NCBI GenBank assembly: GCA_964596095.1
Contig: CAZQUC010000001.1
Location: 833-64,832, forward strand
Reading direction: 5' to 3'
Origin: an uncultured Enterobacteriaceae bacterium
GTDB lineage: Bacteria > Verrucomicrobiota > Verrucomicrobiia > Verrucomicrobiales > V1-33
DNA: 64,000 nucleotides
Positions 1 to 64,000 of this stretch are shown in pieces. A program made the translations under genes and the position numbers. Within the stretch, counting starts at the first letter, position 1. Each line of letters opens with the position of its first letter. The notes below the pieces were generated by a model, which worked only from the letters and a program-made list of their open reading frames with translations, did no database searches and was not told the DNA's origin.

Positions 1-351
1 CGCCAGCGCGCCTCCCACCCCGTCCACCCCGGTCGAGTGATTGACGACCCGGTGGGTCACGGCGGTGGTGCGGTCGAAGACATAGACATCCGAGCTGGGG
101 ATCGACCCCAGCACGGTCGGGTCCGGGGCGGAGAAAGAAATGTAGCGTCCGCTGCGGGAGATCCACGGATAGTAATGCTCCGTTTGCCCGGTCACCAGCG
201 GCACCACCACCGCCCCCCTCTGCTCGAAGAGCCCGAAGCCGCCACCGGAGGAGGGAGCGGAAAAGACCGTCTGACCTCGGGCCGCGCCGCCCATCAGGAC
301 GGCGGCGATCACGGCGAGGCGGAGGGAACCGTCCGGGAAGAGATATTTCAT
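1..351 (-). CDS. Secreted PD40/TolB-like beta-propeller protein, N-terminal part (gene runs off the window start)
   Basis: Absent from the ORF track because it has no stop in the window. My minus-strand translation from ATG 351..349 gives MKYLFPDGSLRLAVIAAVLMGGAARGQ (signal peptide), then ...YPWISRSGRYISFSAPD...SSDVYVFDRTTAVTHRVV..., which is the PD40 blade pattern. The frame stays open to position 1. Confidence 0.55.
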   Translation of the reverse strand, partial: MKYLFPDGSLRLAVIAAVLMGGAARGQTVFSAPSSGGGFGLFEQRGAVVVPLVTGQTEHYYPWISRSGRYISFSAPDPTVLGSIPSSDVYVFDRTTAVTHRVVNHSTGVDGVGGALA

Positions 352-388
352 CAGTCTATGGGTCTCGAAAGGAAGGCCTCGGCGGGGG

Positions 389-748
389 CTATTCATATCG
401 GAAACGGCATCTCCGGCGCATCATCCCGTCGTTGGCTTCACCGTTGATCCAGTCAATGGTCACGCCGGCCAGGGGCGTGCTCACGCTCATGAACAATTCC
501 TGCAATCGCCGGGCCGCCTCCAGCATCACCGCGGAGGGTTCGTCGATTTCCGCGTCGCCGGCCACCGGTCTGAGCGCGCATCGAACATGGGGCGAGCCCG
601 GGTCCAATCGTTCTCCCGCGGCGGCAATTTCAATGACCAGACCATTCCAGCCGTTGCTCGTCGCAATCCGCAATCCCTCGTCCGCAATGGAGTCGAGAAG
701 CGGTTGCTGCAGATCATGGAATTCGATATCGCCGTGTTTCATGGCCAT
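389..748 (-). CDS. Small acidic cytoplasmic protein, immunity-protein-like (YezG/DUF600-like pattern)
   Basis: 119-aa ORF with no signal peptide. Central WNGLVIEIAAAG and a C-terminal ...VTIDWINGEANDGMMRRRCRFRYE resemble small polymorphic-toxin immunity proteins. This is a motif-level resemblance only. Confidence 0.4.
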   Translation of the reverse strand: MAMKHGDIEFHDLQQPLLDSIADEGLRIATSNGWNGLVIEIAAAGERLDPGSPHVRCALRPVAGDAEIDEPSAVMLEAARRLQELFMSVSTPLAGVTIDWINGEANDGMMRRRCRFRYE

Positions 749-850
749 TTTCGGGGTTGGGATGCGGACGCCGGGAGGAGGGCCATGACGAGAGTAACCA
801 TTTTCTGCGGCGTTGTCATCCGCCTTCTGGCGATCAAACCGGGGCTGGTC

Positions 851-3289
851 TCACCGCGTCAGCTTCAGCCGCAGGAAGACAGGCGCGCCGGGCGCGAGCG
901 GGGCGGTGGTGCGCCATTCGATGGTTTCGGTGCCGTCGCCGTGGTCCTGCAAATTATAGAGCTGCACCCAGGAAGCGCCACCGCCGTCGGTGCCGGCCCA
1001 GGTTTGCAGGTCGGTGGAGCGTTCGATGGTCTGCGTGACGTCGGTGGCAGCCTTGCCGCGGCGGTAGCCGAGGACGGCGTAGTGATTGCCGGTGAGAGAG
1101 ACGGCCTTTTGCGTGACGGGCGCGAATTGTTTTTCGGTCTTCGGGTTCGTTCCGTGGAGATATTCCTGGAGATTGACGAGGGCGTCGTCATCGGGATTGG
1201 CCAGCGGACCGCCGATGGCGGGATTGGCACGCTCCGCTTCGGTGAAGGTATTGAGCAGCCACAGGTCGAAGCCGGACAGGGCCGGAATGAAATGCGCGGT
1301 GATGTGCTTCGCGGCGTCCATGCTCACGGTGAGCGGATTGGCGGCGCCGGAGGCATCGCCGGACCAATGGGAGAAGGAGTGCCCGGCCTGGGGCACGGCG
1401 GTGAGGATGACGCTGCCGCCTTCCTCGTAGGTGGCCTGCTCCGGCTGGCGCGTCACGCTGCCATTGCCATCGGGGGTGATGGCCAGGGCATATTGTGCGG
1501 GCAGCGCGGCGCTCATGATGAGGCCGTTGTTGCCGACGGCGACGAGCAGGCCGTTGCCTTCCGCCAGGTCGCTGAGCGCCGTGGAGACGGGCAGCGACAG
1601 CGGCGTCCAGGCGAGGCCATCGGGGCTGGTGCTCATCGCTCCGAATGGCCCTATGGCCACGAATTGTCCGCCACGCGCCACGAGCTTGAGGGTGTTGAAA
1701 GGCGCGTTGACGAGGCCGGTCGTGCTCCAGTCGATGCCATTGACACTGGTGGTCACGGCGGATTGCGCCCCCGCGGCGACAAAGCGTCCCGCCGCCCGCA
1801 CCATGCCGCGCAACTGCTGGGTGACGCCGCTGTCGCGCGCGGTCCATGCCGTGCCATCGGCGCTGGTGTAGATGGCCCCGCCGGTTCCCACCGCGAGATA
1901 CACGCCTTCGGCGTAGGTCATGTCGCTGAACTCCACGGGGTCCGCCACATCATGCGTGCTCCAGGCGGAAAAGTCCGCCGTGCTGCGCAGCAGGCCGTTG
2001 TTGCCCGCGACAAACCACCGGCCATTGAGACGGCGCAGGCAGTTGACCGAGGGGAAGCCATCGAATCCGCCGGCCGGCAGCGACCAGGTGACGCCATCCA
2101 CGCTCTGGCTCACCGCGCCGTTGTAGTTCAGCGCGATGAACCGTCCGTCGGCAAAGACCAGATCGTTCCACGAGGTGCCTTCCGGCGGTGTGAAGGCCGC
2201 GGTCCATGTGAGGGCGTCGGCGCTGGTATAAATGGTGCTCTCAAACGCGGCCGCCGCGAATTTTCCGGCCCCGAACGCCACATTGGAAAACCCCGCCGCC
2301 ACTTTGCTCTGGCGGTTCGTCCAGGCGGCGAAGTCCGGGCTGGAGGCGAGCGAGCCGTCGCGCCCGATGACCACATGCTGGCCGCTGAGGGCCGCGATGC
2401 CATGCAGATCGCCGCTGACGCCGGTGGCCACCTCCGCCCACGCGGTGAAGTCGCCGGTCATCCGCACGCGCCCCTGGCGTCCGGTGAAATAATAGCTGCC
2501 CGCGTGATAGGCCGCGTCCCAGAGCCAGTCGTTTTCCTCCGCATACGGGCGCTTCGTCCAGGTGATGCCATCCGGGCTGGTCAGCAGCGTGCCGTTCTTG
2601 CCGCCCGCGACGTAGTGGCCGTTGAGATGGCGGATGCAAAGCAGATCGGAACTCAGCAGATCCGGATCCAGCCCCGAAGCGCGGGCCGTCCAGGTGCCTC
2701 CGCCCGGGCTGGTGACGATCAATCCGTTGTTTCCCACCGCGACGAATTGACCGCCCGCGAACAGGATGTTCTGCACAGAGTCCTCGACCGGCAGCGGATG
2801 CGACTCCCACGAGACGCCGTCCACGCTGGAGGCGATGCTGCCGGTGCTCCCCATGAAAAACTTCCCCTCCGCAAAGGTGAGGGACCAGTTGTTGAACCCG
2901 ATGCCCGCGGGACGGGATGACGTCCATGCCGCCAGGTCCGTGCTGGTCAGAATGGTCCCCGAATCCGCGCCGGAGATCACCCACAGCCCGTTGCCAAACG
3001 CGATGTCCGTGACGCCGCCTGCATAACCGGTGCGGTGCGACTGCCAGGTGACGCCATCGCTGGAGGAAATGATCGTGCCCTTGTCGCCGATCGCCACCAG
3101 CTTCCCGCCTGCGGCGCGCAGAGCCGTCAGATGGTTCGGCGTCGGCAGCGGACTGCGCACCTCAAGCTTTTCGTAGAGGCTTTGTGCCGGAGCTGTTTTC
3201 GTGCCGGGCAGGGCCAGCAGCGTGAGGCACAGCGCAAACCGGAGTGGAAGCGGGCAAGCGTGGGGACGGCAGGCAAGTCGATGGCGCAT
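851..3289 (-). CDS. Secreted tandem Asp-box (BNR/Ycf48-like) beta-propeller protein with InlB-B-repeat-like module, TSP3-like linker and conserved C-terminal domain
   Basis: 812 aa. Signal peptide LCLTLLALPGTKTAPAQS. 13 S-x-D-x-x-x-W motifs about 40-45 aa apart (SSDGVTWQS, SVDGVSWES, SPDGITWTK, TSADGTAWTA ...). Then GNGSVTRQP...SVILTAVPQAGHSFSHWSGD, NPDDDALVNLQEYLHGTNP, and the tail STDLQTW...VFLRLKLTR. Confidence 0.8.
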   Translation of the reverse strand: MRHRLACRPHACPLPLRFALCLTLLALPGTKTAPAQSLYEKLEVRSPLPTPNHLTALRAAGGKLVAIGDKGTIISSSDGVTWQSHRTGYAGGVTDIAFGNGLWVISGADSGTILTSTDLAAWTSSRPAGIGFNNWSLTFAEGKFFMGSTGSIASSVDGVSWESHPLPVEDSVQNILFAGGQFVAVGNNGLIVTSPGGGTWTARASGLDPDLLSSDLLCIRHLNGHYVAGGKNGTLLTSPDGITWTKRPYAEENDWLWDAAYHAGSYYFTGRQGRVRMTGDFTAWAEVATGVSGDLHGIAALSGQHVVIGRDGSLASSPDFAAWTNRQSKVAAGFSNVAFGAGKFAAAAFESTIYTSADALTWTAAFTPPEGTSWNDLVFADGRFIALNYNGAVSQSVDGVTWSLPAGGFDGFPSVNCLRRLNGRWFVAGNNGLLRSTADFSAWSTHDVADPVEFSDMTYAEGVYLAVGTGGAIYTSADGTAWTARDSGVTQQLRGMVRAAGRFVAAGAQSAVTTSVNGIDWSTTGLVNAPFNTLKLVARGGQFVAIGPFGAMSTSPDGLAWTPLSLPVSTALSDLAEGNGLLVAVGNNGLIMSAALPAQYALAITPDGNGSVTRQPEQATYEEGGSVILTAVPQAGHSFSHWSGDASGAANPLTVSMDAAKHITAHFIPALSGFDLWLLNTFTEAERANPAIGGPLANPDDDALVNLQEYLHGTNPKTEKQFAPVTQKAVSLTGNHYAVLGYRRGKAATDVTQTIERSTDLQTWAGTDGGGASWVQLYNLQDHGDGTETIEWRTTAPLAPGAPVFLRLKLTR

Positions 3290-3541
3290 GGTGAAGTGAA
3301 GGCTTCTTAAACCGAATTCAATGCCGCCTCCGCCGGAATCTCACCAAGTTTGCGAGAAAAATTCATGCCGGGACGCGGCTGCGCCGGAATCCATCGCCCA
3401 AAAATGCTGTGAAACGCGGCCCGGTCCGGCATTGAACAGACTGGCGGCCGCCCCTGCCTCATGCACGAATCATTGACGCCCGATCCGAAGACACCTTGCC
3501 GGGCGGATTGAACGCCGGGCTGCGCGCGCAGGATCGCAGGC

Positions 3542-5230
3542 TCATTCCAGACGCACGGCGCGGAGGAAGGCGGCGGGGGCGTTGCCCATGAGAATCTGGG
3601 TTTTGGTGGAGGTGGCACCCGCGTCGGCGGCCAGCGAGGCGGTGACGGTTTCCCAGGTTTTGAGGTCGGTGCTTTTTTCGATGCGGTAGTTTTCACCCGG
3701 CGTGCTGGCGAAGGTAATGCGAAGGGTGTGCAAGGAGGCGTTGCCGTGATGGGTGACGATGTGCACGGGGATGATCTCCCGGCCACCGGTGACGGTGGCG
3801 CGCAGGCCGTCCATGGTGAGGGTGGCACGGCCACCGGTGGCTTCCCAGAAATTGTAGTTGCCGATGCCATCGTCGCCGGGGCGGGCGAAGCGTTCGGTCA
3901 TGGTGTCGAAGTGGATCCACCGTTCGTTGGCCAGCGGCGTGGGCGTGAGGACGACGTGGAGGACGCGGAAGTTTTTCTGCGAGGCGGCACGGGACGGCGA
4001 GCGTGCGCCGTTGGCGGCGATGATGTCGGGCATGGTGAGGGTGGTGATGGAGCTGGCGGTGAAGATGCCGCTGGCCTGGTTCTCCCAGGCGAAGTTGTGG
4101 GCGATCTGAATGGGACGCACGGCGGAGGCATCGACCAGGCCCATGAGGTAGAGTTCCAGCTCGGAATAGGGCAGGCTGTTGCCGCCGTTGGCGACGTAAC
4201 CAAAGCTGCCGAACTCCCCGGTGCGGGGATTGCGGGCACGGTAGCGGTTGCCGCCGAGAGGTTCGAGCGAACCCGGCTGCCAGCCCCCGAGCTGGCCGCC
4301 CGCGCTGCTGTAACCCCAGTGGTTGCCGGTGGTGGTGACGCCGAGGGCAGGGTTTTGCAAATAAACGCCCCAGCGGTGCAACAGCTCGTGCAACGACGGG
4401 CCGGACATGAGCGCGGAATCGACGGAAAGATGCATCGCACCTTGCAGCCTGCCAGCGGAGCCGTAATTGGCGCTCAAGTTGTAAAGAGTGGCCCCGAGGC
4501 CCCGGGTGTCGTTTTTCGCCGGGAAGTAAATGCCGCTGTAAGCGTATCCGGTTGGCAGTTCGCTGAGATTGTTGCTGAAAAAGATGAAGTCGAAGGCGTC
4601 GTCGAGCCGCGCATAGACGGACTGACAGAGCGTCTGCATTTGTTCGCGAGTCATGCTGCGAGCCAGCCAGGTGAAGGTGCCGGGCGCGACTTGCAGAGAG
4701 GCGACGCGGCCGGAACCGAGCAGCGTGAGCGTGTCGGACGGGCCGGGCAGGATGATTTTGGGATTGGCCGCTCCGGGGTTGGGGTCGATGAGGTCGTCGA
4801 TGCCGTCGTTGTCGGCGTCGATGTTATACACGTAATCGCGATAGTAATAACTTGGCCCGGCTCCATTGCGGCTCCAGAGCCGGACGTAAACCCGCTGGTT
4901 CACCGGCAGTCCGGTGAGCGTGTGGCTGGTCGCAGTGAGATCACCGGTGCTGTGGATGTTATTGGAATTGACGCCGGTGGTCCCGATGGCAAGCCGGTAA
5001 ACCATGCCCGCATCCGTCCAGGTGAAGGTGGTGCTGGCAGTGAGCGCAGAGCCGGGCGCGGGCGTGATCATCGTGGCGACCTGCCCCAACGCGGACAGGC
5101 CGCCCAGCAACCAGGCGATCATCATGGCGGCGCGGGTCATCGCGCGGTGGAGGGAGGCTTTGTTCCTGTCTGGCATGGTGTGGGAAGATGAGGTCTGCCT
5201 GTCGGCGGAGAGCGGAAATTTCCGCCTCAT
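3542..5230 (-). CDS. Secreted putative zinc metallopeptidase (HExxH) with conserved C-terminal domain
   Basis: 562-aa ORF. HELLH in ...SGPSLHELLHRWGVYL.... The signal-peptide-like MTRAAMMIAWLLGGLSALGQVA begins at the alternative ATG 5140. ATG 5230 overlaps the upstream stop as ATGA. DADNDGIDDLIDPNP is a Ca-binding-like linker. The tail is STDLKTW...AAFLRAVRLE. Confidence 0.7.
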   Translation of the reverse strand: MRRKFPLSADRQTSSSHTMPDRNKASLHRAMTRAAMMIAWLLGGLSALGQVATMITPAPGSALTASTTFTWTDAGMVYRLAIGTTGVNSNNIHSTGDLTATSHTLTGLPVNQRVYVRLWSRNGAGPSYYYRDYVYNIDADNDGIDDLIDPNPGAANPKIILPGPSDTLTLLGSGRVASLQVAPGTFTWLARSMTREQMQTLCQSVYARLDDAFDFIFFSNNLSELPTGYAYSGIYFPAKNDTRGLGATLYNLSANYGSAGRLQGAMHLSVDSALMSGPSLHELLHRWGVYLQNPALGVTTTGNHWGYSSAGGQLGGWQPGSLEPLGGNRYRARNPRTGEFGSFGYVANGGNSLPYSELELYLMGLVDASAVRPIQIAHNFAWENQASGIFTASSITTLTMPDIIAANGARSPSRAASQKNFRVLHVVLTPTPLANERWIHFDTMTERFARPGDDGIGNYNFWEATGGRATLTMDGLRATVTGGREIIPVHIVTHHGNASLHTLRITFASTPGENYRIEKSTDLKTWETVTASLAADAGATSTKTQILMGNAPAAFLRAVRLE

Positions 5231-6336
5231 GGCATGTCGTATTTTTGCGTCACATTATTGCCCTCGCTGAGGTAGCTGCCGACGGCGCGGGTGCCTGACA
5301 TGCCGTATTTGCCCGCTTCGGCTGACTGCCGCCGCCCCCTGCTCTGGACGATGTGCGTGGCATTGATGCCGTGTTGCGCGCCTGTGGCCGCGAAGCCATA
5401 GCTGGCCACGACGGTATCGGCATGAATGCCGTCGCCGCCATTGGAGCGGCCGGAGGAGCTGGAAACCACGCCGGATTGCGCCATGATGCCATTCCCCGAT
5501 CCGGCGACGGAGGCTCGCCCATGGCTATGAGTCACATCCCCTTCGGAGACAATCCCGTGGCTGCCCCCGGCGGCATGACGGGTCTCGCCTGAGCTATGGG
5601 CCACCCGTTCGACGCCGTGAATGCCGCTCCCTCCCACGCTGTGGCCGCGGCTGTTTTCAATCTGCCAAGCCCAGATGCCGAACTCTCCGCCCGCGTTGTG
5701 AACGGCGCAGTCGCGGACGACCGTGGCCATGATCCCGTTGCCTCCCACGGTATTCACCGCGCAGGAATCGACGATGGCATTGGAGGTGGTTTCCAGCGAG
5801 ATGCCCCGGCCGCCCACTCCGCTGACGGTGATGTCCCGCACGACGACGTTTTTCTTGCCTTCGCCGACGGTCAGAATCCCGGCGCTGAAACCCTGCCCCG
5901 TGAAGGCCGTCCCGTTGTAGGTGAAAGAGGAGACGATGGAGCCGTTGCTGATGGTCACGTTCTGCGTCGCCTCCGTTTCGATGCGGATGCCCGTGCCGGT
6001 GCCGCCCCCGCCCACGCTGAGAGCCGAGCTGCGAATGCGGAAGCCATTGAGATCAAGCGTCACGTCGCTGGCCCTGATGATGATCCCGTGGCTGAGATTC
6101 GCCGAGTGATGGCCCGTGAGATAATAGGAGCCGGGCTCGCTGATCGTGATCGTCCCGAGGTTGATCGCCACGCCGGGAGAACCCGCGACCAGCGGCGTGC
6201 GCGCTTCGATCTGGTCGAGCGATTTCATCGTCGGCGCGGGCGCACCGGCGGGCGGGGTGAGCGGACCTTGCGCCAGGGCCGGGGCGGGCAGCAGGGACAG
6301 CAGGACGGAGGGAAGCAGCCAGGTGGTGTTTTTCAT
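5227..6336 (-). CDS. Secreted right-handed parallel beta-helix repeat protein
   Basis: Start moved to ATG 6336 (MKNTTWLLPSVLLSLLPAPALAQGP, signal peptide). The 65 residues upstream in the ORF track are Arg/Pro-rich noise. Contains GPLTPPAGAPAPTMKSLDQIEARTPL followed by repeated G-x-G-I / N-x-x-I-x-x-C turns typical of the pectate-lyase-fold beta-helix. Confidence 0.7.
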   Translation of the reverse strand: MKNTTWLLPSVLLSLLPAPALAQGPLTPPAGAPAPTMKSLDQIEARTPLVAGSPGVAINLGTITISEPGSYYLTGHHSANLSHGIIIRASDVTLDLNGFRIRSSALSVGGGGTGTGIRIETEATQNVTISNGSIVSSFTYNGTAFTGQGFSAGILTVGEGKKNVVVRDITVSGVGGRGISLETTSNAIVDSCAVNTVGGNGIMATVVRDCAVHNAGGEFGIWAWQIENSRGHSVGGSGIHGVERVAHSSGETRHAAGGSHGIVSEGDVTHSHGRASVAGSGNGIMAQSGVVSSSSGRSNGGDGIHADTVVASYGFAATGAQHGINATHIVQSRGRRQSAEAGKYGMSGTRAVGSYLSEGNNVTQKYDMP

Positions 6337-6377
6337 AAGTGTGTGGAAACAGCCGGATCGGAGATGAGAGCGGGCAT

Positions 6378-7454
6378 TCAGGGGGCCAGCGGCTTGAGGG
6401 CGACGACGCGGAAAAAGCGCCGCGGTCCGGCGGGAAAACCGAACGTCCGGCTGAGAAAGCGTCCGTAAGGAATGGCGATCTGGATGGCGTCGGCGGATGG
6501 CGTGATGACACCGAGGCCCGAATCCACCCACGGCCCGGAAGCTCCCAGGCCGGTGGACATCTCGATCCGGTAAAGGCGCGTGCCGGAAATCGTGAAGTCC
6601 AGCGTCGCTTCATTCAGCGCGCCGTTGTAAGTGTGCTGAATCATTCGCAGGAAGTCCTGTGCATCCCTTGGATTCGTGTCGGCCTGATATTCGTCGCGGT
6701 CGGACACACCATCACCATCCGCATCCGTGGTTGACCCGACCGCGGCGAGACCGCCGAAATGAAGGTGCTCCCAATGGTCAGACATGCCATCCCCGTCCTC
6801 ATCCACCACGGCGATGGTCCGCGTGGCCAGCAGCCCCGTGCCGAGATTGATCCAGCCGAGATTGGCCGACCACGCGTAACCGGAAAATTCTCCGGTGAGT
6901 CCGTTCACTTGCGGACGGTCCGGCTCAAACTCAGCGTCTCCCGCCCAACCGAAGTTGATCCACCCCGTATTGGCCGACCAAGCGAAACCCGAAAGCCGTC
7001 CGCTCGGCCCTCGGTTCACGCCATGATCCGTGCCCGTATTGGCATACGTGTGGCCATTGGCCGGACGGCCCGAGCCGAAGTTGATCCACCCTATGTTCTG
7101 TGACCAGGCGAAGCCCGAAAGCACCGTCTCGCCGACCGACACCCCGGCCGGTGCGGCGGGTTGATTGTGCCGGAACGAAATCCAGCCCGCATTGCCAGAC
7201 CACGCCCAGCGGGCCGTTTCATCAAAGGTGCCCGCGACAGCAGACACAGCGGAAGCGGCGACCACGGCAAGCAAGCCAAACAACACAAGCCACCCACGCC
7301 TGATTCCGCGCAGGAAACCACGCGCAGCAACCGCCCGCCGGACCGGAGGCGGCGTGACGAGGCCAACCCGGCGCGGCGACCGGGACACATTCGGGACACG
7401 ATGACATTTCATGGCAACGCAGGCCGAAAGCCGCCCCCGGCCACTTCCGCCCAC
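6378..7454 (-). CDS. Secreted/anchored protein with four G[FY]AWSxNxGWINFG repeats, TSP3-like linker and conserved C-terminal domain
   Basis: 358-aa ORF with GTG at 7454 (alternative ATG at 7412). Hydrophobic segment WLVLFGLLAVVAASAVSAVAG. Repeats RWAWSGNAGWISF, GFAWSQNIGWINFG, GFAWSANTGWINFG, GYAWSANLGWINLG. DEDGDGMSDHWE...DADGDGVSDRDEYQADTNP. Tail ...RRFFRVVALKPLAP. Confidence 0.75.
   Translation of the reverse strand: MGGSGRGRLSACVAMKCHRVPNVSRSPRRVGLVTPPPVRRAVAARGFLRGIRRGWLVLFGLLAVVAASAVSAVAGTFDETARWAWSGNAGWISFRHNQPAAPAGVSVGETVLSGFAWSQNIGWINFGSGRPANGHTYANTGTDHGVNRGPSGRLSGFAWSANTGWINFGWAGDAEFEPDRPQVNGLTGEFSGYAWSANLGWINLGTGLLATRTIAVVDEDGDGMSDHWEHLHFGGLAAVGSTTDADGDGVSDRDEYQADTNPRDAQDFLRMIQHTYNGALNEATLDFTISGTRLYRIEMSTGLGASGPWVDSGLGVITPSADAIQIAIPYGRFLSRTFGFPAGPRRFFRVVALKPLAP
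6840..7211 (-). repeat. Four tandem protein-level G[FY]AWSxNxGWINFG repeats
   Basis: Read directly from the translation of 6378..7454. Period is about 36-42 aa. Confidence 0.8.
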
Positions 7455-7486
7455 CCCCTGTCCGTTCGCCGATGCGCAATCTTACA
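7455..7486 (-). promoter_or_regulatory. Conserved upstream element, copy upstream of the GWINFG-repeat protein gene
   Basis: Minus strand: tctGTAAGATtgcgcatcGGCGAACGGACAGGGGGTGGGCGGAAGTGG, preceded by GAAAAAAAA. Confidence 0.45.
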
Positions 7487-7522
7487 GAAAAGTGAGATTT
7501 TTTTTCGTCCCGTCCTGGCCGA

Positions 7523-10500
7523 TCAAGCTCCGTCCCAATCCAGCCCCAGCTCCCGCAACCGCTCGCGGAGGAACACCAGATCCCACACATGCGTGACATG
7601 CCCCTCGGTCGCGATGGCGAGGTGGCGTTCGGTGGGATCGAAGGCGAAGCCCGAAATGATAAAGGGCAGCGGGCTTTCCAGCGTGACCCGTTCGCGCAGG
7701 GTCGCGGCGTCGTAGAGCCGTGCCACGGTGCGGGTCCAGGCGAGGGCGAGCCAGCGGCCATCGGGTGAAAAGGCCACGGGGGACGACAGGTCGGAGCCTT
7801 GGGGGCGTTCGATGGCCGGACCTCGCTCGCCGGTTTCCGCATTCCAGAAGGTGACGGCGTCGATCCCGCCCACCACCAGCCAGCGACCATCGGGAGAGAA
7901 GGTGATATGCGGTCGCTTCAATCCGCCGGGGGTCTCCCATTTGAGCGCGCGGGCGGCGACATCCCACACCTGCACGTTGGCACCGTGCGGGAAAAATCCG
8001 GCCGCGACCAGATCGCCTTTGGGGCTGAGGGCCGTGTTGCGCACCGGCTGGGCGAACCGCAGCCAGCGCTCCGCGTCCCCCTGGCACACCACCACATTCT
8101 GCCCGAGCGGCCAGGCCAGGACCTGCGTTCCGTCGTGGACGGCCATCGCCCCATTGCCACCCGCGCGCGTGGTGAAAATCTTCCGCTCCGCGTCCGCAAA
8201 GCGCCAGCTTCCGTCAGCGGTGCGCGCCAGCGGGAAGGCCGCGGCGCCGGACAGACCAGCGGCGAGCAGCGAACCATCCGGAGCGAACGCCACGGACCGG
8301 CAGCCCGTGTGCGCGGCAAATCCCGTCAGCTCCCGCGTTGCCGTGTTCCACAGCCGCGCGCCATCATAGCCGGCGGTGGCCAGCGTGCGGCCATCGGCGT
8401 CAAAGGCCACCGCCACCGGACCTACCCTATTGCCCGGAGAGGTGGGCAGCTCGGGGTCGATCAAGTGGTGACAGGCCCGTGCCGCTTCCACCTCCAGCAA
8501 TTTCGCACGCTCATCCGCAGGCGTGTGCATGACAAGCCAGCGGCCGTCCGGGCTGAACCGCGGGCGCACGCCCCAGCCCTGCTCCACGATCAAGAGACCC
8601 AGCGACGGCGCGTCCCACAACCGCGTGGTGCCGTCCCAACTGGTGCTGGCGAGCAGGGAGCCGGACGGATGCCAGGCGAGGCCCACCACCGCATTGAGAT
8701 GGCCGCGCCCCGCGCGCAACAGCGACGGCCCGTGCGCCGTGATTTCCCAGACCCGCACCAGCCGGTCCACGCTCCCCGTGGCCAGAAACCGGCCATCCGG
8801 ACTCCACGCGGCATCCAGCACCGCTTCCGGATGCGAAACCCGGACGACCACCTTCCCCGTCAATGGCTCCACCACATCGATGGAAAGCGAACGGGGCGAT
8901 TGCAGTGCCAGCAGGTCGTGGCCCGGACGCCAGGCGAAGGATGAAACGGGCTGGTCCGCGGTCCAGCGGGCGAGTTCCCTGTCATTGGGCAAGTCAAAAA
9001 CCACCACTTCATTACCTCCGCCGGGCAAGGCCAGGCGTCCGGAGGTTTCCTCAAGCGCCGGCACCGCGATGGTTGTCACCGGCGGCAAAGCCAGCCGTAA
9101 TTCACCGGTCTCCAGATCCCAAACATCAAGCCCGGGGCGGTCCGTGCAGGCCGCCAGATAACGTCCTCTTTCACCCAGCACCATCAACCGGCTGATCCTG
9201 CCGCGCCCGGCTCCGTGGATTTCGGACGGTGCTTCCGCCCCGGAGATGATCTGCCGGAAGCCTCCTTCCGGCATGGTCCGCCATTCGACAGGCGCTCCGT
9301 TGCTTCCAAAGACACAGGCTTGCACGGGGGCAGGGGACCACGGGGCCGGCCGCACGTCGGCCAGCGCCAGCACCGCCGCCGCCTCGTCGCGCAAAGCAGG
9401 AGAGGCATCGTGCTCCACCGCTTCCCGCAAGGTTTCCCATGAGCCAAAACGAGCGCCGCTCCGCCCGCTGTGCCGCCCGGCGCGGATGCGCGCGAACTGG
9501 GCCTCGGCCAGTTGCTGCCGCGCCCCGGCCTCCGCGCGTTCGATGCGCTCCCGGGCCGCTTGCTCCGCGCGCCGCCGCGATTCGGTGACGCCCCACGCGC
9601 CGATCGCCAGCACCGTCGCCGCACCAACGGTCAGCCCGGTCCGGCTCAGCCACCGCACGCGTTTCTCCAGCCCGCGCACCCGGCGCACCGATTGCCCGCT
9701 GTGCAGCAAGGCCAGCTCCGCCTGCAAGGCCGCCGCCGAGACGTGGCGCTTTTTCCACTCCTCGTCACACGCCCGGTAGATGATCTCCATCAACTCGATC
9801 TGCGGCCCCTTGGTCGCATCGCCCACCCACGCGGGCGGCAGCCGCGGATAATCCAGCCGGTCACGGCCGGTGACCATTTCATAAAGCAGTTTGCCCAGCG
9901 CATACAGATCGGCCTGCGGCGTGCCGCTCCCCTCCACCGGCAAAAAACCCTCCGTCCCCACCAGCGAACGCGAGGCCGACGACTCCGCCACCAACCCGAT
10001 GTCCGCCAGCTTGGCCCGGCCGTTGACGAAGATGATGTTCGAGGGCTTCAGGTCGCGGTGGAGCAGCCCGCGCCCGTGCAGAAAGTCCAGCGCCCCCGTC
10101 AGCGATAACGCAATGTCCAGACACTCCGCCACCGGCAATGCCCCGCGCCTGTCGATTTCCGCGCGCAGCGTCCGCGGCCGATACGCCCTTGGGTCGATCC
10201 CCGCCGCGCCTCCTTCCACCGCATCGGCCAACTCCATCACATAGAAAAATCCTTCCCCGCCCGCCAGCCAGCCCGCGTGAAGGATTTGCACCAGCCCGTT
10301 GTGCGAGCGCGACACCGGCTCGAACCGCTGCAAGCCCGCCAGCTCGCGCTCGAACGGCTTCGCCCGCTCGAACGAATCCTGACGGATGATCTTCACCGCG
10401 CGAAACACCCCCATGATGTTCCGCGCCAGCCACACCTCGCCATAGCCGCCCCGCGCCACCCGCCGGAGCAGCTCGTGGTCCGGGATCACCGGCACGTCAT

Positions 10501-10546
10501 CCGCTTGAGAGCGATGGGGTAATGAGGCTGGGGGATCAATCCGCAT
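7523..10546 (-). CDS. Ser/Thr protein kinase with C-terminal WD40 beta-propeller sensor (type A, copy 1)
   Basis: 1007 aa. Kinase motifs ARGGYGEVW, FRAVKII, HRDLKPSNIIF, ADIGLV (DFG variant), TEGFLPVE. One TM (LTVGAATVLAIGAWGV). WD40 repeats include WSPDGRFLATGSVDRLVRVWE and STSWDGTTRLWD. Starts 20 nt after the sigma gene on the same strand. Confidence 0.9.
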   Translation of the reverse strand: MRIDPPASLPHRSQADDVPVIPDHELLRRVARGGYGEVWLARNIMGVFRAVKIIRQDSFERAKPFERELAGLQRFEPVSRSHNGLVQILHAGWLAGGEGFFYVMELADAVEGGAAGIDPRAYRPRTLRAEIDRRGALPVAECLDIALSLTGALDFLHGRGLLHRDLKPSNIIFVNGRAKLADIGLVAESSASRSLVGTEGFLPVEGSGTPQADLYALGKLLYEMVTGRDRLDYPRLPPAWVGDATKGPQIELMEIIYRACDEEWKKRHVSAAALQAELALLHSGQSVRRVRGLEKRVRWLSRTGLTVGAATVLAIGAWGVTESRRRAEQAARERIERAEAGARQQLAEAQFARIRAGRHSGRSGARFGSWETLREAVEHDASPALRDEAAAVLALADVRPAPWSPAPVQACVFGSNGAPVEWRTMPEGGFRQIISGAEAPSEIHGAGRGRISRLMVLGERGRYLAACTDRPGLDVWDLETGELRLALPPVTTIAVPALEETSGRLALPGGGNEVVVFDLPNDRELARWTADQPVSSFAWRPGHDLLALQSPRSLSIDVVEPLTGKVVVRVSHPEAVLDAAWSPDGRFLATGSVDRLVRVWEITAHGPSLLRAGRGHLNAVVGLAWHPSGSLLASTSWDGTTRLWDAPSLGLLIVEQGWGVRPRFSPDGRWLVMHTPADERAKLLEVEAARACHHLIDPELPTSPGNRVGPVAVAFDADGRTLATAGYDGARLWNTATRELTGFAAHTGCRSVAFAPDGSLLAAGLSGAAAFPLARTADGSWRFADAERKIFTTRAGGNGAMAVHDGTQVLAWPLGQNVVVCQGDAERWLRFAQPVRNTALSPKGDLVAAGFFPHGANVQVWDVAARALKWETPGGLKRPHITFSPDGRWLVVGGIDAVTFWNAETGERGPAIERPQGSDLSSPVAFSPDGRWLALAWTRTVARLYDAATLRERVTLESPLPFIISGFAFDPTERHLAIATEGHVTHVWDLVFLRERLRELGLDWDGA

Positions 10547-10566
10547 GTTTCCGTGGAAACAAAACC

Positions 10567-11181
10567 TCAGGTTCGCCCCTCGCGCAATGCCTCCATGTGC
10601 TGTTTAAGCAGTCGTGCGGTCCGGTGTTTGATCACATAGACCAGTCCGCGGTTGATGCCCAGCAGCCGCGCCACCTCCGAGGCCGGTTTCTCCTGCACCA
10701 CGCACAGATCAAACACCGCAAACTGCCGTGGCGGGATTTTTCGCTGCAACCATCTTATGGATTGCTCCAACAGATGGCGGTTCCACTCCTGCTCGTAGTG
10801 AGCATCCAGCTCATTGAGATGACCGGCATACGGCGTCTCATCCGGCAGCGGCCCCGCCTGCCGCACCGCCTGCCGCCGGAAAAAATCGACCACACGGCTG
10901 CGCACCACCGTTTTCAGCCACCCTTTGAACGACCCGCGCCTTGGATCGTAGCGGAAGTCCTTCATTCCCTTCGCCACCGCGATCAACACCTCCTGCGCCA
11001 CGTCCTCGGCCTCCGGCCCGCGCACGCCCGCCTTTTGCACGGCGCTGAGGATCAGTCCATGATAAGCTTCATAAAATTGGCTCCACCCCTTCTGGTCGTC
11101 CCAGTTTTTCAGCCGCGTGAGCAGGCTGCGCCGCGTCGGCAGTGAATCGGTCGGGGCTGGTGGTGCGGGCTCTTCCATCAT
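10567..11181 (-). CDS. ECF-type RNA polymerase sigma factor (type A, copy 1)
   Basis: 204 aa. N-terminus DSLPTRRSLLTRLKNWDDQKGWSQFYEAYHGLI. Region 2: EDVAQEVLIAVAKGMKDFRYDPRRGSFKGWLKTVV. Region 4 HTH: ASEVARLLGINRGLVYVIKHRTARLL. Confidence 0.9.
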   Translation of the reverse strand: MMEEPAPPAPTDSLPTRRSLLTRLKNWDDQKGWSQFYEAYHGLILSAVQKAGVRGPEAEDVAQEVLIAVAKGMKDFRYDPRRGSFKGWLKTVVRSRVVDFFRRQAVRQAGPLPDETPYAGHLNELDAHYEQEWNRHLLEQSIRWLQRKIPPRQFAVFDLCVVQEKPASEVARLLGINRGLVYVIKHRTARLLKQHMEALREGRT

Positions 11182-11213
11182 GCCTTGTCCGTTCCGGAAC
11201 GTCGCATCTTACA
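11182..11213 (-). promoter_or_regulatory. Conserved upstream element, copy at sigma A1 (TGTAAGAT box plus GAACGGACA)
   Basis: Minus strand: gttGTAAGATgcgacgttccGGAACGGACAaggcATG. An A-run (GAAAAAAAG) lies about 12 nt further upstream. The -10-like TAAGAT ends 24 nt before the ATG. Confidence 0.45.
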
Positions 11214-11218
11214 ACAAT

Positions 11219-11914
11219 TCACTTTTTTTCATAGTCATGCATCATGCGGCGCACGTTCCTGGCCTGGCCGAAGAGGATGAGAATGTCGTCCTCCTCGAAA
11301 AGCCGTTCGGGCTGTGGGATGCCGAGGACATGCTGGATGGCATGGCGGGTGGAACTGAGGGCGGTCTGGCCGCGGCCCTTGGCCACGGTGATCAGGTTGA
11401 GATCGTAGCGTCCGCGAAGCTCGATTTCCTGCAAGGTTTTCCCCACCAATGACGGGGGCACGAGGATCTGGGCGATTTCGTATCCGCTGCCCAGTTCGAG
11501 GCTGTCGATGATCTCGGGCGTTTTCAGGGAGCGGGCGAGCCAAGCGGCGGCCATGGCCTCCGGAACCATCAACTCGTCGATCTTCAGGAGCTTCAACAGA
11601 CGCTCGTGCAGGGGGTTGATGATGCGGCTGATGATGCGTTTGGCGCCGAGTTGCTGGACGTTGGAGGCGATGGTGAGCGAGGCTTCGAAGTTTTCCCCGA
11701 TTGCCAGGATGACCGCGTCACAAGCCACGATCGGAATCTCATGGAAGGCGTTGAGATCGGTGCAGTCGGCCTGGACGAGATACTCAATCTCTTCCTTGAG
11801 CGCGTTGATGTGCGCCGGATCGTTGTCCACGGCCACGATCTCGTGGCCTTCCCGGGTGAGTTGCCGGGCCAGGTGGGTGCCGAAGGTTCCAAGGCCGATG
11901 ATGCAGAATTTCAT
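11219..11914 (-). CDS. trkA: TrkA/KtrA-type potassium uptake regulatory subunit (RCK, NAD-binding)
   Basis: 231 aa. MKFCIIGLGTFGTHLARQLTREGHEIVAVD is a Rossmann GxGxxG motif, with TrkA-N plus TrkA-C architecture. Lies 13 nt downstream of the TrkH-family gene. Confidence 0.85.
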   Translation of the reverse strand: MKFCIIGLGTFGTHLARQLTREGHEIVAVDNDPAHINALKEEIEYLVQADCTDLNAFHEIPIVACDAVILAIGENFEASLTIASNVQQLGAKRIISRIINPLHERLLKLLKIDELMVPEAMAAAWLARSLKTPEIIDSLELGSGYEIAQILVPPSLVGKTLQEIELRGRYDLNLITVAKGRGQTALSSTRHAIQHVLGIPQPERLFEEDDILILFGQARNVRRMMHDYEKK

Positions 11915-11927
11915 GGCGGATGCGGGT

Positions 11928-13694
11928 TCAGGTCAGAAGGATGTTTTCCGAAGGCTTTCCGGAGGCGGGGCTGGGATCGCGGGGAATGAGGGTGGCGAGC
12001 ACGGCCAGCAGGCCGATCCTGCCGACGAACATGTTCACAATCAAGAGGGCCTTCCCTCCCGCCGTGAGCCCGGGCGTCAGGTCGAGCGACAGGCCGACGG
12101 TCGCGAAGGCGCTGATCAATTCGAACCAGAGCGTGGTTTCGGCAACGCCGCTCCCGGCCTGGAGGAGTTGCAGGACGACAAAATTCGCGCCCAGCCAGAA
12201 TCCGGCGAGCACGATGAGCCCCAGCGCCTGGGCGCCGGTTTCGCGGGGAATGGTCCGATTGAAAACGACCATGCCGCGGCGGCCCTGGCGAAGCTGGATC
12301 CACAGGTGGCCCAGACCGACGGCCACGACCGTGGTGCGCAGTCCGCCGGCGGTGCCGCCGGGCGAACCGCCGATAATCATCAGGACCATCAGGATTTGCA
12401 CGGTGAGCGGGCCAATTTCCAACATCGGCACCGTGTTGAACCCGGCGGTGCGGGCGGTGATGGAGTGGAAGCAGGCGGTCAGCACCGGGCCGCCGTTTTC
12501 CGGCCCGCCCCGGAGGAGAAATTCCGTCACCAGGATGAGGCCGGCACCGCCGAGAATGAGAATGCCGGTGACCGCCAGCACGAGGCGGGTATGAATCCGC
12601 AGACGCGGCGTCGGGCCTCCGCGGCCGAGGCGCCGCTTCAACCCGGCCACTGTCCACAGCGAAAGGTCTTCGTTCACCAGCGGCCCGAGACCGCCGATGA
12701 CGACGAGCAGCATGATGACGACCTGCCACGTCCCATTTCCCAAAGCCACCCCGCTGGCCAGGCCATCGGGAAAAGTCGAGAAACCGGCATTGCAAAAGGC
12801 GGAAACCGCATGGAAGACCGCGTGGAAAAGGCGGGCACCGGGATCGGCGATCCCATCCATGGACAGGTAAAGCGCCACCGCGCCGATCGTCTCGCAAATG
12901 AACGTCAGGAGCACGATGAAAGTCAGCGTGCGGCCAATGCGCGCCAGACGGTTTTCCTGGATCATTTTCCCCAGGAGCAGCCGGTCATGGAGGGACAGCC
13001 CTCCGAAGAGAAGAATGGCGGCGAAGAAGGTGAGGGTCATAATGCCGAGACCGCCTGTCTGGATGAGCAGTAGAATCACACTCTGGCCCGTGAGGCTAAA
13101 AAATGTCGCCGTATTCTGCACCGTGAGGCCGGTGATGCAGACGGCGCTGGCGCTGGTGAACAGGGCGTCCAGCCAGGAGCAGGTTTCGCCGGGCACGACA
13201 CAGCGCGGCATTTTCAGCAACAAGGTGCCGCCGGCGATGAGGAAAAGAAAGGATCCCATCAACAACAGCCCGGGATGGAACGCACGGGCGGTGAAGCGCG
13301 CCGATTGATGAACCAGGGAGGCCAATCCGGAGGCCAGAATCGCCCCCTGGATAAATGCGTGGCCACCGAGAGACCACCCGCTGGCAGCCGCCAGAGGAAA
13401 GAACAGCAGGCCGACGGAGGCGACGGCAACCGGGACGGCGGCCAGGCCATGCCAGCCGAGGCGCCGCCGCTCTTTTCCCCTCGCTTGCAGGAACATCCAG
13501 CCGCGTTCGAGAGCGAAGACGATCCCGGCCAGGAGGGTGAGCCAATGCTGCCAAACGGTCACCGTCCCGGTCCAGCCCACGAGCGACAGCAGGCAGCCCG
13601 CCGCCGCCAGCACCACGACCGGAGGCAGCCACCGGAGGTGGAGCCGGGGGTTCGCTTCTTCTTCGCCAGGTTTTGAGAGGCCGGATCGGTCCAT
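11928..13694 (-). CDS. trkH: TrkH/KtrB-family potassium transporter membrane subunit
   Basis: 588-aa polytopic ORF with selectivity-filter-like segments (TASAVCITGLTV, CNAGFSTF, ITARTAGFNTV, FATVGLSLD). N-terminal extension, so the true start is uncertain. Confidence 0.85.
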   Translation of the reverse strand: MDRSGLSKPGEEEANPRLHLRWLPPVVVLAAAGCLLSLVGWTGTVTVWQHWLTLLAGIVFALERGWMFLQARGKERRRLGWHGLAAVPVAVASVGLLFFPLAAASGWSLGGHAFIQGAILASGLASLVHQSARFTARAFHPGLLLMGSFLFLIAGGTLLLKMPRCVVPGETCSWLDALFTSASAVCITGLTVQNTATFFSLTGQSVILLLIQTGGLGIMTLTFFAAILLFGGLSLHDRLLLGKMIQENRLARIGRTLTFIVLLTFICETIGAVALYLSMDGIADPGARLFHAVFHAVSAFCNAGFSTFPDGLASGVALGNGTWQVVIMLLVVIGGLGPLVNEDLSLWTVAGLKRRLGRGGPTPRLRIHTRLVLAVTGILILGGAGLILVTEFLLRGGPENGGPVLTACFHSITARTAGFNTVPMLEIGPLTVQILMVLMIIGGSPGGTAGGLRTTVVAVGLGHLWIQLRQGRRGMVVFNRTIPRETGAQALGLIVLAGFWLGANFVVLQLLQAGSGVAETTLWFELISAFATVGLSLDLTPGLTAGGKALLIVNMFVGRIGLLAVLATLIPRDPSPASGKPSENILLT

Positions 13695-13863
13695 GGGTGA
13701 TGACAGGCCTTAGCGCACGCGGCGGGAGCCCGCAAAGCGGAAGGCCGCCGGCGAGCCGGCCAAGACCTGTCCGCGGCTCCGGAACAGGCGCACCACCCGC
13801 CTTGGGTGCGGTCAACCCGCCCCCTTCCGCCTGCCTGCCGCCGAGGCGTGAATCATCCCGTCA

Positions 13864-14544
13864 TCATCCATTTTCTTTCCTCGGCCTGTCCGGGAGGGAT
13901 CGCCGCCGGCCGAGCAACGGACAGGAGGCGGCAAGCAAGGCCAATGACACCACGCCTGGTTCGGGAATCTGCGCGAAGCTCACGCCCCAACTGACGAGCG
14001 TGGCTTGGCCGCCGGTGGAAACGTCGGCGACGAAGAGTGTCCACGAGCCGTCGGGATCGAGTCCCTCAAAGCCGGAGAGAAAGGCGGAGCGCGGCGAGAG
14101 ATCGACGGTCAGGAAAGGATCGGTGGCGCGGGCGTCGGGTTGAAACTCGCCCAGGAGCACGCCGGGGCTTCCGGCGGGGAAGGCCAGGTGGATGTCTTCC
14201 ATGGCCGTGTCGTCGAAGGTGAGGCGGAGGCCGGTGACCGTCTCGTCCCACCCGGCGGGCTGCGCCGCGGTGCGGCCGGGGCGATTGAGCAGGACGCTGA
14301 ACCCGGTGTCGTGCGTCACGTAGGCGTAAAGGTCGCCCGGCCACCCGCCCTCGATTTCAAGAGTGATGAAGAGAATGTCAATGCGGTCGAGCGGGATGGT
14401 GAGATCCCGGGTGGAAACCAGGCCGTTGGCATCGCCGTCCGGGATGGGTTCATTGACCGTCCAGGATTCCTCGTAAAGCAAGGTTTGGGCAGGCGCGGCG
14501 AGGGTGAGGCTGGCGGCGACGAGGGTGACAGGCAGCGTTTTCAT
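13864..14544 (-). CDS. PEP-CTERM-anchored protein with proprotein-convertase P-domain
   Basis: Start at ATG 14544 (MKTLPVTLVAASLTLAAPAQT, signal peptide). P-domain pattern IPDGDANGLVS...GGWPGDLYAYVTH...VLLNRPGR...GLDPDGSWTLFVADVSTGGQATLVSWGVSF. C-terminal IPEPGVVSLALLAASCPLLGRRR is PEP motif plus TM plus basic cluster. Confidence 0.75.
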   Translation of the reverse strand: MKTLPVTLVAASLTLAAPAQTLLYEESWTVNEPIPDGDANGLVSTRDLTIPLDRIDILFITLEIEGGWPGDLYAYVTHDTGFSVLLNRPGRTAAQPAGWDETVTGLRLTFDDTAMEDIHLAFPAGSPGVLLGEFQPDARATDPFLTVDLSPRSAFLSGFEGLDPDGSWTLFVADVSTGGQATLVSWGVSFAQIPEPGVVSLALLAASCPLLGRRRSLPDRPRKENG

Positions 14545-14575
14545 GAGCGATGAAGGATGACAGGTGTGGGCGGTC

Positions 14576-16987
14576 TTACGGAACGAACCGGGTGCGGTAG
14601 AAGGCGGCGCCGGCGGGAGGGTCTTCATCGACAAAGGCCAGCAGGCCGTTGGCGGCGGCGGTGAGGGTTTGCACGTCGATCCAGTCCACGAGGTCCGTGG
14701 AGCGTTGCAGGGTGTAGGTGTGGCCGGGAATGCCGTAAAACTGCACCGAGGCATTTCCGCCCGGCTCGAGCTTCAGCTGGACGAAGTTCGGCGAGACGTT
14801 CGGAACTTCCTGCACCTCGACCGTCACCGTGCCGGAAACTTCGCCGCCGAAGCCGTCGGAAATGGTCACGGAAAAACTGTCCTCGCCGATGAATTTGTCC
14901 GGCGGAGTGTAGGTGATGGAACGGGCGGTCTCGGCGATGACGCCGCCCCGCGCGCTGGCCGAAGGCACGCCTGTCAGCGTCAGCGCGTGCCCGTCGGCAT
15001 CGCTGGCGCGGGCGAGGATTTTTTCCTTGGCCACCTCCCCGGATTGTCCCGCGAGCACGCTGAAGCGGTAACCACCGAAAACCGGCGGGGTGTTGGCGGT
15101 GACGGTGACTTGAAAAGGATCGCTCCACGGGCCGCGGTTGCCGCCGGGCAACTGGGCGGGCGTGTTCACCCCCCGGGCGCGGAGCCGGACGACGCCGGCC
15201 TCGGGGAAGCGCACGGTGGCCTGGGAGGCGGTCTGGGAAAGAATCTCCGCATTCCCCACGGTGATTTCCCATTCGTAGGCCGTGGCTTCCGGCGAGGCGA
15301 TGGCATAGACCTGTGTGCCGCCCTGGGCGGCGGACGAGGGGCCGGCGAGAGCGGGCTGGGGCGGTGCCGTAATGCTGGTCACCGCCCGGCCCACGCTCGT
15401 GCGTTCGAAAGCGCCGGGCGAGCCCGCTTTCACCGTGTAAATGCCGGAATCGGAGACATGGATGCTCGTTTTGTTGGTGTAGTCGGGACCGGTCAGCAGC
15501 ACGCCGTTGCGATACCAGGTGATGGGTGTGGCCTCGTCGTAATCCAGCGTGAGCGTGCCCCCTTCGTAAGAGCCGACGAAGGACGGTCCTTCGATGGCCG
15601 GCGTGTCGCCGCGGAACAACACGATCTGGGGTGTGGGGCCGGAGAAGACGGCCAGCAGGCCGGGGCCGGTGAAGACGCCGCCTCCATGCAGGGTGCCGGG
15701 CGGAATGCCGGTCCAGAGCCGGGAAAGCGTCCCGTCCGCCGCGAAGGGATGCAGGCCCACCGCGCCGGAGTAGGCGCTGTTCGCGAACCGCCGATACGCC
15801 ACATAATATTCCGCCGCGCCGCTGGCCGGGCGGTGGACCTGCACATCGGGCAGGGAGAGCCTCGCGTTGCTGGAGCCGTCCACCCCGTTGCCTTCCCACT
15901 CCTTGGCCAGGGTCAGCGCGTTGAATCTGGCCAGCTTGAGGTTATCCACGGAACCGACGGTCTGCACTCCGGCGGCGATGATCTTGTGCTGGTTGCCGCT
16001 GGGGGCGATGTCGAAATCGAACCGCACGCTGGCGGCGCCGGTCACGCCTCCGGTGGCCGCCACATTGCCCGCGACCAGATCGCGCATCTCGATGGCCAAG
16101 CCCCGGCTGACGTAAAACGCGAGCGGCGAAATCCGGGAGTCCGTCTTGAGCATCCTGGCATAGTCGCCCGCATCCTCACGCGACCAGAGCGTGGTGCCGG
16201 TGGTCGAGACGGCGTGGAAAATGGTGGAGACGGAGATGCCGCCATTGGAGTGGCGGGTGGTGGTGTTGAGCGCCACCAGCACCCCGCCCGAGCCGAAAAA
16301 AACGGGCTCCAGCAGGTCGAGCTGCGCCGCGTTGTTCGGCACCACCGCGAAAGCCGCGTAAGCCGGGTTCAGGGTGGCCGTGGCATGCCGGCGGACCCAG
16401 ACCGAATATCCTGCCTCCCACACCACGGCCAGGCTGCCGTTGCCATCGGTGGCCAGCCGGGCTTCCTCGATGCCGTCGTCGGTCACGTTTCGCGTCGTCG
16501 CGCTGGTCCCGCTTTCATTGACCTTCAAAATCAGCAACTGGCGTCCCGTGGAAGTCTGCTGGCGGATCAAGGCAAAGACATGCCCGTCCGCATGGACTAC
16601 GCCGTGGGGATGCCATTGCGACATTTCTCCCCCGGTGCCTGCCGCCGGCGCATAGGCGTGGACCAGATGGCTGCCGAGCAGGACGCCGCCCGCATCGAAG
16701 CGGTCCAGAAAATACCGCACCAACGTGCCGGCCACGTCAGCGCGGATCAGATACCCCTTGCCGTCGGCGCCGAAGACAAAATGCGTGGGATCGGCGCTGC
16801 CGGGCTGGCCGGGCGCCGGTTCACGATGCCGGATCGGCCCATCGGCCCATATCGGCTGGCAGAGCCATCCGGCGAAGACGAGGCAGCCGAAAAAGGAAAC
16901 CCAGAACCGCCAGGGCACAGGCGGCCGGGAACAACAGGAAGCGGAGTGGGCATTCATGGCGGGTTGGCGGGGAAAGCGCGGCCCCAT
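14576..16987 (-). CDS. Secreted surface protein with cadherin-like/Ig-like modules and conserved C-terminal domain
   Basis: 803-aa ORF (alternative ATG 16957, MNAHSASCC...FFGCLVFAGWLCQPIWA). Cadherin-like block PPVFGGYRFSVLAGQSGEV...ASDADGHALTLTGV...SITYTPPDKFIGEDSFSVTISDGFGGEVSGTVTVEV. Tail YTLQRSTDLVDW...AAFYRTRFVP. Confidence 0.8.
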   Translation of the reverse strand: MGPRFPRQPAMNAHSASCCSRPPVPWRFWVSFFGCLVFAGWLCQPIWADGPIRHREPAPGQPGSADPTHFVFGADGKGYLIRADVAGTLVRYFLDRFDAGGVLLGSHLVHAYAPAAGTGGEMSQWHPHGVVHADGHVFALIRQQTSTGRQLLILKVNESGTSATTRNVTDDGIEEARLATDGNGSLAVVWEAGYSVWVRRHATATLNPAYAAFAVVPNNAAQLDLLEPVFFGSGGVLVALNTTTRHSNGGISVSTIFHAVSTTGTTLWSREDAGDYARMLKTDSRISPLAFYVSRGLAIEMRDLVAGNVAATGGVTGAASVRFDFDIAPSGNQHKIIAAGVQTVGSVDNLKLARFNALTLAKEWEGNGVDGSSNARLSLPDVQVHRPASGAAEYYVAYRRFANSAYSGAVGLHPFAADGTLSRLWTGIPPGTLHGGGVFTGPGLLAVFSGPTPQIVLFRGDTPAIEGPSFVGSYEGGTLTLDYDEATPITWYRNGVLLTGPDYTNKTSIHVSDSGIYTVKAGSPGAFERTSVGRAVTSITAPPQPALAGPSSAAQGGTQVYAIASPEATAYEWEITVGNAEILSQTASQATVRFPEAGVVRLRARGVNTPAQLPGGNRGPWSDPFQVTVTANTPPVFGGYRFSVLAGQSGEVAKEKILARASDADGHALTLTGVPSASARGGVIAETARSITYTPPDKFIGEDSFSVTISDGFGGEVSGTVTVEVQEVPNVSPNFVQLKLEPGGNASVQFYGIPGHTYTLQRSTDLVDWIDVQTLTAAANGLLAFVDEDPPAGAAFYRTRFVP

Positions 16988-17037
16988 GCCGGACTTCCTC
17001 CCACCCTGCCGTTCGCCAGCCGCGCTCCGATCTTACA
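16988..17037 (-). promoter_or_regulatory. Conserved upstream element, copy upstream of the cadherin-like surface protein gene
   Basis: Minus strand: tttGTAAGATcggagcgcggctGGCGAACGGCAGGGTGGGAGGAAGTCCGGCATG. An SD-like GGAGG lies 9 nt before ATG 16987. Confidence 0.45.
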
Positions 17038-17167
17038 AAAAATCTCAAAGTTTCGCCCTCATTTCTTTTCATCCTTCGTTGCAAGCGTGGCGTGAGATTC
17101 AGTCGAGTCGGCCCTGCCAGCCCGCATCCAAAGCTCGGCGCAGTGGCGCACTCCAGGATTTTCGCTG

Positions 17168-18404
17168 TTACTTCTTCCTCCTCGCCGCCGATTGTTCCTT
17201 CCATTGTTGGGCGATGCCTTTATAGCCGGCGGGCGGCGGGTCGTCGCCGCCGTGCTTTTTGAGCCAGCGCCAGCGCAGGAGGCCGGGCAGTGGGACGACG
17301 AGGAGGCTGAAGAGCAGCGCGCCGAGACCGATCCAGCCGAAGAGGCGGGCGGTGACCTGGCCGGGGAGAAGGTAGCCGCGCATGAATTCATCAAAGCTGC
17401 CCTGGGCGGCGACGCGGGTTTCATGGAGGCCGAGATGCTCCCGGCCATCGGTCATGTTCTTTGATTTCACGGGCCGACCCCACATGACGACGGGATCGCC
17501 GGGACGCAGGCAGACCATCCAGTTGTGGGGGCCGCCTTCCTTCCAGTTGAAGGCCTGGCGGGCGCTGGTGATGCCGCGCACCTCGCTGCGGCTGCCGTCT
17601 TCGAGGGTCACTTCGAACCACAGGGGAAACCACGGATGCGGACGGTTTTTGGTGGAGCCGGGGCCGACGCTGCTTTGGATGGAATACCAGGCGATGAAAT
17701 CACCGCGGGCTTCGCCGGGCGGGTCGTCGCCGGGCCCGGGACGTTGGCTGGATCCGGCGAGTGTGCCGACGAGGAAAATGCCCCGGTCCGTGGGGAAATT
17801 TTTGGTGCGTTCGTATTCGGCCTCCAGTTCCTTGTAGGTGCGGACGACGGGGTTTTTCGGATAGACGTTCATCTCCACGGTCGTGAACCACCAGGCGAAG
17901 GCGGCGATGGCCATCCCGAAGGCACCCAAGCCGGAAAGCAGCGGCGCGGTCCAGGCGTTCCACTTCTGGCTCAGGCGCGGCAGCACATAAAAGGTGACCA
18001 CGGCGGCGAAGGCGGCGGCCAGCAGGAAGCTGAACATCTTCACCACGAACTGCTCGAAGAAAATGGGGTTGATGTTCGGCGAATTCAAAAAAACGACCGG
18101 CAGCACCAGCAGGGAACCGAGCAGGATGGCAACACCGCGCGCGCTGCTTGTGCCGGAACCACAGGCAGCAGCCGATGCCTCCGGCGAGGACGAGGCTGCA
18201 GGTCCAGAGGCGCTGGCCATCGGTGGCGTAGGGGCCGGTAAACCACATCCCGCCGCCGAAGAACAGGGCGGCAAGGAGATAAAAGAAGCTGCGCTGCTTC
18301 CACGCCTGCCAGAGACAGGGCAGGAGGAAAATGACGGCGCAAAAGGCATAGAAGCCGATGGCCCAGGCGACGCGGTCGATGGCGGCGAGGATGGGAATCG
18401 TCAT
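17168..18404 (-). CDS. Polytopic membrane protein, apparently interrupted by a frameshift near 18135-18150
   Basis: From ATG 18404 one frame encodes three convincing TM helices (MTIPILAAIDRVAWAIGFYAFCAVIFLLPCL..., FFYLLAALFFGGGMWF, LWTCSLVLAGGIGCCLWF) and then degenerates. From about 18140 the 17168..18349 frame takes over with further TM helices (GVAILLGSLLVLPVVF, MFSFLLAAAFAAVVTFYVL, ...) to the stop at 17168. The switch lies in a CGCGCGCG run. Confidence 0.55.
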
Positions 18405-18423
18405 GCTAAAACAGGGATGCGAT

Positions 18424-18954
18424 TCACCACGGCCCCTCCGGCGTGCCTGCGGGCGGGAGGTAGCCGGTGTTGCCGGTCCTGCGGGTGAAGCCGAGGCGAG
18501 CGTGATCGACGCGGAAGCCCTGGCCCGGCACGTCGAGGAGTTCGAACACGAGGAACAGCTCCTTGCCCTCGCCGAAGGTCCACTTGGTGCCGGCGAGCTG
18601 GTAGCCGGGGCGGTCGGAGAGGAGTTTCTTCGCGCCCGTGGCCTTGAGGATAACGGCGGAACGCGGCGGGCCGAGTTTTTCCGCCGCTTCGCGATAGGTG
18701 GCGGCAACGGCCGCCTGCGCGTTTTTGGTGCGGTAGGTTTCCGTGGTGAGGGTTTCCCATGCTCGATTGAGATTTCCGTCGCGCGCGGCTTCGAACCAGG
18801 GCTGGAGGAATTCGCGGGTGATGCGGATCTCCTTGTCCTGGTTTTTCCGGACGACGAACCAGATGATGCCGCCGATGAGGGCGAGGAAGAGGATGCCCCC
18901 GCCGAGGCAGCCGAAAAGGCCCTTCCAGCTATGGTTTTCCGTGGGTTGGGTCAT
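18424..18954 (-). CDS. Membrane-anchored hypothetical protein
   Basis: 176 aa with a single N-terminal TM (GLFGCLGGGILFLALIGGIIWFVV). No recognisable motif. Tightly packed with neighbouring minus-strand genes. Confidence 0.65.
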   Translation of the reverse strand: MTQPTENHSWKGLFGCLGGGILFLALIGGIIWFVVRKNQDKEIRITREFLQPWFEAARDGNLNRAWETLTTETYRTKNAQAAVAATYREAAEKLGPPRSAVILKATGAKKLLSDRPGYQLAGTKWTFGEGKELFLVFELLDVPGQGFRVDHARLGFTRRTGNTGYLPPAGTPEGPW

Positions 18955-18961
18955 GGCAGGA

Positions 18962-19600
18962 TCAGCGTTTCCGTTCGTGGATTTCGCCGCCGGACTGATT
19001 GGCGGGATGGATTGGGATGGCTGGTTTCATGATGGTATTCGCGGGTTCAGGGCTGGTCCTGGCGCCGTCAACGAGGAAGGCGTGGGTGCTGTGCTGGTCG
19101 GGTTGGCCGTCGAAGCCCAGAGTGGTTTCCCGCACGGTGGCGCCGAGGAAGGCGCGGCCTTTGAAGTTGAACTGGCCTTCCGAGCGCGTGGCGGTGATGC
19201 TGCCACCGATGGAAAGGATGTGCGCTCCCTCGGTGCCGGCCCAAGTGGCGACTTCGGGTTCTTCCGAAATGGCGCGGCACGCGAGGGTGACGGCGTCGCC
19301 GGGGAGAACGCGCGTGGTTTTGTCCGGAAACGTGATGGTGGCGTGGAAAGCATCCGCGTCGCCAGCGGGACGGCCGCCGTATTCGATCACCACGATCCAT
19401 GGGCCGTCGAGGGTGTTGATTTTGTATCGCCAGGAAGCGGGCCGGCTTTGATGGTTCGTGAGGATGCCTTCCGTGACGCCTTCGGCGGGCCTGCCGAATG
19501 GTTCGGCAAATCGTTCGGCAACGGATGCGGATTGACGCGGCGACGGGGCCGCGCAGGACGCGAGGAGAAGGCAGAGAGCGATGAGGGGTTGATGTTTCAT
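18962..19600 (-). CDS. Lipoprotein, function unknown
   Basis: 212 aa. MKHQPLIALCLLLASCAAP is a signal peptide with a lipobox Cys. Confidence 0.7.
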   Translation of the reverse strand: MKHQPLIALCLLLASCAAPSPRQSASVAERFAEPFGRPAEGVTEGILTNHQSRPASWRYKINTLDGPWIVVIEYGGRPAGDADAFHATITFPDKTTRVLPGDAVTLACRAISEEPEVATWAGTEGAHILSIGGSITATRSEGQFNFKGRAFLGATVRETTLGFDGQPDQHSTHAFLVDGARTSPEPANTIMKPAIPIHPANQSGGEIHERKR

Positions 19601-19627
19601 AGGTCGCCTTTTCCCGAAGAGCAGGAC

Positions 19628-20008
19628 TCAGGGGCGGCGCTGTTTGGCCAGGGGAAGGCTTCCGTTCACCGAGAGCGTCCCTTTGTCAGCGTCCACAACG
19701 ACTTCCATTTCATCCGGCAGCGCGTCGGCTTGCGGGCCGGTTTTGTCGCGAAGCGCGAGCGTGGCCTTCGCGCTGTCCGCGGAGCGGATGGTGTAACGGG
19801 CCTCCGCGAAAAAGGGCGGGTAGCCATCGCGCGTCAGCGTGCCGTTCTCGCGAAAGGTCCATGAGGTCATGGTGGTCTGGTTTTCCCCGAAGGGATCGCT
19901 GCGCGTCCACTCGCCGAGGAAGAACGCGGCCTCGGGACGGGAGGAGGCGCAAGCGGCCAGAAGGAAACTGGAAAGCAGGAAGAGTTTGTTCATCGTGCGG
20001 ATCATCAT
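19628..20008 (-). CDS. Small lipoprotein, function unknown
   Basis: Start trimmed to ATG 20008/20005 (MMIRTMNKLFLLSSFLLAACASS, lipobox). The upstream 187 codons of the ORF-track call are antisense noise overlapping the next gene. Confidence 0.65.
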   Translation of the reverse strand: MMIRTMNKLFLLSSFLLAACASSRPEAAFFLGEWTRSDPFGENQTTMTSWTFRENGTLTRDGYPPFFAEARYTIRSADSAKATLALRDKTGPQADALPDEMEVVVDADKGTLSVNGSLPLAKQRRP

Positions 20009-20022
20009 GGCGGCGCGGGTTT

Positions 20023-22602
20023 TCAGGGATCGAGGGGACGCGCGCACAGCCGGAGGAACCGGTGCGAGCCGGGGGTGGCCGGCGTTGAGGACCGATAGCT
20101 CACTTGGCGGAAGCCGCCGCCGAGCGGCGCGTAGAGGATGCGCTCCAGGCCTTCGCTCCAGGCGGCCAGGTCGGTGGATTGCTCGAACACGCACTCCACG
20201 TCGCTGAAGACCGCCGTGTCCAGCAGGATGGTTTCGATGGTGAGATAGAGCGTTCCTTTGATATTGGTGAGGTAACCGGTCGTGGGATCGGGGCCGTCCG
20301 GCTGGGCGGGGTGTTTGCCGAAGAAAGGCTCGAGACCGTTGGGGATGCCGTCGCCGTCGTGGTCGAAATCCAGCGCGCGCCGGCCTTCCGGCACGCCTTG
20401 TCCGGCGATCCATTCCGCAAAGGCGGGAAGGGGCGGGGTCTCGGGCGTGAGGGCGACGCGCAGTTCTCCGGGCACTTCCACCCGGCTGGCGGTGAAGCCT
20501 TCCGGCACATTCAGGAATTCCACGCTGCCGCCGAGGCCGAAGCTGCCGTTCGCGGTGATCAACGTCCACGCTCCGCCCGCGGCCGAAGGACTCGTCATCA
20601 GGCTGAAATCCACTTCCACGGGGCCGTCGATTTCCGCGTTGCCCGTGCAGGTGAGCCGGTCGCTCTCCGGCGCGCCGACGGGACCGGCGATGTCCAGCCG
20701 CACTGTCCCGCTGGAGGCGAAATCGAGCACGGTGGCCTGGCCGGTGGTTTCCTCGCCGCCATTCCGGATGCCGAGGTGGCAGACGCCGTCGTTGTGCCAG
20801 AGGGTCACCCCGATGGCCGCGCCGTGATGGAGCCGCAGGCTGGGATCGGGCCGCCCCTGCACTTTTTCGGAAACGAGCCGGCCGCGTCCGGTGAAATCCG
20901 CCTGGCTCGTGATCTGCGTCTCGCCGTGGAGCGAGAGTTGAAAGCTTGCAAAATCTCCGGACGTGAAGGCCGTCGCGGAATCCGCCGCGAAGGTGACATC
21001 CGCATGAATGGCCGAATCCGCGGTGACTTCGACCTTCCCTCGGGCGGTCAGCCGGCCGCCCGCGAGCAGACCGCCGCGCAGCGACAGCCTGCCTTGCCGT
21101 CCCAGGCCCCAGTCGCCCTGGATTTCCACCGCCCGGGCCGCGCCGATGGCCAGGCTGCCGTCATAATCATCGGCAAAGCCGGGATTTCCTGACGCCGCGG
21201 CGGCCACGAAATGAATGTTTCCCGTGAGCGCTTCGAGGCGCGTGTTTTCCTCATCGCCCGTGCCGTCGAGATCCCAGGGCACTTCCGAAAAGGCCACCAG
21301 GCGGAGCGTGCCGCCGGAGGCGATGATTTCGCCGCTGTTGTCCAGCCCGTCGGCGAGGATGTCGCCGTGGCCGGTAATCCTCCCCCGCCGACCAGCGGCG
21401 CTGCGCAGGTAAATGAGGGGCTTGATGCCGCCTGACACCCCCCCGCCGTTCAGCACGAGCGAGCCTCCGTTCACATGAAGCTCCGGCGTATTATAAACCG
21501 CCTCAGCCGAGACTTCGAGGGTCGGAAACGCGAACAAGCCACCATCATACCGAATCGTGGTGCGGCCGAACGACGCCACGCTGGCGGCGCTGACGAGAAA
21601 CCTGCAATTTCCTCCCACGAAGAGGTCGCGGAAGGTCCGCGTCTGCGTGCTGACCAACGTTGTGGCCTCGGTCTGGCGCAGGAAAACATCGGTGGAAGGG
21701 GTGGGCCGCCGCATCCCCAGCCAGCCTTCGGCCTCCTGGTATTGGCCGGTGCCGGTGCGCAGCCAGTCGCGCCGCGGCGCTTCGAGGGTGGTCCAGCCGC
21801 CGACCTGGGCGACCGCCAGAATATCCAGCGCCGAAGGACGAAACCGCCGGTCGGCCATGCCGGGGGAATTCGCATGCAGCAGCGCTTCGGTGACCGGAAT
21901 ATAATAATCGCCCGACGCCCCGCCCGTCCGCTCCACCAGCAGGCCGACCGGCGAGCCGCCGACGAAACCGGGAAACAAATCGATGTCCCCGTCCGCGGCC
22001 TCCGAGGTGATGGCCGGGAACGTGGAGGCGAAGCCGAGCGCATAGCCGAGCTTGTTCAGCAGCACGGACAACAAATCCACCTTTCCCGCCGCAACTCCCT
22101 GGCCGGTGCCGGACCACGCCACCTCCAGCACCTCCGGCGGATCGCCGGTGAACGGATACATCTCGCCCCGGACCAGGTCGCGCTCCAGCTTCGCCTCCAT
22201 GGCGAATTCCTCGTCCGCGTCCGGCGTGTCGTCGAAAAACCACTCCGTGCCCGGCCGCACGCGGAGGCGGAGGCTCGTGACCTTGCCGCCGGTCACGCCC
22301 AGGAGGTCCAGCCTTCCCCCGGCGGGCGCGGCGGCATCGTAACGCACGGTGAAGGTGGTCACAGCGTGGCTGTTTTTGAAAATATCCTCCCACTGCGCGG
22401 CCGCGGCGTTCGCGAGCGCCGCCAGCTTCACACCCTCCGGATCGCCCGGCGGACGGACGGGCGAGTTGGCCGCGTCAAAAACTGCATTGGGAAACGTCAG
22501 TGCCGAAAGCGGCAGCGCCCCCGAGGCGAGGAGCAGCCAGATGCCGAGCAGGGCGCGGAGCGGGAGCGGGGACCAATGACGACAGCGACAAAGGGGAAGC
22601 AT
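20023..22602 (-). CDS. Secreted beta-helical surface protein with degenerate metzincin-like N-domain, TSP3-like linker and conserved C-terminal domain
   Basis: Start at ATG 22602 (MLPLCRCRHWSPLPLRALLGIWLLLASGALPLSA). Passenger-like G-rich beta-strand repeats (NGGSLVLNGGGVSGG..., SGEIIASGGTLRLV). FDHDGDGIPNGLEPFFGKHP. Tail STDLAAW...HRFLRLCARPLDP. Confidence 0.8.
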   Translation of the reverse strand: MLPLCRCRHWSPLPLRALLGIWLLLASGALPLSALTFPNAVFDAANSPVRPPGDPEGVKLAALANAAAAQWEDIFKNSHAVTTFTVRYDAAAPAGGRLDLLGVTGGKVTSLRLRVRPGTEWFFDDTPDADEEFAMEAKLERDLVRGEMYPFTGDPPEVLEVAWSGTGQGVAAGKVDLLSVLLNKLGYALGFASTFPAITSEAADGDIDLFPGFVGGSPVGLLVERTGGASGDYYIPVTEALLHANSPGMADRRFRPSALDILAVAQVGGWTTLEAPRRDWLRTGTGQYQEAEGWLGMRRPTPSTDVFLRQTEATTLVSTQTRTFRDLFVGGNCRFLVSAASVASFGRTTIRYDGGLFAFPTLEVSAEAVYNTPELHVNGGSLVLNGGGVSGGIKPLIYLRSAAGRRGRITGHGDILADGLDNSGEIIASGGTLRLVAFSEVPWDLDGTGDEENTRLEALTGNIHFVAAAASGNPGFADDYDGSLAIGAARAVEIQGDWGLGRQGRLSLRGGLLAGGRLTARGKVEVTADSAIHADVTFAADSATAFTSGDFASFQLSLHGETQITSQADFTGRGRLVSEKVQGRPDPSLRLHHGAAIGVTLWHNDGVCHLGIRNGGEETTGQATVLDFASSGTVRLDIAGPVGAPESDRLTCTGNAEIDGPVEVDFSLMTSPSAAGGAWTLITANGSFGLGGSVEFLNVPEGFTASRVEVPGELRVALTPETPPLPAFAEWIAGQGVPEGRRALDFDHDGDGIPNGLEPFFGKHPAQPDGPDPTTGYLTNIKGTLYLTIETILLDTAVFSDVECVFEQSTDLAAWSEGLERILYAPLGGGFRQVSYRSSTPATPGSHRFLRLCARPLDP

Positions 22603-22622
22603 GGCACCCCTTCCCCACGCTA

Positions 22623-22647
22623 AAATCCGGCAATCGTTACCGGATTT
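22623..22647. promoter_or_regulatory. 25-bp inverted repeat AAATCCGG-N9-CCGGATTT in a divergent promoter region
   Basis: Perfect 8-bp arms with a partly self-complementary spacer (caatcgtta). Lies between start 22602 (minus strand) and start 22721 (plus strand). Confidence 0.35.
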
Positions 22648-22720
22648 CGCGAATTTTTTTTGTCCGCCGCGACGGGTCGTCTGTAACATTCGCGCCGGGG
22701 TCGCGTGTCAGACTCAGAGG

Positions 22721-25700
22721 ATGAATCCGCATTGCCTTCCAATCTGTGAAACCTGTCTCCGTCCGGTCCCGCCGGATTCCCGGTCCGGGCTGTGTCCGGC
22801 CTGTCTCGGGGACGCGTTGTTCGGCGGGGACGAGGCGGTGCTCGCCGCGCCCGGAATGCCCGGAATGCCGGAGCGGATCGGCGGGCACGAGGTGCTCGGG
22901 CTGGCGGGGGAGGGCGGCAGCAGCCTGGTCTATCGCGTGCGCCACGGGGAAGGCGTCGCCGCGCTCAAGCTGCTGCGGGCCGGCCTGCAGGGCGGGCCGG
23001 CGGCCGCGCGGTTCGAGGCGGAACGCCAGGCGCTCGCCGCACTGGACCATCCCGGCATCGTCCGGGTGCTGGGGTCGGGCCGCGCGGAGGACGGGCGCGC
23101 GTTCCTGCTCATGGAATGGGTCGAGGGGGAAACCATGTCGGATTTCTGCCGCCGGGAGCGTCCCGATCTCGGCGCGCGGCTCCGGCTTTTCTCCCTCCTT
23201 TGCGAAGTGGTCGAGGCCGCGCACCGCGGCGGCGTGATCCACCGCGACCTGAAACCGGGCAATGTGATGGTCGCGCGCGACGGACAGCCGAAGGTGATCG
23301 ACTTCGGGCTCGCGCGGGCCGAGGACCGGCTGCTGGCCGGGCCATCGTTGTGGACGCGGGCCGACCAGCTTCTCGGCACGCTGGAATACATGAGTCCCGA
23401 GCAGGCGGCGGGCGGAGCCGCCGGAGCGGACACGCGCACCGATGTCTTCGGCCTCGGCGCGGTGCTCTACGAGCTGCTGACCGGCGCGCCGCCGCTCGGC
23501 GGGGAGGCGCTTCCGCCGGGCGGTCTGGAGGAAAGGCTGCGCCGTCTCCGCGAGGAGGAGCCGCCCCGTCCCTCGACGCGCGCGTCCGGTCTTTCCCCGA
23601 CGGAGCGGCGGCGGACGCGCGACGAGCTGGACTGGATCGCGCTCAAGGCGCTCGCCCGGCGGCGGGAGCGCCGCTACCAGTCGGTCTCCGCCCTGCGCGA
23701 GGACATCGAGCGCTTCCTCCGGCGCGAAGCGGTGGCCGCGCGCCCGCCGTCCGCCGGCTATCTGGCCGCCAAGTTTCTCCGCCAACACCGCGGGGTCGCG
23801 GGCACCGCCGCCGCCGTCGCGGCCGCCCTCGCCGCGACCGCCGTGATCGGCGTCACCTCCGCCCGGCGCGAGGCGCGCGCCCGGCAGGAGACGCGGACGA
23901 CCTTCGGCAAGGCGGACGCCGCGGCCGCAGCGGCGGATCTGGCCGCCGGGCGCACCGGTCCCGCCATCGCCCACCTGGCGCGCGCCCTGCGTTCGGACCC
24001 GGGCAATGCGGATGCCGCCTTCCGGTTGCTGATGGCGATGGCCGACGGTCCGGTCGCGATCCCCGCGGCCCCTGCCGTGCGGCACGAGGAAACGATTTTC
24101 CACGTCCAGTTTACCGGCGACGGCTCGCGGCTGCTGACCGGCTCCACCCGCGACGGGGTCGCCCGGCTCTGGCGCTGGGAAGAGGGCGGCGCGCCGGAAC
24201 GGGAATTCCGTCTGCCGGGCTTGGTGGCACTGTCCGGCTCCGCCGATGGCGCGTTGATCGCGGGCAGCACGCTCGGCGGGCGGGCGCAGGTCTGGCGCAT
24301 CGCGGACGGCCGGGCGTTGTGGGCGCAACCGCCGGAAGCGGCGGACGGCGGCGGCATGGTGCGGGGGTGCGCGCTTTCGCCCGATGGCGCGCGGCTCTTC
24401 ACCGCCGGGCACGACGGCACCCTGCGCGCCTGGCGGCCGGGAGGAGAGGAAATCTGGCGGCAGACACGCCCGAGCCGCTGCCTGAACGTCGCCGTTTCCG
24501 CCAACGGCTCATTGGTCGCCGGTTGCTTCGAGGATGGCACGCTGCTGATCCGTGCGGCGGCGGACGGGGCGCCGGTGGGCGAAGCGAAGCTCCCGGGGCC
24601 GCTGCTGAAGGCCGGATTCCTCGCCGATGGCCGCCTCCTGGCGGCGGCTGGACTCTCGGCAGCGCAGATATTTTTCCCCGACGGCCAGCCGTCCGGAGCG
24701 GCCATGCCCCACCGCGGGCGCATCTATGGCGCCTCGGCTTCGCCGGACGGCAGCCGGATCGTGCTGGAAGGCGACGACGGGCGCGCCGGACTATGGTCGG
24801 GCGACGGACGCTTGCTCGACGTCAAGGTTTTTCCCGGTTCGCTTTACGCCGGAACGGTCGCTCCCGACGGCGGATTAGCCGCCATCGGCACGCGCGAGCC
24901 CGACGCCCGGCTGGCGATCATCCGGCTGCGCGACGGCCACAGCGCGGGATCGCCGGCCTCGTTCGAGCGCTCGGTGCATGGCCTGGCCTGGCATCCCGAC
25001 GGACGCCATCTTGCGGTGGCGAGCCGGACGTTCAGCGCCCAGGTCTTCGAGGTGCAGCCCTGCCGTCCCGATGCCCCGCAAACGCTCCTTCCCGCCGGCG
25101 ATGATCCCGTGGTTGCCGCCTGGCTGCTGCCTTCGGAGGAAAAACAGGAAAATCCAACCGCGCCGGTTCCGACCACGCTGGCGCTTACCGCGAGCGGCGT
25201 TCTCTGGGGCTGGGATGGCGAGGGCGCGCCGGACCACCGCCACCGGTTTTCCGCCGCCGTGGCCGACACGATCAAGGCGTCGGACGCCGCCGTGGCCGCC
25301 GTTCTCACCGCGGATGGCGGCCTGCATTTCCTCACCGGCGACCGCGCTCCGGTCACCGTCTCGCCACCCGCCGTGCCGGTGCGCCTGGCGGTCGCACCCG
25401 ACGGCGCGCTCACGGCCGGGATCGCCGCGGACGGGCAAGCCTGGCTCTGGCGGACTGGCGACGGAGCCGTTGTGAAAAGCTGGCGCGGCCCCGGCGATCC
25501 CTCCGCCCTCGCCGTCGGCGGCGGGCGGGTCGCGCTTGCCACCCATGCGGGCGGTCTGGAAATCCATCCGCAGGACGGGCCGACGACGTCGCTCTCCTGG
25601 CGCGGCGCCGGGCCGGTCCTCCAGCTTGCCTTTTCCCCGGATGGCTCGCGGCTTTTCGCCGGGGGAGCCGACCGCCGCGGGCAGCTCCTCGCGCTTCCCG

Positions 25701-26305
25701 GCGGCCGCTTGCTCGCCGACTTGCCGCACCTGGACGCGGCCACGCCCCACGGGCTGCGCGGTGGCTTTTCCCGCGATGGAAAATCGCTCATCACCTGGGG
25801 TTCCGACGACCTGCGCGCGCGGCTGTGGGACGCCGCATCCGGGAAATCGCTCGGTCGTCCACTCGACCACCCGCACGGGCCGCATCTTTTCGCGCTCTCG
25901 CCGGATGCAGCGGTCGCCGTCTCCTGGTGCGCCGACGGCCGGACGCATCTGTTCAGCCTGCCGAGCCGCGAAGAAACCGCGCCACCGTTTCCAGCCAAAC
26001 AGAAAGCCACGGCTGTGGAATTCTCGACCGACGGTCGGCACCTGCTGCTCGCCTATACCGACGGGTCGCTCACGCTGCGGCCCGTCGCTCCGCGCCCGGA
26101 CCAGCCGCTGCCCGAGTGTTTCCTCATCTACGCCGAAGCCGCCGCGCGGTGCGCCCTCCAACCGGACAACTCTTTCTCCGAACCCGGCTTCGCCACCCTG
26201 CGCGCCGCCCGCGCGGAAGTCCTCGCCCTGCCGGGCGATTCCGAGACCGGGCGCTGGATGCGCTGGCTGGCCGAAAGCCGTCTCACCCGCGGCAAGCGAC
26301 CGTAG
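22721..26305 (+). CDS. Ser/Thr protein kinase with N-terminal Cys-rich tail and C-terminal WD40/beta-propeller sensor (type B, copy 1)
   Basis: ATG 22721 chosen (MNPHCLPICETCLRPVPPDSRSGLCPACLG). Kinase motifs GEGGSSLVYRV, AALKLL, HRDLKPGNVMV, DFGLA, GTLEYMSPEQ. TM (GTAAAVAAALAATAVIGV). Propeller repeats include GSTRDGVARLWRW and AGHDGTLRAW. Confidence 0.9.
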   Translation: MNPHCLPICETCLRPVPPDSRSGLCPACLGDALFGGDEAVLAAPGMPGMPERIGGHEVLGLAGEGGSSLVYRVRHGEGVAALKLLRAGLQGGPAAARFEAERQALAALDHPGIVRVLGSGRAEDGRAFLLMEWVEGETMSDFCRRERPDLGARLRLFSLLCEVVEAAHRGGVIHRDLKPGNVMVARDGQPKVIDFGLARAEDRLLAGPSLWTRADQLLGTLEYMSPEQAAGGAAGADTRTDVFGLGAVLYELLTGAPPLGGEALPPGGLEERLRRLREEEPPRPSTRASGLSPTERRRTRDELDWIALKALARRRERRYQSVSALREDIERFLRREAVAARPPSAGYLAAKFLRQHRGVAGTAAAVAAALAATAVIGVTSARREARARQETRTTFGKADAAAAAADLAAGRTGPAIAHLARALRSDPGNADAAFRLLMAMADGPVAIPAAPAVRHEETIFHVQFTGDGSRLLTGSTRDGVARLWRWEEGGAPEREFRLPGLVALSGSADGALIAGSTLGGRAQVWRIADGRALWAQPPEAADGGGMVRGCALSPDGARLFTAGHDGTLRAWRPGGEEIWRQTRPSRCLNVAVSANGSLVAGCFEDGTLLIRAAADGAPVGEAKLPGPLLKAGFLADGRLLAAAGLSAAQIFFPDGQPSGAAMPHRGRIYGASASPDGSRIVLEGDDGRAGLWSGDGRLLDVKVFPGSLYAGTVAPDGGLAAIGTREPDARLAIIRLRDGHSAGSPASFERSVHGLAWHPDGRHLAVASRTFSAQVFEVQPCRPDAPQTLLPAGDDPVVAAWLLPSEEKQENPTAPVPTTLALTASGVLWGWDGEGAPDHRHRFSAAVADTIKASDAAVAAVLTADGGLHFLTGDRAPVTVSPPAVPVRLAVAPDGALTAGIAADGQAWLWRTGDGAVVKSWRGPGDPSALAVGGGRVALATHAGGLEIHPQDGPTTSLSWRGAGPVLQLAFSPDGSRLFAGGADRRGQLLALPGGRLLADLPHLDAATPHGLRGGFSRDGKSLITWGSDDLRARLWDAASGKSLGRPLDHPHGPHLFALSPDAAVAVSWCADGRTHLFSLPSREETAPPFPAKQKATAVEFSTDGRHLLLAYTDGSLTLRPVAPRPDQPLPECFLIYAEAAARCALQPDNSFSEPGFATLRAARAEVLALPGDSETGRWMRWLAESRLTRGKRP

Positions 26306-26420
26306 CCCTAAAAATCCGGACTCCTTGGCCATCGCGACGCTTCCTGAACACCGCCCCGGCATAGAAAAACGCGCCACTTCGGGTTGGCGGGCGGCGTGAA
26401 CCCTCGCCAGGATTCCCGCC

Positions 26421-27158
26421 ATGCTCCGTGCCGACGAGGAAACCCTGCCGGACGCCAACCGTGCCCGGTTTCCGGACACGCGCTGGACCCTGCTCGACGC
26501 CGTGCGCGCGGGCGGTGAGACGCGTGAGCACGCGCTGAACGGTGTCTGCGCCCGCTATTGGTTCCCGCTCTATGCCTGGCTTCGGCGCTCGGGGCACAGC
26601 CACGAGGACGCGGAGGATCTGGTGCAATCGTTCCTCGCGCGCCTCACGGCCGGCGAAGCCTTCGACCGGCTCGAAAAGGAAGGCGCCCGCCTCCGCACCT
26701 GGCTGCTTCATCTGCTGAAGAATCATGTCATCAGCGCGTGGCGGCGCGACCGCACGCGGCGGCCTCATGGCGACTTCGAGGCGCCCCTCACCGGGGCCGG
26801 TCAACGCTACGCCGCCATCGCCGACGTCGGCGGAACGCCCGACGAGACCTTCGACCGGCAGTGGGCGCTGGAGATTCTCGACCGGGTGCTCGCCGCACTG
26901 CGGGCGTCCTACGCCGAGGCGGGGCGCGAGGAGTGGTTCGTGGCCTTGCAACCGGCGCTGCTGCAGACCGGCGCGCATGTCGGCTTTGCCGCGATCGCCG
27001 CGCGTCTCGCCATCACCGAGAATCTCGCCCGCGTGACCGCCTTCCGGATGCGCAAGCAACTGCGGCAAGGGATCGAGGACGAAATCCTGCGCCTCTCCGG
27101 AGGAGCCGATGCGGCAAAGGAGGAACTCGCCGTCTTCCGCGCCGCGCTCGCCCGTTAG
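26421..27158 (+). CDS. ECF-type RNA polymerase sigma factor (type B, copy 1; kinase-associated family)
   Basis: 245 aa. TRWTLLDAVRAGGETREHALNGVCARYWFPLYAWLRRSGHSHEDAEDLVQSFLARL is region 2. The C-terminal HTH is FAAIAARLAITENLARVTAFRMRKQLRQ. Directly downstream of the kinase gene. Confidence 0.85.
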   Translation: MLRADEETLPDANRARFPDTRWTLLDAVRAGGETREHALNGVCARYWFPLYAWLRRSGHSHEDAEDLVQSFLARLTAGEAFDRLEKEGARLRTWLLHLLKNHVISAWRRDRTRRPHGDFEAPLTGAGQRYAAIADVGGTPDETFDRQWALEILDRVLAALRASYAEAGREEWFVALQPALLQTGAHVGFAAIAARLAITENLARVTAFRMRKQLRQGIEDEILRLSGGADAAKEELAVFRAALAR

Positions 27159-27166
27159 GGCATGGA

Positions 27167-30154
27167 TCACCCCTCCCAATCCAGCCCCAGCCCGCGCAGG
27201 TGCCGGCGCAGGAAGGCGAGGTCCCACAGTTGGGTGAAATGCCCTTCGGTGGCGATGGCGAAATGGCGGCCATCGGGGGAAAAGGCGAAGCCGGAGATGA
27301 TGAAGGGCAGCGGGCTTTCCAGGGTGATCAGCTCGCGCTGCGTGGCGGTGTCATACACGCGCGCGACGGTGCGCGACCACGCCATCGCGAAGAGCCGGCC
27401 ATCGGGCGAGAAGGCGAGGGGCGCGCTGAGATCGTCGCGATGCGCGCGCGGGAAAACCGGGCCGCGCGCGCCGGTGTCCGCCTCCCACCACGACACCTCG
27501 GAACCCGCACCCAGCGCGCACCAGCGGCCATCAGGGGAAAAGGCCACCTGCGCCCGTCCGTAATCACGGGGTGTTTTCCAACGGAGTTTTCCGGTGCGCC
27601 AATCCCAGGTTCCGGCTTCGGCATTGGTGTGGTGGAAGCTGGCCGTCAGGAGTTTGCCGTCAGGACTGAGGACGGCGCGCCAGGCGGCGAGCGGTTGGGG
27701 GAGGCGATGCTCGGTTTCCTGCTGCCAGACCACCAGATCATCCCCCCCGGGCCAGGTGAAGAGCGGTCCTCCCGGCGTGTCGAGGCACGAGCCGAAGCCG
27801 ACCACTCCCCGCGGCGAGAACACCTGCGGCGCGGCTTGTGGTGCAAAGACCCATTCAGAACCATCCCGGCGCAGCGGATGGACGAGCGCGCCCCGCGCCC
27901 CCAGCGTGAAGAGCTTTCCTTCGGGGAGAAACGCGACGCTGGTGCAGCGGTCGCCTGGCAGGAAACCGGCCAGGTTCCGCCCGTCCGCGCTCCACAGCCG
28001 GACTCCGTCCTGGCTGGCGGTGGCGAGCGTGGAACTGTCGGCGCTGAACGCGACGCCGCGCGGCCCCACCGCATCTTCGCGGAAATCGTCCGGTTTCGGC
28101 TCGGTCAGCCAATGACAGGCGCGGGCGGATTCCACTTCAAACACTTCGGCGCTTTCATCCACGGGCGAGTGCTGGACCAGCCAGCGGCCGTCCTCGCTGA
28201 AGCTCGGGCGCATGCCCCAGCCAGGCGCGGAGACCAGCAGGCCGAGCGAAGGCGCGTCCCACAGCCGCGTGGTGCCGTCCCAACTGGCGGTGGCGAGCAG
28301 ATTTCCCTGTGGATGCCAGGCCACGCCGACCACCACGTTGTGGTGCCCGCTGCCTGTGCGCAGCACCACCGGCCGCGGACCGTCCGTGGCCCACACCCGC
28401 ACCAGACGGTCGAGGCCCGCGGTGGCGAGGCAGCGCCCGTCCGGACTCCAGGCCACATCCAGCACCGCTTCGGGATGCGGCAGCTCGCCCAGCGACGCGC
28501 CGTCGGCGGCGTTGAAAATCCCGACCGAGCGCGAGTGCAGGGACTGGATGGCCAGGGCCTTCCCGTCCGGCCGCCAGGCCAGCCCGTTCGCGCGCCACGG
28601 CGCCTCCCAGCGGGCCAGTTCCGCGCGGCGCGCCAGATCGTGAATGATCACGGTCTTCCCCTCCGCCGGAACGGCCAGCCGTCCACCGGTAATGTCCAGC
28701 GCGGGCTGTGCGGAGAGCGGCAGCTCCGGCAGTTCCAGCACCAATTCCTTCCGGCTCACCGCCCACACGTCCACGCCGGGCCGGTCCGTCCAGGCCGCGA
28801 CCAGATGGCCCGCCGCATCGAGAACCGTGAGGCGCGCCACCTTCCCCCTCTCCGCGCCCATGACCTCCGATTCCGCCGTGCCTTTGGCAGAGAAGCGCTG
28901 GAAGCCCCCGCCTTCGACCGCCCGCCATTGGGAAGGTTTCCCTTGTGCTCCAAAGGCCGCCGTTTGCGCCGGAGCTGGAGTCCACTCCACGGGCCGCCCA
29001 TCCGCCAGCGCCAGCACGGCGGCGGCTTCGTTGCGCAACGCCGGCGTCGGCTGCTCCCGCGCGGCCTCTTGCAGCGTGGCCCAGGAATCGAAACGGCAGC
29101 CGCTCTGCCCGCTGTGCCGGCCCGCGCGGATGCGCGCGAAGCGCGCCGCGGCCAGTTGCGTCCGGGCTGCCGCCTCCGCGTGTTCGATGCGTTCCCGTGC
29201 CTGCCGTTCACTCCGCCGCTGCCTCTCCGTGAGGCCCCACGCGCCCACCGCCAGCACCGTCGCCGCGCCCACCGCCAGGCCGGCCCGCGCCAGCCAGCGC
29301 ACCCGCCGCTCCAGCCCGCGCACGCGCCGCACGGACTGGCCGCTTTGCAACAGGGCCAGCTCCGCCTGCAAGGCTGCCGCTGATGCGTGCCGCTTTTTCC
29401 AGTCCTCATCACACGCCCGGTAAATAACCTCCATCATTTCGATCTGCGGCGCCTTCGTGGCGTCCCCCACCCAGGCCGCGGGCAGCGTCGGATACTCCAG
29501 CCGGTCGCGCCCGGTCATCATTTCATAAAGCAGCTTGCCCAGCGCGTAGAGATCGGCCTGCGGCGTGCCGCCCCCCTCCACCGGCATAAACCCCTCTGTG
29601 CCCACCAGCGAGCGCGATTCCGAGGATTCCGCCACCAGGCCGATGTCCGCGAGTTTGGCGCGCCCATTGACGAAGATGATGTTCGAGGGCTTCAAATCGC
29701 GGTGCAACAGGCCGCGCTCGTGCAGAAAATGCAGCGCCGCCACCAACGAGAGCGCGATGTCCAGGCACTCCGCCGCCGGCAGCGCCCCGCGCCGGTCGAT
29801 CTCGCGGCGCAGCGTGCGCGGCTGATACGTGGCGGGATCGAACTCCGTGCCGGCCTCCGCGTCATCCGCCAGCTCCATCACGTAAAAAAAGCCCTCATCG
29901 CCCGGCAGCCAGCCCGCGTGCAGAATCTGCACCAGCGATTCGTGGGAACGGGACACCGGCTCGAACCGTTGCAACCCCGCCAGCTCCCGCTCAAAGGGCC
30001 GCGCCCGCTCGAACGACTCCTGCCGGATGATCTTCACCGCGCGGAAAACCCCCATGATGTTCCGCGCCAGCCACACCTCGCCATAACTGCCGCGCGCCAC
30101 GCGCCGGAGCAATTCGTGGTCCGGGATCACTGGATGAGACGGCGGGTTTTCCAT
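27167..30154 (-). CDS. Ser/Thr protein kinase with C-terminal WD40 sensor (type A, copy 2; paralogue of 7523..10546)
   Basis: 995 aa. The kinase half is near-identical in motif order to copy 1 (ARGSYGEVW, FRAVKII, HRDLKPSNIIF, ADIGLV). The WD40 half is clearly more diverged. Shared C-terminus ...ESPLPFIISGFAF...IATEGH...WDL.FLR..LR.LGLDW. Confidence 0.9.
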   Translation of the reverse strand: MENPPSHPVIPDHELLRRVARGSYGEVWLARNIMGVFRAVKIIRQESFERARPFERELAGLQRFEPVSRSHESLVQILHAGWLPGDEGFFYVMELADDAEAGTEFDPATYQPRTLRREIDRRGALPAAECLDIALSLVAALHFLHERGLLHRDLKPSNIIFVNGRAKLADIGLVAESSESRSLVGTEGFMPVEGGGTPQADLYALGKLLYEMMTGRDRLEYPTLPAAWVGDATKAPQIEMMEVIYRACDEDWKKRHASAAALQAELALLQSGQSVRRVRGLERRVRWLARAGLAVGAATVLAVGAWGLTERQRRSERQARERIEHAEAAARTQLAAARFARIRAGRHSGQSGCRFDSWATLQEAAREQPTPALRNEAAAVLALADGRPVEWTPAPAQTAAFGAQGKPSQWRAVEGGGFQRFSAKGTAESEVMGAERGKVARLTVLDAAGHLVAAWTDRPGVDVWAVSRKELVLELPELPLSAQPALDITGGRLAVPAEGKTVIIHDLARRAELARWEAPWRANGLAWRPDGKALAIQSLHSRSVGIFNAADGASLGELPHPEAVLDVAWSPDGRCLATAGLDRLVRVWATDGPRPVVLRTGSGHHNVVVGVAWHPQGNLLATASWDGTTRLWDAPSLGLLVSAPGWGMRPSFSEDGRWLVQHSPVDESAEVFEVESARACHWLTEPKPDDFREDAVGPRGVAFSADSSTLATASQDGVRLWSADGRNLAGFLPGDRCTSVAFLPEGKLFTLGARGALVHPLRRDGSEWVFAPQAAPQVFSPRGVVGFGSCLDTPGGPLFTWPGGDDLVVWQQETEHRLPQPLAAWRAVLSPDGKLLTASFHHTNAEAGTWDWRTGKLRWKTPRDYGRAQVAFSPDGRWCALGAGSEVSWWEADTGARGPVFPRAHRDDLSAPLAFSPDGRLFAMAWSRTVARVYDTATQRELITLESPLPFIISGFAFSPDGRHFAIATEGHFTQLWDLAFLRRHLRGLGLDWEG

Positions 30155-30213
30155 GGCGGTGGCGGTTGAAAGGGGTGAAGAACGTCAAGTCATCGTGGCG
30201 GGGAGTGTGAGGC

Positions 30214-30837
30214 TCAGCCGGGTTTGCCCTCGCCCAGGGTTTTCAACCGCTGTCGCAGCAGGCGCTCCGCGCGGTGCCTCACCACATACACCAGCCCTCG
30301 GTTGACACCCAGCAGCCGCGCCACCTCCGCCGCCGGCCGTTCCTGCAACACGCACAGATCGAAAATCGTGTATTGCCGCGGGGAAATCCGCCGCCGCAGC
30401 CATTGCAACGCCATCTCCAGCAAATGCCGCTCCCATTCCTGCTCATAGCGGTCCTCCATCGCCTCCAGCGGCTCCGCCTCCGCAGCCCCGGTTTCGACGT
30501 ATTCCCGCAGATGCGACCGCTCCCGCCCCTGCTTGCGGAGAAAATCCACCAACCGCCGGCGGACCACCGTTTTCAGCCAGCCTTTGAACGATCCTTTGGC
30601 CGGATCGTAATGAAACTCCTTCATGCCCCGCGCCACCGCCACCAGCGCCTCCTGCGCCACCTCCTCCGCGTCCGCCCCGCGCAATCCCGCATGACGCACC
30701 ATCGCCAGGATCAGGCCGTGGTAGGAATCATAAAACCGCTGCCACCCTTCCCGGTCATCCCAGCGTTTCAGCCGCGTCAACAGGCTGCGCCGGGTCGGCA
30801 AAGAGTCGGTCGAAGAGGAATGTGGCTCGTCCATCAT
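30214..30837 (-). CDS. ECF-type RNA polymerase sigma factor (type A, copy 2; paralogue of 10567..11181)
   Basis: Start set at ATG 30837 (MMDEPHSSSTDSLPTRRSLLTRLKRWDDREGW), matching the MMEEP start of copy 1. Regions 2 and 4 are conserved (EEVAQEALVAVARGMKEFHYDP..., AAEVARLLGVNRGLVYVVRHRAERLL). Confidence 0.9.
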   Translation of the reverse strand: MMDEPHSSSTDSLPTRRSLLTRLKRWDDREGWQRFYDSYHGLILAMVRHAGLRGADAEEVAQEALVAVARGMKEFHYDPAKGSFKGWLKTVVRRRLVDFLRKQGRERSHLREYVETGAAEAEPLEAMEDRYEQEWERHLLEMALQWLRRRISPRQYTIFDLCVLQERPAAEVARLLGVNRGLVYVVRHRAERLLRQRLKTLGEGKPG

Positions 30838-30870
30838 GGACAGGTTCGCTCGCCAGCCGCGCATCTTACA
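30838..30870 (-). promoter_or_regulatory. Conserved upstream element, copy at sigma A2
   Basis: Minus strand: cctGTAAGATgcgcggctGGCGAgcGAACctgtccATG. The TAAGAT box ends 25 nt before the ATG. Confidence 0.45.
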
Positions 30871-31007
30871 GGAAAATCGCCTGCCGCACCTTTATTTGGC
30901 GCGGGTTGCTACGGACCGCTGGATCGGCGATGGATCTGCGTGGAGAGAAATACCGGCTTGGACGGATGGTGAAAGCGGGCTATCTGTCTTGGAGTGCTGA
31001 ACCCCAC

Positions 31008-31733
31008 ATGACGGAAGAGAAACCAGCGACGTTGTTCGTGCCGACCCGATGGACGCTGGTGCGGGCCGCGGGCGGGCCGGAGGGCACGGCTTCGCGCCGG
31101 GCGCTGGCGGAGCTGTGCGGGACGTATTGGCTGCCGCTTTATGCCTATGTGCGGAGGCGGGGCCACTCTCCGCAAGATGCGGAGGATTTGACGCAGGGAT
31201 TTTTCGTCCGGCTGCTGCGCCTGCAATCGCTCAAGGGCTTGCAGGCAAAAAGCGGGAAGTTCCGGGCGTTCTTGCTCGCCTCGATGAAGCACTATCTGTC
31301 CGACGAGAGGGACAAGGAACGGGCCGCCCGGCGTGACGCGCGCGTGACCGTCTCCCTCGATGCCGGGGCCGCGGAGCAACGGCTGCAGCACGATCTGGCT
31401 GACGAGATGACGCCGGAGCGCCATTACGACCGCCAATGGGCGCTCACACTGCTCGAAACCGTGGTCGAGCGGCTGCGCGCGGAGCATCATGCGGCCGGGC
31501 GGGGGGCACTTTTCGATGCCTTGCGCTTCGTTATTGCGGGCGATGAAGGGGCGGAGCCTTACGCCGCGGTGGCAGCACGGCTGGGACTGAGCGAAGAAGC
31601 GGTCCGCGTGGCGGCGCACCGTCTGCGCAAGCGCTACCGCGCGGTGCTGCACGAGGAGATCGCCCAGACGCTGGATGATCCTTCCCAGGTCGCCGATGAG
31701 CTGCGGGAACTGCGCCGGAGCCTGGCTTCGTAA
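31008..31733 (+). CDS. ECF-type RNA polymerase sigma factor (type B, copy 2; kinase-associated family)
   Basis: Start at ATG 31008 (MTEEKPATLFVPTRWTLVRAAGGPEGTASRRALAELCGTYWLPLYAYVRRRGHSPQDAEDLTQGFFVRLL). C-terminal HTH YAAVAARLGLSEEAVRVAAHRLRKRYR. Confidence 0.85.
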   Translation: MTEEKPATLFVPTRWTLVRAAGGPEGTASRRALAELCGTYWLPLYAYVRRRGHSPQDAEDLTQGFFVRLLRLQSLKGLQAKSGKFRAFLLASMKHYLSDERDKERAARRDARVTVSLDAGAAEQRLQHDLADEMTPERHYDRQWALTLLETVVERLRAEHHAAGRGALFDALRFVIAGDEGAEPYAAVAARLGLSEEAVRVAAHRLRKRYRAVLHEEIAQTLDDPSQVADELRELRRSLAS

Positions 31734-31888
31734 TTTTTTCTGTAACGTTTCCGGCCGGGTTCCTCTGAAGGAAATAGAGGACAACCATGACCGGCGACGA
31801 ATTGATCCACAACGCAGCTCTTTTTGCCCAAGGCATCCATCCGCGCGCATCTGCATTTTTGCAATGCCGGGAGCCGAAGAAAAGGGCT

Positions 31889-31905
31889 TTGCAAGCTGCT
31901 TGCAA
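31889..31905. promoter_or_regulatory. 17-bp perfect palindrome TTGCAAGC-T-GCTTGCAA
   Basis: Located in the 284-nt gap between sigma B2 and the secreted coiled-coil gene. A small hairpin GCATTtttgcAATGC lies 25 nt upstream. Confidence 0.3.
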
Positions 31906-32017
31906 CGTCCGTGACGGAGCCTCGTGGGCTTTCCCTCTTTCGTTTCCGCTGACGGCGGTTTCTTCCTCTTCAAGAGCGAATTCCTCAACCACTATCAAAA
32001 AAACAAGAACCAATAAA

Positions 32018-32662
32018 ATGAAAATCACTTCCACCGTTGCCGCCGCTCTCATCCTGTTTACTGCCGCAGGTAGTTCTAAGCTCAATGCTCAAGACGATCC
32101 CGCCGCCATGCGCGAACGCATCACCGCCCTTGAAAGGCGTTTGTCCGAGTTCGAAAGCAAAGAAGCCGATGAGAAATCCCATGTAAGACTCCGTGAGAAA
32201 AACAAACTCAACGCTCGCAAGCGCGCCTTGGAGGACAAGCGCCGCTACAAGCCGGATGAGATCGCCGAGATCGAAAGCCTCTATCAAGTCGCCAATAAGA
32301 AGTGGCGTTCCGACGAAGCCCGCGAAAGTCTGAAAAAGCTCCTGAAGAAATACGACGCGGCGAACCGCACGGGCTGCGCTCTGCTTTACATGGGACAGAT
32401 GAGCAAGGGGAAGGAGCGCATTGAATACCTTACCCGGGCGGTGGAGGAATTCAGCGATTGTTATTACTTCGACGGCTGCCAGGTCGGCGGATACGGACGC
32501 TATGTGCTGGCGCTGACCCTGTGGGAAAGTGGCGACAAGGACAAGGCGCTCGCCCTGCTCGGGGAGTTGCGGGAGAAATACAAGGAGGCCATCGATCACA
32601 AGGGGCGTCCCATGTCAGCCCTCGCAGACTCCGCTGAAAAAGAGCTTTCCGCAGAAAAGTGA
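32018..32662 (+). CDS. Secreted coiled-coil/TPR-like protein
   Basis: Start at ATG 32018 (MKITSTVAAALILFTAAGSSKLNAQ, signal peptide). Lys/Glu-rich coiled-coil, then a helical-repeat-like C-terminal half. Markedly lower GC (about 45-50% in sampled lines). Sits between the sigma and kinase genes. Confidence 0.7.
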   Translation: MKITSTVAAALILFTAAGSSKLNAQDDPAAMRERITALERRLSEFESKEADEKSHVRLREKNKLNARKRALEDKRRYKPDEIAEIESLYQVANKKWRSDEARESLKKLLKKYDAANRTGCALLYMGQMSKGKERIEYLTRAVEEFSDCYYFDGCQVGGYGRYVLALTLWESGDKDKALALLGELREKYKEAIDHKGRPMSALADSAEKELSAEK

Positions 32663-32725
32663 CCCGCTTCCGCTGCGACCACCCATATCTTCTCCTTTTC
32701 GGCGACACACACAATTCAAACTGCC

Positions 32726-35700
32726 ATGAGTGACGAGCCTCCGTCCCAGGACCAAACATCCCTTTGTCCGAAATGCCGCCGTCGTTTGGACGCGAGCCTG
32801 TTGATGGGTCTGTGCCCCGATTGCCTTCTGGCGGCGGGATTTTCCGCCGCACCGGAAACCGGAGGAGCAAGATCCTTCGACCCGCCCGCACCGGAGGATC
32901 TCGCGCCGGCGTTTCCCGAACTGGAAATTATCGAACTCCTCGGCCGTGGCGGAATGGGCGCCGTTTACAAAGCCCGCCAGCGGCGGCTGGACCGGCTGGT
33001 GGCGTTGAAAATTCTGCCGCCGGGCTTGGGGGACGATCCCTCCTTTGCCAGCCGCTTCGAACGCGAGGCCCGGGCGCTGGCGAAACTCCAGCACCCGAAC
33101 ATCGTCACCCTGTATGAATTCGGAGAAAGCACCGGGCAGTTCTACTTTCTGATGGAATACGTCGAGGGCGTGACCCTGCGGCAGTTGCTGAAAAAAGGCG
33201 GCCTTCCGCCACGCGAGGCGCTGGCCATCGTGGCGCAGGTGTGCGAGGCCCTGCAATTCGCCCACGAGCACGGCATCGTCCACCGCGACATCAAGCCGGA
33301 AAACATCCTCATCGACCGCAAGGGCGGCGTGAAGATCGCCGACTTCGGCGTCGTGAAGATCGTCGCCGGCGGGGAGGCTGACACCCTGGCAGCTTCCGTC
33401 GCCACGCCGGAGTTCGGCCAGACCGAGGCGGGGAAAGTCATCGGCACGCCGCCCTACATGGCGCCCGAGCAGAAGGAACATCCCGGTGATGTCGATCACC
33501 GCGCGGACGTGTATGCGCTGGGCGTGGTTTTCTACGAAATGCTCACCGGCGAGCTGCCCGGTCAGCCCATTGAGGTTCCTTCGGGAAAGATCGGGATCGA
33601 CGTGCGACTGGATGAGATCGTCCTGCGCGCGTTGGAGAAAGAACCCGCGCGGCGCTACCAGGAAGTCCGTGAAATGCGGACGAACGTTGAGACGATCGCC
33701 TCGACGCCCGAAGCCGGCAGGCCTTCCGGGAAGGCTGTCAAAGGCGGGGACTCGCGGAAGCTGTCGCGTCAATGGATGGGTGCTGTCGGAGGAGCGATGC
33801 TGGTCGGCACGCTCATTGCGGTTCTAATGCTGGCTTTGGGTCACTTCACGGCTGCGCTCGCCATCTTCGCCTCCGCGATTTCGTTCGCTGTTGTCTTTGC
33901 GGCGACCCGTTTGCTCATAGCACAAGAGCAGGCAACCATAGACAACGGTGATCCCGCGGAGTTTAACCGGGTTTCCGGAAAACGTATCCTGGCCTGGAGC
34001 GCGGCCGGCCTGCTGATTGCGGCTCTTGGCGTCGGCATGGTCGTTGTGGTGGCCGGAAAGCAGGAACTCCTCCGCCTGGCTGGAATGGCGATGGAAGCCG
34101 CGCCGCGTCATCCCATCAGGTCCGCGGCTCCGGAGCCGGTGGAATCCGCGACGGCGGCGGATGTCGAAGACGCGCTCCGCACCGCGATCACCGCCCGCAT
34201 GCGTGACGCGGGTTACGCCCCGGAATCGGTCTCCGTTTACGTCACCCCCGATTTGAAGAAAGCCGAATGCCGGCTGGGCAAGGTGTCAAAAGGAGGGTTG
34301 TTCTCGGAACCTTGGAACGGCTCATTTGAATTGCAGCCTCAAGGAGGCAATGCCTGGCGGGTGGAAGGCAAAGGAGAACTCCGCGCGCTGAAGTTTTCCG
34401 TAAACGTGCCCCCGGCAGGGCTCGGAGATTCCCTCCCGGAACGCGGCAACACCGAAGCCCGGATACGCTTTTCCGCAGAAAGGCAACTCTCGCTGGTGGA
34501 GGTCGCCGAGCGCGGCCAATTCCAACTGCTGAACCTGAACACTGGCGAATTCGAGCCTCTGCCGACGGACTTCCCGCAAAAATCCGACGAGGAACAGCAG
34601 CAATGGGTCCTGGAGAGCGGTGCGGATCTCATGCTGAGCCACTTTCCCAACGGGGATTGGGGATTGTTCACCATCGAGTCGAAAGCCGTCGAACTCGTCA
34701 AAGTTGACGACACACTCTGGCGGCAGGAGGGAATCGACACCGGGGAATTTGCGCGCCTGCTGAACTCCCCGCCGATGGCCTCGAAGAGCCTCAAGGGATT
34801 TCTCGGCTACGTGCTGAGCCGCGACCCCGAGCTGCCCATGACCTTCCTCTACCGGACCGCCGCCGGAACCACCGGGCTGCTCCAGATCACGGAGTTCACG
34901 AAAAATCCGCGTGCCGCCGAACTTCGTTTGAAGATTGCCGAAATCCCGCCCGGCGCTCTCAAGAAAAGCGTTTGGGAAATCGAAAAGGAATTCACCCTGT
35001 CGGCCATCGGCGGAGACTCTCCATCCCGGTTTCTGAATTTGCGCACCGGAGAATTCATTCCCCCTCCGGCTGATGTCGGAAGCTGGCCGGATGAGGACCT
35101 GAAGCAGTGGATGACACAGAATCCGGAGGTTCTCATCCTCACCCGGAAAGGCGACAGAGGATGGGAGCTGATCACCTACATCAAGCCGAATCAGGGCACC
35201 AGATTCCTCAAGATCGACGAACACCACTGGGAAGAGAAAAGCATTGATCAGGAAGAATTGATTCGCCTGATGACAACGCCAGAGAGCCTGCCCGTGGCGG
35301 GGGCTCCTCAAAGGGAAACAACAAGCCGGGGTTTTGTAACCCGAAGCGTAATGGTCTGGCCGGCGACTTTCCTTTTCCGCAGCCATGCCGGTATCACGAG
35401 TCTTCTCAGAATCGAGGAAATCACGGACCTTCCCGGCTCGGCAAAAATCATTCTCCGCACTCCCAAACGGGAAAGAAAAACCGAAATCGTTCCCGGGAAG
35501 GAGACTAAGCTCAAGGCTCCATCACCCGAGCTGCAAAGAGCGGTGGAGCGATTGGAGCAGGTGAGGAAACTGGCGGACGCCAACATGATTTCGCGGATGG
35601 AACTGCTCAAGGAGGAAGAGAAAGAGGCGTTGCTCCGGGCGAAAGAGGAAGGGAGCCCCGCACCCGCCATCGCCGCCATCAAGGTGCGCTTTGCCCGAGA

Positions 35701-35824
35701 GCGTCTGGAGCGGAAACAAGCCCACTTCGATGCCGGAATCATTCCCAAAGCCGAGATCGACGCCGCCCAAAGCGAACTCAGAAACGCCGAGGCCGAGATG
35801 GAGCAAGCATCCGGTCAAAACTGA
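32726..35824 (+). CDS. Ser/Thr protein kinase with CxxC..CxxC tail, three TM helices, duplicated extracytoplasmic domain and C-terminal coiled coil (type B, copy 2)
   Basis: 1032 aa. [22 protein letters not shown]. Kinase motifs [45 protein letters not shown] segments at about aa 352-445. Two units of about 165 aa (aa 577-737 and 745-912). The Glu/Lys/Ala coiled-coil tail is shared with the next gene. Confidence 0.9.
34454..35461 (+). repeat. Tandem duplicated sensor domain inside the kinase (two units of about 165 aa)
   Basis: Unit 1: ...[20 protein letters not shown]...[13 protein letters not shown]...WGLFTIES...VKVDDTLW...[21 protein letters not shown]...ELRLKI. Unit 2: ...[19 protein letters not shown]...[14 protein letters not shown]...WELITYIK...LKIDEHHW...[21 protein letters not shown]...KIILRT. 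Confidence 0.75.
35471..35815 (+). repeat. Copy 1 of a roughly 350-bp direct repeat encoding a shared C-terminal coiled-coil module
   Basis: [12 protein letters not shown]...[71 protein letters not shown] matches 36329..36697. About 80-85% nucleotide identity by eye over the core. Confidence 0.8.
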
Positions 35825-35881
35825 CTTCACTCAATAGAACCCCGCACAAACCACGAACCTGCTCCACACCATCCATATCCA

Positions 35882-36733
35882 ATGAAAATGAACATCTTTT
35901 CAGTCGCCATCCTGGCCGCTTCCTTGTCGTCTTTGTTTGCAGGAGATCCTTCCATTTCCATTGTCGAAAAATCGTCCAGGGGAGAATCGAAAAGCATCGC
36001 GACCATCCGCGCCGATGATGACGTCGCGCGGGACGAAATCATCGCCTTGTGGCGGGAAGCGAAAAAAGCTTTCCCGGAAAACCGGCGCGACCTGTTTGGC
36101 CCCGACTCCGGTTTTGTGGCCATTGAACTGACAGACGGAAAGGAAACGATGGTGATTCGTTCATGGCATCCGCTTTTTGTGAAGAACCGGAAACTGGTGG
36201 TCACGTCGCATGGCGTGGAATCCTTGAATGGAAGAAAACCCGAAGACGTGCTGAAGGAGGATGAGGCATGGTATCGGGAGGCACGAACGATCTTCGATAA
36301 AATCGTCAGCTACACAAAGAACAAGGGAGAAAGAAAAGCCGAAACCGTTCCGGGGAAAGAGACCGCAAGAGACTTCATCGAGAGTTCACGGCGGATTCAA
36401 AGAGCACCTACTGAATTGGAAATAGCGGTAGCGGAATTGAAACGAGCCCGGAAACTGGTGGACACCAATGTGATCTCGCGCTTGGAATTGCTCCAGGCAG
36501 AAGAGAAAGAGGCACTGCTCCGGGCGAAAGAGGAAGGAAGCCCCACGCCCGCCATCGCCAGCGCCAGCGTCAAGGTGCGTTTTGCGCGAAAACGGCTGAA
36601 GATGAAACAGGCCCATTTCGATGCCGGGATCATCTCCCAAGCCGAACTCGACGCGGTCCAAGGCGAACTCAAAAGCGCCGAGGCCGAGCTTGGGAAAGCG
36701 CTGAATCACGTCGAACCCACGAAGTCTGAATGA
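35882..36733 (+). CDS. Secreted protein sharing the kinase C-terminal coiled-coil module
   Basis: 283 aa. Signal peptide MKMNIFSVAILAASLSSLFAG. C-terminal ERKAETVPGKET...[73 protein letters not shown]. Confidence 0.8.
   Translation: MKMNIFSVAILAASLSSLFAGDPSISIVEKSSRGESKSIATIRADDDVARDEIIALWREAKKAFPENRRDLFGPDSGFVAIELTDGKETMVIRSWHPLFVKNRKLVVTSHGVESLNGRKPEDVLKEDEAWYREARTIFDKIVSYTKNKGERKAETVPGKETARDFIESSRRIQRAPTELEIAVAELKRARKLVDTNVISRLELLQAEEKEALLRAKEEGSPTPAIASASVKVRFARKRLKMKQAHFDAGIISQAELDAVQGELKSAEAELGKALNHVEPTKSE
36329..36697 (+). repeat. Copy 2 of the shared coiled-coil module repeat
   Basis: See 35471..35815. Confidence 0.8.
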
Positions 36734-36807
36734 AGAACCCGGCCGCCTCGAATGCGCCCGATGCCATACGCCGGAACCGTGGGCCTCGGAAAGTTCCGGC
36801 CGCCACA

Positions 36808-37311
36808 CTACAGAGTGCCGGGCGGGACATTGGACCTGTCGGGCTGATTTTCGGGAAACGTCTCCGTGCGGGCCATGTAGTGCGGATGTTTCGGCAGGTC
36901 CGGATTCATCGGGTTCCATTCCTGCGCATCACAGACGAAGATTTCCATGCACGGCCTGAACAACGCGGGGGCATCCAGGCTGCCGGCGAGCAGGCCGATG
37001 AGATTCCGCTTCCGGTCTTCGCCGACGGTCAGGCGGGAACCGCACCGCGAGCAAAACCCCCGCACGTTTTCCTTGCCATTGAGCCTGGTGGTGCAGTGAT
37101 GCCGCAAGGTTCCCCGCGTCAGGCGGAATGACGACAAGGGAACCACCACGATCGGCGCGTAAGGGCCGCCGCCGACCTGTTGGCAGTCACGACAATGGCA
37201 GTTGAGCATGAGGGCCGGAGGCGAGCCGCACTCGTAACGGACGGAGCCGCAAACACAGCCGCCGGTGAAAGGAACGGCGGCGGGACTGGAATCATGGATG
37301 GGGTCTTGCAT
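36808..37311 (-). CDS. GFA (glutathione-dependent formaldehyde-activating / CENP-V) family protein
   Basis: 167 aa. GGCVCGSVRYE...CHCRDCQ...FCSRCGS are the zinc-binding Cys motifs characteristic of the GFA domain. Confidence 0.75.
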   Translation of the reverse strand: MQDPIHDSSPAAVPFTGGCVCGSVRYECGSPPALMLNCHCRDCQQVGGGPYAPIVVVPLSSFRLTRGTLRHHCTTRLNGKENVRGFCSRCGSRLTVGEDRKRNLIGLLAGSLDAPALFRPCMEIFVCDAQEWNPMNPDLPKHPHYMARTETFPENQPDRSNVPPGTL

Positions 37312-37341
37312 GTCGGTCAGCGTTGATTCCGGGAAAACGGC

Positions 37342-37818
37342 TCACTCCTCGCCGGAATAAAACGGCTTCTCTTCGCCGCCGAGAAGTTTGCGCGCCGGTT
37401 TGATGAACCATTGGCCGGTGTCGGGATAGCCGACGGTGTCGCCGGGCGGGTTGTCGGCCACAATCAGCAACACAAGGTCTTCCCCGCCGGGGTTGCGGAT
37501 TTGATGCGCGTCTCCCGGCTTTAGCACGAACGCGTCGCCGGCGCGGATTTCCGTTTCTCCGTCCGGGGAGCGCACCGCGCCGCGTCCTGCTCGCACGAGG
37601 AAAAACTCCCACTGCGCGCTGTGGAAATGAAACGGCCAGTTGGTCTTGCCGGGCGGAATGACCGCTTCGCACACATCAAACGGATGTCCGCCGCCGGACG
37701 GACCAACGTCTTTGATGCCGCCAAGCGCGAGCGAGATGTTTTTTTGCCGGACCCGGAATTTCCCTTTCGGCGAGAGGCGCTCTTCCACGGGCAGGTCGTT
37801 GAGATTGATTTTGATCAT
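37342..37818 (-). CDS. Cupin domain protein
   Basis: 158 aa. WPFHFHSAQWEFFLVRAGRGAV...GDAFVLKPGDAHQIRN fits the two cupin motifs G(X)5HxH... / G(X)5PxG(X)2H. Confidence 0.65.
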   Translation of the reverse strand: MIKINLNDLPVEERLSPKGKFRVRQKNISLALGGIKDVGPSGGGHPFDVCEAVIPPGKTNWPFHFHSAQWEFFLVRAGRGAVRSPDGETEIRAGDAFVLKPGDAHQIRNPGGEDLVLLIVADNPPGDTVGYPDTGQWFIKPARKLLGGEEKPFYSGEE

Positions 37819-37851
37819 GGCTGGATTTGAAAATGTGGGAGGTATTGTGTA

Positions 37852-39303
37852 TCAAGAGGCGACGAGCTTGGTGGCGATGCGTCCCAGCGTCTTCACGGCG
37901 CGCTCCAGGCGCGTGTCCCATGGATACCCGCAGTTGAGGCGCACGCAGTCGCGGAAGGTTCCTTCGACGGAAAACAGCGGGCCGGGAGCGAGACTGATGC
38001 CCGCCGCGCGCGCCTGGTGGAAGAACTCCGTGGCGTCCGCTCCGCGCGGCAACTGGCACCACAGCATGTAGCCGCCTTGCGGGCGCGACAGCGCGGTGCC
38101 CTCGGGGAAATGCGTGGCCAGCGCCTCCCGCATCCGTTCGGTCTGCAGGCGGTAGGACTGGCGGATGGAGCGCAGGTAGCGGTCATAGCCGCCAGTCTTC
38201 AAGAATTCCGCCACCGCGAGCGAGGGCAGCAGCGCGCCGGTCAAGGTGCTGGTCTGCTTCAACGCGCGGACGCGGCTTTGCCAGGTGCCCGCGGCCAGAT
38301 AACCCACCCGATAGCCGGGCGCGAGTTTTTTGGAGAACGAGCCGCAGAGAAGGACCGTGCTGCCATCGTCGAACGCCCGCAGACACCGCGGCCGCGCGCC
38401 ATGGTGAGGAAGATCGCCATAGGTGTCGTCCTCGATCAACGCGAGGCCACGGCGCGAACAGATCTCCACGAGCCGTTTCTTGTGTGCGTCGGAGGTCGCG
38501 CTGCCGGTGGGGTTGTGGAAGTTCGGCACCGTCACACACGCCTTCACGCGGCGCCGGCGCAGGGTGCGTTCGAGGATGTCCAGATCCCATCCCTGCGATG
38601 GATGCACGGGCACGGGCAGGGCCTTCAAGCGGTGCTCCCTCAGCGTCATCGCCAAGCCGAAATACGTCGGCGCTTCGATGGCCACCGTGTCGCCCGGCTC
38701 GCACACCGCGCGCAGCGCCAGGGACATCGCTTCGGTCGCTCCGACGGTGATCAGGAAATCGTCCGCGGGCAACGCGCAACCCCAGTCCAGAGAGCGTCGC
38801 GACAGTTCCCGGCGCAGACTGACGGGGCCGGGTGCCACGTCGTATTGGATGCTCTCCGCGCCCAGACGCCGCCCGATGACGGCCATGATGCGGGTGAGCT
38901 TCGCGCCGGGCAGCAACTGCGGTGACGGGATCGCCGCCCCCAGCGGCACCAGCCGCGTGTCCGCGTAATCCGCCAGCAGCGCCTCGACGGGATCGGGACC
39001 GTCCATCATCGTCACCCGCGGCGCGCCGCCCGCCGGCGCGGGCTCCGGAATCGTCTCCGCCAGCCTGGCCCTCACGTAGTAACCGGACCTGGGCCGCGCT
39101 TCGAGCAGCCCCCGGGCTTCAAGCAAGGTGTATGCCTCCAGCGCGGTCGGCACGCTCACACCCTGCTGGGAGCTGAACTGCCGGACCGATGGCATGCGGT
39201 CGCCCGTCCGCAGGGAGCGGCTGCCGATCAATCCCTCAAGGATGCCGGCGAGACGCCGATAGACCGGCTCGTGGGGGCTGGCCGTGGCATGGACTTGACT
39301 CAT
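37852..39303 (-). CDS. MocR/PdxR-type GntR-family regulator with fused PLP-dependent aminotransferase-like domain
   Basis: 483 aa. N-terminal wHTH (MPSVRQFSSQQGVSVPTALEAYTLLEARGLLEARPRSGYYV). Fold-type I aminotransferase half with NPTG and the PLP-Lys context GSFSKKLAPGYRVGY. Confidence 0.85.
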   Translation of the reverse strand: MSQVHATASPHEPVYRRLAGILEGLIGSRSLRTGDRMPSVRQFSSQQGVSVPTALEAYTLLEARGLLEARPRSGYYVRARLAETIPEPAPAGGAPRVTMMDGPDPVEALLADYADTRLVPLGAAIPSPQLLPGAKLTRIMAVIGRRLGAESIQYDVAPGPVSLRRELSRRSLDWGCALPADDFLITVGATEAMSLALRAVCEPGDTVAIEAPTYFGLAMTLREHRLKALPVPVHPSQGWDLDILERTLRRRRVKACVTVPNFHNPTGSATSDAHKKRLVEICSRRGLALIEDDTYGDLPHHGARPRCLRAFDDGSTVLLCGSFSKKLAPGYRVGYLAAGTWQSRVRALKQTSTLTGALLPSLAVAEFLKTGGYDRYLRSIRQSYRLQTERMREALATHFPEGTALSRPQGGYMLWCQLPRGADATEFFHQARAAGISLAPGPLFSVEGTFRDCVRLNCGYPWDTRLERAVKTLGRIATKLVAS

Positions 39304-39390
39304 GCCGCCACTCTAGGCCGCGTTTCGTCGCCTTGCACAGATTCAGCCAGGCATATTTTCGCCTTTAACAGAGAAGCGGACGTCCCCAAC

Positions 39391-39400
39391 TGTATAAGAT
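39391..39400 (+). promoter_or_regulatory. -10-like box TGTATAAGAT in the MocR / DUF2917-panE divergent region
   Basis: The only strong A/T box in 39304..39456. Lies 56 nt upstream of ATG 39457. Confidence 0.3.
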
Positions 39401-39456
39401 GAAAATATCGTTTCGTGCCTCTGTTTTCCGCCTCGCGCACCGATGAAGCTCGGGAC

Positions 39457-39819
39457 ATGAACGAACCATCATTCGAGGGGTTTCAAAACAGGCGCTTGTC
39501 GTTGGAGGCAAACGTCCTGTTTCGTCTGGAGCGCGCCTCCCGCGTTCGTGAAATGCATGTGTTGCGGGGGGCGGTCTGGCTGACCGGCACACCCGCGGAG
39601 GATGATGTGATCCTTCTCCCCAGTGACCGGTTTCAAACCGAAGCGCGCTTTCCTTTCCTTATCCAGGCGCTGGAACCGGCGGAGGTTTTGTTGATTCCCC
39701 TTACCGCGAAGGCGAGCCGGTCGCAATCCGCGCAACGCTCCAGCTTCATTCTGAAGCACACGCTTTTCTGCCTGGAAAGAATCAGAATCCAGCCACGCAC
39801 ACATTCCACTCATGAGTGA
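39457..39819 (+). CDS. DUF2917-like small protein
   Basis: Start at ATG 39457 (MNEPSFEGF...). HVLRGAVWLTGTPAEDDVILLPSDRF resembles the DUF2917 core. Divergent from the MocR gene and overlaps the next start by 8 nt. Confidence 0.45.
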   Translation: MNEPSFEGFQNRRLSLEANVLFRLERASRVREMHVLRGAVWLTGTPAEDDVILLPSDRFQTEARFPFLIQALEPAEVLLIPLTAKASRSQSAQRSSFILKHTLFCLERIRIQPRTHSTHE

Positions 39820-40759
39820 CTCCGGCATCTGGATCTGCGGCGGCGGCGCAGTCGGGATGGCGCTGGCCGCCCATCTCGCCCGGCGCGGGGATGGTGAAAG
39901 CGTCACCCTCATTCGTTGTTCCCACCCGGCATTGCCACCGCGCGAGCGGCTCGTCACCGTGCATGACGGACGGGGCGGAGGATGGTCCGCTCCCGTTCGC
40001 ACGACATCCTTGCAGGCCGTGAACAAGCCCGCCGGGCTTCTGGTCATCACGGCCAAGAACCACGCCAATTCTTTCCTGGCGCGGGCGTTGCGCGAGAAAC
40101 AGGCAAGAGGAGCCGTGGTTCTGCTGCAAAATGGATTGGGGGTGGAAAAGTCCTTCGTGGAGGCCGGGTTCCCCGAAATTTATCGAGGGGTTCTATATGT
40201 GACGGCCCAGCGTGAAATCGGCGGAAGACACATTTTCCGATCCATCGCCTCGTCTCCGGTGGGAATCATTCGCGGCCGGGAGAGCGCGCTCGCCGCCTGT
40301 GTGACCGCGCTGGATTCCCCAGGATTTCCGTTTCACGCGGAAGAGAATATCGAGCGTGAAGCCTGGGCCAAAAGCATCATCAACGCCGTGTTCAACTCCC
40401 TCTGTCCTCTGCTGGACACCGACAATGGCGTGTTCGCGCGCGAAATGGTGGCCCGAAGCCTGGCGGCGGAAATCGTCGCTGAGTGCGTCTCGCTGGCGGA
40501 ACACAGGGGCATCCCGCTGCAGGAGAGCAACATCATGGAGCGCCTCCTGCAAATCAGCCGTGGTGGCGAAGGCATGCTGATATCGACCTTACAGGACATC
40601 CGCAGCGGCAGGGAGACGGAAATCGAATCCCTCAATCTCGCCTTCGCCCGCATCGCCGCCGCCGATCACATCGAGACCATGGTGGCAACGACCACAATCC
40701 TGGGGCGTCTGGTGCTGGCCAAATCGCTGATGAGTCCCAGGGAAACGCCACACGGATGA
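39812..40759 (+). CDS. panE: 2-dehydropantoate 2-reductase (ketopantoate reductase, ApbA/PanE family)
   Basis: 315 aa. IWICGGGAVGMALAAHLARRG (GxGxxG), LLQNGLG, and STLQDIRSGRETEIESLN, the conserved KPR C-terminal motif. Confidence 0.7.
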   Translation: MSDSGIWICGGGAVGMALAAHLARRGDGESVTLIRCSHPALPPRERLVTVHDGRGGGWSAPVRTTSLQAVNKPAGLLVITAKNHANSFLARALREKQARGAVVLLQNGLGVEKSFVEAGFPEIYRGVLYVTAQREIGGRHIFRSIASSPVGIIRGRESALAACVTALDSPGFPFHAEENIEREAWAKSIINAVFNSLCPLLDTDNGVFAREMVARSLAAEIVAECVSLAEHRGIPLQESNIMERLLQISRGGEGMLISTLQDIRSGRETEIESLNLAFARIAAADHIETMVATTTILGRLVLAKSLMSPRETPHG

Positions 40760-40775
40760 TCCGATGAAGTGGAAT

Positions 40776-41100
40776 GAGCCGCTCTCCATCGGGTGGAACA
40801 TCGTGTCCGGCGCGGGACAGGGCGGTCCGAAGCTGAATGGCGCCGGAGAGCCGGTTGCCGCCCCTGCGAGGACAGGGTTTCAGCGGTGTGCCGGTCCAGC
40901 GTGGCGGTGTGCTTCAGGGTCAGGCTTTTCCTCCTTCCGTCTCGACCGTGATGGCCCCGGAGCGCGGCGGGGTGAATGCCACCACGGACTCCAGCCGGTC
41001 CGGCTTGGAGCGGAAGATCGCTTCGTAGATGGCGTCGGTGTTGTGGTCGAAGACCACCTGGAATTACACCGCATCGTCCACCCAGGCCTGGCCGGCATTG
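40776..41100 (-). pseudogene. Truncated, frameshifted remnant of a paralogue of the 44013..45428 gene (3' third only)
   Basis: About 325 bp align to 44016..44340 at roughly 80% identity by eye (for example ggcggtccgaagctgaa and gtagatggcgtcggtgttgt.gtcgaag.ccacctggaa). The remnant carries an in-frame TAA (41064..41066) where the intact gene has TAT, plus a +1 insertion in ...caggggcggcaaccgg.... Homology ends abruptly at about 41100. Confidence 0.8.
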
Positions 41101-41304
41101 TTCGCCAGCCGGGCCGTTCGGCCCCTGAATGTTCTCGCACAGGCGCATTCCTGCTCCCGCAGGGGGATCGGGAAAAGGCGGTTGTCCCCGCGACAAGCCC
41201 TCTTATTTTATAAAAATTCCGCATCAGTCCATCCAGCCCGTCGCTGCCCCTTTTCCATCCTTTATCCCTCGTATTTCGCCGCCCTTTCCCACCCACCCCT
41301 CGCC

Positions 41305-42648
41305 ATGACCCGATCTACTTGGCTCACCCCGCTTTTCGGAATCCTGTGCTGCGCCACCCGGCTGGCGGCGCAACAGACCATCGGTCTTGACCTCGTTCCC
41401 ACCGAAAGCCCCTACGTCCAGGAGGGCTTCGATCTGCGGTGGAATGCGGCTCCCCCCGGCCTGTCGGACGAGCCGCAGTTCTCCTCCGACCTCTCCCGAT
41501 GGAAGGTGCTGCGCCGCGAGTTCCCCACCACGGCTCCACTGCACAGCGGCATCACCATGCCACTTGAGGAAGGCGAATATTTCTTCCGGGTCATCCGCCA
41601 TGAACCGAACGACGGCACCCCGCCCGCAGGGGTCACCGGCATCAATCTGTCCGCCTCGTCATCTGGCTCGCCAACCATCCTCGCCTGGATTGATTCGATC
41701 GATCCCGATGTCGTGTCCTACGAGATCATCCCGGAAGATGGAGACGGCAGTTTCTTCACGGTCCCGCCGGGAATCGAAACCTTCACCTTCCCGGCTGGCG
41801 CCACCTCGGCCGGCGCGACCATCCGGGCCGTGGATGCCGGAGGGAACCGGTCCGAGGGCCAATTCATCACCAACTCGGCGCCGCATCCCGAATTTCCGGG
41901 CTTCCGCCTGATCGCGTCCCCTTCGGAGGCCTTTATCGGACGCACCGGAGCCACCACCTTGTTCGCGCGGGTCGATCCCGTGCCCGTCCGCCCCCTGCGC
42001 TTCGTGTGGTCCACGGGCGCCCGCTACGGAACCCTGGACGGACTCGACCCGGCGTTCCCCCCGACCGTCGAAGAAACCACCTCCGGCGGAACCTCCCAGG
42101 TCGCTTACAGCGCCCACCTCCTGGCCAACCCCGGCGGCCGTGAGGACATCCACATCAGCGTCTTCGATGCCGCCGACCCTGCCAACATCAACGATCTGGC
42201 CGAGGGCGGGATCGTTGTCGAAGTCGCGCCACCCCTCCCGCAGGAGGCGGATTTCCGGACGTTCGAAGTCACGACCGACGGGACGAACCCCGGCCGGCTC
42301 ACCACGCTGTTCGGGCATGCCTGGGTTTTCAAGAAGATCCCTGGATTCACAACCTATGTCGGCACCTTGCTGGCCCAGCCGGGACAGGGCTGGAGCTTCG
42401 GGCCGGTGGGTGTCGAGAGGGTCTGGCGAACCACCTTGCAGGATGTTGACGAGTTCGTGCAGAATTACGGGGGAAACCACATCAACCTGCTCGAGGATGA
42501 ACTCGCCCAGGTCTCCTACGGCAGCGGCGTCACGAACTACAACCCGGACGAATCCAGGTGGCAGGACGCCCTCACGCAACAACGCGAAGCTCAGGCCCGT
42601 GCCGGTCAGGCCGACTATTCGGTCATGCCGCAGATCAAAACCCGCTGA
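41305..42648 (+). CDS. Secreted hypothetical protein with Ig-like regions
   Basis: Start at ATG 41305 (MTRSTWLTPLFGILCCATRLAAQQ, signal peptide). An N-terminal segment SSDLSRWKVL...EGEYFFRVIRHE resembles the C-terminal domain found on the neighbouring proteins. The rest has no recognisable motif. Confidence 0.7.
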   Translation: MTRSTWLTPLFGILCCATRLAAQQTIGLDLVPTESPYVQEGFDLRWNAAPPGLSDEPQFSSDLSRWKVLRREFPTTAPLHSGITMPLEEGEYFFRVIRHEPNDGTPPAGVTGINLSASSSGSPTILAWIDSIDPDVVSYEIIPEDGDGSFFTVPPGIETFTFPAGATSAGATIRAVDAGGNRSEGQFITNSAPHPEFPGFRLIASPSEAFIGRTGATTLFARVDPVPVRPLRFVWSTGARYGTLDGLDPAFPPTVEETTSGGTSQVAYSAHLLANPGGREDIHISVFDAADPANINDLAEGGIVVEVAPPLPQEADFRTFEVTTDGTNPGRLTTLFGHAWVFKKIPGFTTYVGTLLAQPGQGWSFGPVGVERVWRTTLQDVDEFVQNYGGNHINLLEDELAQVSYGSGVTNYNPDESRWQDALTQQREAQARAGQADYSVMPQIKTR

Positions 42649-42964
42649 GATCTCCCGGTCCTCTTAGGAACTCTCTGAGAGCCGGCACCAACCGGTGGCG
42701 GAGGCCCGCGCCATCTTCAAACGCCCTCACAACCGCTCCGTCATGGCGGCCCCCGCGTGCCGGTTTCCCTTGACGGCCGGACATGGCGGCTCGGCCGCGC
42801 GCGCGGGCCATCGCGCCCGATGGCAGGGAGACCATTTTGCTTTGGTTTATTCCTTTTGGGTCTCAAGCTTATGGGTTTTTTTTCCGGGAAAAGACGGAAT
42901 CTCCTTGGCGGAGAACACTGGGAGCATTTTCCCAGCCGCGCCACTCGATCCATCCCCTGCTCCG

Positions 42965-43806
42965 ATGACGCCGCTTCAGACTCCATTCAGCCTCCGGCCG
43001 CCGGCTTGGGCGCTCTGGCTCTTCTGCATCCCACTGGCGCCCGCCCACGCCAAGCGGTTCGGCGATTTCACCTACGACTTCGACGATGACAGCATCGGAA
43101 TCAATGCGTTTCGCGGCTGCACGGGGCTGACCAGTGTGACAATCCCCGACAGCGTCACCTCCATCGGAGGTCCGGCGTTCCAGAACTGCACGGGCCTGAC
43201 CATCTCCACCATCGGCAACAGTGTCACCTTCGTCGGAGCCGGGGCGTTCTATGATTGCACAGGTCTAACCAGCGCCACTTTCGAGGGCGATGCTCCGGCA
43301 ACTTTTGGCGACAGCGTTTTCACCAACGCCGCGGACGGGTTCACGATTTACTACTCCGAAGGCCGCACTGGCTTCACTTCGCCGGAGTGGCAGGACTATC
43401 CGGCCGTGATGCTGGGAGCGCCTTCGACGCCCACGCTGGAGGAGTGGCGCGAGCAGCACTTTGGCGAAGGCGCAACCAACACCGGCGACGCGGCAGACGA
43501 CGCCGACCCGGACGGCGACGGCCTGTGACCAATATCGAAGAATATGCCGCAAACACCGACCCTAAAAACGCGGGCAGCCGGTGGCGGTTGCACAGCGCCA
43601 CCAAGACCGGCGCCAGCTTCACGGTGAGCTTCGAGGCCGAGCCGGACCGCCGCTACGACTTGCAGCGCCTCGTTCCCGCCCCCGGTGCGACGTGGGCGGT
43701 CGTGGCCACGCTGGAGCCGTCGGCCAGCGCCAGCATGGCCTCGCTGACCGATCCCGCCGCCCCGCCGGACTCGGCGTTGTATCGGGTGCGAGCGGCGGTG
43801 CCATGA
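42965..43806 (+). pseudogene. BspA-type leucine-rich-repeat surface protein with conserved C-terminal domain, split by a frameshift at 43526
   Basis: MTPLQTPFSLRPPAWALWLFCIPLAPAHA, then LRR_5-like FRGCTGLTSVTIPDSVTSIGGPAFQNCTGLT...AFYDCTGLTSATFEGDAP. The frame ends ...DADPDGDGL-TGA. The TSP3 linker and tail continue two bases further on (TNIEEYAANTDPKNAGS...YDLQRLVP...ALYRVRAAVP), so an extra TG sits at 43526..43527. Confidence 0.75.
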
Positions 43807-44012
43807 GGCAGGCAAGATGCCCGGTCCTTCGCGTCGTGACGCTTTTGCGGGACGCCTTCTCCGGTGTGGCGAAAAGGGTCTCACGCCACGCCGCTACGCC
43901 CGCAACGAAAGAGAGGAACTGAAAAGCCCTGCGAGCCGTCGCGTGGGCACGAGATTCTTCGTGGCACGCACCGCCGCGGCGGGTCCATGCCCATCCATTC
44001 GTCGAAAGGAAA

Positions 44013-53900: not shown

Positions 53901-54004
53901 ACCCGGGCGGTTTTCCCTGGGCGCCGTTGCCGGAGGCGCGCAGCCCGCTGCTCGTGCCGCCCGACTCACCGGCGGCCTTCTTTCGTCTCCGCTTCCAGCC
54001 CTAA
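50969..54004 (+). CDS. T5SS/PEP-CTERM-associated-repeat (passenger-like beta-helix) surface protein ending in the conserved C-terminal domain
   Basis: Start at ATG 50969 (MAHGTRLAAAVTCCLFPGRAAA). Many units of the form V.G.GS.W...G.L.VG..G.G.L.V..GG.V (VTGAGSYWSIRGDLTVGTLAPSTGFLNVMEGGRV, VSGAGSAVRSPG..., ITGEGSRLAATQDVTIGE...). No beta-barrel translocator or PEP-CTERM. Tail ...TATDPGGFPWAPL...AAFFRLRFQP. Confidence 0.85.
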   Translation: MAHGTRLAAAVTCCLFPGRAAADSAGFFWKEPSSGDFNTASSWSTNDEELAVPGDEEMTAKVPPRPGDSITFPEGEYTVRMEGAADFVFTRFSAVKDGEFAVTLQGGGYTTGNLDLPGKGTVWFEDGQVTVPRFVPGGSFIILDGVTMTIADIPQGAAMVGADPRDAELNLYNSSLTTQGRVNLHFVLLRENSTWAHTGPADAFGKSNLGVAARPSIFLTGSSVFTAAATEGIPIVAANEGSRVEVGDFVGEVVYASAGGRIINTNAQAGSTPLPDGFSTTEITGTGSRWEVGGTLAVNPAAVIYVRDGGRLSAGTLEFDARTTGGVVVEHSGSRLEVHQALAMPRGSSIRLRDGASGELPAATLDGGSLEAGGSGAALSFEGLVEIKNANSQVGVFGGGSATAPELHVGSGQAFVSDAGSVIMAAGNLAAGVGGEGAVSVTQGGRLDSGQGTIGWKDGGQGTVNVTGAGSYWSIRGDLTVGTLAPSTGFLNVMEGGRVDLATEGAPGAAIALAASSQGTVAVAGAGSAVDARPVGIMGVGVGGAGILNVSAGGRFLCSRLEAGVQAGSSGSVFLFGNGASLEAGDHGLLIGSLGRGVLSLRNGGQVSAGEVEIGNAAADNQLIVDGNGAALTVSGGGVIVGNKGAATGEVKNGGVIAAPRGLILGAEAAGAGVMTVSGAGSAVRSPGGAVAAGLYGSGTLTLEAGATVEAARIFVGTRTDGSGLMTITGEGSRLAATQDVTIGEIGNTGGAASARLTVAESALVTSPGLAVLRGGVAHLAGGRIALGAVAQPPPPGVLRIGAGGGLFLAGTFSGGKIVVDANGRFVPGASPGTATVEGEVEFLPGSALVMEIAGGVAGESYDVIEAGGAVTLGGELVLHFLDGYAPAAGDTYELVRSPAATRTGQFQSVRVVGLNPGFQHELTVDAAGHLLLRALNAGVSAPPPPPPALDIASTGDGIVVTWETTPDAAWMLETATDPGGFPWAPLPEARSPLLVPPDSPAAFFRLRFQP

Positions 54005-54091
54005 GTCAGGTTTGAGGCGCGGGAATCTTTTTCACAGATTCGACCATTGACAGATAAACTCAGGCGGCCGAGCCGGCCAAAGGTTCGGGCA

Positions 54092-55318
54092 TCATTTTCT
54101 ATCCGCGAGCCATTTCGAGGCGAAAAAAGCGTGATACGTCCAGGGGGCTTCGGCGAGGAGTCTTTCGAGGACCTGATACGCCTCCTCTTTTTTCTGCGAA
54201 CGGAAGAGACTCTGCGCTTCGTTGAACAGGCGCATCGCGTTTTCACGCTGGCTGTCGCGCTTTGACAGGCCGTCGGCAACGAGAGTCTTCGCGGCGTTCG
54301 TTTCGCCGTGAATACGCCGGAACTCCGTCCAGGCAGGCATCCATTCCTCCGGCTTTCCGTTGAGAGTTTTCGTTATGACTGGCAGCGCTTCTGAGGCCGC
54401 GTCTTCAGCCGCTTTTTGCATCGCGGCCGCGCGCGTCCCGGCGCCTTTGGCGGCGTGCCACACCCAGCCCCATTCCCCTTCCCGGGCCCACTTCGCCGCC
54501 AGTGAGGAACCGGTCTTCGCGTTGAGTCCATTAACCGTGTCGATCCATTCCAGCGCTTCCTCCACGGGCGATAACATAAACATATGATTGAGCTTTTCCG
54601 GCGCGAAGAGGCGCAACTTCGTCCAGCCCGCCGCTCGGAAGCAATCGTAGGCATGCTCGCCCTGGGAAAACGCCACCACCGGATCGGCACGGCCATGAAT
54701 GACCGCGATGGCGATGGCCCGCTGCTTCTTCGCGATGTCCGGCTTGCTCTCCCAAAGATGGGGCTCGTTCTGCATCCAGCAATCCCCGGCGACAGGGAAC
54801 GCCCCGTGATAAAGACCCGGAAAATGAGTGATCACACTATAAGTCAGAAACGCCCCCTGGGAATGGCCGCCAATGTAGGTGACGGTCGTCTTGAAGGCGC
54901 CTTGAACCTCCTTCGTCACTTCCGCAACGAGGGGCGCGCTCGTAAAACCGAAATTGTTCTGCCCGAACGGATCGCCGCCGTTTTCACCGTTGGGGCAGCA
55001 CAGAATGTTTTCATCGCACCATTTCTTCGCCTCAAAACTGCGCAGATAGGTCAGCCCATTCATGCTGGATCCATGTAAAAAGACAATCAGCCGCGCTCCC
55101 TTTTTGGCGTCGTATTTCTTCGGCACCCGCAGGAAATAGCGCATTCCCTTCTCCGCGCACTTGAGAAGTGCGGTGGTGCCGGGTTTGACCCCGGCAGGCG
55201 CCCCGGCCTCCGCCGGCCGGTCTTCCTTGGCAGACGCCGTGACGGACAGAAAGACGGCCATGACCAAAAGGCAGGCCACCCATTTTGACAGGAACGGATG
55301 CAGCAGGCGGAGCTTCAT
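54092..55318 (-). CDS. Secreted alpha/beta-hydrolase (esterase/lipase-type) with helical C-terminal extension
   Basis: Start at ATG 55318 (MKLRLLHPFLSKWVACLLVMAVFLSVTASA). LIVFLHGSSMNG, the nucleophile elbow GGHSQGA, and a later VIHGRADPVV. Lower GC than its surroundings. Confidence 0.65.
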   Translation of the reverse strand: MKLRLLHPFLSKWVACLLVMAVFLSVTASAKEDRPAEAGAPAGVKPGTTALLKCAEKGMRYFLRVPKKYDAKKGARLIVFLHGSSMNGLTYLRSFEAKKWCDENILCCPNGENGGDPFGQNNFGFTSAPLVAEVTKEVQGAFKTTVTYIGGHSQGAFLTYSVITHFPGLYHGAFPVAGDCWMQNEPHLWESKPDIAKKQRAIAIAVIHGRADPVVAFSQGEHAYDCFRAAGWTKLRLFAPEKLNHMFMLSPVEEALEWIDTVNGLNAKTGSSLAAKWAREGEWGWVWHAAKGAGTRAAAMQKAAEDAASEALPVITKTLNGKPEEWMPAWTEFRRIHGETNAAKTLVADGLSKRDSQRENAMRLFNEAQSLFRSQKKEEAYQVLERLLAEAPWTYHAFFASKWLADRK

Positions 55319-55387
55319 AACAGGGGTGATGAATGCGGAGACGTGCGTGATCTTAACCTTGAAAAAGCATCTTTCCACAAGCCGGAA

Positions 55388-58300
55388 CTAAGGCCGCCGC
55401 AGCCGGAAGAAGCGCCGGTCCGCCTCCAGGGGGAGGATGACGCGCCATTGGTCGCCGTTTTCCTGCACCGGAAGCGGCACGGGCTGCCAGCCAGCGGGCA
55501 GGGAGAGATCCGGCGATTGCTCGAGGAGATACGTCCGGCCGGTCACCGACCAGTCAATGACGATCGTGCCGCCTGCCTTGTGGATGGTCACCATCGGGTC
55601 GTCGTTGCGGGCCAGGATGACGTGGACCGGCACTTCCTGGGGCAGGCCGGAGGCGAGGTTCCGGAGGGTGACGGTGCCCAGGATCGAAGGACGGCCCTCC
55701 AGCGGAGGAAACGGCGCGGCGGCGCGGATGAGGACCGTGCCGCCGGTGGTGAAGCGGAGTTCCGCCGGCGAGGCGGTAAAGAGACCGGGACTGTCTGCCT
55801 CCGCCCGCAGCAGCAGGAGGCCGTCTCCGGCATTGGTCACGGGAAGGAGGGCGGAGGGTGCCTCTGGAGTCAGCACGATCCGGAGGGGCGGGACGATCAA
55901 GAGGGGGAGGGTTTGCGCGGGCAGCGGCGCGGTGGATTCGGGATTGAGCGGATCGCCATCGTCCCGGTCGTTGGCGCCGTCACCGTCGGTGTCGGCCAGC
56001 AGGGGATCGGTCCGCTGGCCGTTGGCGAGGCCGGCGGCTTCGGCCCCGTCGCTCACGCCATCGCTGTCGGTGTCGGCACGCCGGGGATCGGTGCCGAGAT
56101 GGAATTCCTGCAGATTGGTGAGACCGTCGCCATCCGGATCCAGCGAGGCATCGTCAAGCTGGGGGTTCAGGCCGTGCGCGAGTTCGTAGGGATTCGACAG
56201 CCCGTCCAGATCCGGGTCGGTCAGCGCCGGGTCGGCGAGGAGGAACCATTCAGCGGCCAGCACGATCCCGTTCTCCGGGCCGGGCTGATCCGGCGGCACC
56301 TCAGCGGTCAGCGCCACGCCTCCGCCCGCGGCGGCGCCGGTGCAGGTGAGCGTCCATTCGAGGGGCGCGCCCGTTCCGGGTGGCAGCGCGGGCAGATTCC
56401 GGCGGGGCGTGTCAATCACCGCGCCGCCGGCCGGCCCCCGGGCCGTCAGTTCCACCGACAGGGCCGGGAGTGCCGTCGGGCCGGGATTGAAGGCGGTCAG
56501 GCGCACGGTGAAGACTTGCGGATCCTGCGTGATCGTGCGGACGGGGCCTGACGCCGAGAGGATGGGGGCGGGTTCCAGCACCAGCACAGGAGGGGCGGAC
56601 CCGGAGGTCGGAGCGCCGGCGAGGGCGCTCTCCACGGCGGCCAACTGCGCGGAGGTGCGGGCAAGGGCGCGCTCGAACCGCGTGAGCGCCGCCAGCACGT
56701 CGGCGCGGGCGGCCAGATACTCCGGCGCGGCCGCGGAGGTGAACCCGCCGGTCAGCACGCCCTCGAAGAGTTCCCCGAGTGCCGCGCCGACGGCGGCTTC
56801 CGCGGCGAACTGGCTGAAACGGAGGCTCGACAGGGCGTTGAGTTCGGCCGCCGGCAGCGCGTCCAAGGCCACCGCGGCCATCGCCCGGGCGCCGGCGTGG
56901 AAGCGCGTGAAGTCCCGTTTCCATGCGGCATGGACCGTGGCCAGGCTTTCGGCGGAGCCGGCATCCACGGCGGCTTCGATGGTGGCGCCGATGTCATGGC
57001 CGGCCAGGGCGAGGCGCAGCCGCTGGAGCGCCGGCCCGAGGAGCGCCGCCTCGGGCGCGGCCACCGGAAGCGGCGGGACGTCATCCCGCGTGTCGCGGGG
57101 GAGCACCGGTCGGCGCGGCGACGCCTGGCGCGGCGCGGGCGGCGGCTGGCCGAAGGCGAGATGGGTCAGCGCCGCGACTTCATCCGGCGTATAACCATAG
57201 ACGACGGCCAACGGGATGAGGACCCCTTCCAGGTTGCTGGCATACTTCAAGGCCTTGGAGGCTTTCTCGGCGGCCTTCGCCCATTTGAGGCCGGTGCCGA
57301 GGATTCCCATGAAGGCTTCCACGCTCGAGAAATATTCGCCGCCGGCCTGGGCCACGATGGTCGCGTTGATCCACACCCCCTGCGTCTGGATGAATTCGTC
57401 CAGCCGTTTGCGGAAAGCCTCGCGGTCCCGGAGAAAGGCCGCCTCATCGTGCGAGTCCCACCCTTTCATCCACTCCACCGACTGCCTGAGTTGCGGCGAC
57501 ACCACGGTGGCGAAGGGAAAGCCGAACTCCGGCGGGCCGTCGAAGAACAACGGCCGGGACTGGTTGACCGTGAACTTGATCGCCTCCTGCAACGCGAGCG
57601 AGGCGGCGGCCCAGCCCCGGCCCGTGTTGTTCATGCCCCCGTCTTTCAAGGCGTTGAAAATGCTGCGGTAGAGCAGCACGGCCGCGTCCGCGAGCTGCTT
57701 CGCCCGTGCTGGCTCCACGCCGGACTTGACCAATCCTTTTTCGATGAGCGGCTTCAGCAGCTTCATCAGGTTGGACATGTTTCCGGTCAACTCGGCGTTC
57801 GTCACCAGCGACCAATCGGCCTCGCTGGCGGCGGCGCGCGCGTCATTGCCCAGCCGGCCGGTTTTGAATTGAGGCGAGGCCATGAGGCCCCGGGCTTTTT
57901 CCACGCGCGCCTTCGCTTTTCTGAGGACGTCGCTTTCGCTTTTCATCACCTCGCCGAAGGCGTCCGCCAGCACGGCGCCGAGCGACTGGAGTGCGGCCTT
58001 GATCAGCTCGTCGGCGAAGTCGGCGGCCAGCACGAAGGCGCGCTCGGCCCAGATGCCGCGCCGCAGGGCTTCGCGATCCGTCTCGGTGAGCGCGGCGGGA
58101 TCGGCCCCCAGCCCGGCGAGATAGGCGTCCACCTCGTCTTCGATCGGCTTCCAGTTTTGCGGGGCCAGGTCGCTCAGGTTGTCCGCGAGGTTCTGCTTGA
58201 TGCCCAGCTCGTCCAGCGGCTGGAGTTCGATGAGGGCGTCCACCGTGGGAACGGAAAAGTTGACCAGCCGCCGGGGCAGGAAGTGCAGGGGCACGGTGCG

Positions 58301-60247
58301 CGAGGTGTCATCGGCGGAAGGCCACTCCTGTGTTTCCCCGCCGCTGACTTCGATGGCGTAAAAAGCGTGCCGCAGCACCCCTTCGCCGGCGGGTTTCAGC
58401 GCGTTGAGGCCGGGGATGAAAAACCCGCCCCCGGCCTCGCGGGTGAACGGCGTCTTCTTCACCACCCGGCCGAGCTGCGCGCGGACAAACTCCCCGTAAG
58501 CCGCATCCGTTTCGTCCGGCCGCTGCGGGCGGAGGCGGCCGGCGGGTTGCTCGTAAACCGTAATCGTGGCCCGATGCACCGCGTGCTCCTCCGGCGTCAG
58601 GGTCGGCAACGCGGAGCGGACCCGGCCCGCGAGGGATCCCGTCAGGGCGGCCGCCCCCGGAGCCACGGCGCGGTAGATGGCGCTCCCGCCTTCTACGAAC
58701 CAGACATGGAACACCAGCAGGCCGCTGTCCGTCAGCGCGGTGGCCTCGTCGAAGGCGATGCGGTCCACCGTGCGGCCGGCGCCGCGGACATTCAGCATCT
58801 CGCCTTGCCGCAGCACGAGATGGAGCGCGCCCGCGGTGTCCTCGATCCAGAGGCTGTCCGTCGCCGGCCCGTTGTCACCCGCCGGCCGGGACTTCGTGCG
58901 GAAGGCGGTGAGTCCCGTGGCGTTCACCGCGAAGCCCAGGTCCACGTCGCTGACCTGGAGCCAGTCCGCAAAGACCTGCGCCGTGCCCGGAGCGGATCCG
59001 CCCAGGCTGAAGACCAGCCGGATTTCCCCCTGCGCATCCACCTGGAACAGCCCGAGGTTTTCCGTCCGCCCGAACCCGGTGTAAACCGCCAGGAAGGTGG
59101 TGCGGCCGCCGCGATGCCGGGGCGCGAGCCGCCTGGACTCGAGTCCGTATTCGGCATGCACATGGTGCAGGAGCAGCGGCCCCTCGGGGGTTTGAATTTC
59201 CTGTCCGAACGAAACGAGCCGCCGCCGCCCCTCGCCGAAGGCCGTTTCCTCCCACAGCCCATTCGAAGTGGTGTTGACGTTGGGGTTCCGGCCTTCAAAC
59301 AACGCGTTGCCCACCGCATCCACGTCCCACAGCACGATGTGCTCCGCCCCCTGCGGCCGGCCGGGCAAGGGTTCCAGCGGACCGGCGACCCGCTCCGCCC
59401 GGCCCGCGCCGACCGCGCGGTAAAGGCTGGTGCCGGAAGCGGGCAGCGGGTGCCGCGGTGGCTCGACCCCTTCAAAAAAAACCACGTCCACATCGCGCGC
59501 GAGCTTCGGGTGGAAGAGGGTCGGACTCGTGCTGTCGTTGTGATGAACCAGCGAAAGCCCACCGCCGCGGCCGGAGTAAAACGCCCCTCCGTATTGCAAC
59601 GGCCCGTTCACCACCGCCCGGAAAACGTGGAACCCGTTGTTGTTCCAGCACAGTCGGGAAAAGCTGTCGAAATAAGGCGGCCCCCAGCCCGGCTGCTCGG
59701 GGATGCCCGGCGCGGGCTTATACCGCCCGGCGACGAGCGCGCGCCGGCCGCCCGCGGAATGCCAGATCGCGTCGCCATTCGGCACGCCCGCCGGCCACGG
59801 GTTGATGAATCGCGAGGACCGCGCCTCCTGCAGGAACACCGCGGCGGTGGCGTCGTTCAGCCGGTGGCCGAGGGTCTCCGTGTCCAGGTCCGGATCATCG
59901 AAGACCGAAAACAGGAAATAAAAAATCTCCGACTGCCCCGGATAGGGTTCCCCTTCCCAGCCGAGCGGTCGGAGGCCGGTGCCATCCCCCAGCATCAGCG
60001 CGGGCCGGGGGAAGAAGGAGCCCGGGAGGTCCGGGTCCGGTTGCGGATTCCGGCTGAAAAAAAGGAACTCCCCGCGCTCGTTCATCACCGGCACGTTGAC
60101 GTTGCCCAGCGAGGCGGCCGCGCCGAGGGGCGACGGGTCGTCGGAAGCCACCAGCAGCTCCGGCGGCGCTGTGGTCTGGGCCGTGACCGGCAGCCACAGC
60201 CACGTCAACAGCGCCAGACTCGATGAGACATAGGGTTTGAGTGGCAT
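55388..60247 (-). CDS. Giant (1619 aa) secreted protein: N-terminal propeller-like region, about 500-aa all-helical core, multiple TSP3-like Ca-binding repeats, conserved C-terminal domain
   Basis: Signal peptide MPLKPYVSSSLALLTWLWLPVTAQ. TSP3-like DPDLDGLSNPYE, DPDGDGLTNLQEFHLGTDP, DTDSDGVSDGAE, DTDGDGANDRDDGDPLNP. Tail YLLEQSPDLSLPAGW...RRFFRLRRP. Confidence 0.85.
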   Translation of the reverse strand: MPLKPYVSSSLALLTWLWLPVTAQTTAPPELLVASDDPSPLGAAASLGNVNVPVMNERGEFLFFSRNPQPDPDLPGSFFPRPALMLGDGTGLRPLGWEGEPYPGQSEIFYFLFSVFDDPDLDTETLGHRLNDATAAVFLQEARSSRFINPWPAGVPNGDAIWHSAGGRRALVAGRYKPAPGIPEQPGWGPPYFDSFSRLCWNNNGFHVFRAVVNGPLQYGGAFYSGRGGGLSLVHHNDSTSPTLFHPKLARDVDVVFFEGVEPPRHPLPASGTSLYRAVGAGRAERVAGPLEPLPGRPQGAEHIVLWDVDAVGNALFEGRNPNVNTTSNGLWEETAFGEGRRRLVSFGQEIQTPEGPLLLHHVHAEYGLESRRLAPRHRGGRTTFLAVYTGFGRTENLGLFQVDAQGEIRLVFSLGGSAPGTAQVFADWLQVSDVDLGFAVNATGLTAFRTKSRPAGDNGPATDSLWIEDTAGALHLVLRQGEMLNVRGAGRTVDRIAFDEATALTDSGLLVFHVWFVEGGSAIYRAVAPGAAALTGSLAGRVRSALPTLTPEEHAVHRATITVYEQPAGRLRPQRPDETDAAYGEFVRAQLGRVVKKTPFTREAGGGFFIPGLNALKPAGEGVLRHAFYAIEVSGGETQEWPSADDTSRTVPLHFLPRRLVNFSVPTVDALIELQPLDELGIKQNLADNLSDLAPQNWKPIEDEVDAYLAGLGADPAALTETDREALRRGIWAERAFVLAADFADELIKAALQSLGAVLADAFGEVMKSESDVLRKAKARVEKARGLMASPQFKTGRLGNDARAAASEADWSLVTNAELTGNMSNLMKLLKPLIEKGLVKSGVEPARAKQLADAAVLLYRSIFNALKDGGMNNTGRGWAAASLALQEAIKFTVNQSRPLFFDGPPEFGFPFATVVSPQLRQSVEWMKGWDSHDEAAFLRDREAFRKRLDEFIQTQGVWINATIVAQAGGEYFSSVEAFMGILGTGLKWAKAAEKASKALKYASNLEGVLIPLAVVYGYTPDEVAALTHLAFGQPPPAPRQASPRRPVLPRDTRDDVPPLPVAAPEAALLGPALQRLRLALAGHDIGATIEAAVDAGSAESLATVHAAWKRDFTRFHAGARAMAAVALDALPAAELNALSSLRFSQFAAEAAVGAALGELFEGVLTGGFTSAAAPEYLAARADVLAALTRFERALARTSAQLAAVESALAGAPTSGSAPPVLVLEPAPILSASGPVRTITQDPQVFTVRLTAFNPGPTALPALSVELTARGPAGGAVIDTPRRNLPALPPGTGAPLEWTLTCTGAAAGGGVALTAEVPPDQPGPENGIVLAAEWFLLADPALTDPDLDGLSNPYELAHGLNPQLDDASLDPDGDGLTNLQEFHLGTDPRRADTDSDGVSDGAEAAGLANGQRTDPLLADTDGDGANDRDDGDPLNPESTAPLPAQTLPLLIVPPLRIVLTPEAPSALLPVTNAGDGLLLLRAEADSPGLFTASPAELRFTTGGTVLIRAAAPFPPLEGRPSILGTVTLRNLASGLPQEVPVHVILARNDDPMVTIHKAGGTIVIDWSVTGRTYLLEQSPDLSLPAGWQPVPLPVQENGDQWRVILPLEADRRFFRLRRP

Positions 60248-60343
60248 GGCGTCTCCTGGTTGCGGGTGGTGGCTCGATCCGGCGAGCGACGGCGATACTT
60301 ACATGAAGTGAAGTGTTTGTTTGAAAACAAATTATTGATAATA

Positions 60344-60371
60344 ATGATATATAATGGATTGAAATTGTCAA
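60344..60371 (-). promoter_or_regulatory. Candidate sigma-70-type promoter for the 1619-aa gene (TTGACA-N16-TATCAT)
   Basis: Minus strand reads cTTGACAatttcaatccattataTATCATt inside an approximately 80% A/T stretch about 100 nt upstream of ATG 60247. A TGTAAGTAT box also lies at 60295..60303 (minus strand). Confidence 0.3.
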
Positions 60372-60963
60372 GTCCTCATTGCCGAAATGCCGGCTCGCCA
60401 CCAAAGATCAAGAGAACAAAAACCTTTGCGTCTTTACGGACCGCAGGTCTGCTCGTCTTCATATTGCGGTCATCCGGTGAACTCGCTGACGAGGGAAATC
60501 AATCATTGTCCACTTCAAGCTGTCCAGCAAAATAATCCGCTGAAGCAAGAACACCACCAGCGCTGCCTTGCTGATGGGCAGTCGTTCCTTGCCATCCTTG
60601 AAAGCTGGATGGCCGCATCACTGGTGACTCCCCGTTTCACTCCCCTGCGCCCGCACGGGGGGTTCTGGATTCTGGTGCTCAAAAGGAAAATGGGATGGTG
60701 AGAGATTGAGATCATTCACAGAAAGCCGGAAGTAAAGGGACGGATAGCATGGGAGGGTAGAATTGTCCCTTCTCATTGGTTTGCAGGATGAAGTCTTTCT
60801 TCTCATTGATGAAACGTTCGCGATTCATCAGAAGAACCGTTTGCCCCCGGGCCGCCCTGCCGTTACTCTCGCTCCGGCCGCCGCTCCGCGGTCGATTCCC
60901 GGCCGGGGGAGGGAAGGCGTCCTTCCTCCGGGATGAAACGCTCACACCTAACCCACTGGGATC

Positions 60964-64000: not shown

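What the first reader, a model, noticed from the sequence alone, without database searches (positions are those of the whole stretch)
7523..35824. Four ECF sigma / Ser/Thr kinase modules in 28 kb, none with an anti-sigma factor
Modules:
- A1: sigma 10567..11181 followed by WD40 kinase 7523..10546 (minus strand, 20-nt gap).
- B1: WD40 kinase 22721..26305 followed by sigma 26421..27158 (plus strand).
- A2: sigma 30214..30837 followed by WD40 kinase 27167..30154 (minus strand).
- B2: sigma 31008..31733, then secreted coiled-coil protein, then kinase 32726..35824 (plus strand).

B1, A2 and B2 are packed end to end. There are 8 bp between the convergent stops at 27158 and 27167, and 170 bp between the divergent sigma starts at 30837 and 31008. 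There are two sigma types. Type A begins DSLPTRRSLLTRLK.WDD..GW. Type B begins TRWTL[LV]...AL..LC..YW.PLYA[WY][LV]RR.GHS..DAEDL.Q.F. Type B kinases alone carry an N-terminal CxxC...CxxC tail.

No ZAS-type or other membrane anti-sigma gene is adjacent to any of the four. Kinase-linked ECFs (the ECF43-type context in the Staron classification) are thought to be controlled by phosphorylation instead of sequestration. The only worked example I know is EcfP/PknT in Vibrio parahaemolyticus. This locus offers four natural sigma/kinase pairs of two architectures, with large extracytoplasmic propeller sensors of unknown ligand.
Basis: partly seen in the sequence, partly recalled or inferred. Interest (0 to 1): 0.6.

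Follow-up and report, generated by a model that had tools for sequence, protein, structure and literature searches.

The report
Four kinase-linked ECF sigma factor modules
Four pairs of an alternative sigma-factor gene and a membrane Ser/Thr-kinase gene lie within 28 kb of a Verrucomicrobial genome. The pairs are real and are conserved as pairs in many relatives, but they belong to an already described kind of signalling system whose molecular switch is still unknown.

Summary
Four ECF sigma genes and four Hanks-type kinase genes lie at the stated coordinates, paired one to one, and the 64-kb window holds no fifth copy.

Both pair types are conserved elsewhere:
- Type A (Verrucomicrobiota): a type-A-like kinase lies near the sigma in 31 of 37 evaluable loci.
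- Type B: a kinase lies near the sigma in 37 of 46 evaluable loci. In the reverse direction, 5 of 6 kinases have a type-B sigma directly upstream. The family has 5,867 cluster representatives at E<=1e-30.

The N-terminal CPxC-x12-CPxC motif is present in 51 of 52 type-B-linked kinases and in none of 33 type-A-linked kinases. No third gene is co-conserved, so no adjacent anti-sigma factor exists.

The interpretation needs correction:
- These are not ECF43-type. All four sigmas keep the acidic sigma-2.2 motif that ECF43/EcfP lacks.
- A sigma followed by a one-TM kinase with WD40 repeats and an N-terminal zinc finger is already described for group ECF62 in Planctomycetes.
- EcfK/PknS is a second worked example.
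- The four-module cluster is not conserved in close relatives.

Verdict: new members of a known kind, in an under-classified phylum. The phospho-switch is unknown. A candidate is the invariant N-terminal T-R-x-[S/T] motif that both sigma types share.

The parts
10567..11181 (-). sigA1, type-A ECF sigma factor (204 aa)
   Evidence: Sigma70_r2 6e-14, TIGR02937 1e-24. 61% identical to sigA2.
7523..10546 (-). kinA1, type-A Hanks kinase: N-terminal kinase domain, one hydrophobic segment near aa 302-320, C-terminal WD40 propeller region. No Cys motif.
   Evidence: Pkinase 1.7e-19, WD40 7.9e-35. 63.5% identical to kinA2. Orthologue in L124.
11116..11136 (-). sigA1 N-terminal T16-R-R-S19-L-L-T22 motif (candidate phospho-acceptor; inferred)
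   Evidence: T-[RQE]-x-[ST]-L in 120/120 type-A homologues. T16 invariant in alignment A1.
22721..26305 (+). kinB1, type-B Hanks kinase with N-terminal Cys motif, one TM (aa 358-376) and WD40 region. Here the kinase precedes the sigma.
   Evidence: Pkinase 4.7e-32, WD40 4.4e-23. TM scan.
22745..22804 (+). kinB1 CxxC-x12-CxxC (C9..C28), zinc-ribbon-like motif
   Evidence: Sequence. Motif in 51/52 type-B-linked kinases and in 113/120 kinase homologues.
26421..27158 (+). sigB1, type-B ECF sigma (245 aa) with long sigma2-sigma4 linker and a C-terminal helix after sigma4
   Evidence: Sigma70_r2 2.3e-8. AF2 model pLDDT 78.7. Best structural matches are ECF sigmas.
26478..26489 (+). sigB1 T20-R-W-T23 motif at the N-cap of the first sigma2 helix
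   Evidence: T-x-W-[ST] in 120/120 and 142/149 homologues and 85/85. Helix starts at residue 21 in the AF2 model.
27167..30154 (-). kinA2, type-A Hanks kinase with WD40 region, TM aa 291-309
   Evidence: Pkinase 3.8e-23, WD40 1.5e-28. TM scan.
30214..30837 (-). sigA2, type-A ECF sigma (207 aa)
   Evidence: Sigma70_r2 7.9e-15.
30775..30795 (-). sigA2 T15-R-R-S-L-L-T21 motif
   Evidence: Sequence. Conservation as for sigA1.
31008..31733 (+). sigB2, type-B ECF sigma (241 aa). A database gene call starts at 30930; the orthologue supports 31008.
   Evidence: Sigma70_r2 3.4e-7. 86% identical orthologue in L123, with homology starting at 31034.
31044..31055 (+). sigB2 T13-R-W-T16 motif
32015..32662 (+). 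Secreted 215-aa protein with coiled coil and weak TPR-like C-terminus, inserted between sigB2 and kinB2. Not an anti-sigma factor.
   Evidence: Signal-peptide-like start MKITSTVAAALILF. L123 gene call is 214 aa, and the upstream 76 codons are in another frame there. TPR hits are below threshold.
32726..35824 (+). kinB2, type-B Hanks kinase with N-terminal Cys motif, 2-3 TM segments, two tandem ~150-aa repeats of unknown fold and a C-terminal coiled coil. No WD40.
   Evidence: Pkinase 1.3e-51. TM scan. Internal repeat E 5e-21. 91% identical orthologue in L123.
32765..32824 (+). kinB2 CPKC-x12-CPDC (C14..C33), zinc-ribbon-like motif
   Evidence: Sequence. Sub-threshold Zn_ribbon hit. Family conservation.
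3542..7454 (-). Three genes of unknown function directly downstream of kinA1, on the same strand. They may be co-transcribed or be targets of the module; this is uncertain.
   Evidence: The same three genes follow the A1 orthologue in L124/L125 at 86-97% aa identity. Homologues of the first two lie near type-A sigmas in 4 further loci.

Best explanation
The locus holds four independent transmembrane signalling modules. Each is a dedicated pair of a membrane Hanks-type Ser/Thr kinase (the input) and an ECF sigma factor (the output), and each stands where a sigma/anti-sigma pair would normally stand.

The modules belong to two families:
- Type A is restricted to Verrucomicrobiota. The sigma is followed by a kinase built of kinase domain, one TM segment and WD40 repeats.
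- Type B is very large and is found in Verrucomicrobiota, Planctomycetia and other phyla. The invariant core is the sigma plus a kinase with an N-terminal four-Cys zinc-ribbon-like motif and a kinase domain. The C-terminal sensor domain is exchangeable.

The most likely mechanism is as follows. The extracytoplasmic domain senses a cue and the cytoplasmic kinase domain is activated. The kinase then phosphorylates its partner sigma and so licenses it for transcription.

All four sigmas keep the acidic sigma-2.2 motif. The switch therefore cannot be the ECF43/EcfP mechanism, in which phospho-Thr replaces a missing DAED. It must lie elsewhere. My candidate is the invariant N-terminal T-R-x-[S/T] motif at the start of the first sigma2 helix, which both sigma types share. 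The long sigma2-sigma4 linker, as in EcfK T106, is the alternative.

What is shown: gene pairs, family-specific pairing, synteny in both directions, absence of a third partner, intact catalytic motifs, retained acidic motif. What is inferred: that the sigma is the kinase's substrate, the direction of the effect, and the site.
For: Pairing and paralogy in the window.

Synteny from the sigma side:
- Type A: kinase directly downstream on the same strand in 25/41 loci, median gap 57 bp. A kinase lies somewhere in the locus in 31/37 evaluable loci.
- Type B: 43/83 directly downstream, plus 9 with the kinase upstream as in B1, median gap 112 bp. A kinase lies somewhere in the locus in 37/46 evaluable loci.

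Synteny from the kinase side: 5 of 6 kinases chosen only by kinase homology have a type-B sigma 50-98 bp upstream.

Family-specific pairing: the Cys motif is in 51/52 type-B-linked and 0/33 type-A-linked kinases, and in 113/120 kinase homologues, the rest being truncated gene calls.

Sensor swapping on a constant core: DUF4019, Wzz/GNVR, SecDF_P1_head or no known domain in 10 sampled type-B kinases, and WD40 in B1.

Only sigma and kinase are co-conserved in the flanks.

A subclade of type B has an ECF-like promoter about 60 bp upstream of the sigma gene, in 14/83 loci against at most 5 in shuffles. This suggests an autoregulated sigma-kinase operon, which is the usual ECF logic.

The acidic motif is retained.

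The T-R-x-[ST] motif is in 120/120 type-A homologues. T-x-W-[ST] is in 120/120, 142/149 and 85/85 type-B sets. In the AF2 model it sits at the border between a low-confidence N-terminal tail and helix 1.

Precedent for direct sigma phosphorylation by the adjacent kinase: EcfP/PknT and EcfK/PknS.
Against: - No experiment exists for these or any DAED-retaining kinase-linked group.
- With the acidic motif intact, the sigmas may bind core RNA polymerase without phosphorylation. What keeps them off is then unexplained.
- About 16-20% of evaluable loci have the sigma without a nearby kinase.
- In L122 the B1-orthologous sigma is intact, but its kinase is 5 kb away, on the other strand and split over at least 3 frames.
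- Hanks kinases usually have several substrates (PMC13147305).
- A Thr at a helix N-cap can be conserved for structural reasons alone.
- The invariance of the motif in the type-A locus set is partly by construction, because the scan pattern was TRRSLLTRL. The protein-search sets are not affected in this way.
Confidence: 0.55

Rival explanations
1. The kinase is itself the anti-sigma factor. Its cytoplasmic part holds the sigma at the membrane. In type B the N-terminal zinc-ribbon-like motif with the kinase domain would do this; in type A the kinase domain alone. Signal-induced autophosphorylation, or phosphorylation of the sigma, then releases it. Phosphorylation would control sequestration rather than affinity for RNA polymerase.
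For: - The sigmas keep the acidic sigma-2.2 motif, so something must restrain them, and no other partner is co-conserved.
- The kinase occupies the +1 position of a classical anti-sigma gene, with short gaps.
- A Cys-rich N-terminal module directly next to a sigma gene recalls zinc-binding anti-sigma domains.
- It is nearly invariant in type-B kinases while the sensors vary.
- Type-B sigmas carry a near-invariant Cys in sigma-2.1.
Against: - The Cys motif spans about 20 residues and has no detectable similarity to anti-sigma domains. It gives only sub-threshold zinc-ribbon hits.
- Type-A kinases have no extra N-terminal module at all.
- There is no interaction evidence, and multimer modelling was not possible with these tools.
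Confidence: 0.2
2. Adjacency reflects co-expression only. The sigma drives transcription of the operon, including the kinase, but the kinase acts on other substrates. The sigma would be controlled transcriptionally or by an unlinked regulator.
For: - Hanks kinases are commonly multi-substrate.
- Sigma without kinase occurs in 16-20% of evaluable loci.
- In L122 an intact sigma sits with a fragmented, displaced kinase.
- The acidic motif is intact.
- A putative autoregulated promoter is present in a subclade.
Against: - Sigma type tracks kinase-domain type strictly while the sensor domains are shuffled.
- Synteny holds from the kinase side too, in 5 of 6 cases.
- The two experimentally studied kinase-linked ECFs are direct substrates of the adjacent kinase.
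Confidence: 0.15
3. These are ECF43/EcfP-type sigmas. They would be intrinsically inactive for lack of negative charge in sigma-2.2 and would be activated by phospho-Thr at that position.
For: Kinase adjacency and lack of an anti-sigma gene are shared with ECF43.
Against: - All four keep the acidic motif: PEAED, ADAEE, EDAED, QDAED.
- Across the families it reads E-A-[QE]-[DE] in type A and D-A-[EQ]-D in type B, and it aligns to DAEDLTQ of SigE.
- No Sigma70_ECF (PF07638) hit was found for any of the four. That PF07638 marks ECF43 is from my memory.
Confidence: 0.03

Closest known systems
ECF62 (formerly ECFSTK4) of Planctomycetes, Casas-Pastor et al. classification (bioRxiv 10.1101/2019.12.11.873521, supplementary text and table)
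   Same: - The sigma has no anti-sigma factor.
- A protein kinase usually sits at +1 with one TM helix.
- The kinase is fused to WD40 repeats in the largest subgroups.
- The kinase has an N-terminal zinc finger.
- A TPR protein occurs in the context.
- Type B matches on the Zn motif and +1 position in relatives, B1 on WD40, and B2 on a weak TPR-like neighbour.
- A Planctomycetia member of type B was found (L128).
   Different: - ECF62 was reported as 100% Planctomycetes. The window and most relatives here are Verrucomicrobiota.
- In the window the kinase is at -1 (B1) or +2 (B2).
- No WD40 was found in 10 sampled type-B kinases.
- Type A has WD40 but no Zn finger, so it does not fit the ECF62 description.
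- Membership by the ECF Hub HMM was not testable.
ECF43: EcfP/PknT (Vibrio parahaemolyticus) and EcfK/PknS (Xanthomonas citri)
   Same: An ECF sigma sits next to a transmembrane Hanks kinase, with no anti-sigma factor. The kinase phosphorylates the sigma directly to activate it.
   Different: - ECF43 lacks the DAED motif; EcfP has STTA there. The phospho-Thr replaces the missing charge.
- The sigmas here keep the acidic motif.
- EcfK also needs linker phosphorylation at T106. A linker site remains possible here but is untested.
ECF59 / ECF217 / ECF61 (Planctomycetes) and ECF283 (Ser/Thr-rich linker)
   Same: These are kinase-linked ECF groups without anti-sigma factors. In ECF283 the predicted phosphosite is in the linker, not in sigma-2.2.
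   Different: - ECF59 kinases have six TM helices or TPR domains, and ECF61 kinases have five or more TM helices at position -2.
- ECF59 is reported to have a Ser in place of the acidic motif (PMC8103513).
- None is described with the T-R-x-[S/T] N-terminal motif.
[quoted passage not shown]
   Same: The operon logic is the same: the sigma comes first, and a single-pass membrane protein with an extracytoplasmic sensor, a propeller in ECF266, comes next.
   Different: The cytoplasmic part here is a catalytically intact protein kinase, not an anti-sigma domain.

Membership tests
ECF (group 4) sigma factors | Sigma2 and sigma4 domains only, 200-250 aa | tested here: met
   Sigma70_r2 is above threshold in all four. 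Sigma70_r4_2 is just below threshold (it was not detected in sigB1). TIGR02937 scores 53-89 bits against a cut-off of 42.9. Profile hits to solved ECF sigmas. The AF2 model matches AlgU, SigH and SigE.
Kinase-linked ECF sigma factors (general kind) | Conserved Hanks kinase in the immediate neighbourhood and no co-encoded anti-sigma factor | tested here: met
ECF43 (EcfP/EcfK type) | Acidic DAED motif of sigma-2.2 replaced by uncharged residues with a phosphorylatable Thr | tested here: not met
   The motif is retained in all four sigmas and across both families. The defining feature is taken from PMC8999054.
ECF43 (EcfP/EcfK type) | Score above the ECF43 HMM threshold of ECF Hub | not testable with these tools
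   The ECF Hub models are not available here.
ECF62 | Kinase with an N-terminal zinc finger | tested here: met
   Met for type B only: CxxC-x12-CxxC in kinB1 and kinB2, and in 51/52 linked kinases. Not met for type A (0/33).
ECF62 | Kinase at +1 with one TM helix, fused to WD40 in the main subgroups | tested here: inconclusive
   The +1 position holds in most relatives, but in the window the kinase is at -1 (B1) or +2 (B2). B1 has one TM and WD40. B2 has 2-3 TM segments and no WD40. None of 10 sampled relatives has WD40.
ECF62 | Sigma scores above the ECF62 HMM trusted threshold; taxonomy Planctomycetes | not testable with these tools
   The HMM is not available. The taxonomy differs (Verrucomicrobiota), although a Planctomycetia member exists.
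Zinc-binding anti-sigma (ZAS) partner | Adjacent gene with an HxxxCxxC anti-sigma domain | tested here: not met
   No free coding space lies next to any sigma. No third conserved ORF family in 121 loci. The neighbours are secreted proteins.

The most novel reading that the evidence does not exclude
Kinase-linked ECF sigmas that keep the acidic sigma-2.2 motif may use a switch not yet described. One possibility is phosphorylation of the invariant N-terminal T-R-x-[S/T] motif at the start of sigma2, which two otherwise distant sigma families share at only 26% identity. Another is tethering by the kinase, with its four-Cys N-terminal module acting as a sigma dock. Type A would then be a Verrucomicrobiota-specific ECF group that is absent from the current classification.
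Probability: 0.25. Interest if true: 0.6.

Novelty: new member of a known kind. Interest (0 to 1): 0.3.

Why it matters
Direct control of sigma factors by Ser/Thr kinases has been worked out only for ECF43, where phospho-Thr replaces a missing acidic motif. How kinase-linked sigmas that keep that motif are controlled is an acknowledged open question (PMC8999054).

The type-B family is very large, with thousands of clusters across several phyla. Type A is widespread in Verrucomicrobiota, a phylum that is nearly absent from the kinase-linked groups of the ECF classification.

This locus gives two paralogous type-A pairs and two divergent type-B pairs in one genome. That makes it a convenient test bed for substrate specificity and cross-talk, and for mapping the phosphosite. 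It does not reveal a new kind of system.

Tried and rejected
- **ECF43 assignment.** Rejected because the acidic motif is retained.
- **The 291-aa ORF between sigB2 and kinB2 as an anti-sigma factor** (76-aa cytoplasmic part, TM segment, periplasmic part). Rejected. The close relative L123 calls a 214-aa gene, and the upstream 76 codons lie in another frame there.
- **The 888-aa neighbour of kinB1 as a regulator.** Rejected. It has a signal peptide and looks like a secreted repeat protein.
- **A conserved third partner.** An all-against-all clustering of ORFs in 121 loci found only sigma, kinase and their antisense shadow ORFs.
- **Promoter search for the window's own modules.** A dyad, TGTAAC-N15-CGGTAAT, is enriched in a type-B subclade but is absent from the window. 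The type-A dyads were not above shuffles.
- **Conservation of the four-module cluster.** Not found. The B2 orthologue has a two-component system upstream. The A1 orthologue has different upstream genes. The B1 orthologue is separated from its kinase.
- **Subfamily models.** NCBIfam gave only generic ECF hits.
- **Papers.** Jogler 2012 and Iyer 2020 are not held.
- **Structure.** The AF2 model of sigB1 gave only domain-level confirmation, because coordinates cannot be inspected.
- **Phosphatase.** No PP2C-like gene was found in the window, using a query recalled from memory.

Full report
**Observation**

- The four small proteins are ECF sigma factors. All four have Sigma70_r2 above threshold. 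Sigma70_r4_2 is just below threshold where detected (it was not detected in sigB1). TIGR02937 scores 53-89 bits against a cut-off of 42.9.
- The four large proteins are Hanks-type kinases, with Pkinase E-values from 1e-19 to 1e-51. The catalytic Lys, HRD and D[FI]G motifs can be read in the translations.
- kinA1, kinA2 and kinB1 carry WD40 repeats. kinB2 does not.
- A1 and A2 are whole-module paralogues: sigma 61% identical, kinase 63.5%. B1 and B2 are more distant: sigma 35%, kinase domain 33%.
- tblastn finds no further sigma or kinase in the 64 kb.
- All stated gaps are correct: 20, 115 and 59 nt, 8 bp between the convergent stops, and 170 bp between the divergent starts.
- Given four sigmas and four kinases among about 50 genes, one-to-one pairing within two genes has a chance of about 1e-3.

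**No adjacent anti-sigma factor**

No unassigned stretch of 300 bp or more lies beside any sigma. The neighbours are these:

- The ORF between sigB2 and kinB2 could be read as a short cytoplasmic part, a TM segment and a periplasmic part. The 91%-identical relative L123 calls a 214-aa gene that starts at the signal-peptide Met, and its upstream 76 codons lie in another frame. The protein is therefore secreted. Its TPR hits are weak.
- The 888-aa divergent neighbour of kinB1 has a signal peptide.
- TrkA and TrkH lie upstream of sigA1.

I clustered all ORFs within -3 to +5 kb of the sigma in 121 related loci. Only the sigma, the kinase and their antisense shadow ORFs came out as conserved families.

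**Are the pairs conserved?**

Type A:
- Type-A sigma homologues, at 40-46% identity, are almost all from Verrucomicrobiota.
- In 41 genome loci a type-A-like kinase lies directly downstream on the same strand in 25, with a median gap of 57 bp. Its kinase domain is 44-56% identical to kinA1.
- The kinase lies upstream in 4 loci and is convergent in 3.
- Among the 37 loci with at least 1.2 kb of downstream sequence, 31 have the kinase somewhere in the locus.

Type B:
- The family is far larger: 5,867 cluster representatives at E<=1e-30 in an exhaustive search, and at least 597 metagenome loci in a capped scan.
- Of 83 sigma copies in 80 loci, 43 have the kinase directly downstream, with a median gap of 112 bp. 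Nine have it upstream, as in B1.
- 37 of 46 evaluable copies have a kinase in the locus.
Five have a type-B sigma 50-98 bp upstream, one of them in a Planctomycetia genome.

**Family-specific features**

- The N-terminal CPxC-x12-CPxC motif is in 51 of 52 type-B-linked kinases and in none of 33 type-A-linked kinases. It is in 113 of 120 kinase homologues, and the remaining seven are N-terminally truncated gene calls.
- The C-terminal domains of type-B kinases vary: DUF4019, Wzz/GNVR, SecDF_P1_head, or none known. None of the ten I sampled has WD40, so the propeller of B1 is one sensor option among many.
- The invariant core of type B is therefore the sigma, the Cys motif and the kinase domain. 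This is what one expects if the sigma is the fixed output of the kinase.
- A subclade of type B has an ECF-like dyad, TGTAACAAC...CGGTAAT, about 60 bp upstream of the sigma start. It occurs in 14 of 83 loci against at most 5 in shuffles. This suggests an autoregulated sigma-kinase operon. The dyad is absent from the window.

**What they are not**

ECF43, the group of EcfP and EcfK, is defined by loss of the acidic DAED motif in sigma-2.2. Phospho-Thr restores the missing charge (PMC8999054; PMC8103513).

All four sigmas here keep the motif: PEAED, ADAEE, EDAED and QDAED. Across the families it reads E-A-[QE]-[DE] in type A and D-A-[EQ]-D in type B. It aligns with DAEDLTQ of M. tuberculosis SigE. 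The EcfP mechanism therefore does not apply.

**What is already known**

- Kinase-linked ECF groups without anti-sigma factors are catalogued as ECF43, ECF59-62, ECF217, ECF267 and ECF283 (PMC7826278).
- The supplementary text of that study describes ECF62 as follows: a kinase usually at +1, one TM helix, WD40 repeats in subgroups s1 and s2, an N-terminal zinc finger in s1-s3, and a TPR protein in the context. It lists the group as 100% Planctomycetes.
Type B looks ECF62-like and extends that kind into Verrucomicrobiota and beyond.
- Type A has WD40 but no zinc finger and is Verrucomicrobiota-specific. It fits no published description that I could read. I could not run the ECF Hub HMMs.
- The reviews state that groups keeping the acidic motif may work differently and remain uncharacterised. 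I found no later experimental work on them.
- EcfK/PknS is a second worked example. It is phosphorylated at T51 and also in the sigma2-sigma4 linker at T106.

**Mechanism**

I consider direct phosphorylation of the partner sigma most likely (confidence 0.55), at a site other than sigma-2.2.

Both sigma types share an N-terminal T-R-x-[S/T]-L motif, although they are only 26% identical overall:
- Type A has TRRSLLTRL. T-[RQE]-x-[ST]-L occurs in 120 of 120 homologues.
- Type B has T-[RH]-W-[ST]. It occurs in 120 of 120, 142 of 149 and 85 of 85 sequences in three sets.

The first Thr is never replaced by Ser, Asp or Asn, which a pure helix N-cap would tolerate. That last point is my inference. 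In the AF2 model of sigB1 (pLDDT 78.7) the motif sits at the junction of a low-confidence tail and helix 1.

Two caveats apply. The type-A locus set was fetched with the pattern TRRSLLTRL, so only the protein-search sets count for type A. And structural conservation alone is not excluded.

The rival explanations are:
- The kinase acts as a tether, like an anti-sigma factor (0.2). This is attractive because the acidic motif is intact and type B has an extra Cys module, but nothing supports it directly.
- The genes are merely co-expressed (0.15).
- The sigmas are ECF43-type (0.03).

**The cluster itself**

The four-module cluster is not conserved.
- The B2 orthologue in L123 has 86% sigma, 96% secreted-protein and 91% kinase identity. 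[quoted passage not shown] DNA homology with the window starts at sigma codon 9.
- The A1 orthologue in L124/L125 shares three downstream genes at 86-97% identity. Its sigma is only 71% identical, its kinase domain 84% and its propeller 66%, and its upstream genes are different.
- The B1 orthologue in L122 has an intact sigma, but its kinase is 5 kb away, on the other strand and split over at least three frames.
- Two modules within 16 kb recur in other type-B loci: L045, L064 and L103.

The cluster therefore looks like local accumulation of fast-evolving, frequently rearranged cassettes. It does not look like a functional super-operon.

**Verdict**

It is wrong on the ECF43 label and on how much is already known. 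I rate these as new members of a known kind. The remaining interest is the unsolved switch in sigmas that keep the acidic motif.

Noticed in passing
window 35444-35824 versus 36299-36700: The C-terminal coiled-coil tail of kinB2 (aa 907-1028) is 58% identical to the C-terminal half of the next ORF (35882-36733, 283 aa, no Pfam hit). This looks like a local partial duplication.
   Followed up: no
window about 34520-35500 (kinB2 aa ~600-924): The presumed sensor region of kinB2 holds two tandem repeats of about 150 aa with unknown fold. They are 32% identical (E 5e-21) and have no Pfam match.
   Followed up: partly
window 3542-11181 versus L124/L125: The three genes downstream of kinA1 are 86-97% identical to those in a close relative, one copy of which comes from a Nepal human-gut metagenome. 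In the same comparison sigA1 is 71% identical, the kinase domain 84% and the propeller 66%. Homology with relatives breaks right at the 5' ends of the sigma genes, so the modules evolve and rearrange faster than their flanks.
   Followed up: partly
L044-L096 (14 loci), about 60 bp upstream of type-B sigma starts: A conserved dyad, TGTAACAAC-N-CGTTTCCGGTAAT, looks like an autoregulated ECF promoter. It occurs in 14 of 83 loci against at most 5 in shuffles, and it is absent from the window.
   Followed up: partly
L122 1400-4930: The orthologue of kinB1 in a related Verrucomicrobiales MAG is split over at least three reading frames and lies 5 kb from the intact sigB1 orthologue. It is either a pseudogene or an assembly error.
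   Followed up: no
window 26547-26549 (sigB1 C43) and 31116-31118 (sigB2 C37): Type-B sigmas carry a near-invariant Cys in sigma-2.1. The pattern C..YW.P occurs in 119/120 and 130/149 homologues. Together with the four-Cys motif of the partner kinase, this might point to metal or redox chemistry. It was not tested.
   Followed up: no
window 22000-30000 versus 32000-38000: G+C is 0.69-0.73 over the B1 and A2 modules but 0.585-0.60 over the B2 module and the genes after it. The modules may have different origins, or the Ala/Gly/Arg-rich propellers may raise the G+C.
   Followed up: no
window 851-3289, 14576-16987, 42695-43528, 44013-45428, 55388-60247: The window is rich in large secreted or surface-type proteins: InlB B-repeat, cadherin-like/Big_9, LRR_5 and DUF7453 (1,619 aa). 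It also has several long ORFs with no Pfam hit, at 45693-49706 and 50894-54004.
   Followed up: no
L029 10821-14788: Two tandem type-A kinases lie convergent to a single type-A sigma. This shows duplication of a kinase without its sigma.
   Followed up: no
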